Of a DNA stretch of 32,000 nucleotides, positions 1 through 32,000 are shown one piece after another. The notes beneath the pieces are model-generated. The model worked only from the letters and a program-made list of their open reading frames with translations. It was not told the DNA's origin and searched no databases. The position numbers and the translations under genes were made by a program. Source of the DNA: Dickeya dadantii NCPPB 898 (GTDB lineage Bacteria > Pseudomonadota > Gammaproteobacteria > Enterobacterales > Enterobacteriaceae); the NCBI RefSeq assembly GCF_000406145.1, contig NZ_CM001976.1, positions 3,935,372 to 3,967,371 of the forward strand, given 5' to 3'. How positions within the stretch are numbered: the stretch's first letter is position 1; the number at the start of each line of letters is the position of its first letter.

Positions 1-549
1 TACGCCTCGACCGGCATCGGAGCGCAATTCATGCCGGAGGTGGGTGACGAAGTAGTGCTGGGCTACTTCAACAACAACCCGTCCGACCCGGTGATCCTCG
101 GCAGCCTTTACAGCAGCAAGAACCCGCCGCCGGTCGCGCCGGAAGCCAAAAACACCCTCAAAACGCTGATGACCCGCAGCCAGCTGACGTTGCAGTTCAA
201 CGAAGAGGACAAGTCGATCACCCTGACCACCCCGGGCGGCAATCAGGCGGTGCTGAGCGACAAGGGCAAAACGGTGACGTTGCAGGACCAAAACGGCAAC
301 AGCGTCACGCTGGATTCCTCCGGCATCACGCTGGACAGCCCGAAGAACATCACCCTCAACGCCAAAGGGAAAATCGAGCTGAGCGCCGCCAGCGCCATCA
401 ACATCAGCGCCAAAGCCAACGTCACCGCCGAGGGGATGAACGTCAGCCTGTCGGCCAAAACCGGCCTGACCGCCAAGGGAACCGCCACCGCCGAACTGTC
501 GGCCTCCGGCCAAACGGTGGTGAAAGGCGGCATCGTGATGATCAACTAG
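1..549 (+). CDS. Contractile-injection spike/hub protein, VgrG-gp5 (Afp8-like) family, C-terminal part; 5' end lies outside the window
   Basis: Frame 1 is open from nt 1 (YASTGIGAQF precedes the first Met at 31). PEVGDEVVLGYFNNNPSDPVILGSLYS matches the conserved VgrG/gp5-type hub region. It is followed by short beta-helix-like repeats (SITLTTPGG, KTVTLQD, NSVTLDS, SGITLDS, KNITLNA). Stop TAG at 547-549. Confidence 0.8.
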   Translation, partial: YASTGIGAQFMPEVGDEVVLGYFNNNPSDPVILGSLYSSKNPPPVAPEAKNTLKTLMTRSQLTLQFNEEDKSITLTTPGGNQAVLSDKGKTVTLQDQNGNSVTLDSSGITLDSPKNITLNAKGKIELSAASAINISAKANVTAEGMNVSLSAKTGLTAKGTATAELSASGQTVVKGGIVMIN

Positions 550-639
550 CGTTGATTCACTGAGATCAGTAGAGCGGTGGTTATCGAATGCCTGAAAGAA
601 GTGAGCAACACAGATGCAGAAATAGCATGACCTTTTCTG

Positions 640-890
640 GCGTCAAAACTGTGCTGAGGCGTTCGACTTCGCCGGGTGAGCCGCACGGACGCGGCGAAAG
701 CCCGTGCCGCGTCTGGAACGCGTCACGGGCGGCCCGAACAGCGAAGGTGAATGCCGAAGGGACCGCGCCAGCGGCACAGTTTAGCCTCCCAGCCAGTGGT
801 CAAGGAGAGGCGGCGTTTGAGCCTCTCCTTGTCGTGCGTGCGACAACGTTTCAAGGGAAAAACAGGGCTTACCCCGCACGAAACCGCGCC
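640..890 (+). repeat. Structured intergenic repeat element, copy A (inverted homologue at 31745-32000)
   Basis: The reverse complement of 721-840 aligns colinearly with 31789-31906. Identical runs include cacgcacgacaaggagagg, cctctccttgaccactggctgg and gttcgggccgcccgtgacg; identity is roughly 80-85% by eye. Colinear similarity continues at ccccgcacgaaa (872-883 vs 31747-31758) and gcccgtgccg (700-709 vs 31991-32000). It contains a perfect 11-bp hairpin (801-811 / 821-831) and an outer imperfect stem (660-673 with 741-754). Element boundaries are approximate. Confidence 0.75.
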
Positions 891-964
891 AGGTTCTGCC
901 ATAACCCCATGAATTATCAATGCAACCAGGCTGCTTGCCGCAGCCAACAACGAGGGAAATAATT

Positions 965-1264
965 ATGCCACCCGCCGCCCGCCTAACCGATTTACACGCC
1001 TGCCCGATGGTGACGCCGGGGTTGCCGCCGATTCCCCATGTCGGTGGCCCGGTGATCGGCCCCGGCGTGCCAACGGTATTAATCGGCAAATTGCCGGCGG
1101 CGGTGCTGGGCGACAACTGTGTGTGCGTCGGGCCGCCGGACGTCATCGTCAAAGGCTCCGCCACCGTGCTGATCGGCGGTAAGCCCGCCGCCCGACTTGG
1201 CGATACCACCGCGCACGGCGGCAATATCGCGCTCGGCGACTTCACCGTATTGATAGGAGGATAA
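965..1264 (+). CDS. PAAR-domain spike-tip protein (Afp10-like), 99 aa, no extension domain
   Basis: ATG 965 is preceded by gaggga (952-957). The protein carries PAARLTD..CP, GPGVPTVLIG, GSATVLIGGKPAARLGD and HGG..G..TVLIGG, i.e. two PAAR motifs and the usual strand pattern. The upstream extension in the ORF track (920) lies in the repeat-derived region and lacks an RBS. Confidence 0.9.
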   Translation: MPPAARLTDLHACPMVTPGLPPIPHVGGPVIGPGVPTVLIGKLPAAVLGDNCVCVGPPDVIVKGSATVLIGGKPAARLGDTTAHGGNIALGDFTVLIGG

Positions 1265-1267
1265 ACC

Positions 1268-1687
1268 GTGGATAACGATCATGCGTTTCTCGGCACCGGC
1301 TGGGGGTTCCCGCCGCGGTTTGACGCCGCCGCACAAAGCATCGGGATGGTAAGCGGCGATGAAGACGTGCGGCAAAGCCTGGGGTTGCTGCTCTCCACCC
1401 GCCCCGGCGAACGCATCATGGCGCCGGAATACGGCTGCGATATTCAGGGCATGGTGTTTGAAGACCTCACCCTTTCCACCCTCACCGATATGAAGACCCG
1501 TATTGAACAGGCTATCCTGTTCTTCGAGCCGCGCATCCGGCTACAGGCGATTGTCATCGACAACGATCGGGCCATCGACGGCAAACTATTGATTCATATT
1601 GACTACACCCTGATCGCCACCAATACCCGCAGCAACATGGTGTACCCGTTCTATCTGCGCGAAGGCACGCTGGTGGCGAACCCATGA
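1268..1687 (+). CDS. GPW/gp25-family baseplate wedge protein (Afp9/TssE-like)
   Basis: GTG 1268 lies 4 nt after the PAAR stop, with ggagga at 1256-1261. GTGWGFPPRF and DVRQSLGLLLSTRPGERIMAPEYGCDI form the gp25/GPW signature. 139 aa. Confidence 0.9.
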   Translation: MDNDHAFLGTGWGFPPRFDAAAQSIGMVSGDEDVRQSLGLLLSTRPGERIMAPEYGCDIQGMVFEDLTLSTLTDMKTRIEQAILFFEPRIRLQAIVIDNDRAIDGKLLIHIDYTLIATNTRSNMVYPFYLREGTLVANP

Positions 1688-4600
1688 CGCGCATCTGGAA
1701 CACCCCGCTGCCGCCCCCGGCCACCTCGCAGCGGCAGCGACTGCCGCCGGCGCTGGAAGACGGCGCGTTCCTGGCGGATGAAATGTCGTTTGAAACGCTG
1801 CTGGTTCTGGCCAGCGATATCGCCGCGCAGCTGTCATTTGACGGCGGCGACGAGGCGCCGTTGTCATGTGATCGCAACGGCGCAGCGCCGCAGGGCAACT
1901 GGCAGGCGCTGTTCGCCAAAAGCGAAGTCACCGGTATGGCGATCATCCTGTCGTTCGACGCCGCGCTGGAACAAAACCGGTTTCGGCAGGCGCAGTCGCG
2001 CGGCATGGATCACACGCTGGCCTACCTGATCGCCCTCTACGCCAATCTGGATCACTGGTACCGCGCCTTTATTCCCGTCCAGACCGACAGCGCCGACCAC
2101 ATCAAACTGACCATCCAGACGGTACTGAAAGCACAACTGGTGCGGCCGTTCCAGTACCTGGTGGTTCTGGCGCAGGCGCTGGATAGCTACCGCCCGTCGC
2201 TGCTGGCCGACCCGCGCCTGCAAACCCTCGACCCGCTGTGGGGAATTCGCTACGACAACGGCCGGTTTATCGCCAGCGAGCAGCAACAGTTGCTGCAACA
2301 GCAGTTGCCGGGCATTCAACTGCTGGAAGAGCAGTTACAGCTCTGTTTTTCCGCCGCCGTCAACACCGTCAGCCAGCTACAGACAGACGGCCGCCGACGG
2401 CTGCAACAGGCGCTGTCTCACGCCGATCACGCCCCGGAAGTCGCGCTGTACCTGACCTTTCTGCAGCTATTCGCCCGAGCGCAGGCGCGGCTCAACCGCT
2501 TCACCGAACGACACCTCGACTTTTACTACCGTCAGGTGCTCCGGCAGCAACCGCAACCGCTCACAGCCGATGCGGTGTTCCTGAAACTGACGCAGGACAG
2601 CGGACTAACCACGCCGCTCTCGCTGGAGCGCGGCGTGGTCTTCAGCGGCGGGCAGGATGCCCGCTTGCACGACATCCTCTATCGCAGCGAGCAATCGCTG
2701 CAGGTTAGCGACGCCGAGGTCAAGCAGGTGCATTCGCTGCTGCTCAAACGGGACCCGTTGATGTCGCCGGAACGGGAGCTGGATTTCGTCACCGCCATCC
2801 ACAGCGACAGCCTGTGGCCGTGGCGCAGCGACCAGCCCCGTTCTCGCACGCTGCTGACGCTGTTTGGCGAAACGCCGGCCTTGCAGCGCTACCCGTCGCC
2901 GTCGGCGCCGGGCCTCGCCATCATCGACCCGGTGCTGTACCTGCCGGAAGGGCGGCGGCGGGTCAGCCTGACCGTCAATCTGGACGACGCGGCGCGGCCG
3001 CATCTGGCGCAACAGCTGCACCTGCTCAGGGATGCCCCGTACCCGACGGTATTGCGAAATCGGCTGACCACCCTGCTGCTGACGCTGGCGCAGACGCTGA
3101 CGCCGCTGCTGCCCGACGACGAGGCGCCCGTCGTTATCGCCGCGCTGGTCGACGCGCTGACGCCCCGTCAGTTACAGGCGTTGCGGCGCAGCCGGGACGA
3201 CGAAGCCATCAGCCTGCTGTACAAGTATTTTTTGCTTGGCGTACTGCGCCAGACCAGCGATCCCACGCGCGGTTGTCGAGTGCTGGGGCACCTGTTCAGC
3301 CGCCAGACCCTGAGCCGCACCGACTGGTTGAATGACAATGAACGACGGTTGATTCTGGACAAGAGCCGCCAGTTGCTGCCCGACGACAGCCAGCCGACGC
3401 TGGCGGAACTGCTGAACGGTAACCGGCAGGTCAATTTTTACCGCCTCTACAGCGAGCTGTTTACGCTGCGTCTCAGCACCGAAAGCGGCTGGCAAACCCT
3501 CGACGCTTACCGTATCCACCCGTTGGGCGCGGACGACGACGGCCCCTACGGCTTTCGGCTCACCTTCACCCTGTCGCCCGGCTTCGGGGCGGTCATTCCC
3601 TGCGACCCGACCCTTCATGGCGACCACTGGCATTACCGCGCGCCGGCGCTGCAACTGGAGATGAAACCGGAAACGCCGCTTTTTCCCTACTCGGTGTTCC
3701 GCGATTTCGTGCTGGGTCCGTTGCTCCTCGCCACGCGGGTATCCGGCGTGCGGACGTTCCAGGCAGACACCGGCGACGGCCCCGTCGACGTCGGCAAAAC
3801 CTTTTATCCGTTCGGCGCGCAACCCACCGGGCAGCCGTCGCTGACCCTCGCCAGTTACGAGCTGGCCCAAAAGCCGGTGCAGGACGTCACGCTGACGATC
3901 GACTGGGCAAATCTGCCGGGCGGCAGCGACGGCTTTCGCCAGCATTATCAGGGCTACCCCGGCGACTACGCTAACCATCGTTTCCGGGCACAGCTGGCCG
4001 TGTTGCGCGAAGGCGAGTGGAAGGCGGTCGGCAAGCCGTTTGCGCTGTTCGCCTGCGAACCGGGCAGCGATCGGCTGCGCCCCGACGTACAGATTCAGGC
4101 CGACCTGAAGCAGGATTTTCAGCCCGTCCGCCCCGCGGCCGACGCAGAGGCGTTCCATTTCGATCGCGCCAGCCGCAACGGTCTGATCCGCCTGTCGCTG
4201 TACGAGCCGGAACAGGGCTTCGGCCATCATCAGTACGGCTCGCTGCTTAGCCAGACGCTGATGCACAACGCCCGGCGCCGCAAACCGCTACCGCTTCCCC
4301 AGCCGCCCTATACCCCGGCGATCGACCGGCTGACGCTCGGCTATCGAGCCAGTACCCGGATCCATCCGGGTCACGCCGGCCATGAACCGTCGCCGGACAG
4401 CCATCTCCTGCATCTGCACCCGTTCGGCCATGAGGTGCTGTACCCGGCGGCCGAAAGCGGCGGGGATACCCGTCCGGTGGCCTTTTTGCCGCGCTACGAC
4501 GACGACGGTAACCTGTTTATCGGGCTACAGGCGTCGTCGCTCGGCGGCCCGCTGAACCTGTTTTTCCAGCTCGACGATCGGGCCGCGCCCACCGCTATCC

Positions 4601-5805
4601 GCCACCGTCAGGCGTTCCAGTGGCGTTATCTGGTCGACAACGACTGGCGCGTGCTGCCGCCGCATCAGGTGATCGCCGACACCACCCACGGTTTTATCAC
4701 CTCCGGCATCGTTACGCTGGATATCCCACCGGAGATCAACGACCGGCACACCGTAATGCCGGACAGGCTCTACTGGCTGCGGGTCAGTACCCGGCAGGGT
4801 ATCGGCGAGTACGCCGGTTGCCTGCACGTCGCCACCCACGTGGTGCGAGCCGTCCGCCAGTGGCCCGACGGGCAACCACCGGATGACGAGCCGACGCCAC
4901 CCGCCGCGGCGTCGGGCTGGCGAGCGCTCAATCCACCGGCCGGGCTGGGTGCCATTAGCCTGATGATGCCATCGACCGGCGGCGCGCCGCGGGAATCCAC
5001 CCGGCAGTTCCGGCAACGGCTGAGCGAACAGTTACGCCACAAAGGACGGGCGTTAACCGGCTGGGACTATGAACGGCTGGTGCTGCAACACTTTCCCGAT
5101 ATCGATCAGGCGCGCTGTTTTCCGCATACCCGTTTCGGCGTGCCGGGCCACCAGCCGGGGCAGGTGCTGCTGCTGGTGCGCCAGCGTCACCCCGCCTGCC
5201 GGCACCAGCCGTGCGAACCGCTGCACGCCAGCGCCGCGCTGCTGCACCGGATACAAACCTGGTTGCAGACGGTCGCGCCGCCGGGCGCCGCCATCGCGGT
5301 GCACTCGCCGGTGTACGAAAAGGTTCAGGTGCGCTGTAGCGTCGCCTTCCAGCCGGGGCACCATCCGGGACAGGCGCTGCGCCGGTTGAACCGGGATATC
5401 TCCGCTTACCTCTGCCCGTGGCGCGAAGACAGCATCAGCCAGGGATTTGGCACCAGCGTGGCGCTGCGGCAAATAGAAGCCTTTATCGCGCATCTGGATT
5501 ACGTGCGTTTCGTGACCGGCTTTTCACTGATCACCATCCGGCAGGCCGGCCTCGACCAAAGCGACGGGCAAACACAACGCTGGCGGCTGACCGACAGCGC
5601 CGCGCTGGCGTCGCACTACCAAACCGGCGATCCCGCCGTAAACAGCCCGAGTCTGACCGGGCTAACTCCGCGCTATCCCTGGAATATTATCCTGCCGGTC
5701 GAGCAGCATGACCTGCGGCTCATTTCGGACTTCAGGCCGCGCCCGCCGGAAGCCATCGGCATCGGCGACCTGACCATCGGCGACAGCTTCATCACCGTCC
5801 GTTAG
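1684..5805 (+). CDS. Large baseplate wedge protein with C-terminal Baseplate_J (gp6/Afp11-like) region; 1373 aa
   Basis: ATG 1684 overlaps the gp25 stop (ATGA). GRALTGWDYERLVLQHFPDIDQARCF (around residue 1120) is the typical Baseplate_J motif. I recognise no motif in the N-terminal ~900 aa. Position after gp25 fits an eCIS/phage baseplate. Confidence 0.75.
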   Translation: MTRIWNTPLPPPATSQRQRLPPALEDGAFLADEMSFETLLVLASDIAAQLSFDGGDEAPLSCDRNGAAPQGNWQALFAKSEVTGMAIILSFDAALEQNRFRQAQSRGMDHTLAYLIALYANLDHWYRAFIPVQTDSADHIKLTIQTVLKAQLVRPFQYLVVLAQALDSYRPSLLADPRLQTLDPLWGIRYDNGRFIASEQQQLLQQQLPGIQLLEEQLQLCFSAAVNTVSQLQTDGRRRLQQALSHADHAPEVALYLTFLQLFARAQARLNRFTERHLDFYYRQVLRQQPQPLTADAVFLKLTQDSGLTTPLSLERGVVFSGGQDARLHDILYRSEQSLQVSDAEVKQVHSLLLKRDPLMSPERELDFVTAIHSDSLWPWRSDQPRSRTLLTLFGETPALQRYPSPSAPGLAIIDPVLYLPEGRRRVSLTVNLDDAARPHLAQQLHLLRDAPYPTVLRNRLTTLLLTLAQTLTPLLPDDEAPVVIAALVDALTPRQLQALRRSRDDEAISLLYKYFLLGVLRQTSDPTRGCRVLGHLFSRQTLSRTDWLNDNERRLILDKSRQLLPDDSQPTLAELLNGNRQVNFYRLYSELFTLRLSTESGWQTLDAYRIHPLGADDDGPYGFRLTFTLSPGFGAVIPCDPTLHGDHWHYRAPALQLEMKPETPLFPYSVFRDFVLGPLLLATRVSGVRTFQADTGDGPVDVGKTFYPFGAQPTGQPSLTLASYELAQKPVQDVTLTIDWANLPGGSDGFRQHYQGYPGDYANHRFRAQLAVLREGEWKAVGKPFALFACEPGSDRLRPDVQIQADLKQDFQPVRPAADAEAFHFDRASRNGLIRLSLYEPEQGFGHHQYGSLLSQTLMHNARRRKPLPLPQPPYTPAIDRLTLGYRASTRIHPGHAGHEPSPDSHLLHLHPFGHEVLYPAAESGGDTRPVAFLPRYDDDGNLFIGLQASSLGGPLNLFFQLDDRAAPTAIRHRQAFQWRYLVDNDWRVLPPHQVIADTTHGFITSGIVTLDIPPEINDRHTVMPDRLYWLRVSTRQGIGEYAGCLHVATHVVRAVRQWPDGQPPDDEPTPPAAASGWRALNPPAGLGAISLMMPSTGGAPRESTRQFRQRLSEQLRHKGRALTGWDYERLVLQHFPDIDQARCFPHTRFGVPGHQPGQVLLLVRQRHPACRHQPCEPLHASAALLHRIQTWLQTVAPPGAAIAVHSPVYEKVQVRCSVAFQPGHHPGQALRRLNRDISAYLCPWREDSISQGFGTSVALRQIEAFIAHLDYVRFVTGFSLITIRQAGLDQSDGQTQRWRLTDSAALASHYQTGDPAVNSPSLTGLTPRYPWNIILPVEQHDLRLISDFRPRPPEAIGIGDLTIGDSFITVR

Positions 5806-5830
5806 TCCGTCGCTGCAACGCGCCCGGCAT

Positions 5831-5900
5831 GGCGAGATGAGAGGAACGGCGAGATAAGGGGAACGGAGAAATGAGGAATAACCGCGACATGAGGAGTATG
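5831..5900. repeat. Tandem 17-18-bp repeat x4 in the leader of the 275-aa gene
   Basis: Units: ggcgagatgagaggaac (5831-5847), ggcgagataaggggaac (5848-5864), ggagaaatgaggaataac (5865-5882), cgcgacatgaggagtatg (5883-5900). Each unit carries a GGA/SD-like core. The last unit supplies the gaggag SD for GTG 5904. Confidence 0.8.
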
Positions 5901-5903
5901 TGA

Positions 5904-6731
5904 GTGGCAAAACGAAATCGCGGCACCTTGAAAAACTATTTCCGTCAGGGCGCCATGCCGTCCGCCGAACATTTTTCCGACCTGATCGATTCGTCGGTCA
6001 ACAAAATCGAGGAAGGGTTCGATAAAACGCCGGAACAGGGGCTGAAGATCGCCGCGCTCGATACCCACGCCAGACTGATGACGTTTTACCGCGACAGCGA
6101 CCCGACCCGGCCGCTGTGGTCGGTCAGCCTGCAACCGGACAGCGACCTGCTGCGGGTCAACCGCCACGCCGGCGACGGGAACGGCACCGTCGCCGACGCC
6201 GAACCTTTGCTGACGTTCACCCCCGACGGCCGGGCGGGCATCAACACCACTACGCCGCGCCACGCGCTGGATGTCAACGGGGTGATCGGCGCACAGGGGC
6301 GCGCCGGCGCGCAATGGGCGGACCGCCTGCCCGCCGACGGTGAATGGCACGACCTCACGCCGAAACTGGAAGGGTGCCAGGCCTTTGAGGTGGTGGCGGG
6401 CGTCGGCATCCGCCACTCCGGGCGCTACGCACTGATCCACGCCATCGCGCTGAACACCTGCGCGCCGAGCGGTTTCTTCTTCAATTTTTTCAACCGCAAA
6501 AACCGCATCGGCACCCGCCACGCCTATTACCATTCGCGCGCCGACAAGCTGACGCTGCGCTGGCTGCGCGACGACACGCCAGCCGGCGGCCACGACGGCA
6601 TTCGCCCCTACCGGTTGCAGATCCGTACCCACACCAGCTACGGCGACGGCATCGTGATTCGCTATCACCTCACCCGGCTGTGGCACGACGCCTACATGCA
6701 CGACTGCCTGCTGCCGGCAGGCGAGGAGTGA
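5904..6731 (+). CDS. Putative tail-fibre-like / peripheral baseplate protein (275 aa)
   Basis: GTG 5904 has gaggag 7 nt upstream. The N-terminus LKNYFRQGAMPSAEHFSDLIDS resembles the conserved N-terminal attachment motif (F.tG..Pt...F..LIDS) that I recall from phage/CIS fibre-like proteins. GRAGINTTTPRHALDVNGVIGAQG resembles the vGIGT..P...L.V.G motif of such fibres. The gene is embedded between the two wedge genes. The functional call is from motif memory only. Confidence 0.45.
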   Translation: MAKRNRGTLKNYFRQGAMPSAEHFSDLIDSSVNKIEEGFDKTPEQGLKIAALDTHARLMTFYRDSDPTRPLWSVSLQPDSDLLRVNRHAGDGNGTVADAEPLLTFTPDGRAGINTTTPRHALDVNGVIGAQGRAGAQWADRLPADGEWHDLTPKLEGCQAFEVVAGVGIRHSGRYALIHAIALNTCAPSGFFFNFFNRKNRIGTRHAYYHSRADKLTLRWLRDDTPAGGHDGIRPYRLQIRTHTSYGDGIVIRYHLTRLWHDAYMHDCLLPAGEE

Positions 6732-6733
6732 GC

Positions 6734-9256
6734 ATGACGTCGCCGTCGTTTATTCCACGACAAACGCCGCTTGATGACCCTGACAGCGTCGCCAACCTGC
6801 TGCGCGCGGGGCTGGCGCAGGTTCAGCAACTCAGCGGCAACCGCTGGACCGACTACAACCTGCACGATCCCGGCGTCACCCTGCTGGAGCTGCTGTGTTT
6901 CGCCCTCACCGACCTGATTTACCGCAGCGATTTCGAGGTCGCGGATTACCTGACGCAGCCGGACGGCCGCCTCGACTTCGCCGCGCAGGGGCTGATGCTG
7001 CCGGAACAGATTTTCCCGCCCCGCCCCTGCACCCGACAGGATTATCAGCAGACGCTGCTGGACGCGATGGACGAGGTGGAACAGGCGTGGGTCACGCCGG
7101 ACGGTCAGGGGCGCTACCACATCGACCTGCTGCTGACCGAGGCGGCGCGCCAGCGTTGCGACCACCACCCGACGCTGCGCGACGAGATTGTCGAGGCGGC
7201 GGCGCATCTTTACCACCGCGCCCGCAATCTGGGCGAAGACCTTGCCGGGGTGCGCATCATCGACAGCCACGGGCTGCGGCTGTACGCCGACATCGAGCTG
7301 CAATATCACGATAACGCCGACGAAGTGGCGGCCGACATCTACTTTCAGGCCGAACAGTGGATCCGGGGCGACGAGAGCGACAATCGCCCCGGCAACTATT
7401 ACACCGACAACTATTATACCGACAACGATACCGATAACCGCGGCGCGCCGGGCGACGAGCGGGTTGCCGCCGCCCGACCGCTATCGGCGCTCTACACCCG
7501 GTTGATCAACATCGACGGCGTCGGCCACATCCGGCAGTTACGGCTGATCCCACAGTCCTGTCGGGACGACAATCCCGATCATGCGCCGGACCACTTCAGC
7601 CCCGGCGACTGGATTCTGCTGCCGAAAAAGCACGACGATATCGACCTCAATCTGACCCATCAGGGCCACCCGCTGCCGGTTGATTTCAGCGCCATGAGCA
7701 TCCGGCTGGTGCGGCGTCAGGCGCAAAACGGCACGCTGCGCGAACACATCCGCCGCCAGACCGCCACCCTGATCCCGCCGCCGCACGGTAGCTGGCGCGC
7801 GCTGGCGGATTACCGGTCGATTCAGTCGCTTTTCCCCGGCGTCTACCGGCTGGACGCACCGCGCGTCCCGGCAGCGCTGAACCGGCAGGAACAGCGACAA
7901 ATACAGCAATTTCGCGGCTATCTGCTGCTGTTCGAGCAACTGATGGCTAACTTCTGCGCCAACCTGGCCAACCTGCGCGAGCTGTTTTCGCCGTCCACCG
8001 ACACCGAACGCAGTTACGTCTTCAACCTGCTGGATGATGAACAGTTCCGCGGGGTGGATCTGCTGTATCCCGACGACGCGGCGGCGCGTTTTCATCACCT
8101 GCTGGCCGACGTCGACCACTACCCGGAGCGCAAAGGGCGGCTGCTCGACTATCTGCTGGCGTTATACGGTGAAACGCTGGACGCCCGGCTTTGGCGTCAG
8201 CCGGGCGACGACAGCGCGCAGGGCCGCCGGCAGCTTGAGTACCCGCGCCGGTTTATCCAGGCCATCGACCGCCTGACCCGCGATCGCGGCGCCGGCTTCA
8301 ACACCCGCCGGCCGATGACCGAACGGGAAAACCGGGGCGGGTTCGCCGACCGGGTAGCGCTACTGCTCGGGATGGACGACGCCGACGCCTGGCCTTATAG
8401 CCGGACGCTGGCCCGGCAGGGGTGGCAGTTGCTGGCCGATGACGCCTTCCTGCACTGCGCAGCGGGGCAATCGCATCTGCAATGGCTGGATCAGCCGGCT
8501 CTCGACAGTTTGCTGGATGTGCCGCTGAGCGACGCGCCGCCGGGCGGCGTCGACGTGGCGACGGCGCACGATCTACTGGCGCTGCGCCTGCGGCCATTGC
8601 CGGTCGCCCTGCTGCAACGCGGCGTGATGCTGGAACACTACCGCATTCTGCCGCCCGGCGCCGACGGCTGCTATCAGGCGCTGTTTCGGCTACCGCCGGC
8701 GCCGGGGGCGCAAAACGGGTTATGGCTGCATCTGGGCGCCAGCCGCCAGCCGGCGCAACTGGTGCGCGTCATCAATCAGCTGCGCCGTGAGCTTATCCGG
8801 CTGAATCAGTGCTGCGAAGGGGTGTACGTGGTGGAGCACCTGCTGTTGCGCCCGGCGCTCGGCGGTGATGACGCCCTCCCCGACGGCGACCCGTTTCCCG
8901 GCCAGCTCAGCGTGATCCTGCCCGGTTACACCGCGCGCGGCGGCAACCCGGTGTTCCGGGCGCAGGCCGACGCGCTGATCGCCCGGCAGTGCCCGGCCCA
9001 TCTGCTGCCGCGCTGTCACTGGCTCGATATTCACGCCACAAACGAGTTTGAAACCGCCTGGCTGGCGTGGCTCGACGCCAGACGGGACTCCGCCGGCCAA
9101 CCGTCGTGCGACGACGCCGCCGCTCGGCTGACGGCGTTTTTGCAATCGTTGCACGCGCATTCCCCTTTTCCTCACACAGCCTTTCCTTACCCCCGCAATC
9201 CTCAACCACCCTTTCCTCAACCACCCTTTCCTCAACAACAAGGACAGGACGCATGA
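6734..9256 (+). CDS. Second baseplate wedge protein (Afp12/gp7-like or Afp11 N-terminal-like), 840 aa
   Basis: ATG 6734 lies 2 nt after the upstream stop, with gaggag at 6723-6728. The N-terminal WTDYNLHDPGVTLLELLCFALTDLIYR is the helical-core motif found at the N-terminus of CIS baseplate wedge proteins. It contains in-frame 15-bp repeats (NYYTD x2-3 at 7394-7438; PQPPF x2 at 9200-9229). Confidence 0.7.
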   Translation: MTSPSFIPRQTPLDDPDSVANLLRAGLAQVQQLSGNRWTDYNLHDPGVTLLELLCFALTDLIYRSDFEVADYLTQPDGRLDFAAQGLMLPEQIFPPRPCTRQDYQQTLLDAMDEVEQAWVTPDGQGRYHIDLLLTEAARQRCDHHPTLRDEIVEAAAHLYHRARNLGEDLAGVRIIDSHGLRLYADIELQYHDNADEVAADIYFQAEQWIRGDESDNRPGNYYTDNYYTDNDTDNRGAPGDERVAAARPLSALYTRLINIDGVGHIRQLRLIPQSCRDDNPDHAPDHFSPGDWILLPKKHDDIDLNLTHQGHPLPVDFSAMSIRLVRRQAQNGTLREHIRRQTATLIPPPHGSWRALADYRSIQSLFPGVYRLDAPRVPAALNRQEQRQIQQFRGYLLLFEQLMANFCANLANLRELFSPSTDTERSYVFNLLDDEQFRGVDLLYPDDAAARFHHLLADVDHYPERKGRLLDYLLALYGETLDARLWRQPGDDSAQGRRQLEYPRRFIQAIDRLTRDRGAGFNTRRPMTERENRGGFADRVALLLGMDDADAWPYSRTLARQGWQLLADDAFLHCAAGQSHLQWLDQPALDSLLDVPLSDAPPGGVDVATAHDLLALRLRPLPVALLQRGVMLEHYRILPPGADGCYQALFRLPPAPGAQNGLWLHLGASRQPAQLVRVINQLRRELIRLNQCCEGVYVVEHLLLRPALGGDDALPDGDPFPGQLSVILPGYTARGGNPVFRAQADALIARQCPAHLLPRCHWLDIHATNEFETAWLAWLDARRDSAGQPSCDDAAARLTAFLQSLHAHSPFPHTAFPYPRNPQPPFPQPPFPQQQGQDA

Positions 9257-12200
9257 CGCAGCCACACCGGATTCACACCGCCAGCCTGACGCTCGACTTT
9301 CGCCATTCGTCCGAAGCGGAACGGTTCGAGCGCGACGCCCCACGCTTTGTGCAGCAGCAGTTGTTGCCGTTGATTGACACGCTGTTCGATCGGTTTTCGC
9401 CGCCCCATCAGCTGTGGGTGATCGACCACCTGACGTTCGATCTGGGCGCGCTGCCCGCGTCGGATCTGGAATCGGCGCTGCTGGCGGCGCTACAACAGCA
9501 ACTGACGGATGCGCTGCGCGCGCGGCAACCGTCCGACGCGACCCAGCCGCAGAAAGACCACGACGGCGACGCCGCCGAAATACAGGTGCTGGACGGCCCG
9601 GCGGCGCAATGGCGTCAATTGCAGTTTTTCCTGCAACACGGCGTGATGCCCTGGCATTATTCCAACCGCCAGGGCTGGCGACAGGCAGACAGCCACCGCC
9701 ACTGGCTGGCCGACGCCGTGCGCCGGCACTACGCCGAAGTAAACCGGCTGCTGAACGCCAGCGCCCGCCCGGCCAGCCCGATCGCCCGGTTGGTTTCTCA
9801 ACTACCGGCGACCGCGTTAAACGGCTGGCTGGAACAACTGACGCCCGCCCATCAGGACATCGCGCTGCGTTGTCTGGCCGCACAGCCGGAACCGGATGCG
9901 ATGCCCGCCGCGCTACGGGCGCGGCTGCATCGCTACTGGCACCAGCGCATCCATCAGGCGCTGCGCCAGCGCCGCCTGCGACAGGAGTTGCTGCCGATCT
10001 GGGCCACGCTGCTCGGCGCCCAGCGCGCACGATTTCTGCTGGCGCTTTACGCCTGCGGGCAACAGCCCGAGGTGGTGCGCGGCATGGCGCAGGCGGTGGA
10101 TGACGACGCCTTCGACGATCTGCTGACGCTGTTGGCACCGCAGGCGCAACCGTTCATCCAACAGGTAATCAGACATCCGGCGTGGTTCCGCCATCCCGAA
10201 CCTACCGTCGCCACGGACCAGAGCGCCCCGCTGGATCTGCTGCTGCGTGAATTCACCCTGCATTATCTGCTGGTGCAGCGCGGCAGCCAGTTCAACAAGC
10301 GGCGCTACATGGCCGGGCTGGTCGGCCGCATGGCGGCGCACCACAACATCGAGCGGACCGACGTGCTGCAAACGCTGTACCTGCAACTGGCGGCGTGGCC
10401 GGGCGACCAGGCGCTGAAACAGCCGTTGCTGTCGCTGCTGACCACGCTGTGGGGAGAAATGGCGCCGCTCGCCCGCGCGCTGCCCCATCTGCCGGACATG
10501 ACGCCGGGCGCTCAGCCGGTGCGACACCGGCCGACTACCGGCGACGCGGTTAGACATCGGGAACCGGTCGCGGCAGAAACCACCGACCACAGGCTCCGGC
10601 AACAGTGGGCAGAGGCGCTGCAACAGGCTGATGACGCGGCGCTGAATCGGGTGTGGCGCCAGTGCTCGCCCGCCATGCTGCTGACGTTACGCCCGCTGTT
10701 GATGCGCTGCGGCCAGCAGAGTCAGGTACGCCAGCGCTGGGTGGTGCGTTTTTCCACGGCGACGCAGTATCGCCTGCTGACCCTGCTGGAACCGGCGGAC
10801 GCGCCGTTCATCCGCGACCTGATGGACGACGTGCGCGCCAGCCAGCCGACTATCGCCGCCCGTTCGGCCAACGCCCCCGGCGAATCGTTGTTGACGCACA
10901 GCCTGTGGAGCCTCACGTTCAGCTATCTGCTGGCGGAACGCGGCAGCGAATTCAACCGACAAAGCTATCTGGACGCGCTGCTGCGGCAACTGGCGGCGCA
11001 TCATAACCTGTCGCGCCAGGCGCTGATCGACGCCTTGCTGCACCATCTGCACAGCGCTGCGGCCGCTACCGCGGTGCGCCGGGCGCTGCTGACGATGCTC
11101 ACCCGGCTGCGCGAAAGCGAGCCTCCCGCACCGCCGCCGCAACCGGCACCAGCACCAGCACCAGCACCAAAACCCCCAGCGTCATGCCACATTGACGCGG
11201 ATCTCCCTGTGCCGGCGCACCCGTTGCTTGACGCCGCCTGTTATCAGTACCTGTACGACGTACTGGCCCTCGGCGACCCGACGCGCCGCTTTGAGCCGCC
11301 CGCTGAGGCGCAAACCGCCTGGCGCGCCGCGTCATCGTATGCCGGTAATGACCTACAGCGCTGCGTGCAGCGGTTACTGACTCACCACCCGTTGCTGCTC
11401 CAGCGCTGGCTGGCGGCATCAACGCACCACCCCGCCGGTTGGCTGCGGCTGTGCGCCGCCCTGCGCCCGTCGCAGGCCGCCCAGTTGCTCGCCCAGTTGG
11501 TCGCGCTGCGTCAGCCAGCGAGCCACCTGCGTAGCCTGACGAGCACGCTCGACAACGTCACCCGCCGCCTGATCGTGGCACAGCGGCAGGCGTTTTACGG
11601 GCAGATGATCGACGCGCTGGCCGCCAACCGCACGCCGGACTGGCTGGCGATACGCGATGCGGTCAGCCAGCTCGCCCCGTCGTCTGACGTGGTCGCGCCT
11701 CAGCCGGTCAACGCCATAACGGCCGATGCTTCGGTGCGACCGGCGATGGACGACGACAGCGCGTTGGCGTTGTTGAACCGGCTCACACGCCACGCTTCAG
11801 CGACGATAGCCGACGACGACATTGCCGCGCTCTCCGCCGCACTGGCGCGCCTGCTGCCCACGCAGCCGGAGGCGGTTCGCCGTTTTCTGCTGCCCGCCCT
11901 GCGATCGGCGGACACGGCCGAGCGGCTGGCGGACGCGCTATCCGACACCCTGCATACGGCCTTACTGCTGCTGTTGTGCCGTGCCGACTTTCTGGCGCTG
12001 CACCCATATGGCCGTTTTATCGCCAACCTCTGCCATCGCCACCCGGCCTACCACGGCGCGGCGCAGGTGCTGGAGAGCCAGCTGTGGCGCACGCTGTACC
12101 ACCATCTGTTCGTTGCGGGTTCACCGCCGGATATCGCCGCCTTTATCATCGATTATCTGGACAGACTGGCTACCAATGAGCCACTACGCAGCCATCAGCC

Positions 12201-13161
12201 GTCGCCGGCGGCGTTTTACCGTTTTCTGCTGCAACAGGCGCAGGCCGAGCGGTTACCCATGACCCACGTGCTGACCGAACGCCTGCAACGGTTGATCACC
12301 GCCGCCGGCCTGCATCAGGAGCCGCCGGCGATTGTCGCCGTGGCGAATGCCGGGCAAGCGCCTGAACCCGCCATCGTCGCCACGCCGCCGGTTGAACCGT
12401 CAAACGTCGCCTATGCGCCGCGGCTAGCGGCGGCGCCGGAGATGGCAGTACCGGGCATTGCAGTACCGGACATTGCAGTACAGGACATTGCAGCACAGGA
12501 CATTGCAGCACCAGATAGTGCAGCATCGGATAGCGCAGTGCCGGATATTGCGATGCCGAATAATGCAGCGTCGAATAGTGCTGTGTCAGACATGGCGGTG
12601 CCGGACACCGCGGTTCCGGCGGTTATCGACTGGCGGGGCGACGAGACGTTGAACACCGACGAACCGGTGCCGATCGCCAATGCCGGGCTGGTGCTGGTCG
12701 CCCCCTATCTCCCTCGCCTGCTGACGCGGCTGGCGCTGGTGCAGGACGGCGCATTCCCGCAGCCGGACGCCCGCTATCAGGCCATCCACCGCCTGCAATA
12801 TCTGGTCGATCAGGGACAAAACTGCGCCGAATACCACCTGGCGCTGAACAAACTGCTGTGCGGCCTGCCGCTCAACGCGCCGATTCCGTTAACGCCGCCG
12901 CCTGACGCCGCCGCCCGCGACACGCTGGACGCATTGCTGGCCGCCATCCTTCAGCACTGGAATGCGCTAGGCCACACTTCGGTTGACGGCCTGCGCCAGA
13001 CCTTTCTGCAACGCGAAGGCACCCTGTGGCGGCAGGCGGACAGTTGGAAACTGGAGGTGGCTCCCGGCCCGTTCGACATGCTGCTCGACCGGCTGCCGTG
13101 GGGGTATTCGACCATCAAATACCCCTGGATGGATCGGCCGCTGCACGTGGTCTGGCGTTGA
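9253..13161 (+). CDS. Contractile injection system tape-measure (Afp14-like, CIS_TMP family) protein, 1302 aa
   Basis: ATG 9253 overlaps the upstream stop (ATGA). The N-terminus HRIHTASLTLDF...LWVIDHLTFDLGALP and the C-terminus ANAGLVLVAPYLPRLLTRL...LLDRLPWGYSTIKYPWMDRPLHVVW match what I recall as the conserved ends of CIS tape-measure proteins. There is an internal duplicated module (LLTLL.P...PFI ... YLL..RGS.FN...Y...L...AAHHN) at about nt 10110-10460 and 10770-11120. The 9067 start in the ORF track only adds an Arg/Ser-rich off-gene extension. Confidence 0.7.
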   Translation: MTQPHRIHTASLTLDFRHSSEAERFERDAPRFVQQQLLPLIDTLFDRFSPPHQLWVIDHLTFDLGALPASDLESALLAALQQQLTDALRARQPSDATQPQKDHDGDAAEIQVLDGPAAQWRQLQFFLQHGVMPWHYSNRQGWRQADSHRHWLADAVRRHYAEVNRLLNASARPASPIARLVSQLPATALNGWLEQLTPAHQDIALRCLAAQPEPDAMPAALRARLHRYWHQRIHQALRQRRLRQELLPIWATLLGAQRARFLLALYACGQQPEVVRGMAQAVDDDAFDDLLTLLAPQAQPFIQQVIRHPAWFRHPEPTVATDQSAPLDLLLREFTLHYLLVQRGSQFNKRRYMAGLVGRMAAHHNIERTDVLQTLYLQLAAWPGDQALKQPLLSLLTTLWGEMAPLARALPHLPDMTPGAQPVRHRPTTGDAVRHREPVAAETTDHRLRQQWAEALQQADDAALNRVWRQCSPAMLLTLRPLLMRCGQQSQVRQRWVVRFSTATQYRLLTLLEPADAPFIRDLMDDVRASQPTIAARSANAPGESLLTHSLWSLTFSYLLAERGSEFNRQSYLDALLRQLAAHHNLSRQALIDALLHHLHSAAAATAVRRALLTMLTRLRESEPPAPPPQPAPAPAPAPKPPASCHIDADLPVPAHPLLDAACYQYLYDVLALGDPTRRFEPPAEAQTAWRAASSYAGNDLQRCVQRLLTHHPLLLQRWLAASTHHPAGWLRLCAALRPSQAAQLLAQLVALRQPASHLRSLTSTLDNVTRRLIVAQRQAFYGQMIDALAANRTPDWLAIRDAVSQLAPSSDVVAPQPVNAITADASVRPAMDDDSALALLNRLTRHASATIADDDIAALSAALARLLPTQPEAVRRFLLPALRSADTAERLADALSDTLHTALLLLLCRADFLALHPYGRFIANLCHRHPAYHGAAQVLESQLWRTLYHHLFVAGSPPDIAAFIIDYLDRLATNEPLRSHQPSPAAFYRFLLQQAQAERLPMTHVLTERLQRLITAAGLHQEPPAIVAVANAGQAPEPAIVATPPVEPSNVAYAPRLAAAPEMAVPGIAVPDIAVQDIAAQDIAAPDSAASDSAVPDIAMPNNAASNSAVSDMAVPDTAVPAVIDWRGDETLNTDEPVPIANAGLVLVAPYLPRLLTRLALVQDGAFPQPDARYQAIHRLQYLVDQGQNCAEYHLALNKLLCGLPLNAPIPLTPPPDAAARDTLDALLAAILQHWNALGHTSVDGLRQTFLQREGTLWRQADSWKLEVAPGPFDMLLDRLPWGYSTIKYPWMDRPLHVVWR
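12430..12624 (+). repeat. In-frame 15-bp (5-codon) tandem repeat, ~13 units, inside the tape-measure gene
   Basis: Units gcagtaccgggcatt / gcagtaccggacatt / gcagtacaggacatt / gcagcacaggacatt / gcagcaccagatagt and so on encode AAPEM-AVPGI-AVPDI-AVQDI-AAQDI-AAPDS-AASDS-AVPDI-AMPNN-AASNS-AVSDM-AVPDT-AVPAV. Confidence 0.9.
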
Positions 13162-13182
13162 ACGCCGCTTGCCGGGCAGCCT

Positions 13183-13265
13183 CCGTATTACCGACAGCCA
13201 TGCATTACCGACAGCCATGCATCACCGACGACCATGCATTACCGACAACATGCATCACCGACCAA
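13183..13265. repeat. Tandem 16-17-bp repeat x5 (CATGCAT[T/C]ACCGAC...) between the tape-measure gene and the 822-aa gene
   Basis: Units: ccgtattaccgacagc (13183-13198), catgcattaccgacagc (13199-13215), catgcatcaccgacgac (13216-13232), catgcattaccgacaa (13233-13248), catgcatcaccgaccaa (13249-13265), followed by a partial catac. There are no spacers, so this is not a CRISPR array. Confidence 0.85.
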
Positions 13266-13287
13266 CATACGGGAGAACGCCATCGCC

Positions 13288-15756
13288 ATGAGGATTCACC
13301 GCTTCACCGGGCGCAACGCGACACTGACGCCGCTGCTGGCCTTGTTGCTTCCATTGGCATTGCTGCTCCCGCCGGCTGCCTATACCGCACCGCCGGAATC
13401 GGCGTCCGCGCCGTCCGTCGCGCCCGACGCCCCGACTTACGCCCAATGCCTGCAAGCGCTGGAGCGGATGGACAGCCGACGCTTTACCCGCATCACGCAG
13501 GATAAACTGGCGATCATCTACCACGACAATTCGGCGTATCAGGCGGATTATCACCAACCGGGCGACTACCTTGCCGACGGGCTGTTCGGCCCCAAGACGC
13601 GCAAATGGCTGGCGACGTTTTGCGGTGAATTCGACATCACGCCGCCGCCCAACCGCAACACCTTCGCCGAAGTGCTGCTGGTGTCGCTAGCCAAGGTGTC
13701 GGAACTTGACCAGCTCTACCCTTACTGGCGTAACCGCATGGGCGCGCCGGAACTGTTGCAGTGGCCGGCGCAGAAAACCATCGACTTCCTCACGACGCAG
13801 ATGGACGGCGTCATCCCCCCGCCGCCGGAGACAACGTCGCCGCAGTATTACGCCCTGACGGAGGACGACCTGCGCAAACTGGCGGAGCGCAACGCCATCC
13901 AGACCCAACTGGACGACCTGATCGGCCACCAGTTCACCAGCCCGGTGGAACTGAACAACGCGGTGCGCCCGTTGATCCGCCAGTTGCACGGCAATGAGGA
14001 GCAGATCCTGCGACAGATTGTGGACGCCGTACCGGCCAGCGACGGTAACCGCAGCCGTCCCCAACCCGCCGCCGCGCGTTCCACGCCGGGGGACAGCACA
14101 CTGGAGGACAACCCGACGGACGACAGGGCGCAGCCCGACGATCAGGCGCGTGCCGATGTCGCCGACGCCCGGCAACACAGCGACGCCGGCACCGCCGCGC
14201 CGGTTACCGTCTATTCGCTGAATCAGAATGCGCTGGAGCTGGCTTATCTGGATCTCAATCTGGTGTCGGTAGACAAAGACGCACTGGCGCGGCTGGCAAC
14301 GTTGAAAGACACCCCGTTCGCCGACCGCTACCAACTGGCGGTGGCGATGAAAATGGCCGGGCTTGACCGCCTCAGCCACCAGAGCCGGCAACGCATTCTG
14401 GAGATCGCCCACAAAGACGGCGCGCCTGCGGCAACTACCCCGCCGATGGTCTGGCGCGCCCCCGCCGACTGCGGCTGTGAAGACAGCACCCCGAACGTTA
14501 ACGGCGCCGACGCCACCTTCTACGGTTTTTATCCTTACTGGCAGCCGCTGACCGACGGGCAAACCCTCAACTTTCGTCAACTGGACCGCATCGGCTATTT
14601 CTCCGCCGCGGTCTTGCCGGGCGCGCGCGACCCGCAACTGGTGCTGCCGCCCAACTGGCGCAAAACCCGCCCTTATAACGATTTTATCCGGCTGGCGCAC
14701 CGCTACCGCACCCATGTCGATCTGGTGGTGTCCACGCCGAGAAAACTGCCGTCGCCGGCGCTGGTCAGCCTGTTCACCTCGTCACTGATCGCCCGTCTCG
14801 GCGCCAGCATTCAAACCCCGCTTGACGACGACTGGATCAACCGCGCCAAACCCTGGCTGACCTTCGGTTTGAGTCCGTCGGATACGATGGCGGACGGCGT
14901 AACGCTGGACTTCGACCTGACCCGGCTCACCACCCGCGCCGGTCAGCAGACGTTTATGCGCTTTGTGCAGGCGCTGCGCAAAACCCTCACGCCCGTCGGC
15001 CAAACGCCCGAGACGCCGCCCCGCTACGCCATCAACCTGATGGTGCCGGTGGAGCCGCTGCTGAAGGGCCAGGGGTTTTATACGCTGGATAACCTGCGGG
15101 AACTGCTACCGTATGTGGATCGGTTTATTCTGCAGCCGGAGCCCCCTGACGGCATGGTCAAACCGCGTCGGGCGCTCGACCAGTTGAGCGATCTGCGCCA
15201 TTTTTTAAGCCAGCAGCCGCAGGCCGCCGTTCCTGAGCTGTATCGCAAGATGGTGCCGATCCTGATTACCGACGCCAACCGCCAGCAGACGACTGATCTG
15301 GCGGAACTGGTGCGCTACAGCAGTTGGAGCTTTCTCAGCGCCGCTTACTGGCCGCTGCCGCTCGACGAAGCCAGCCAGCAGCTCATCAGCCAGACGTACT
15401 ACCCCACCGCCGACCTGCCGGCGCCGCTGGCGCAGATAGCCGCGGCAGTCAATGCGGTTATCGACATCATCTGCCCCAACCGCTGGGTGCTGCGCCTGAT
15501 CCTGTTTATCACCTTCTGGGGGATTGTCGTCACCGGCGTCGCCAGCCTGTGGCTGTTCCCGGTGCGCAAGGTCACCGACTCGCTGTGGTTCGCCGGTTTC
15601 GTGGTGCTGTTCGCCGCGGCGCTAATGCTGGCGCTGGTAGCCGACCCGTACTGGCAACAATACCAGACGCTGATCCTGCTACTGTTCGCCGCCGTGGTGG
15701 TGACCATCGCCGTACTGCAACGCATCAGGAAAAACCGGCGGGAGCGGAATCCGTAA
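13288..15756 (+). CDS. Exported, C-terminally membrane-anchored protein with a peptidoglycan-binding-like motif and a degenerate GH18 (chitinase-like) region; 822 aa
   Basis: ATG 13288 gives MRIHRFTGRNATLTPLLALLLPLALLLPPAAYTAPP, a signal-peptide-like start. ADGLFGPKTRKWLATFCGEF (nt 13573-13632) resembles the PG_binding_1 core (DG.fG..T...l..FQ). A Pro/Asp/Ala-rich linker follows. FYGFYPYW (14518-14541), LDRIGYFSA, HVDLVVS, ADGVTLDFDL (14890-14919), YAINLMVP and VDRFILQ follow the GH18 TIM-barrel strand pattern, but the DxxDxDxE motif reads DGVTLDFD, so the catalytic Glu is absent. Three hydrophobic helices lie at nt ~15480-15720, followed by a basic tail RIRKNRRERNP. Domain calls are by eye. 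Confidence 0.5.
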   Translation: MRIHRFTGRNATLTPLLALLLPLALLLPPAAYTAPPESASAPSVAPDAPTYAQCLQALERMDSRRFTRITQDKLAIIYHDNSAYQADYHQPGDYLADGLFGPKTRKWLATFCGEFDITPPPNRNTFAEVLLVSLAKVSELDQLYPYWRNRMGAPELLQWPAQKTIDFLTTQMDGVIPPPPETTSPQYYALTEDDLRKLAERNAIQTQLDDLIGHQFTSPVELNNAVRPLIRQLHGNEEQILRQIVDAVPASDGNRSRPQPAAARSTPGDSTLEDNPTDDRAQPDDQARADVADARQHSDAGTAAPVTVYSLNQNALELAYLDLNLVSVDKDALARLATLKDTPFADRYQLAVAMKMAGLDRLSHQSRQRILEIAHKDGAPAATTPPMVWRAPADCGCEDSTPNVNGADATFYGFYPYWQPLTDGQTLNFRQLDRIGYFSAAVLPGARDPQLVLPPNWRKTRPYNDFIRLAHRYRTHVDLVVSTPRKLPSPALVSLFTSSLIARLGASIQTPLDDDWINRAKPWLTFGLSPSDTMADGVTLDFDLTRLTTRAGQQTFMRFVQALRKTLTPVGQTPETPPRYAINLMVPVEPLLKGQGFYTLDNLRELLPYVDRFILQPEPPDGMVKPRRALDQLSDLRHFLSQQPQAAVPELYRKMVPILITDANRQQTTDLAELVRYSSWSFLSAAYWPLPLDEASQQLISQTYYPTADLPAPLAQIAAAVNAVIDIICPNRWVLRLILFITFWGIVVTGVASLWLFPVRKVTDSLWFAGFVVLFAAALMLALVADPYWQQYQTLILLLFAAVVVTIAVLQRIRKNRRERNP

Positions 15757-15803
15757 CCACAGGCGGCAGTCTGAATCGTTCCTGCTATTGGGTTGGGCCG
15801 CTA

Positions 15804-16862
15804 TCAGCCCGCTGCTGAAACGGCCGGCGACATAATCCCCCGCACCGAACCCCTGACCTTCAGATGCCCGGCCAGTTCGATACGCTGGGCGACGCCGAGC
15901 GACTGGGTCGGCAGCAGTTGCTGGGTGAGCAGGTGCAACGCCGCGCGGGCCATCTCTTCAAACGGCAGATGCACGGTGGTGAGCGCCAGCGGCAGCATAT
16001 CCAGCGGCAGGATATCGTCCATCCCCATCACCGACATGTCATCCGGCACCCGCAGGCCGTGCTGGTTGAGCGCCTCCGCCACGCCGATGGCCTGATTGTC
16101 GGCGGCGCAGAAGATAGCGGTGACGCCAAGCCGGTCCGGGTGTTGCGCCAGCCAGCCGAGCAGCGCGTCGCGGGCGGTCAGCGGCTGGAAATCCGGCAGC
16201 GACAGAATTAACCGTTCATCCAGCGGGATACCCGCTTCAACCAGCGCGTCGCGGTAGCCGCGTTCGCGCTCACGGATGGTCTGGCGGGAATGCCAGGTCA
16301 AATGCAGAATACGCCGATGCCCCTGCACAATCAGGTAACGCACCGCGGCGGCGGCCGAGTAGTGGTTGGCGGGCATCACGGTGTTGAGCCGCATGGTCGG
16401 GTCTTCACCGTTGATCAACACCGCCGGCACGCCGCTTTCCGCCACCGCGTTGAGCAACGTGGGGTGGTCGTCGTTGACGATCAGAATGCCGCTCTCCCGC
16501 CCGCCGCGCAGCGCCTGCAACAGTTGCTGCTCGTTGATGCTGTCCGGCTCGCCGACAAACGGACTGAGCTGGATGTTGCGCTGCTGGCACAGGGTTTTCA
16601 GCCGGTTGATCAGCGTCAGCGACACCAGATTGAGGTCGCTTTCCAGCATCAGGTTGCGCGGCGTCGCCAGCATAATGTGGCGCAGCGGCTCCGGGTTGTC
16701 CGCCGTTTTGCTCGCCTTGTGCAGCGGGTACCCCTGCTCGGTGGCGATCGCCATAATCTGCTGGCGGACTTTGGCGCTGATGGGCGCGGTGCCGTTCAGC
16801 ACCCGGGATACCGTGCTGATCGACACGCCCGCGCGGTCGGCAATATCTTTGAGCGTCGCCAT
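15804..16862 (-). CDS. LacI/GalR-family transcriptional repressor
   Basis: MATLKDIADRAGVSISTVSRVLNG is the LacI-type HTH, followed by a periplasmic-binding-protein-like sugar-binding fold pattern. The ATG directly abuts the upstream permease stop (16863), so it is the last gene of the operon. Confidence 0.9.
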   Translation of the reverse strand: MATLKDIADRAGVSISTVSRVLNGTAPISAKVRQQIMAIATEQGYPLHKASKTADNPEPLRHIMLATPRNLMLESDLNLVSLTLINRLKTLCQQRNIQLSPFVGEPDSINEQQLLQALRGGRESGILIVNDDHPTLLNAVAESGVPAVLINGEDPTMRLNTVMPANHYSAAAAVRYLIVQGHRRILHLTWHSRQTIRERERGYRDALVEAGIPLDERLILSLPDFQPLTARDALLGWLAQHPDRLGVTAIFCAADNQAIGVAEALNQHGLRVPDDMSVMGMDDILPLDMLPLALTTVHLPFEEMARAALHLLTQQLLPTQSLGVAQRIELAGHLKVRGSVRGIMSPAVSAAG

Positions 16863-17915
16863 TTATTTCATTCCCGTGTTGGCAATGCCGGTGGTGATGT
16901 ATTTTTGCAGGAACACGAACACCGCCGTCACCGGCAGCAGCGACAGCATGGTCATCGCCAGAATATAGTGCCACTGCACCGAGAACTGCCCCTGAAACGC
17001 ATTCAGGCCGATTTGCAGCGTGAAGTTGTCCTGACTGGACAGCACGATCAGCGGCCACAGGAAGTCGTTCCAGCGCCAGATAACCGAGAAGATCGCCAGC
17101 ACCGCCAGCGCCGGCGCGGTGAGCGGCAGGATGATTTTCCAGTAGATGCGAAACTCGCTGGCGGCGTCGATGCGTGCGGCTTCGATCAGCTCATCGGGGA
17201 TGGTCAGCATGTACTGGCGCAGCAGGAACACCCCGGTGGGCGTGGCGATGGTGGGAATAATCACCCCCCACAGGTTGTCGCCCATGCGCAGACCAATCAC
17301 CACCAGAAAGGTCGGCACCATCACTACCGACAGCGGGATCATCATGGTGGACAGAAATAGCGTCAGCACCGTACCGCGCCCTCGAAACTCATACTTCGCC
17401 AGCGCGAACGCCGCCATCGAACTGAGCAACAGCGTCAGCAACGTCGCCATCACCGTCACGAACACAGTGTTTTTCAGGTAGGTGGCGAAGTGGAATTTCG
17501 ACATCGGCGTGGTGTAGTTGTCGGTTTCCAGATGCAGGGTTTTCTGCGGCGTCAGGTTCTGCACCGGCACCCGCATCACCTCCTGCGGCGCTTTAGGGTC
17601 CACCATCTGCGCCAGCAGGCCGATGCGCCGCACCATCGCCAGCGTTTTGCTGCTGCCGTCGTCCTGCTTCGCCTGCCACAGCTCCAGCGGTTTCGGGTAG
17701 TCGGGCAGCGTGACGGTGCTGGCGGCCTCCGGCAGAAAACTGGGCGGAAAGCGGTTGATCTCCGCCGGGGTTTTTAGCGACGACATCGCCGCCCACATCA
17801 CCGGAATCAGCACCAGCAGCGTGCCGACCACCAGCCACACCCAGCTCAGGATGTCGGTGACGTGAATCCGCCCCGGATAACGGGTGCGGGTAAGAAATGT
17901 GATTATCTTCATCAT
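16863..17915 (-). CDS. Carbohydrate ABC transporter permease (MalG/binding-protein-dependent family), 350 aa with a long first periplasmic loop
   Basis: It has multiple TM segments and the EAA-loop region DELIEAARIDAASEFRIYWKIILPL. Confidence 0.9.
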   Translation of the reverse strand: MMKIITFLTRTRYPGRIHVTDILSWVWLVVGTLLVLIPVMWAAMSSLKTPAEINRFPPSFLPEAASTVTLPDYPKPLELWQAKQDDGSSKTLAMVRRIGLLAQMVDPKAPQEVMRVPVQNLTPQKTLHLETDNYTTPMSKFHFATYLKNTVFVTVMATLLTLLLSSMAAFALAKYEFRGRGTVLTLFLSTMMIPLSVVMVPTFLVVIGLRMGDNLWGVIIPTIATPTGVFLLRQYMLTIPDELIEAARIDAASEFRIYWKIILPLTAPALAVLAIFSVIWRWNDFLWPLIVLSSQDNFTLQIGLNAFQGQFSVQWHYILAMTMLSLLPVTAVFVFLQKYITTGIANTGMK

Positions 17916-17927
17916 GCCGGCTCCCGG

Positions 17928-18929
17928 TTATTTTTTGCCTTCCAGACGGCGGGTAAGCAGGAACTGCAACGCCGTCAGGACCATCAGCACCAACCCCATC
18001 AGCACCGACGCCGCCGACGCCAGCCCGTACAGCGACGCGTTGGAGGAAAACGCGGTCTGATAGATGTACTGCACAATAAAGTTGTTGGCGGTGCCCGGCC
18101 CGCCGCCGTTGGTCAGCACCCAGGCTTCATCGAAAATCTGCACGCTGTTGATGGTCAGCAGGATCACCACCACCAGAATGTTGGGCGCCAGCAACGGCAG
18201 CGTCAGGCTATAGAAACCACGCCAGCGCGAGGTGCCGTCCACCGCCGCCGCTTCGTAGATATCACGCGGGATCGCCTGCAACCCGGCCAGCAGAATCAGG
18301 GTATAAAAACCGACGTGAAACCACACCGACACGAACACCACCCAGAAGCGCGCCAGCGATGGCTCCAGCAAAAACGTAATCGGCTGGCCGCCCAGCGACG
18401 ACAGCAGCAGATTCAGCAAGCCGTTGCGGTTGAGAAACCACTGCCACACCAGCCCGACCACCACCGGCGACAGCAGCACCGGGTAGAAGAAGATGGCGCG
18501 GAAGAAACCGCGGGCGATGATCTTGCGGTTGAGGATCAGCGCGGTGACCAGCGCCACGCCGAGCGTGCACGTCACATTAAAAAAGGTAAATGAAACAGTG
18601 TTGTAGACGCCGGTCCAGAACAGATCCTGCTCGCAGGTGGCGGGCACCGTGTACTGCTCGCAACTCAACAGAGTAGTGAAGTTCTGCAACCCGACGTACG
18701 GCCGGTCCCACAGCAAAATATTGGTGCCGCCGGTGAAGGCGTAGCACACCGCCAGCAGGATCGGAATAAACACGAACACGGCGAACAGCAGCATGTTCGG
18801 CGCGATGAAAAACCACGGCATCACCCGGCGGCCGCCGAATTTTTGTAGCAGATTGACCGATTTTTCCACCGGCGTCACCAGCGTATCCACCAACGACGCG
18901 CCGGGCTGAATCAACGATTTTCGGTTCAT
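17928..18929 (-). CDS. Carbohydrate ABC transporter permease (MalF/UgpA-like), 333 aa
   Basis: Start chosen at ATG 18929 (MNRKSLIQPG), preceded by aggaga. The track start at 19043 would overlap the ATPase gene. EAA-loop region: DIYEAAAVDGTSRWRGFYSLTLPLL. Confidence 0.9.
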   Translation of the reverse strand: MNRKSLIQPGASLVDTLVTPVEKSVNLLQKFGGRRVMPWFFIAPNMLLFAVFVFIPILLAVCYAFTGGTNILLWDRPYVGLQNFTTLLSCEQYTVPATCEQDLFWTGVYNTVSFTFFNVTCTLGVALVTALILNRKIIARGFFRAIFFYPVLLSPVVVGLVWQWFLNRNGLLNLLLSSLGGQPITFLLEPSLARFWVVFVSVWFHVGFYTLILLAGLQAIPRDIYEAAAVDGTSRWRGFYSLTLPLLAPNILVVVILLTINSVQIFDEAWVLTNGGGPGTANNFIVQYIYQTAFSSNASLYGLASAASVLMGLVLMVLTALQFLLTRRLEGKK

Positions 18930-18957
18930 GCCTGTCTCCTGATTATGGCTGTCGCAA

Positions 18958-20058
18958 TCAGACATCCTGTTCCGCCAGACGCGGCAGCGCCTGACCGCTG
19001 TCGGCATCAAACAGGTGGCAATAGTCTGGCGGGAAGCGGACAAACACCAGCTCGCCGGTGCGGAATTCGTGGTGCCCCGGCAGGTGCACGATCAGCTCGT
19101 CGTCGATGCCGGCGCAGCGGCCGTAGATAAAGGTTTCGTGCCCCATCATTTCGCAACGGTCAATGCACAGCGACACACCGTCGTCACGCTCGCTCACCAG
19201 TTGGCAGTGCGACGGGCGGATACCCAGCTCCACCGTTTTTCCCTCTTCGCCGCGAAACGGCAGCCGCAGCAGATTGCCGGACGGACAGCGGACTTCCACC
19301 CCGTCGTCCGACGCGCTGCTAATGGTGGCGTGGAACATATTCATGCGCGGCGAACCGATAAAACCGGCCACAAACTTGTTTTTCGGCCGGTTGAACAGCT
19401 CCAGCGGCGTGCCCACCTGTTCGATGCGCCCGCCGTTGAGCACTACGATGCGCTGGGCCATGGTCATCGCCTCCACCTGATCGTGGGTGACGTAAATCAT
19501 GGTGGTGCGCAGCTTCTGGTGCAGCCGGGTCAGCTCGCCGCGGGTCTGTACCCGCAGTTTGGCGTCAAGGTTGGACAGCGGTTCGTCAAACAGGAACAGG
19601 TCCGGGTCGCGCACGATGGCGCGGCCGATGGCGACGCGCTGTTGCTGCCCGCCAGACAGCGCCCGCGGCTTGCGATCGAGATACGGTTCCAGCCCCAGCA
19701 TGCGCGCGGCCTCCCCGATGCGCCGTTCAATTTCGTCTTTGGGGAAATGCAGGTTTTCCAGCCCGAACGCCAGATTCTTGCGCACCGACAGGTGCGGATA
19801 GAGTGCGTAGGACTGGAACACCATGGCGATTTTGCGCTCCGCCGGGCCAAGATCGTTAACCTTGCGATCGCCGATCCACAGCTCGCCGTCGGTGATCGGT
19901 TCCAGACCGGCGATCATCCGCAACAACGTGGATTTACCGCAGCCGGACGGCCCGACGAACACCATGAACTCCCCGTCGCGGATGATCAGATCCACGCCTT
20001 TGATAATCTGTATCGACCCATAGCTTTTATGGACGTTTTTCAGTTCCAGACTTGCCAT
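18958..20058 (-). CDS. Sugar ABC transporter ATP-binding protein (MalK/UgpC/MsmK-like), 366 aa
   Basis: Start at ATG 20058 ([14 protein letters not shown]), preceded by gaggaa. Walker [10 protein letters not shown], signature [14 protein letters not shown], Walker [13 protein letters not shown], and a C-terminal MalK-type regulatory domain. Confidence 0.9.
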
Positions 20059-20070
20059 CACCGTTTCCTC

Positions 20071-20107
20071 AAACCCGTTTCTGTTTTCAAACCCGTTTCT
20101 GTTTTTC
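20071..20107. repeat. 18/19-bp tandem direct repeat filling the GH88-ATPase intercistronic gap
   Basis: aaacccgtttctgttttc (20071-20088) and aaacccgtttctgtttttc (20089-20107). The GH gene stop (20106-20108) lies inside the second unit. Confidence 0.85.
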
Positions 20108-21242
20108 AAACAGAATGCCGCTGCGCCAGCAGCATCAGCATGACCAGCGCCTGCCCGTACGGCACGGCGACATTGGGGATATCGTGATAAAACTGCAGGT
20201 CGTGGCCCATCGCGGTGCCGTCCGACACCCCTTGCACCACGCCCTGTTCATCAATCTGCGCCATCACCGCCGCCAGCCCTTTGTCCAGCGCCGCCTGCGG
20301 GAAATCCGCCAGCATGCCGAGCTGGCGGGCGGTGAGAATGCCGGCGATGAAACCGGCGCTGGCGGAGGTTTCCAGCGGCGAATCCGGGTCGTTGAGCAGG
20401 GTGTGCCACAGCCCGGAATCATGCTGACAGGCCGCCAGCGCGCGAGTCTGCTGGGTGAGGATCGCCTCCAGCGTGCGGCGCACCGGCACCGAGATCGGCG
20501 AGTCCGCCAGACAACAGATTTCCGGCAGCACCAGCGTCACCCAGGCGTTGCCGCGCCCCCAGAACGCCCCGGCGTAATGGTGGCGACCAAGGAACGTCCA
20601 GCCGTGATACCACAGCCCGCTGGCGACGTCCGCCAGATAGCGGGCGTGGGTCAGCAACTGGTATTCGGCTTCCTCCAGCAGTTCCCGGCGCTTGAGCACC
20701 CCGGCGCTGACCACCAGAAACAACCCGGCCATAAACAGCGTGTCGTCCCACAGTTGCCCGGTGTTGGGGCGCTCCTTGACCGTGTGCTGGAAGCCGCCGT
20801 CTTCGGTTTTCGGCAGCGAATGCAGCAGCCAGTCCGCCCACTCTTCCACCGCCGCCAGCCAGTGCGGACGCGGGTTATCGCGGCACAGCAGCGCCAGCAC
20901 CAGCATCGGCGCGGTGGAGTTGATTTGCCGCGGCGGCAGCCCGGCCTGCAATTTTTGCTCGTACCACTGTTCCAGCGCCGCCAGCATGGCGTGGTCCTGC
21001 CGCTGTCGCGCCAGTTTCCAGAAGCCGTACAGCCCGACGCCCACTTCCCAGTCCCACTCTTCGAACTGGATGGTCAGCGCCTCGCCGGCCGGCGCGCCGT
21101 CGTTCAGGTCGGTCACGCTGTTGATGGCTTTCAGGCGGCAAAACGCCAGCGCCACCTTGTCCAGCAGCGCATCAATATGCCGGCTGTCGGAGAGTCCGTT
21201 CATGGATTGTTCGGAGAGTCCGTTCATGGATTGTATTGTCAT
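20106..21242 (-). CDS. Glycoside hydrolase family 88/105 (Glyco_hydro_88: unsaturated glucuronyl / rhamnogalacturonyl hydrolase), 378 aa, no signal peptide
   Basis: [31 protein letters not shown] and [15 protein letters not shown] match the conserved blocks of the family. The N-terminus carries a 24-bp tandem duplication ([16 protein letters not shown]). Confidence 0.85.
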
Positions 21243-21243
21243 G

Positions 21244-23724
21244 TTACCGATCCTCCTCGGTACGCGTAGGTATTACCGACACCGTGTCGGGAAATGCGAA
21301 GGGGTGATGATTGACGGCAAAACCGCTCGCCGGATGCCAGGTCATCAGGCCGTAGTCCGGGTCGTCGAACCGCGCCGCGCCGTCATCCGACCGCTGCGCC
21401 TGACAGTGGCGGAAGCGTTCGATAAACGCCGGGAAATCCGCCGCGCCCTGTCCGCTGTCCACCGCGATATACCAAACGTTATGCTCGCCGAAGGCGCGCA
21501 ATTCGCTGTCCGGCTGCCCGCCGTCCGGGGTGTGGGTTTGCAGCCCGGCCGGGTTGTGCAACGCGGCATAGCCGTTGCCGCCGCGCACGAAACACCAGTG
21601 CGCCTCCACCACTACCTCATCCAGCGCGGTGCGCGGCAGGTAAAGGTGGGTCCAGCGGCGCAGGTCGTGCTGCAAATCGAAAATCATCCAGGCGCGGTTA
21701 CGGTGCTGCATCACGTGCGGCAGGCGGCCGTTGCCGGCCCAGTAGGACGGGCGGTGCACGCCGTCCGGGCGATCTTCGCCGGGATGGTTGACCCATAGCC
21801 GGGCGGCGTAGTGGCGGCCGAGGCGGATATCCAGCACATGCTGCTGGTGCCCCGGCTGGCCGGGGTGGTGATCGAACACCGAGGAAAACGCCACGTCCGG
21901 CTGTTTCCAGGCGATGACGCGGGCGCTGCGGTTCAGCCCCTGCACCCAGCGCGCCTGCGCTCCCTGCGGCGACTGCCAGTGGGCGATGGCGTGCGTCTCT
22001 TCCGGCGGCTGGTACTGGCTCAGGCACAGCAACGGCAGCGCCGCGCAGTGCGGAATCAGCCAGCCCTCGCCCCAGACCAGCGCGCACAGGCCGGACAGTT
22101 CGGTCAACATGCCGGAGCGCAGTTCCTTGTCGTAGGCGCGCCCCATGGTGCCGACCGCCACACCGTTTTGATGCATCCAGGCGGTCATCAGTAGAATGCG
22201 ATCGATAACCGTGCGGGCGCGGGCGCGCAGGCTTTCATCGCTAGCCAGCTCGGCCAGCGCCACCAGCCCGATCAGATCGATCGGGTAATAGGCGGCGGAG
22301 TTCCACTCCACCAGCCCGTGTTCCAGAATGGCGTCGAACCAGCGCTCCAGCCGCTGGCGGGCGATAGCCTGCTGCTCGCGGCCCTGACGACCGCTGCACA
22401 CGAAGACCGAATCGGGAAAGTTTTGCCCGGCCAGATACTGCGCCACATGAAAACAAAGGCAGTGGTTCTCGCTCCAGAACCACATGGTGTCGTTGCCCGG
22501 TTCGTCGATCCAGTAACGAAAACCGAGGATTACGCTGCGAACGCGCCGCCAGTCATGCGCCGTCAGCCGCTGGCCCTGATAGCGCTGCCACAGCCAGATC
22601 AGCGGCACCAGTTGAAAGTCGGCGCAGTCTTCCCGACGGCTGATCTTATGCAGCGCCTGATTAAGGATCGGCATGATCTCCGCCGTCCCTTCGCCGGTGG
22701 CGAAGATAGCCAGCACCCGGCCGATGCGCTCGAAACCGTGCAGTGCGGTGTGACGCAGCAGGTGGTCGCGCCGGGCGGCCAGCGTCGGTAACGGCGGCAT
22801 GGTTTGTGTGGACATAGTTTGAGCAGGCAGACGGCCGAAGCTGATGCTGCGCGTCAGCGTGATGCCGCCGCACACCGCGCGGCACACCAGATCGTAATAC
22901 CCTACCAGCCCCGCCGGCAGCGTGACCTGCCAGCCGGTATTGCCCGCCGCCAGCGACGGCTGTTGCCGCCAGTCCGGCGCCGATTCGTTAACGTTGCACA
23001 CCAGATGGTGGTGGATATCGACCGCTTCCGGCAACGGCGTGGCGGCGCGCAGGGTCAGGGCATCGCGGTCGGTCAGGTTGTCGGCCAGCGACAGGCTGTT
23101 GATCCAGCCGTCCAGCGCCTGGATGCGTTCGCTGCAGGCGGCGTCCGGCGCGGCCTGCCAGCGCAGCGACGTCTCGCCAAGGTAGCGCAGGCTGAACAGG
23201 TAGTCGGTATCGCGCTCGCACAGCTCCTCGGCGTGCACCACCAGCGTGTTCAACCCCAGTTGCAGCGGCAGCGTCAGTTCGCACTGCTGTTCGGTGTTGC
23301 GGCTAAACGGGGTGAAACGGCAAATCTGGCGACCGTTAAGCCATACGGTCACGCCGCCGCAGGTAGACAGCAGGAAACGCGCCGGTTGCAGGCTATCGCT
23401 GTGCAGGTAGCAGCGGGCAAAGCGCTGCACATGGGTGGGGCAAGGCCAGAAATCGCTGAAATTAACCGACTGACTGTCATCGCCGCCGCTCCACAGGGTG
23501 TGAAAACGGAGATGCTCCGGCAGGCTGACGGCGCGCGGCGCGGTTTCTTTTAAGAACCGCACCCGACAAGGTAATACGCCGACATCCACAAAACCATTAA
23601 TAAAGCGGTAATTAACATTATCCGGCAGGGTATCCGCTTCTGCAGGATAATATTTTTCCTCCAGGTCGCTAATCATAAACCGGTTAATCACGCTATTTTT
23701 CTTTAACACCCAACCGATATTCAT
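21244..23724 (-). CDS. Large cytoplasmic multidomain carbohydrate-active enzyme of uncertain family, 826 aa (N-terminal beta-sandwich, central alpha/alpha-toroid-like region, C-terminal beta-sandwich-like region)
   Basis: No signal peptide. ARFLLSTCGGVTVWLNGRQICRF...LNTLVVHAEEL resembles the galactose-binding-like N-domains of GH2/GH78 enzymes. WFWSENHCLCFHVAQYLAG and VEWNSAAYYPIDL look like six-hairpin toroid helices. PGQPGHQQHVLDIRLG...RPSYWAGNG resembles the C-terminal region of heparinase II/III-type proteins. It is the first gene of the operon, 1 nt upstream of the GH88-family gene. The family assignment is not resolved by eye. Confidence 0.35.
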   Translation of the reverse strand: MNIGWVLKKNSVINRFMISDLEEKYYPAEADTLPDNVNYRFINGFVDVGVLPCRVRFLKETAPRAVSLPEHLRFHTLWSGGDDSQSVNFSDFWPCPTHVQRFARCYLHSDSLQPARFLLSTCGGVTVWLNGRQICRFTPFSRNTEQQCELTLPLQLGLNTLVVHAEELCERDTDYLFSLRYLGETSLRWQAAPDAACSERIQALDGWINSLSLADNLTDRDALTLRAATPLPEAVDIHHHLVCNVNESAPDWRQQPSLAAGNTGWQVTLPAGLVGYYDLVCRAVCGGITLTRSISFGRLPAQTMSTQTMPPLPTLAARRDHLLRHTALHGFERIGRVLAIFATGEGTAEIMPILNQALHKISRREDCADFQLVPLIWLWQRYQGQRLTAHDWRRVRSVILGFRYWIDEPGNDTMWFWSENHCLCFHVAQYLAGQNFPDSVFVCSGRQGREQQAIARQRLERWFDAILEHGLVEWNSAAYYPIDLIGLVALAELASDESLRARARTVIDRILLMTAWMHQNGVAVGTMGRAYDKELRSGMLTELSGLCALVWGEGWLIPHCAALPLLCLSQYQPPEETHAIAHWQSPQGAQARWVQGLNRSARVIAWKQPDVAFSSVFDHHPGQPGHQQHVLDIRLGRHYAARLWVNHPGEDRPDGVHRPSYWAGNGRLPHVMQHRNRAWMIFDLQHDLRRWTHLYLPRTALDEVVVEAHWCFVRGGNGYAALHNPAGLQTHTPDGGQPDSELRAFGEHNVWYIAVDSGQGAADFPAFIERFRHCQAQRSDDGAARFDDPDYGLMTWHPASGFAVNHHPFAFPDTVSVIPTRTEEDR

Positions 23725-23906
23725 GGCGAATCCTTGTTACCGCACGAGTGAATAAATGAAATATCGAGAATGCATTGCCAAATAAAAAATACTAATGAAT
23801 AAAAAAATACCTGATGGCATTTATTTGCACCGTTATTGTGCGCGTGCTGCCTTTATTTGGCGCAATGCAACTTTTCAGTGCCAGATCCAGAAATCGGCGG
23901 CGATAA

Positions 23907-23921
23907 ATGCAAAATTTGCAT
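23907..23921. promoter_or_regulatory. Perfect 15-bp palindrome ATGCAAAATTTGCAT; candidate LacI-family operator
   Basis: It lies in the AT-rich divergent intergenic region, ~185 bp upstream of the 826-aa gene start. A near-identical palindrome lies at 24101-24114. Extra TTTGCA/TGCAA half-sites occur at ~23823, 23863, 23931 and 23952. Confidence 0.4.
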
Positions 23922-23986
23922 AATCCGGCAATTTGCACTTAACATCGTATTTTTGCATTATAGAGTAAATTATCGCGTGAACAATA

Positions 23987-24002
23987 TGCGATTCTTATCA
24001 CA
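23987..24002. promoter_or_regulatory. CRP-like site TGCGA-TTCTTA-TCACA
   Basis: 9/10 match to TGTGA-N6-TCACA. It is located in the divergent catabolic promoter region just upstream of a TTGACT/TATATT promoter-like pair. Confidence 0.3.
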
Positions 24003-24010
24003 AAAAGACG

Positions 24011-24038
24011 TTGACTCAGCCATGAGTCGAAATATATT
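24011..24038 (+). promoter_or_regulatory. Candidate sigma70 promoter for the solute-binding-protein unit (TTGACT-16 nt-TATATT)
   Basis: TTGACT at 24011-24016 and TATATT at 24033-24038. This is a sequence match only. Confidence 0.25.
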
Positions 24039-24100
24039 TAATATGCTTCACAAAAAAGAACGCGATTTTTGTTCATGATGAGTTGCTGAATGGCTTATTC

Positions 24101-24114
24101 ATGCAAATTTGCAT
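24101..24114. promoter_or_regulatory. Perfect 14-bp palindrome ATGCAAATTTGCAT; candidate LacI-family operator
   Basis: It lies ~100 bp upstream of the SBP start codon and has the same half-sites as 23907-21. Confidence 0.4.
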
Positions 24115-24213
24115 TCATGCATCACAGGCTGTCGAATATACCCGAAGTAATAAAGCCAATACACCTGCAACCTGACCTATGACGGGTCTGCTATTTATAA
24201 TGGGTGGGAGAGT

Positions 24214-25527
24214 ATGATGAATCGCTATCAGCACGCGCTGTTATTTTCCTTTATGACGCTGGGCGCTTTCGCCAGCAGCAATGCCATTGCCGCCAAAACG
24301 CAAATCACCTTTTTATACAGCGACGACGACCCGGAACTGGTCCATTTCATGGAACAGAAGGTGAAGACGTTTTCACAAAACAACGATCACATCGACGTGA
24401 ATTTCGTCAGCACCGGCTACAACGCGCTGCAAACGCAGTTGCCGATGCAACTGGCCGCCGGTCTGGGGCCGGATATCGCCAAAACCACCCAGATGGGCCT
24501 GCTCTCCTACACGCTTGACCTGCGCCCTTATCTGGCCGACCCGGCCGGTTTTGAAAAACGCTACGGCGCCGGCATTGAAAAAATCATGCGCATCAAAGGG
24601 GTACATAAGGATAACGCCCTGCCGGGCTTCGTCGCCTCCTGGACCGCCGACCTGCCGTTCGTCAACGTGACCCTGTTCCAGCAGGCCGGCATGCCGCTGC
24701 CGCAGCCGGGTTACACTCTGGAGCAGCTGATGCAGGCGTCGAAACAGGTGGCGGCAAAAACCGGCGTCTCCATTCCCTTTACCATCGACCGCAGCGGTTT
24801 TCGCTTCTCCGGCCCGGCTTACTCCTACGGCGCGCGCTACGACAAAGACGGCCTGATCAACTTCCCGGACGCCGCCGCGCAGGCATGGATCAAGGACCTG
24901 AAGCGCTGGTCGGACGAGGGCATCTTCCCACGTGAAATGTGGGGCGCCGCCGGCGGCGGGCAGTACAAAAGCATGGCCGACGACTTTGTGAACGGCAACA
25001 TCGTCACCTACTTCTCCGGCAACTGGCAGTTGAACCAGTTCAGCAAGCAGATCGGCAACGGCTTCGACTGGAAAATGCTGCCCGCGCCCTGCAAGGAAAA
25101 ATGCATCTCGATGGGCGGCGCCACCTTTATCATGCCGTTCAAGACCAGCAAGCATCCGAAAGAAGTGGCGGAATTCATGGAATGGCTGGGCAGCGACGCC
25201 ATCCAGCGTGAGATCGCCGAACACTTCAATATCATCGTTGGCGCCGATATTCCGGATCTGCATTACCAAACCAAGGATCAGCACGTGATCGACGGGTTGA
25301 ACACCGCCCGCACCGAGATCGCCAACATCCCGGCTTACGTGTTCGACTGGGAAAAAATGGAAAGTCTGGGCGGCAGCGAGCTGTATCCGATCATCCTGAC
25401 CCGCTTTACCCAGTACCTGAACAATCAGGTGTCGTACGACGAGTATCTGCGCCTGACGGAAAACGACGTGAAACGGCTTAACCAGACTATCGCCGCCAAC
25501 CGGCAGCAACAGCAGAAAGCCCAGTAA
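24214..25527 (+). CDS. ABC transporter extracellular solute-binding protein (family 1, carbohydrate), 437 aa
   Basis: gggag RBS, signal peptide MMNRYQHALLFSFMTLGAFASSNAIA, and typical family-1 SBP sequence features. It is divergent from the permease/ATPase operon. Confidence 0.9.
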   Translation: MMNRYQHALLFSFMTLGAFASSNAIAAKTQITFLYSDDDPELVHFMEQKVKTFSQNNDHIDVNFVSTGYNALQTQLPMQLAAGLGPDIAKTTQMGLLSYTLDLRPYLADPAGFEKRYGAGIEKIMRIKGVHKDNALPGFVASWTADLPFVNVTLFQQAGMPLPQPGYTLEQLMQASKQVAAKTGVSIPFTIDRSGFRFSGPAYSYGARYDKDGLINFPDAAAQAWIKDLKRWSDEGIFPREMWGAAGGGQYKSMADDFVNGNIVTYFSGNWQLNQFSKQIGNGFDWKMLPAPCKEKCISMGGATFIMPFKTSKHPKEVAEFMEWLGSDAIQREIAEHFNIIVGADIPDLHYQTKDQHVIDGLNTARTEIANIPAYVFDWEKMESLGGSELYPIILTRFTQYLNNQVSYDEYLRLTENDVKRLNQTIAANRQQQQKAQ

Positions 25528-25545
25528 CGGAGGAGTCAGTAACGG

Positions 25546-26100
25546 ATGAGTATGAAACGCCAGTTGATTCACCTGCCTATCGACGGCGACGCGCCGTTTG
25601 ACTGGCAGACGGAAAACGACCTCTGCCAGCAGCGGTGGCCGGATGAAGACCGCTTTTTGGTGGTCACCGGCACTTTCACCCGGCTGCTGTGCTGGCAGCA
25701 GGGTCGGCTGCAACGCTACGGCGGCAGCCTGTTTCCGGTGGGCGACCCGGCCAGTCAGGCGCGGCTCGGGCTGTGGGGCGTACAGGCGATGCTGCAGGCG
25801 GTGGAAGGCATGACGCCGCTCACGCCGCTGGCCGACACGCTGTTTGCCCGTTTCGACAACCACATCGAACAGGTGGTGGACTGGTCGAAACAGGCGCAGG
25901 CCGGCGATTACGCCGCGCTGGCGGCCGATATTCTCGCGCAGCCGGACGACCCGCTGGCGGTGCCGCTGCTGAAACGCGCCGCCCGTGAACTGGCTACGCT
26001 GGTGCGCCTGTCTGACGCACGCCAGCCGGAACAGCTCTGCTTTAGCGGCGCACTGGCGGCGGCTTGTCTCCCTTATTTCACGCAGCAGGCCCGCTCATGA
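25546..26100 (+). CDS. Truncated/degenerate BadF/BadG/BcrA/BcrD-type (N-acetylglucosamine-kinase-like) paralogue, C-terminal half only, 184 aa
   Basis: VVTGTFTRLL...YGGSLFPVGDPASQARLGLWGVQAML aligns by eye with the AGTGS...GG.G..lGDeGSg.wlG block of the downstream kinase (IAGTGSCGLAW...YGGHEFPISDQGSGARLGLATLQYL). The N-terminal DGGGT phosphate-1 motif is absent and key Gly/Ser residues are replaced. The stop overlaps the next start (ATGA). Confidence 0.5.
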   Translation: MSMKRQLIHLPIDGDAPFDWQTENDLCQQRWPDEDRFLVVTGTFTRLLCWQQGRLQRYGGSLFPVGDPASQARLGLWGVQAMLQAVEGMTPLTPLADTLFARFDNHIEQVVDWSKQAQAGDYAALAADILAQPDDPLAVPLLKRAARELATLVRLSDARQPEQLCFSGALAAACLPYFTQQARS

Positions 26101-26996
26101 CCACGACCACCACGCCTTATGCCGACGAAACGCTTTATGCCGGCGTTGACGGCGGCGGCACCGGCTGCCGGGCGCGAATTTACCGGGCCGACGGCACGCC
26201 GCTCGGTCAGGGGGTTGGCGGCCGCGCCAATTTGCTGCTGGGCGTGGAAACGGTACGTCAGGCGGTGGACGAGGCGCTGATGCAGGCGCTGAAACACAGC
26301 GGACTGGGCGAGCAGGATCGCCCGCGTCTGCACGTCGGGCTGGCGCTGGCCGGCGCCGAACACCGTAGCGCCTATCAGGCGTTTCTGACGTTGCCGCATT
26401 CCTACGCCGCGCAGGTGTTGAATACCGATGCGTTGGGCGCCTGTCTGGCGGTCAATCAGGGGGACGACGCCGGGGTGGTGATCGCCGGCACCGGCTCTTG
26501 CGGGCTGGCATGGCATCAACGCGCCATCACCGCTTACGGCGGCCACGAGTTTCCGATATCCGATCAGGGCAGCGGCGCGCGTCTCGGGCTGGCGACCCTG
26601 CAATACCTCTGGGGCGTCAAACAGGGCTGGGCACCGCCGTCGGCATTAAGCCGACAGCAGGCGCTACCATTCGACAACGAAGCGGAAGCAGCGGTCTGGC
26701 TGGATCAGGCCAGGCCGGGCGACTACGCCCGTTTCGCCCGACCGGTATTTGACTGCGCCCGTCAGGGCGATGCGCTGGCGACCGGCCTGCTGCAACAGAC
26801 CGCCCGCGAAATTGAAGGGTTGCTGGCGGCGGTGGCGACACACCCACTGCCCCGCCTGTCGCTGATGGGCAGCATCGGTTTGCATATCCGGCCCTGGCTG
26901 GCCGAAGCCTGGCAACAGCGGCTATCGCCGCCCGCCGGCGACGCGCTGGACGGCGCGCGACTGATCGCCGTCAATCACTACGCGCTCTACGCCTGA
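26097..26996 (+). CDS. BadF/BadG/BcrA/BcrD ATPase-family sugar kinase (N-acetylglucosamine/glucosamine kinase-like), 299 aa
   Basis: ATG 26097 overlaps the upstream stop. YAGVDGGGTGCRARIY (phosphate-1), IAGTGSCG (phosphate-2) and ISDQGSGARLG are present. Confidence 0.8.
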   Translation: MTTTTTPYADETLYAGVDGGGTGCRARIYRADGTPLGQGVGGRANLLLGVETVRQAVDEALMQALKHSGLGEQDRPRLHVGLALAGAEHRSAYQAFLTLPHSYAAQVLNTDALGACLAVNQGDDAGVVIAGTGSCGLAWHQRAITAYGGHEFPISDQGSGARLGLATLQYLWGVKQGWAPPSALSRQQALPFDNEAEAAVWLDQARPGDYARFARPVFDCARQGDALATGLLQQTAREIEGLLAAVATHPLPRLSLMGSIGLHIRPWLAEAWQQRLSPPAGDALDGARLIAVNHYALYA

Positions 26997-27006
26997 TATT
27001 GATACC

Positions 27007-27762
27007 TTAACACGCACGCGCCTGCCGGCGCGTCGCCCAGCGCAGGCAGAGCAACGGCAGCGGCAAGGTCATCACCAGCAGCAGCCACACCAGCGCATAC
27101 ACCGCGTCCACGCCGTCGTTTTGCAGGTTGATGTACAGCTTCACCGGGATGCCCTGCGGAAAATAGGCGAAAATCATCACGATGCCGAACTCGCCCATCG
27201 CCCGCACCCAGGCGATGGCGACGGCCGCCGCCAGCCCGGAAGCGGCCTGCGGCAAGGTCAGGTAAATCAGGCGTTGCCAGGCATTCGCCCCCAGAATGCG
27301 CCCGGCCTCGTCCACCGTGACGGGAATACCGGCGAAAGCGGAACGCGCCGCGGTGATGAAATAAGGCAACGCGCCGTAGACCTGCGCCGTCACGAACGCC
27401 GCCGGATTGTTCACCAGCGCCAGCCCGGCGCGGGATAACAGACTGCCGATCGGGCTGTACGGCCCGTAGACCGACACCAGCAGGATCCCCATCGCCAGCG
27501 GCGGCGTCAGCAGCGGGATCATCACCAGCAATTCCACCAGCCAGCGGCAGCGCGAGTTGTTCGCGCGCGCCAGCCACAGCGCCACCGGCAGCCCCAACAG
27601 TATCACCAGCGCGATCGCCAGCAGGCCGAGGCTGACGGAAACGGCGATAGCGTCGCCGTCGCCCCACGCCAGTTGGAAATGATGCCACGGCGTAATCCCC
27701 AGCAGGGTGACAAACGGCACCGCCAGCAGCAGCAATGCCGGTATCGCCAGCCAGAACGCCAT
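27007..27762 (-). CDS. ABC transporter permease, ModB/CysT (molybdate/tungstate/sulfate-type) family, 251 aa
   Basis: Start at ATG 27762 (MAFWLAIPALLLLAV), 7 nt after the SBP stop, with aagga upstream. EAA region: VDEAGRILGANAWQRLIYLTLPQAASGL...MGEFG. Confidence 0.8.
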   Translation of the reverse strand: MAFWLAIPALLLLAVPFVTLLGITPWHHFQLAWGDGDAIAVSVSLGLLAIALVILLGLPVALWLARANNSRCRWLVELLVMIPLLTPPLAMGILLVSVYGPYSPIGSLLSRAGLALVNNPAAFVTAQVYGALPYFITAARSAFAGIPVTVDEAGRILGANAWQRLIYLTLPQAASGLAAAVAIAWVRAMGEFGIVMIFAYFPQGIPVKLYINLQNDGVDAVYALVWLLLVMTLPLPLLCLRWATRRQARAC

Positions 27763-27769
27763 CCTTCGG

Positions 27770-28705
27770 TTACTTCGCGGCGTAGAGCGTACCGCCTTTC
27801 GGTACGTCATAGCCGTTCTGGCGGAACAGCGCCTGCCCTTCCGGGCTGAGCATAAAGTTGACGAATTTGCGGGCCTGCGCCGCATCGGGCGCGTTTTTCA
27901 GTACCGCGGCGTAGAACACCAGCGGCTGGGTGTGCAGCACCTGATCCTTGCCGGCACTGTCTTTGATGGTGAAGCTGACGGTGTCGTACCACTGTTGCGA
28001 CATCGCCGGGTTGCTGAGGTTGATTTCATCCGGCAGCGACACATAAGGCAGTTTGGCGGAGCGCACCGCGCTCTCGTAACCGGAGGTGGCGTCGATCTGC
28101 CCGGACTCCAGCCGGGTCAGCAGCCCGCCTTCCATAAACACCTGCGCCGGGTTCTGCACCTCGCCCAGCGCCTTTTTGGCCGCATCCGGCTGGTGATAGT
28201 ACTTCTCGGCCAGCAGCATGGTGAAGACGATATTCTGGCCCTGCGGGTCGTTATACGGGTCGGTGCGGCCGAATTTCAGCGATTTATCCCGCAACACGCT
28301 CAGCCAGTCGCTATTCTTCGCCTTATCGGACGCCGCCAGTCTGGCGGCAAACGGGCTTTTCGGATTGTAGGCGATGACCATACGGGTACTGGCGACCGGA
28401 ATGGCGTCGTCGATCAGTCCGGCGTCTTTCAGTATCTGCATCGGCCCCGGCGTGATGGACACGAATACGTCCGCCACCACTTTCTTGCTGGCCAGCAGGC
28501 GCGCCATGCCGTACGCCCCCTGGCCCTGCCCCTGATAGCTCAGGTTCTCTTTTTGGGCGAACGTCGGCCCCAACGCCTTGTCCATCACCACGCCCATCGA
28601 CCCGGCGTAGGTTAACTGAATTTTATCCTGCGCTTGTGCCGCGCTGCCCGTGAATAATGCCGCCGCCAACACGACGGCGAATTGATACCTAACCCGAATG
28701 TTCAC
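27770..28705 (-). CDS. Periplasmic oxyanion-type substrate-binding protein (ModA/WtpA-like), 311 aa
   Basis: GTG start with signal peptide MNIRVRYQFAVVLAAALFTGSAAQA. YAGSMGVVMDKALGPTF...GQGQGAYGMARLLASKKVVADVFVS resembles the ModA/WtpA-type AGSL...GS...DVfiSa blocks. Confidence 0.7.
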   Translation of the reverse strand: MNIRVRYQFAVVLAAALFTGSAAQAQDKIQLTYAGSMGVVMDKALGPTFAQKENLSYQGQGQGAYGMARLLASKKVVADVFVSITPGPMQILKDAGLIDDAIPVASTRMVIAYNPKSPFAARLAASDKAKNSDWLSVLRDKSLKFGRTDPYNDPQGQNIVFTMLLAEKYYHQPDAAKKALGEVQNPAQVFMEGGLLTRLESGQIDATSGYESAVRSAKLPYVSLPDEINLSNPAMSQQWYDTVSFTIKDSAGKDQVLHTQPLVFYAAVLKNAPDAAQARKFVNFMLSPEGQALFRQNGYDVPKGGTLYAAK

Positions 28706-28792
28706 TCTCTACCCCATTCGTTATATAAAAAAAGAAACAACGAGACTCCTCCTGAATGCGGGCAAATTCAAAAAATAAAATGCGACAAAATA

Positions 28793-28808
28793 TGTGATTT
28801 CGATCGCA
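28793..28808. promoter_or_regulatory. CRP-like site TGTGA-TTTCGA-TCGCA
   Basis: 9/10 match to the CRP consensus, in the 282-bp divergent intergenic region. The target gene is unclear. Confidence 0.25.
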
Positions 28809-28950
28809 CAATCGGGCGTTACGAGGTCAACCTGCTGCGCCAATGCACTGAAATTCCTGCATAACGCCTTTCGCCACGCCATTTTCTTCGCTGACCAGCC
28901 GCTTCAGGATTCAGACACATTTTTTTACCTCTCGCCGGCTGGCGAACAAA

Positions 28951-28973
28951 CGTTATGTTATATTATAACGATA
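28951..28973. promoter_or_regulatory. Zur box (zinc uptake regulator operator)
   Basis: In cgttatGTTATATTATAACgata, the core GTTATAtTATAAC (28957-28969) is a perfect palindrome. It is nearly identical to the gamma-proteobacterial Zur consensus core GTTATAaTATAAC. It lies 15-35 nt upstream of the first ORF of a ZnuCBA-like operon. Confidence 0.65.
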
Positions 28974-28987
28974 TTAAGGGGGATACT

Positions 28988-29092
28988 GTGACCAGTCTTT
29001 ACGCTTTTTCCGCTGTTGCCCGGCTGGGTATCGCCGGTGTTTTGCTGGCGCTGTTATGGGGTTTGATTTCCTGGGCGGTGTCGCTGGCATGA
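28988..29092 (+). CDS. Small hydrophobic ORF (34 codons), first cistron of the metal ABC operon
   Basis: GTG 28988 has a strong SD aaggggga ending 6 nt upstream. It encodes (M)TSLYAFSAVARLGIAGVLLALLWGLISWAVSLA, one predicted TM helix. Its stop overlaps the ATPase ATG (ATGA at 29089-29092). An in-frame ATG at 28955 lies inside the Zur box and is less likely. It is below the ORF-track size cut-off. Confidence 0.4.
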   Translation: MTSLYAFSAVARLGIAGVLLALLWGLISWAVSLA

Positions 29093-29805
29093 CTGCACCA
29101 TACATGATCACACTGCATACACTGATGTTTGGTTATCCGGGCCAGCCGCCGCTGGGCACGCTGGACGGTTGTTTTGACAGTGGTTCGCTGACCGCCATCG
29201 TCGGCGCCAATGGCACCGGCAAATCCACCCTGCTGAAAACGCTGGCGGGATTGTTGCCGCCGCTTGGCGGTCATTTCTGCATGGCGCCGCAGGCGCGTCG
29301 TCAATTGGGCTACCTGCCGCAACTGGCCGAGTTCGACCGCCAGTTTCCGCTCAGCGTCAACGATCTGGTGTTGATGGGTTGCGTACCGCATTGCGGCATG
29401 TTTGGCCGCATTTCCGGCGCGTGGCGGAAAAAGGCTCACGACGCGCTGGATACCGTCGGCATGGCGGAGTTCGCGCCCGTGCATATCGGCACCCTCTCCG
29501 GCGGCCAGTTGCAGCGCGTGCTGTTTGCCCGGCTGCTGGTGATGCAGTCGCCGGTGATCCTGCTGGATGAACCCTTTACCGGTATCGATGCCCAGACCAC
29601 CCGCACATTGCTGACGGTGATCCGGCAGTTGCATCAGCAAGGCCGCACCATCCTGGCGGTGCTGCACGATCTGGAACAGGTGGAAGCGCACTTCCCGCGC
29701 GTGCTGATGCTCCGCCCGGAAGGTCACCGCTGGGGCGACTGCCGCGAGGTGCTGTCGTCCGCGCCCGCCGCGACCACCCCGCCGCAACTGAGGCTGGTGC
29801 CATGA
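29089..29805 (+). CDS. Metal (Zn/Mn-type) ABC transporter ATP-binding protein, ZnuC-like, 238 aa
   Basis: Walker A GANGTGKST sits at the position expected if the start is ATG 29089. Signature LSGGQLQRVLFARLL and Walker B ILLDEPFTGID are present. Confidence 0.9.
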   Translation: MTAPYMITLHTLMFGYPGQPPLGTLDGCFDSGSLTAIVGANGTGKSTLLKTLAGLLPPLGGHFCMAPQARRQLGYLPQLAEFDRQFPLSVNDLVLMGCVPHCGMFGRISGAWRKKAHDALDTVGMAEFAPVHIGTLSGGQLQRVLFARLLVMQSPVILLDEPFTGIDAQTTRTLLTVIRQLHQQGRTILAVLHDLEQVEAHFPRVLMLRPEGHRWGDCREVLSSAPAATTPPQLRLVP

Positions 29806-30656
29806 TGCTGATTCACCTGTTGACCGAACCGTTCGGCGATTTTGGCTTCATGCGCCGGGCGCTGGTCGGCTGTCTGGCGCTGACCCTGAGCGCCGCGCCG
29901 CTCGGCTGTTTCTTACTGCTGCGCCGCATGAGCCTGATCGGCGACGCGCTGTCTCACGCGGTGCTGCCCGGCGTGGCGATCGGCTACCTGATTTCCGGCA
30001 TGTCGCTGGTGGCGATGGGCGTGGGCGGGTTCATCGCCGGGCTGGCGGTGGCGATGCTGTCCGGCGTGGTCAGCCGTCACACCGAACTGAAGGAAGACGC
30101 CAGTTTCGCCGGGTTCTATCTCGGCTCACTGGCGCTGGGGGTGACGTTGGTGTCGCTGCGCGGTTCCAGCGTCGACCTGCTGCACGTGCTGTTCGGTTCC
30201 ATTCTGGCTATCGACGCCAATGCGCTGATCACCATTGGCGTCATCAGTTCCTGCTCGGTGCTGGTGCTGTCGTTGATCTACCGGGCGCTGGTGATCGAAT
30301 CGTTTGACGTCACCTTCCTGAAAATCCTGTCGCGCCGGTCGCGGGCGCTGATCCACGGCCTGTTTCTGTCGCTGGTGGTGCTGAATCTGGTGGCGGGCTT
30401 CCAGTTGCTCGGCACGCTGATGGCGGTCGGCATGATGATGTTGCCCGCCGCCTGCGCCCGCTTTTGGTCCCATCGCCTGCCGGTCATGCTGCTGACCGCG
30501 GTGGGCATCGGCGCCTGCGCCAGTTTGGTGGGGCTGACCTGGTCGTATTACGCCGATCTGCCCGCCGGCCCGGCGGTGATCCTCACCACCACGCTATTGT
30601 TCTGTTTTTCGGTTCTGTTCGGTTCCAATGGCGGCATGTTACGCACGCGTCGTTGA
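29802..30656 (+). CDS. Metal ABC transporter permease, ABC-3/ZnuB-like, 284 aa
   Basis: ATG overlaps the ATPase stop (ATGA). FMRRALVGCLALTLSAAPLGCFLLLRRMSLIGDALSHAVLPGVAIGYL is typical of the ZnuB/TroCD family. Confidence 0.9.
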   Translation: MMLIHLLTEPFGDFGFMRRALVGCLALTLSAAPLGCFLLLRRMSLIGDALSHAVLPGVAIGYLISGMSLVAMGVGGFIAGLAVAMLSGVVSRHTELKEDASFAGFYLGSLALGVTLVSLRGSSVDLLHVLFGSILAIDANALITIGVISSCSVLVLSLIYRALVIESFDVTFLKILSRRSRALIHGLFLSLVVLNLVAGFQLLGTLMAVGMMMLPAACARFWSHRLPVMLLTAVGIGACASLVGLTWSYYADLPAGPAVILTTTLLFCFSVLFGSNGGMLRTRR

Positions 30657-30699
30657 CAGTTGATGGTTTTTGCATGGCAAATACACGAAGAGGGAAAAA

Positions 30700-31578
30700 A
30701 TGAAACGTTCTGTTTTGGTTATGGCGCTGTCCAGCCTGCTGCTGAGCCCGCTGGCGATGGCGAAAGATCTGAATGTGGTGGCAAGTTTTTCGGTGCTGGG
30801 CGACATGGTCAGCCAGATTGGCGGCCAGCACGTACACGTGACCGACCTGGTGCAGCCGAACGGAGACCCGCATGAATTCGAACCGTCGCCGAAAGACAGC
30901 AAAACCCTGTCGCAGGCCGACGTGGTGTTCGTCAGCGGGCTGGGGCTGGAAGGCTGGCTGGACCGGCTGATCAAAGCCTCCGGCTACAAAGGCGAGGTGA
31001 TCACCGCGTCCAAAGGCATCAAAACCCTGAAAATGGAAGAAGACGGCAAAACCGTGACCGACCCGCACGCCTGGAACAGCATGAAAAACGGCATCATCTA
31101 CGCCCACAATATCGTCGATGCGCTGGTCAAGGCTGACCCGGAGCACGCCGACGAGTACCGCAAACAGGGCGACAGCTACATTCAGCAGTTACAACAGCTG
31201 GATGACTACGCCACCCAGACGTTTGCCGCTATTCCGAAAGAAAAGCGCAAAGTGCTGACCAGTCATGACGCCTTCGGCTATTTTGCCGCCGCCTACGGCG
31301 TGCATTTCCTGTCGCCGATCGGTTATTCCACCGAGTCCGAAGCCAGCAGCAAAACCGTGGCCAAACTGATCAATCAGATCAAGAAAGAGCACGTGAAGCT
31401 GTACTTCATTGAGAACCAGACCGACCCGCGTCTGGTGAAACAAATCGCCGACGCCAGCGGCGCGCAGCCAGGCGGCGAGCTCTATCCGGAAGCGTTGACC
31501 GACAGCAACGGCCCGGCCGCCACCTACACCGCGGCGTTTAAACACAACGTCGATACCATCGCGGCGGGGATGAAGTAA
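30700..31578 (+). CDS. Metal ABC transporter substrate-binding protein, ZnuA/TroA (cluster A-I) family, 292 aa
   Basis: Start at ATG 30700 (MKRSVLVMALSSLLLSPLAMA, a signal peptide) after gaagaggga. KDLNVVASFSVLGDMV...GDPHEFEPSPKD...DPHAWNS carry the metal-ligand His/Asp/Glu blocks of the family. No long His-rich loop is present. Confidence 0.9.
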   Translation: MKRSVLVMALSSLLLSPLAMAKDLNVVASFSVLGDMVSQIGGQHVHVTDLVQPNGDPHEFEPSPKDSKTLSQADVVFVSGLGLEGWLDRLIKASGYKGEVITASKGIKTLKMEEDGKTVTDPHAWNSMKNGIIYAHNIVDALVKADPEHADEYRKQGDSYIQQLQQLDDYATQTFAAIPKEKRKVLTSHDAFGYFAAAYGVHFLSPIGYSTESEASSKTVAKLINQIKKEHVKLYFIENQTDPRLVKQIADASGAQPGGELYPEALTDSNGPAATYTAAFKHNVDTIAAGMK

Positions 31579-31616
31579 GCCGCCCTGTGATTGATTCGGA
31601 CGACTATTGATTCGGA

Positions 31617-31646
31617 CCGCTGCCGCCGTCTCCCGGTCGGCAGCGG
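31617..31646 (+). terminator. GC-rich hairpin after the binding-protein gene (weak intrinsic-terminator candidate)
   Basis: ccgctgccg (31618-31626) pairs with cggcagcgg (31638-31646). Only TT follows, with no U-run. A 12-bp direct repeat attgattcggac x2 lies just upstream (about 31589-31617). Confidence 0.25.
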
Positions 31647-31744
31647 TTACGTCTCCGCGCAGAGCACCGCCGACGGCGGTGTGAGGCTGTTGACAAACAG
31701 CTATATTGTCTTGTGAATGGTGAAGTTTGTCCGGTCAGTGAATA

Positions 31745-32000
31745 ATTTCGTGCGGGATAAACGGTGTAATTTCTTTGCTGCTTCATTGCACGCACGACAA
31801 GGAGAGGTGCAAGCGCCACCTCTCCTTGACCACTGGCTGGTGGCTAAACTGCGGCGCTACGCGCTACCTTCGGCGTTCGACTTCGCGGTTCGGGCCGCCC
31901 GTGACGTGATTACTCGCCCCATCCCTGGGGCTCGCCCTACGGGCCAGCGTAAACGCTGTTCAAAAACGCTCCCGACGTTTTTGTCCAACACGGCACGGGC
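31745..32000 (-). repeat. Structured intergenic repeat element, copy B (inverted relative to copy A; truncated by the window end; mosaic)
   Basis: See copy A for the alignment. The hairpin here is caaggagaggtg/cacctctccttg (31798-31809 / 31817-31828), with a compensatory change relative to copy A (C:G -> T:A at the stem top). It carries an ~84-nt insertion (31907-31990) absent from copy A. That insertion contains its own hairpins (gcccca/tggggc; aaaaacg/cgttttt at 31962-31982). Confidence 0.75.

Follow-up and report, generated by a model that had tools for sequence, protein, structure and literature searches.

The window we analysed is a stretch of 32,000 nucleotides from a Dickeya dadantii-like chromosome. 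Positions 1-15756 hold a string of genes on one strand, in the order cis8 (VgrG, 3' end), cis10 (PAAR), cis9 (gp25), cis11, cis13, cis12, cis14 (the ruler) and cis20 (Table 1). We believe this is quite probably the distal half, from the baseplate to the ruler plus Cis20, of a contractile injection system of the SalCIS type. The domain calls of the earlier note (VgrG C-terminus, PAAR, gp25, Baseplate_J and CIS tape measure) are all correct by Pfam, and a profile search of the 9253-13161 protein did find CIS_TMP similarity. The cis8 gene is cut by the 5' edge of the window; the complete gene encodes 596 aa and includes Phage_GPD in six genomes that carry the same genes (L001-L006). In Cis11 the Pfam Baseplate_J match is confined to residues 1090-1244 (E 2e-9).

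Table 1. Features of the distal gene string and its downstream flank, in window coordinates.
Feature	Position	Strand	Evidence
cis8, VgrG-like spike, 3' end only	1..549	+	Phage_base_V E 5e-10 (Pfam); VgrG models in NCBIfam
Dispersed repeat element, ~250 nt, within cis8-cis10 spacer	636..883	.	Sequence comparison
cis10, PAAR spike tip, 99 aa	965..1264	+	PAAR_motif E 2.6e-23 (Pfam)
cis9, gp25-like sheath initiator, 139 aa	1268..1687	+	GPW_gp25 E 1e-26; 9rce_C E 1.5e-45
cis11, enlarged gp6/Baseplate_J-like cage protein, 1373 aa	1684..5805	+	Baseplate_J and 9rce_A matches
17-nt tandem repeat, cis11-cis13 spacer	5831..5875	.	TRF, 2.6 copies
cis13, conserved Afp13-like protein, 275 aa; proposed baseplate-to-membrane adaptor	5904..6731	+	Synteny, eCIStem label
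cis12, gp6/7-like cage protein, 840 aa	6734..9256	+	9rce_B match; weak TIGR02243 N-terminal match
cis14, tape-measure protein, 1302 aa	9253..13161	+	CIS_TMP E 1e-110, two matched stretches
17-nt tandem repeat, cis14-cis20 spacer	13187..13262	.	TRF, 4.5 copies; sequence
cis20, inner-membrane protein, 822 aa	13288..15756	+	9r9a_B match, hydropathy, Foldseek
Convergent LacI-family regulator, outside the system, marks island end	15804..16862	-	LacI and Peripla_BP_3 domains

The string had been described as tightly coupled. Four junctions are as claimed, with ATGA overlaps at 1684 and 9253 and gaps of 3 nt (1264/1268) and 2 nt (6731/6734), but the other three are spacers of 415 nt (550-964), 98 nt (5806-5903) and 126 nt (13162-13287), and all three contain repeats. 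The convergent LacI gene does begin 48 nt past the end of cis20, and the same flank is found in D. lacustris, D. chrysanthemi and L037. The earlier note also suggested inspecting the upstream region for CIS genes. The proximal half lies just there: the cap Cis16a, the cap adaptor Cis16b, the sheath, two tube genes, a 60-aa plug-like ORF and the tube initiator. This set was read in genomes L001-L006, where its families are the Pvc16_N cap, sheath, two gp19 tubes and CIS_tube. Across the whole 32 kb window there is no AAA+ (PF00004), DUF4157, T6SS or capsid gene.

SalCIS is known from cryo-EM structures from Salmonella enterica subsp. salamae (Ejaz 2026, PMC13266070; PDB 9rce, 9r9a, 9r9h, 9r9n), and it supplies the best solved homologue of each testable Dickeya protein. 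By PDB sequence search Cis11 matches 9rce_A (SalCis11, 1323 aa) at E 1e-227 over residues 14-1371. The best match of Cis12 is 9rce_B (SalCis12, E 9e-121), followed by tCIS All3315, Algo12, Afp12 and Pvc12, and that of gp25 is 9rce_C. Cis20 matches 9r9a_B (SalCis20) at E 1e-135 over residues 43-815, with E 0 for the alignment A1 profile; the sheath (E 3e-264, full length) and Cis16b (E 4e-4) are also closest to SalCIS chains, and cis14 has no solved homologue in this search. AlgoCIS (Algoriphagus) and tCIS (Anabaena), grouped with T6SSiv, come next for Cis11, Cis12, gp25 and sheath, with Afp and PVC lower. For AlgoCIS, tCIS and T6SSiv the similarity is far lower than for SalCIS (E 1e-38 to 1e-111), and they offer no solved counterpart of Cis20. 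T6SSiv (Amoebophilus) and tCIS are membrane-attached rather than released, and tCIS is anchored through extensions of its own Cis12-like protein. The SalCIS type belongs in eCIS clade Ib with AlgoCIS and T6SSiv.

Gene order leads to the same place. The SalCIS-like contig L033 has the same distal order cis11-cis13-cis12-cis14-cis20, and it is shared by about 15 other species, with synteny in Vibrio, Marinomonas, Oceanospirillum, Celerinatantimonas, Kluyvera, Cedecea, Mangrovibacter, Symbiopectobacterium and Erwinia. Both systems have the proximal cap, cap adaptor and sheath, an enlarged Cis11, a conserved Cis13, a Cis20 membrane protein of equal topology and rulers of similar length (1302 aa in Dickeya, 1343 aa in L033). 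However, the distal proteins compared are only 33-53% identical, and the locus studied here differs in the repeat elements of its three spacers.

The departures from the Afp/PVC layout described in the earlier note are present, but other loci share them. The standard layout of the SalCIS type (PMC13266070) has PAAR ahead of gp25, a small gene separating the two wedge genes and a membrane protein following the ruler, so the "non-canonical" features are normal for it. Afp (Serratia) and PVC (Photorhabdus), of clade Ia, share a core of sheath, tube, VgrG, PAAR, gp25, Afp11/12-like wedges, ruler and Afp16-like cap. They differ in gene order, in having three sheath proteins where Dickeya has one long one, and in their Afp15/Pvc15 ATPase, downstream toxins and adenovirus-like fibre, none of which the Dickeya locus has. 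Pvc15 is described as helping to load payload into the PVC tube (PMC11495950). Dickeya Cis11 is about twice as long as its counterpart there, and the Dickeya operon, unlike theirs, encodes a membrane protein.

The kind of system is known, and the locus has been catalogued before in Dickeya, a plant pathogen. Geller et al. (2021, PMC8213781) give 86% of Dickeya genomes as carrying an eCIS, and the 3937 and Ech1591 copies of this locus are eCIStem operons 67419 and 66873. There the last gene is listed among the toxins associated with eCIS ("Chitinase?"), and the 275-aa gene carries the label of a tail fibre (eCIStem/dbeCIS). We read the same two genes as Cis20 and Cis13, conserved envelope and structural components.

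The label afp13 is attached to cis13 in Ech1591, and the earlier note called it fibre-like. It has no Pfam or PDB match. It is nevertheless the most conserved distal protein, at 50-58% identity to syntenic ORFs of about 15 other species across orders (53% to a 276-aa ORF of L033), whereas its neighbours are at about 29-44%. We propose that Cis13 is a membrane anchor rather than a variable receptor-binding fibre, by analogy with SalCIS.

Cis20 is more than the "envelope protein" said to end the block; it is a core component of the SalCIS type. A candidate ATG at 13234 (840 aa) sits within the 17-nt tandem repeat, and homologues begin at M19, window position 13288. Alignment A1 and hydropathy divide the protein into a signal peptide, a peptidoglycan-binding-like region, an S/T-rich linker, a GH18/SleL-like domain and three C-terminal TM helices. 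The window protein has no Pfam match; remote family members match PG_binding_1 and, below threshold, Glyco_hydro_18, and the top Foldseek matches of the central domain are GH18 chitinases. GH18 enzymes carry their catalytic Glu in an acid motif. In Cis20 this motif, DG[VI]TLD[FI]D[LV], is present in 14 of 14 aligned homologues with Asp at the Glu position, so hydrolase activity is uncertain.

We consider it unlikely that the system is a canonical extracellular one of the Afp/PVC kind, with particles released by lysis and the last gene an injected toxin. Several points speak for it. The locus satisfies the eCIStem definition, Cis20 is the positional orthologue of the toxin EAT3 (Dd1591_0669 of Ech1591), and Geller et al. 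(PMC8213781) report that its expression was toxic to E. coli and yeast, which fits a payload, and guess at a chitinase; Foldseek groups the central domain with GH18 chitinases. However, a wall-hydrolase-like membrane protein would be expected to be toxic anyway when over-expressed. Cis20 has a signal peptide and three TM helices, and its homologues in several orders (31-41% identity) occupy the same operon position, next to the ruler gene or separated from it by an AAA gene; the variable toxins of relatives lie in another arm beside DUF4157. SalCis20 forms a homodimer in the inner membrane, which it reaches in a Sec-dependent way; its fold is SleL-like, and purified particles contain almost none of it. 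Tomograms place SalCIS particles near the inner membrane, and neither release nor secretion was detected (PMC13266070). The eCIS reading of the earlier note agrees with the eCIStem listing, but "extracellular" is doubtful when the closest characterised relative is inner-membrane-associated.

We favour a SalCIS-type machine working at the inner membrane. Membrane anchoring is a hypothesis for SalCIS too, and the steps are carried over from SalCIS to a Dickeya system known here from its genes alone. The particle would assemble in the cytoplasm on a Cis11/Cis12 cage around the VgrG-PAAR spike, with its length set by the 1302-aa ruler; SalCIS particles are about 600 nm long (PMC13266070). Cis13, together with the three TM helices of Cis20, would attach the baseplate to the inner membrane. 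The periplasmic part of Cis20 may bind or remodel the cell wall, and contraction would drive the spike outward.

What sets Dickeya apart is a missing arm. Nearly all relatives carry it, downstream and mostly convergent. It encodes the AAA+ ATPase Cis15, Cgo2 (a small protein with DUF4157/HEXXH) and a toxin that varies: an APOBEC-like deaminase or unrelated proteins of 394 and 754 aa. Among 19 non-Dickeya loci whose flank is long enough, Pfam places an AAA gene within about 6 kb of Cis20 in 18, representing 13 of 14 species, and 16 of those 18 also have a DUF4157 gene; the 8 kb contig of Erwinia mallotivora, the 15th such species, is too short to judge. SalCIS itself has the convergent arm of Cis15, Cgo2 and Cgo1, and every operon of the SalCIS cluster is said to encode a Cgo2 homologue (PMC13266070), a feature the Dickeya operon lacks. 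None of the eight Dickeya loci checked has the arm; they are those of the window, of strains 3937 and Ech1591, of D. oryzae and D. lacustris, of a pair of D. chrysanthemi strains, and of L037. The earlier note was right that neither an ATPase nor a cap gene comes after the ruler here, and there is no DUF4157 gene there either. It placed the ATPase and payload "upstream or absent" unless the system works differently; they are not upstream, and the arm that holds them in relatives is missing from this locus. In the eCIStem table neither Dickeya operon has an afp15, and we found no remark on this in the passages of PMC8213781 consulted.

Could the missing parts be supplied in trans, by a second, different eCIS operon? 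One is present in D. fangzhongdai, D. dianthicola and some D. dadantii and D. zeae. It encodes a 1355-aa DUF4157 toxin and an AAA ATPase (P0175) that shares 69% identity with the ATPase of the SalCIS type. We find supply in trans quite unlikely. The second operon encodes a baseplate and a ruler of its own, and Cis13 and Cis20 were not found in the part retrieved. P0175 is the sole Dickeya protein among the best 120 matches of the AAA search (to about 60% identity), and the 15 listed of its 18 members, two labelled only "Dickeya", include none labelled D. chrysanthemi, D. oryzae, D. lacustris or D. undicola. Nor are 3937 and Ech1591 among the two-operon genomes. The SalCIS-type operon therefore persists where such an ATPase does not exist.

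It is very improbable that the operon is a decaying remnant, making no working machine after losing ATPase and effector. Besides the missing arm, one can point to a premature stop in cis12 of one strain (L004), to the repeat element inserted between cis8 and cis10, and to the expanded intergenic tandem repeats. Copies of the inserted element at 84-86% identity lie in opposite orientation in L001/2/3/5/6, with a second partial copy at window positions 31746-31906; it has no Rfam match, and in Ech1591 the spacer is only 70 nt. The cis11-cis13 repeat varies in copy number among D. dadantii strains and is absent in other species, and that of the cis14-cis20 spacer is not in D. oryzae, D. lacustris or D. 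chrysanthemi. TRF also finds an in-frame 15-nt repeat of 7.7 copies inside cis14 (12436-12551). However, no ORF is broken in the window or in species as far removed as D. lacustris (61% identity). Comparing the window with D. oryzae gives a dN/dS of 0.12-0.28 for five distal genes (dS about 0.75-0.83), where a neutral remnant would near 1 and gather stop codons; these genes are under purifying selection. SalCIS is present in a few strains, whereas the Dickeya system has a fixed chromosomal position genus-wide; this implies that it has been passed down vertically since the ancestor of the genus.

A T6SS, prophage tail module or R-type tailocin has next to no chance, and the earlier note too preferred eCIS to T6SS or prophage: VgrG, PAAR, gp25 and sheath are common to all contractile systems, but the window and the 10 kb upstream (six genomes) have no TssB/C/K/M, ClpV, capsid, terminase or lysis genes, the CIS-specific Pvc16_N, CIS_tube and CIS_TMP families are there instead, and the locus matches CIS families rather than P2-type tail genes, whereas P2D1, the tailocin known from Dickeya, is described as P2-like.

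The modestly new point is that Dickeya, at all loci checked, has a variant of the SalCIS type with neither ATPase nor effector arm. With the neighbouring arm missing, the Dickeya system would therefore be left with spike-borne or trans-encoded cargo only, or with a cargo-independent role.

The genes at positions 1-15756 form a single same-strand string, as the earlier note had it, and the ORF listing, translation and Pfam searches bear out its observation as a whole. Its claim of tight junctions holds for the ATGA overlaps at 1684 and 9253 and for gaps of 2-3 nt, but three junctions are long (415, 98 and 126 nt), and repeats are present in all three of these spacers (550-964, 5806-5903 and 13162-13287). 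No Pfam family matches the proteins at 5904-6731, 6734-9256 and 13234-15756, and NCBIfam adds only VgrG, TssE and baseplate matches below their cut-offs. Rfam gives no match to the whole window at gathering thresholds or to the 415-nt spacer at E up to 1. A promoter and terminator scan returned counts equal to chance expectation and no terminator-like site at the 3' end. From 15.8 to 32 kb the window is housekeeping: LacI, a sugar ABC transporter, GH88, solute-binding proteins, a BadF-type ATPase and a ZnuABC-like transporter. Genes for AAA+ (PF00004), DUF4157, T6SS or capsid proteins were not found anywhere in the 32 kb. Within the sugar-utilisation cluster, between GH88 and a solute-binding protein, lies an 826-aa ORF with no Pfam match that keeps its position in D. 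lacustris and in a further Dickeya locus (L037). It may be an uncharacterised polysaccharide-degrading enzyme.

Features of the Dickeya SalCIS-type locus and of compared loci (window coordinates unless a locus is named; dN/dS is window against D. oryzae by Nei-Gojobori; identity is to proteins of non-Dickeya loci)
Feature	Coordinates	Matches and description	dN/dS	Identity
cis8	1-549	Pfam Phage_base_V; first ORF, truncated
cis10	965-1264	Pfam PAAR_motif, E 2.6e-23
cis9 (gp25)	1268-1687	Pfam GPW_gp25, E 1e-26; best PDB match 9rce_C, E 1.5e-45
cis11	1684-5805	1373 aa; Pfam Baseplate_J, E 1.6e-9, confined to residues 1090-1244; best PDB match 9rce_A, E 1e-227, residues 14-1371	0.20 (C-terminal part)	35-44%
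cis13	5904-6731		0.12	50-58%
cis12	6734-9256	840-aa wedge; best PDB match 9rce_B "SalCis12", E 9e-121	0.24	29-41%
cis14 (ruler)	9253-13161	Pfam CIS_TMP, E 1e-110, two stretches	0.28	alignable over last 170-200 residues only
cis20	13288-15756	best PDB match 9r9a_B, E 1e-135, residues 43-815; with homologue profile A1, E 0	0.16	31-41%
Sheath (L002, a D. dadantii-like locus)		best PDB match 9r9h (chain 9r9h_T), E 3e-264, full length
265-aa protein (L002)		best PDB match 9r9n_C "SalCis16b - cap", E 4e-4
Upstream ORF	L002 1696-2211	immediately 5' of cis16a
Dispersed repeat	about 636-883	in cis8-cis10 spacer, about 250 nt, stem-loop rich
Dispersed repeat, second copy	31746-31906
17-nt tandem repeat	5831-5875	directly 5' of cis13
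17-nt tandem repeat	13187-13262	directly 5' of cis20
In-frame 15-nt repeat, Cis12 C-terminus	9167-9236	4.7 copies, 'PFPQP'
In-frame 15-nt repeat, ruler	12436-12551	7.7 copies, 'PDIAV'-like peptide
cis20-LacI junction	15757-15803	insertion hot spot
826-aa ORF	21244-23724 (minus strand)	sugar-utilisation cluster
cis12 with premature stop	L004 15467-17980 (GCA_023507855.1)	stop at about codon 699
257-aa gene	L035 12519-13292	D. lacustris, cis20-LacI junction
Six-gene island	L036 13167-18698	D. chrysanthemi, biosynthesis-like, cis20-LacI junction
522-aa protein	L015 12794-14362	Candidatus Symbiopectobacterium, beside DUF4157
Arm-less SalCIS-type locus	L012 12600-22580	Mangrovibacter phragmitis
Second Dickeya eCIS operon	L030 1-15732	D. 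fangzhongdai CP193488.1, adjoining argS

Six genome assemblies, record CP002038.1 among them, encode an identical gp25 protein. We take this record to be D. dadantii 3937, and its locus coordinates agree with those in NC_014500 that Geller et al. give for that strain. All six loci have this gene set in the 10 kb upstream: an ORF of 162-171 aa, the Pvc16_N cap at 190-195 aa, a protein of 265 aa, a single sheath gene (517 aa), two gp19 tubes, a small ORF called at 60-77 aa, CIS_tube at 215 aa and VgrG at 596 aa. Beyond these genes lies a flavin reductase and, in several of the six, SSB too. The ORF of 162-171 aa, conserved in 6/6 loci, could be a regulator or accessory gene. We considered its 171-aa form as a Cgo2-like protein and ruled this out, as it has no Pfam match, HExxH motif or tblastn similarity. 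The six upstream regions contain neither T6SS-like nor head genes and the ruler is similar to CIS_TMP, so the reading of the earlier note passes both of the tests set for it.

We believe the locus is best understood as a relative of SalCIS, the Salmonella salamae system of Ejaz et al. (2026, PMC13266070). The PDB entries that match best (9rce, 9r9h, 9r9n and 9r9a) are all theirs. The runners-up are tCIS (7b5h) and AlgoCIS (7aeb), and Afp and PVC score far lower. For the sheath the next match, AlgoCIS, reaches only E 2e-111, and by sequence the Dickeya sheath appears to group with SalCis2. For Ejaz et al. SalCIS belongs to eCIS clade Ib, as do AlgoCIS and T6SSiv, and Cis20, Cis13 and an extended Cis11 define a "distinct cluster of CISs" (PMC13266070). 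Dickeya shares with it the integral membrane Cis20, a Cis13 encoded between cis11 and cis12, and the sheath similarity. Its Cis11 is collinear over residues 14-1371 with residues 2-1308 of 9rce_A in a single match; in tblastn against the protein of a SalCIS-like contig (L033) the alignment begins at about residue 435 of the L033 protein. The extended domain IV of SalCis11 is described as a helical extension at residues 419-549 (PMC13266070). The earlier note called the gene content non-canonical. It is right that the place of PAAR ahead of gp25, the small gene separating the two wedge genes and the membrane protein behind the ruler all differ from Afp/PVC. However, the SalCIS matches and the published cluster make this the standard layout of the family. 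The assignment to the eCIS superfamily thus stands, but what seemed anomalous is explained by a family described in 2026, at a locus that has been in a public eCIS catalogue since 2021.

The same arrangement recurs in other bacteria. The last gene, used as a query, matched homologues in Dickeya, Celerinatantimonas, Vibrio and metagenomic contigs only. A pattern scan over one genome per species gave 21 loci, one of them D. oryzae and one a repeat of an earlier Celerinatantimonas locus; the others are from Vibrio, Marinomonas, Oceanospirillum, Kluyvera, Cedecea, Mangrovibacter, Symbiopectobacterium, Erwinia and an enterobacterium. The order cis11-cis13-cis12-cis14-cis20 is constant wherever the retrieved flank extends far enough, and in Celerinatantimonas and Oceanospirillum an AAA gene is inserted between cis14 and cis20.

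The rival classes fare less well. An Afp/PVC-type system (clade Ia) would have an Afp15/Pvc15 AAA+ ATPase and downstream payload toxins, and the locus has none. A canonical T6SS would have the TssB/C sheath, TssJLM, TssK and ClpV; the VgrG, PAAR and TssE models do match, but below their cut-offs, and no such Pfam or NCBIfam family appears at full score. A prophage or R-type tailocin can be dismissed, as the window and the 10 kb upstream have no capsid, terminase, lysis cassette or P2/lambda-like tail gene, and the locus is bordered by SSB and a flavin reductase on its upstream side and by LacI and a sugar ABC transporter downstream. The preference of the earlier note for a CIS of the eCIS superfamily over T6SS or prophage is therefore well supported. 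Under the eCIStem definition a locus needs 10 or more core genes, at least one of them eCIS-specific (afp12/13/14/16), and may not have a T6SS or phage-head gene closer than 10 kb (Geller et al. 2021, PMC8213781). The Dickeya locus fits this definition, and our own Pfam scans agree with the catalogue. Geller et al. report eCIS loci in 86% of Dickeya genomes, and in their Supplementary Data the locus appears as operon 67419 for strain 3937 (NC_014500:4009655-4040152) and as operon 66873 for Ech1591 (PMC8213781). The row labels of the two operons are afp16, afp2_3_4, afp1_5 (twice), afp7, afp8, afp10, afp9, afp11, afp13, afp12 and afp14, with afp7 and afp13 seen in the Ech1591 rows. In the rows retrieved for operons 67419 and 66873 no gene is labelled afp15.

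The absence of that ATPase is what sets Dickeya apart from the SalCIS cluster, all operons of which are said to encode a Cgo2 (HEXXH/DUF4157) homologue (PMC13266070); the Dickeya operon lacks both Cis15 and a Cgo2 homologue. Among non-Dickeya loci with enough flank, 18 of 19 (13 of 14 species) have an AAA ATPase within about 6 kb of cis20, mostly on the convergent strand, and in 16 of those loci a DUF4157/eCIS_core gene of roughly 150 aa was detected adjoining it. The gene beside this pair is variable, with unrelated 754-aa and 394-aa proteins in Kluyvera and the SalCIS-like contig. This convergent set is the SalCis15-SalCgo2-SalCgo1 arm. The 522-aa protein in Candidatus Symbiopectobacterium has an AID/APOBEC-like deaminase domain (NAD1, SNAD4) and is a candidate effector.

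Across eight Dickeya loci, neither a PF00004 or PF13699 gene nor a tblastn match to the arm was found in the window, the 10 kb upstream or the 10 kb downstream. In our window LacI follows cis20 after 48 nt. The arm is likewise absent from 3937, where an AAA_21 and DUF4276 pair (Dda3937_03074/03075) is inserted instead, from Ech1591 (an unknown gene, a transposase and AAA_21), from D. oryzae, from D. lacustris, from two D. chrysanthemi strains, one with the biosynthesis-like island, and from L037. The cis20-LacI junction is an insertion hot spot, empty in the window and in L037. All the Dickeya loci checked sit at one chromosomal site adjoining the LacI/ABC/GH88 cluster, which implies vertical inheritance. 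Mangrovibacter phragmitis provides a second, independent case, a locus with no arm within 10 kb and with xylose-utilisation genes after cis20, and its sister M. plantisponsor has kept the arm.

Supply of an ATPase in trans by another operon is unlikely. Among the best 120 matches to the Symbiopectobacterium ATPase (to about 60% identity), the sole Dickeya cluster is P0175, at 69% identity, and it belongs to a second, different eCIS operon found in some Dickeya. This operon encodes a 1252-aa wedge, a 947-aa protein, a ruler, unknowns of 585 and 379 aa, an AAA ATPase, a 91-aa ORF and a 1355-aa DUF4157 toxin, and its retrieved part has no Cis13 or Cis20. The list of multi-operon genomes in Geller et al. 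includes D. dianthicola, D. fangzhongdai, MK7 and some D. zeae, and 3937 and Ech1591 are not on it (PMC8213781). By that list and those 120 matches, the SalCIS-type operon persists in genomes that have no eCIS-type ATPase.

The Dickeya operon is not decaying. The dN/dS values for the five genes compared are low (table), with dS about 0.73-0.83, and the operon is under purifying selection. As far as could be checked in the literature, it is new that the Dickeya systems are of SalCIS type and stay under selection while the arm is missing genus-wide, whether through loss or because it was never there. One strain, L004, has a premature stop in cis12 and no gene called there, which is either a strain-specific inactivation or an assembly error.

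The dispersed repeat that fills the cis8-cis10 spacer has no Rfam match. Five other D. dadantii-like genomes carry it the other way round, at about 85% identity; the element of L004 is larger, and Ech1591 (gap 70 nt) lacks it. We rejected an invertible phase-variation switch between cis8 and cis10, because the copies are about 85% identical against up to 98% for one flank, the sequence beyond the element differs between strains, and a further copy lies 31 kb away; these facts fit independent insertions. The 17-nt tandem repeats precede the two proposed membrane-adaptor genes, and within D. dadantii the one upstream of cis13 has about 2 to 5 copies, depending on the strain. At the corresponding place D. 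lacustris carries a tandem repeat of about 15 nt that is unrelated, and other species have none. If the copy number of the in-frame repeat in the ruler gene varies, the length of the ruler protein would change.

Cis13 (275 aa) is 53% identical to a 276-aa ORF at the same position in the SalCIS-like contig and 50-58% identical to its counterparts in about 15 other species. A single-sequence AF2 model (pLDDT 37) was unusable. As Cis13 is the best-conserved distal protein, the label "tail fibre" is doubtful; such conservation is unlike a variable receptor-binding protein and fits the role of an adaptor. Trimeric SalCis13 has been proposed as the link between baseplate and membrane (PMC13266070).

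Cis20 is the other candidate adaptor. The homologue alignment A1 has a signal peptide, a DGxFGPxTRxWL peptidoglycan-binding-like motif, a variable S/T-rich linker, a conserved FYGFYPYW...DG[VI]TLD[FI]D[LV] domain, three C-terminal hydrophobic helices and a basic tail, and hydropathy agrees on the signal h-region and the three C-terminal segments. The ATG of the 840-aa ORF, at 13234, falls within the second 17-nt repeat, so the call probably starts 18 codons too early. A search of 1.84 billion proteins at E up to 1e-3 yields 278 representatives of the family, and remote members match PG_binding_1 (E 1.7e-15) and, below threshold, Glyco_hydro_18. The AF2 model is mediocre (pLDDT 59.8) and an experimental homologue structure exists, so we use the model only as a hint of a GH18 fold (best Foldseek matches are GH18 chitinases, E about 6e-3). 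The GH18 catalytic motif has Glu at the acid position. Every aligned Cis20 homologue has Asp there, so enzymatic competence is putative; D559 and D561 (840-aa ORF numbering) are invariant. SalCis20 is described as a homodimer of the inner membrane that depends on Sec and has three TM helices, its periplasmic part having a SleL-like hydrolase fold (PMC13266070).

This bears on a published toxin. EAT3 (Dd1591_0669) was validated as toxic to E. coli and yeast and described as "Chitinase?" (PMC8213781). It is the unlabelled gene directly adjoining afp14 in Ech1591 and, by position in the operon, the positional orthologue of the window's last gene. As far as could be checked in the literature, the correspondence of EAT3 to Cis20 is new. 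Over-expressing a membrane protein that resembles a wall hydrolase can account for its toxicity, which does not require injection. Over-expression toxicity alone is no ground to call the last gene of an eCIS operon a toxin.

How would such a machine work? SalCIS tomograms show particles of 600-700 nm adjoining the inner membrane, and secretion or release was not detected (PMC13266070). The mode of action of this type may be membrane-anchored firing, release or a defensive role. By analogy with those experiments, a long Dickeya particle would be assembled in the cytoplasm on a Cis11/Cis12 cage around VgrG-PAAR and might dock on the inner membrane via Cis13 and Cis20. The periplasmic domain of Cis20 would engage or remodel the cell wall, and firing would be outward. 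PVC has an AAA ATPase, Pvc15, that helps to load payloads into its tube (PMC11495950). Dickeya might deliver the spike alone or cargo encoded elsewhere, or the machine might have a cargo-independent role. We offer only tentatively, and with more doubt than belief, the idea that this SalCIS-type machine, kept genus-wide at one site under purifying selection with no loading ATPase, DUF4157 protein or linked toxin, has a function that needs no lumen-loaded cargo. If true, it could be a spike-only puncturing device, or a cell-autonomous device with Cis13 and Cis20 at its core, triggered at the envelope to remodel the wall or to bring about cell death, and the published "toxin" EAT3 would really be the machine's membrane/cell-wall adaptor. 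Dickeya offers a natural minimal version of the system, with a full structural operon and the two proposed membrane-adaptor genes but neither ATPase nor effector arm, and plant pathogens that carry it, such as strain 3937, are genetically tractable. It makes testable whether assembly needs Cis15, what the machine does without loaded cargo, and whether Cis20 is a payload or an envelope component.

Follow-up and report, generated by a model that had tools for sequence, protein, structure and literature searches.

The gene at positions 13288-15756 (+ strand) of the window, the whole analysed stretch of 32,000 nucleotides from Dickeya dadantii NCPPB 898, is by homology a member of the SalCis20/EAT3 family and not an uncharacterised component. 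On balance, we favor a role of its product as an accessory envelope-docking, peptidoglycan-engaging subunit of a SalCIS-type, clade-Ib-like, cell-associated CIS. An earlier note had drawn attention to this operon-terminal gene and its exported, membrane-anchored product. The observation was correct, but the family had already been described twice, as EAT3 in 2021 and as SalCis20 in 2026. The view that the gene lies outside the known eCIS components is outdated: EAT3 was tested in 2021 (PMC8213781) and the structure of SalCis20 is available as PDB 9R9A. Judged from sequence, SalCis20 and EAT3 are one family. This point is added by our analysis, and the SalCis20 paper (PMC13266070) makes no connection between the two. 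The unconserved GH18 positions, the C-terminal proline and the lack of an adjacent AAA ATPase or DUF4157 gene in the window and in the published gene table of Dickeya Ech1591 are also new here.

The ORF list supports a real gene of 822 aa plus a stop codon within an open reading frame spanning 13234/13288 to 15756 on the + strand. The ATG at 13288 is the best start because the resulting N-terminus, MRIHRF, is common to the homologues in D. undicola and Erwinia sp. AG740, and because GGGAGA is found 12 nt upstream. An alternative ATG at 13234 falls within a strain-specific 17-bp tandem repeat. The protein is 97.4% identical to its counterpart in D. dadantii 3937 (WP_033112070/Dda3937_03073). 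No family match came from scanning the protein directly with Pfam, NCBIfam, PHROGs and PADLOC, and no convincing phage counterpart from a library of viral structures. An Rfam scan of the window was likewise empty.

The relationship to SalCis20 extends over the full length. In a phmmer search, residues 43-815 of the window protein aligned with residues 46-856 of the 9R9A chain (9r9a_B) with about 33% identity (E=9.9e-136, rounded 1e-135), and a family profile matched 9R9A with E=2e-232. SalCis20, from the CIS of Salmonella enterica subsp. salamae, was solved as a homodimer by cryo-EM at 2.73 A (Ejaz et al., Nat Commun 2026, PMC13266070). It is an inner-membrane protein with three TM helices, a SleL-like periplasmic domain and a reported acidic pocket, and its signal, with predicted cleavage after residue 42, is required for membrane localisation (PMC13266070). 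The two proteins have in common a signal peptide, a PG_binding-like N-terminus, a low-complexity linker, a barrel with DG[VI]TLD[FI]D, three TM helices and a basic tail. The operon position after the tape-measure gene is also the same, judged via the closely related P. polaris locus. They differ in the linker, which is acidic and Ala/Asp-rich in Dickeya but Ser/Thr-rich in SalCis20. Within the family, inner-membrane location and dimerisation are documented for SalCis20 alone.

EAT3 is Dd1591_0669 of Dickeya zeae/chrysanthemi Ech1591, listed as an eCIS-associated toxin with the label "Chitinase?" (Geller et al., Nat Commun 2021, PMC8213781). It is the positional orthologue of the window gene, with an identical order of afp14, afp12, afp13 (275 aa), afp11 and afp9, and the window protein is 67-77% identical to D. 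chrysanthemi homologues. Its overexpression was toxic in E. coli and in yeast (S. cerevisiae), and DUF4157 was listed as "Absent" (PMC8213781). The classification as a delivered toxin came from this toxicity; the main text of that paper mentions no signal peptide, no TM helices and no location in the membrane (PMC8213781). That the 702-aa annotation of EAT3 misses the signal peptide was considered and is unsupported: D. chrysanthemi orthologues are only 713-725 aa long, owing to a shorter linker.

The genes upstream in the window encode VgrG, PAAR, gp25, Baseplate_J and CIS_TMP proteins. An extended, afp11-like Baseplate_J protein of 1373 aa (1684-5805, +; PF04865), syntenic in relatives, is followed by an Afp13/SalCis13-like gene of 275 aa (5904-6731, +), the proposed partner of SalCis20. 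This gene matches Dd1591_0672, annotated as afp13, in size and position; its product gave no hit in Pfam and PHROG scans and is 40-57% identical to its counterparts in related loci. Next are an afp12-like baseplate gene (6734-9256, +; weak TIGR02243 match, position of Dd1591_0671, afp12, and syntenic), whose start was taken as the first ATG after the stop of the afp13-like gene, and an afp14-like tape-measure gene (9253-13161, +; PF19268, E=1e-110), whose start overlaps the Cis12 stop. All 16 informative genome loci had the order Afp11, Afp13-like, Afp12, tape-measure protein and SalCis20/EAT3, and the tape-measure gene lay directly upstream of the homologue at every genome locus examined. The window gene thus shares its operon with genes for an Afp13-like protein, an extended Afp11 and a tape-measure protein, as is typical of the family.

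Placement in a CIS operon also held for seven of seven looked-up proteins (six distant family representatives and that of P. polaris), down to about 21-25% identity; their neighbours included CIS_TMP (tape-measure), AAA (ATPase), eCIS_core or Pvc16_N genes. Together, 23 of 23 informative loci lay within CIS operons, the co-occurrence that the earlier note had proposed to look for. One could suppose that the gene merely abuts the CIS operon, since the genes downstream form an unrelated sugar-utilisation cluster (LacI regulator, ABC transporter, GH88 enzyme). This suggestion, also raised in the note, is refuted by the synteny, and we give it practically no weight. The family comprised 460 representative clusters at E<=1e-3, and a profile search of a word-indexed protein database added one further relative. 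By these sequence comparisons, the strict synteny over 460 clusters is that of a lineage-wide component, not of variable cargo.

At 25 of 28 other loci, the homologue has AAA ATPase, eCIS_core/DUF4157 or SalCgo-like genes next to it. In contrast, none was found beside the Dickeya gene in the window, and the published operon table of Ech1591 (Geller et al., PMC8213781) annotates none.

The tape-measure gene and the SalCis20/EAT3-family gene are separated by a gap containing a 17-bp tandem repeat of 4.5 copies (13187-13262; TRF score 110), which had 3 matches against 0.11 expected by chance. The repeat is absent from D. oryzae, where the gap is about 60 nt; gaps in relatives range from 11 to 60 nt. 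Crude scans between the two genes detected no promoter-like or terminator-like site. The shared orientation of the gene and its close linkage to the tape-measure gene make co-transcription with the structural genes probable. Folding of the 3' end was uninformative.

The topology of the window protein was deduced from a Kyte-Doolittle hydropathy scan, the charge pattern and AF2 helices. The N-terminus, earlier described as signal-peptide-like, indeed has an n-region with 3 K/R and an h-region at residues 13-29. The putative Sec-type signal peptide covers residues 1 to about 34 (13288-13389, +) and aligns with the SalCis20 signal; its cleavage site lies around residues 31-34, the exact position being uncertain, with a proline after the AYTA motif. 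Three hydrophobic helices were found at the C-terminus at about 736-756, 767-785 and 796-812 (15493-15723, +), where AF2 placed helices at 732-755, 766-785 and 793-820 and where the SalCis20 cryo-EM map also shows three. The loop at 757-766 contains R and K, the loop at 784-795 has no K/R, and the short basic tail QRIRKNRRERNP (15724-15753, +), which ends in proline, carries 6 K/R within the last 12 residues. These charges fit a periplasmic N-terminus and a cytoplasmic C-terminus under the positive-inside rule, in agreement with the triple-helix anchor and basic cytoplasmic tail proposed earlier. Conserved motifs, CPNRW (729-733) and DPYW (786-789), lie on the periplasmic side next to the helices. 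The C-terminal proline is present in 123 of 141 family representatives, and the residue before it is usually Y, F, L or M. By these simple predictors and AF2, the window protein thus has the family's Sec signal, large periplasmic part and three C-terminal TM helices.

Behind the signal lies a PG_binding_1-like helical module (residues ~50-115; 13435-13632, +) with the core ADGLFGPKTRKWLATFCGEF. A Pfam scan of the window protein alone gave no PF01471 match, but 17 of 59 family members matched it, the best being P0078 (57.4 bits, E=1.7e-15, against a cut-off of 23). Residues 60-115 of the window protein align in register with this region, with a 12-residue insertion in its subgroup. The family profile also gave weak PG_binding_1 matches in the PDB (SleB, SltB3 and an amidase; E 0.03-0.3), and AF2 placed helices at 50-59, 67-77, 82-88 and 102-114 with pLDDT mostly 87-96. 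A disordered linker follows at residues 251-304 (14038-14199, +; pLDDT <50), with a low-complexity composition, gapped columns and a length that varies among homologues. It had been called acidic and Pro-rich. Acidic it is (11 D/E, 6 K/R), but with 5 Pro and 11 Ala it is only modestly Pro-rich and better described as Ala/Asp-rich. A conserved CGC motif (Cys395 and Cys397; 14470-14478, +) precedes the barrel, each cysteine being present in 134 of 139 representatives.

The AF2 model from an 84-sequence alignment had a pLDDT of 86.6 (60 in an earlier run with 11 sequences). It contains a GH18-like (beta/alpha)8 barrel at residues ~405-700 (14500-15387, +), in line with the published SleL-like fold of SalCis20. 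Eight beta strands alternate with helices across residues 411-687 (411-416, 434-443, 476-482, 537-541, 581-587, 612-616, 655-660 and 685-687). A Foldseek search of the PDB gave 49 matches at E<=1e-3 (best E=9e-6, TM up to 0.64), every one of them a GH18 chitinase, an ENGase or a chitinase-like lectin. The window protein thus has the TIM-barrel fold of Glycoside hydrolase family 18, and AF2 and Foldseek, two of the checks that had been proposed, bear out the GH18 strand order read from the sequence. The sequence signal was low: PF00704 stayed below its gathering score (a domain fragment with 11.3 bits, E=0.27, cut-off 29.6; best family member 23.7 bits). Profile-to-sequence searches of the PDB with whole-family and barrel-only alignments recovered no significant GH18 protein (YdhD, E=0.55); thus, the GH18 link rests on fold, not on sequence.

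The catalytic motif DxxDxDxE reads DGVTLDFD in the window protein (residues 536-543; 14893-14916, +) and is invariant among close homologues. It lacks the GH18 signature, with Thr539 in place of Asp and Asp543 in place of the catalytic Glu, as had been read from the sequence. We counted motif conservation over about 150 family representatives. Thr539 was present in 135 of 142, whereas position 541 varied (Y63/D33/F16/N15), as did position 543, the site of the GH18 Glu (D85/E12/K10/N9/P6). Barrel-signature and aromatic positions were kept: Y412 in 136 of 141, W418 in 135 of 138 and W688 in 133 of 139. Such variation at the catalytic positions points to binding of glycans more than to canonical hydrolysis. 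Asp541 and Asp543 are, however, invariant within the close gammaproteobacterial subgroup, where some non-canonical catalysis is conceivable.

These residues bear on the proposal of the SalCis20 authors, made by analogy with MltE in T6SS assembly (PMC13266070), that the protein would be an active SleL-like peptidoglycan glycosidase in the inner membrane that opens the sacculus locally for CIS insertion or firing. The GH18 fold, the likeness to SleL, a GH18 enzyme cleaving cortex peptidoglycan, and the acidic pocket reported in SalCis20 are in its favor, as are the invariant Asp pair in the close subgroup and a Glu at the acid position in 12 of ~140 representatives. Yet the signature is broken in both the window protein and SalCis20 (Asp4 to Thr, Glu8 to Asp), the DxE pair is family-wide Y/F/N at one site and D/K/N/P at the other, RFILQP stands where the MxYD tyrosine strand is expected, PF00704 scored just 11.3 bits against the 29.6-bit cut-off, and no hydrolysis activity has been published for any family member. 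We regard an active glycosidase as possible but unlikely, and the label "putative hydrolase" should be used with caution for this family, as its catalytic residues are not conserved.

Of the three roles proposed in the earlier note, a periplasmic or peptidoglycan tether for a cell-associated CIS matches the published SalCis20 model (PMC13266070); lysis or release and payload are less well supported. A lysis factor, in which the three-helix module would make the membrane permeable and the periplasmic part would attack or grip the wall, so that assembled particles are freed, has the topology of class I holins (N-out, C-in, basic tail) to recommend it. Induction of EAT3 killed both E. coli and yeast, an effect more readily attributed to membrane damage than to wall hydrolysis; the gene is located at the operon 3' end; and neither the window nor the published Ech1591 operon table contains another obvious release gene. 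Against it, SalCis20 was overproduced in E. coli and purified from membranes as a stable dimer, and expression of the whole SalCIS operon gave no detectable release of sheath or tube (PMC13266070). Instead of holin-like features, the TM region has conserved motifs facing the periplasm that are specific to the family, and the catalytic residues are degenerate. A lysis factor is thus improbable.

The payload role corresponds to the EAT3 label, in that the protein would act as a chitinase-like effector after injection into fungal, insect or bacterial targets. The toxicity of the Ech1591 orthologue in E. coli and S. cerevisiae, the chitinase-like fold, the 3'-end position and the lack of another effector candidate in the window and in the published Ech1591 operon table could be explained in this way. 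The Sec signal and the three TM helices, however, point to the inner membrane of the producer, as shown for SalCis20, and a protein sent there could not be loaded into the tube from the cytoplasm. Purified particles contained only traces of SalCis20 (relative abundance 0.004; PMC13266070). The catalytic motif is degenerate, and synteny with structural genes over 460 clusters is unlike typical lineage-specific cargo. Cargo of eCIS is cytoplasmic, lineage-variable and often DUF4157-linked, a description that does not apply to this protein, and the window has no DUF4157 gene. We consider a delivered toxin very improbable.

The envelope anchor that we favor rests on a Sec signal, a periplasmic N-terminal part and three inner-membrane helices, each shown directly or by close homology, with a homodimer in SalCis20. 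SalCIS particles adjoin the inner membrane in tomograms (PMC13266070). The PG_binding_1-like module and the GH18-shaped barrel would hold on to glycan strands in the peptidoglycan of the producing cell itself. Since its Asp/Glu catalytic positions are unconserved family-wide, the barrel probably offers a groove for binding instead of canonical hydrolysis. The only cytoplasmic parts would be a loop of ~10 residues and a basic tail of ~10 residues with the conserved proline end. With the TM bundle, they may form the docking site for the cytoplasmic particle via the Afp13-like protein and the extended Afp11 baseplate; for SalCis20, the interaction with Afp13 or the baseplate was modelled only (PMC13266070). 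The protein would thus mark and hold the envelope site where the CIS rests against the inner membrane, as a single-protein functional analogue that unites the T6SS membrane anchor with a wall-engaging factor. Weighing against an anchor are a cytoplasmic surface that is very small for docking, the near absence of SalCis20 from purified particles, and the toxicity of EAT3 in E. coli and yeast, which an anchor does not predict but which overexpression of a three-TM protein could explain.

A more specific version is tentative and rather doubtful. Here a pseudo-glycosidase would read peptidoglycan strands while the basic-hydrophobic-Pro tail docks the cytoplasmic baseplate, the Afp13-like protein or the AAA ATPase. 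If it were true, a single polypeptide would suffice as a minimal trans-membrane complex, and through it an "extracellular" CIS would become a T6SS-like weapon anchored to the cell. Such an anchor would have evolved independently of TssJLM and be common to hundreds of CIS lineages, and the toxicity of EAT3 would be an overexpression artefact.

On the question of how phage-tail-like injection systems exit or act within the cell, the SalCis20/EAT3 family is the best current lead for a lineage that apparently stays attached to the inner membrane. The gene itself is no discovery of this window; the value lies in consolidating EAT3 (a "toxin") with SalCis20 (a "membrane protein"). The conserved C-terminal Pro tail is a concrete mutational target, and Dickeya, genetically tractable and with an operon lacking the ATPase/DUF4157 arm beside the gene, would be a convenient system for the protein's role.

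Among known systems, class I holins such as lambda S105 likewise have three TM helices, N-out/C-in, with a basic cytoplasmic C-terminus. They are ~100 aa long, lack a large periplasmic domain and show no homology, and SalCis20 was tolerated when overproduced; the topology of the C-terminal module fits this comparison while size and domain context do not, and lethality was seen only for overexpressed EAT3. The (beta/alpha)8 barrel is common to GH18 chitinases, chitinase-like lectins and peptidoglycan N-acetylglucosaminidases of the SleL-YdhD type, with the GH18-like strand signatures YGFYPYW (beta1), RIGY (beta2), DGVT (beta4) and Trp (beta8) in the window protein. Unlike the enzymes, it lacks DxxDxDxE, is 9-15% identical to them and has its barrel fused to a membrane anchor. 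The T6SS membrane complex (TssJ/L/M) has no sequence or fold relationship to the window protein, a single polypeptide with tiny cytoplasmic parts and no known outer-membrane component. Together with the lytic transglycosylase MltE that it recruits, that complex has the same job as the one proposed here, fastening a contractile machine in the cytoplasm to the envelope and handling peptidoglycan.

A sequence search of the PDB with the 822-aa product of the last gene in the CIS (contractile injection system) operon gave one strong match, 9r9a chain B (864 aa), with E=1e-135 over residues 43-815 of the studied protein. Entry 9R9A is SalCis20 from the Salmonella enterica subsp. salamae CIS (Ejaz et al., Nat Commun 2026, PMC13266070; preprint June 2025). 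SalCis20 has a Sec signal with predicted cleavage after residue 42, three transmembrane (TM) helices and a periplasmic domain resembling SleL (4s3j); it forms a homodimer, solved at 2.73 Å, and its membrane localisation requires the signal sequence (PMC13266070). Within Dickeya, Dd1591_0669 of Dickeya zeae (now chrysanthemi) Ech1591 was cloned as the eCIS-associated toxin EAT3, with the prediction 'Chitinase?' (Geller et al., Nat Commun 2021, PMC8213781). In the gene table of that paper, Dd1591_0669 directly adjoins afp14, followed by afp12, afp13 (828 bp = 275 aa), afp11 and afp9. This is the gene order of the window and, therefore, EAT3 is the positional orthologue of the studied gene; D. 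chrysanthemi homologues are 67-77% identical to the studied protein. Although Geller et al. are cited in the SalCis20 paper, SalCis20 and EAT3 are not connected there (PMC13266070). Judged from homology and gene position, the two are one family, a link added by the present analysis. The earlier note had regarded the protein as not a known eCIS core component; the gene belongs, however, to an already known family, for which a structure has been solved and an orthologue from Dickeya tested.

The ORF list places the studied gene at 13234/13288..15756 on the + strand. On sequence grounds, the probable start is the ATG at 13288. The resulting MRIHRF N-terminus is common to the homologues of D. undicola and Erwinia sp. 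AG740, and GGGAGA lies 12 nt upstream of this ATG. The upstream ATG at 13234 is a spurious start created by, and lying inside, a 17-bp tandem repeat. This repeat (ATTACCGACAGCCATGC, 4.5 copies, 13187-13262) occupies the gap between the tape-measure protein (TMP) gene and the studied gene. The orthologous gap in D. oryzae is ~60 nt and has no such repeat, which is possibly a strain-variable element influencing expression. The protein is 97.4% identical to that of D. dadantii 3937 (WP_033112070 / Dda3937_03073).

Upstream lie genes for a VgrG fragment, PAAR, gp25, Baseplate_J (1373-aa), a 275-aa protein, an afp12-like protein and the CIS TMP, the start of the TMP gene overlapping the stop codon of its predecessor; the studied gene is presumably co-transcribed. 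Downstream, on the opposite strand, are genes for a LacI regulator, a sugar ABC transporter and a GH88 enzyme; thus the CIS block ends with the studied gene. GC content was 65.2% in the CIS block (1-13161), 63.9% in the studied gene and 61.3% in the downstream sugar-utilisation genes (15800-32000). The higher GC of the block is consistent with its horizontal acquisition.

Other features of the block were seen. Between the stop codon of VgrG and the ATG of PAAR (965) lie 416 nt (549-965), against 70 nt for the same pair in Ech1591. This gap, which may be a small insertion, contains a 16-nt imperfect inverted repeat and a 124-aa ORF (588-962) with no family match. The Afp13/SalCis13-like 275-aa protein (5904-6731), without a match in Pfam, PHROG or PADLOC, was the best conserved of the block, at 40-57% identity in loci where the homologue of the studied gene had only 25-36%. 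Within the TMP gene, a 15-bp tandem repeat (7.7 copies, 12436-12551) is translated into consecutive five-residue units of the form (A/V)(P/Q)DIA (…AVPDIAVQDIAAQDIAAPDSA…) and could shift TMP length between strains.

Scanning one genome per species for a sequence pattern gave 18 loci with a homologue, in Dickeya, Celerinatantimonas, Mangrovibacter, Kluyvera, Symbiopectobacterium, Marinomonas, Vibrio and Erwinia. Sixteen of these loci extended far enough upstream to show the neighbours, and each had the order Afp11, Afp13-like, Afp12, TMP, homologue. When 1.84 billion cluster representatives were searched exhaustively with a profile, 460 relatives were recovered at E<=1e-3 and, at E<=1e-30, 141, with the barrel and TM region as the conserved core. 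Contigs were looked up for P. polaris and for six representatives of the family, the most distant at about 21-25% identity; all seven proteins adjoined CIS_TMP, AAA ATPase, eCIS_core or Pvc16_N genes. The refuting condition set in the earlier note, homologues being common away from CIS genes, thus did not hold. This synteny excludes the reading of the gene as an unrelated neighbour of the operon, whose probability we put at practically nil. In 25 of 28 loci, the homologue had a Cis15-like AAA ATPase gene and an eCIS_core (DUF4157) gene next to it; neither turned up in the 32-kb window, the D. oryzae locus or one Mangrovibacter locus. The Ech1591 operon table likewise has no afp15 or DUF4157 gene entered (PMC8213781). 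Every operon in the SalCIS paper's own cluster, which does not necessarily include Dickeya, encodes a SalCgo2 homologue (PMC13266070). In a distant metagenomic CIS operon (L022/L023, 13051-21530), genes for two eCIS_core proteins, a Scabin-like/pertussis-S1-like ADP-ribosyltransferase and a methyltransferase come after the homologue and look like an effector arm.

Hydropathy and charge analysis agreed with the export and anchoring proposed from the sequence. Three K/R precede a hydrophobic stretch at 13-29, and TM helices lie at ~736-756, 767-785 and 796-812. R and K in the cytoplasmic loop, no K/R in the periplasmic loop and a basic tail (QRIRKNRRERNP, 6 K/R) follow the positive-inside rule. 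The signal-peptidase site could not be pinned down because Pro directly follows the AYTA motif near the N-terminus. The linker (residues 251-304), described earlier as acidic and Pro-rich, is acidic (11 D/E vs 6 K/R) but Ala/Asp-rich, with only 5 Pro; it is disordered in the AF2 model. In D. chrysanthemi homologues P0005, P0163 and P0164, the number of WKVL(F/L) repeats in the signal-peptide region varies (…FSWKVLFAWKVLFSWKVLLAWGALLS…). This number and linker length account for the strain-dependent lengths of homologues (713-819 aa).

The studied protein itself matched nothing in Pfam or NCBIfam. The proposed PG_binding_1 module was recovered at the family level: 17 of 59 relatives match PF01471 (57.4 bits in one case), and in the alignment residues 60-115 fall on these matches. 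A 12-residue insertion explains why PF01471 misses the studied protein. The proposed GH18 TIM barrel holds as a fold: an AF2 model from 84 sequences (pLDDT 86.6, pTM 0.74) places eight strand-helix units in the region 411-687. All 49 Foldseek matches in the PDB at E<=1e-3 were GH18 chitinases, endoglycosidases, chitinase-like lectins or YdhD. SleL belongs to GH18 and is reportedly, going by the title of Lambert and Popham 2008, an N-acetylglucosaminidase. Its GH18 membership would agree with these fold matches better than the label in the SalCis20 paper, where SleL is described as an N-acetylmuramoyl-L-alanine amidase and the SalCis20 domain is called a putative hydrolase (PMC13266070).

The catalytic motif is degenerate as read earlier: in DGVTLDFD (536-543), Thr replaces the second Asp of GH18 and Asp the catalytic Glu. 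Over about 150 family representatives, the conserved columns were D478 (143/143), G537 (142/142), R434 (139/142), Y412 (136/141), W418 (135/138), T539 (135/142) and W688 (133/139); a CGC motif and, on the periplasmic face of the membrane, CPNRW/DPYW were conserved as well. The 'DxE' pair of GH18 was variable, with Y63/D33/F16/N15 at position 541 and D85/E12/K10/N9/P6 at position 543. Retained groove aromatics with lost catalytic residues are the pattern of chitinase-like lectins, and we therefore favour a putative binding role over canonical hydrolysis for the barrel. An active wall-remodelling glycosidase, as proposed in print for SalCis20, could draw on the invariance of Asp541/Asp543 in a close subgroup of homologues, but the broken motif makes it unlikely.

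We consider it somewhat probable that the studied protein is a Sec-exported, inner-membrane-anchored, probably dimeric subunit that engages peptidoglycan and attaches a cell-associated CIS; localisation and dimer were shown for SalCis20 only. Its periplasmic part would engage the producer's own peptidoglycan through the PG_binding_1-like module and the GH18-shaped groove, while the TM bundle and tail would form the membrane-side attachment. The predicted cytoplasmic parts are only the tail and a ~10-residue loop, so the tail is the obvious candidate contact for the cytoplasmic machine. A C-terminal Pro, usually after a basic stretch and an aromatic or aliphatic residue, was found in 123 of 141 family representatives. 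SalCIS particles adjoin the inner membrane in minicell tomograms, and contact of SalCis20 with SalCis13 and SalCis11 was modelled, not demonstrated (PMC13266070). Among the roles offered in the earlier note, the peptidoglycan tether matches this published model.

EAT3 is toxic in E. coli (T7 induction) and in yeast (PMC8213781). Such killing of both hosts would suit a factor for lysis or release that carries a holin-like module of three helices; SalCis20 was, however, overproduced stably and SalCIS release was not detectable (PMC13266070), which leaves this role improbable. A delivered toxin is more doubtful still, given the Sec signal, the insertion into the membrane, the synteny kept across the family and the mere traces of the protein in particles. 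The reading we prefer for this member of the SalCis20/EAT3 family remains that of a putative peptidoglycan-engaging attachment subunit. That EAT3 and SalCis20 are one family, that the catalytic residues are not conserved and that the C-terminal Pro is conserved refine an existing picture in testable ways and do not amount to a new type of system.
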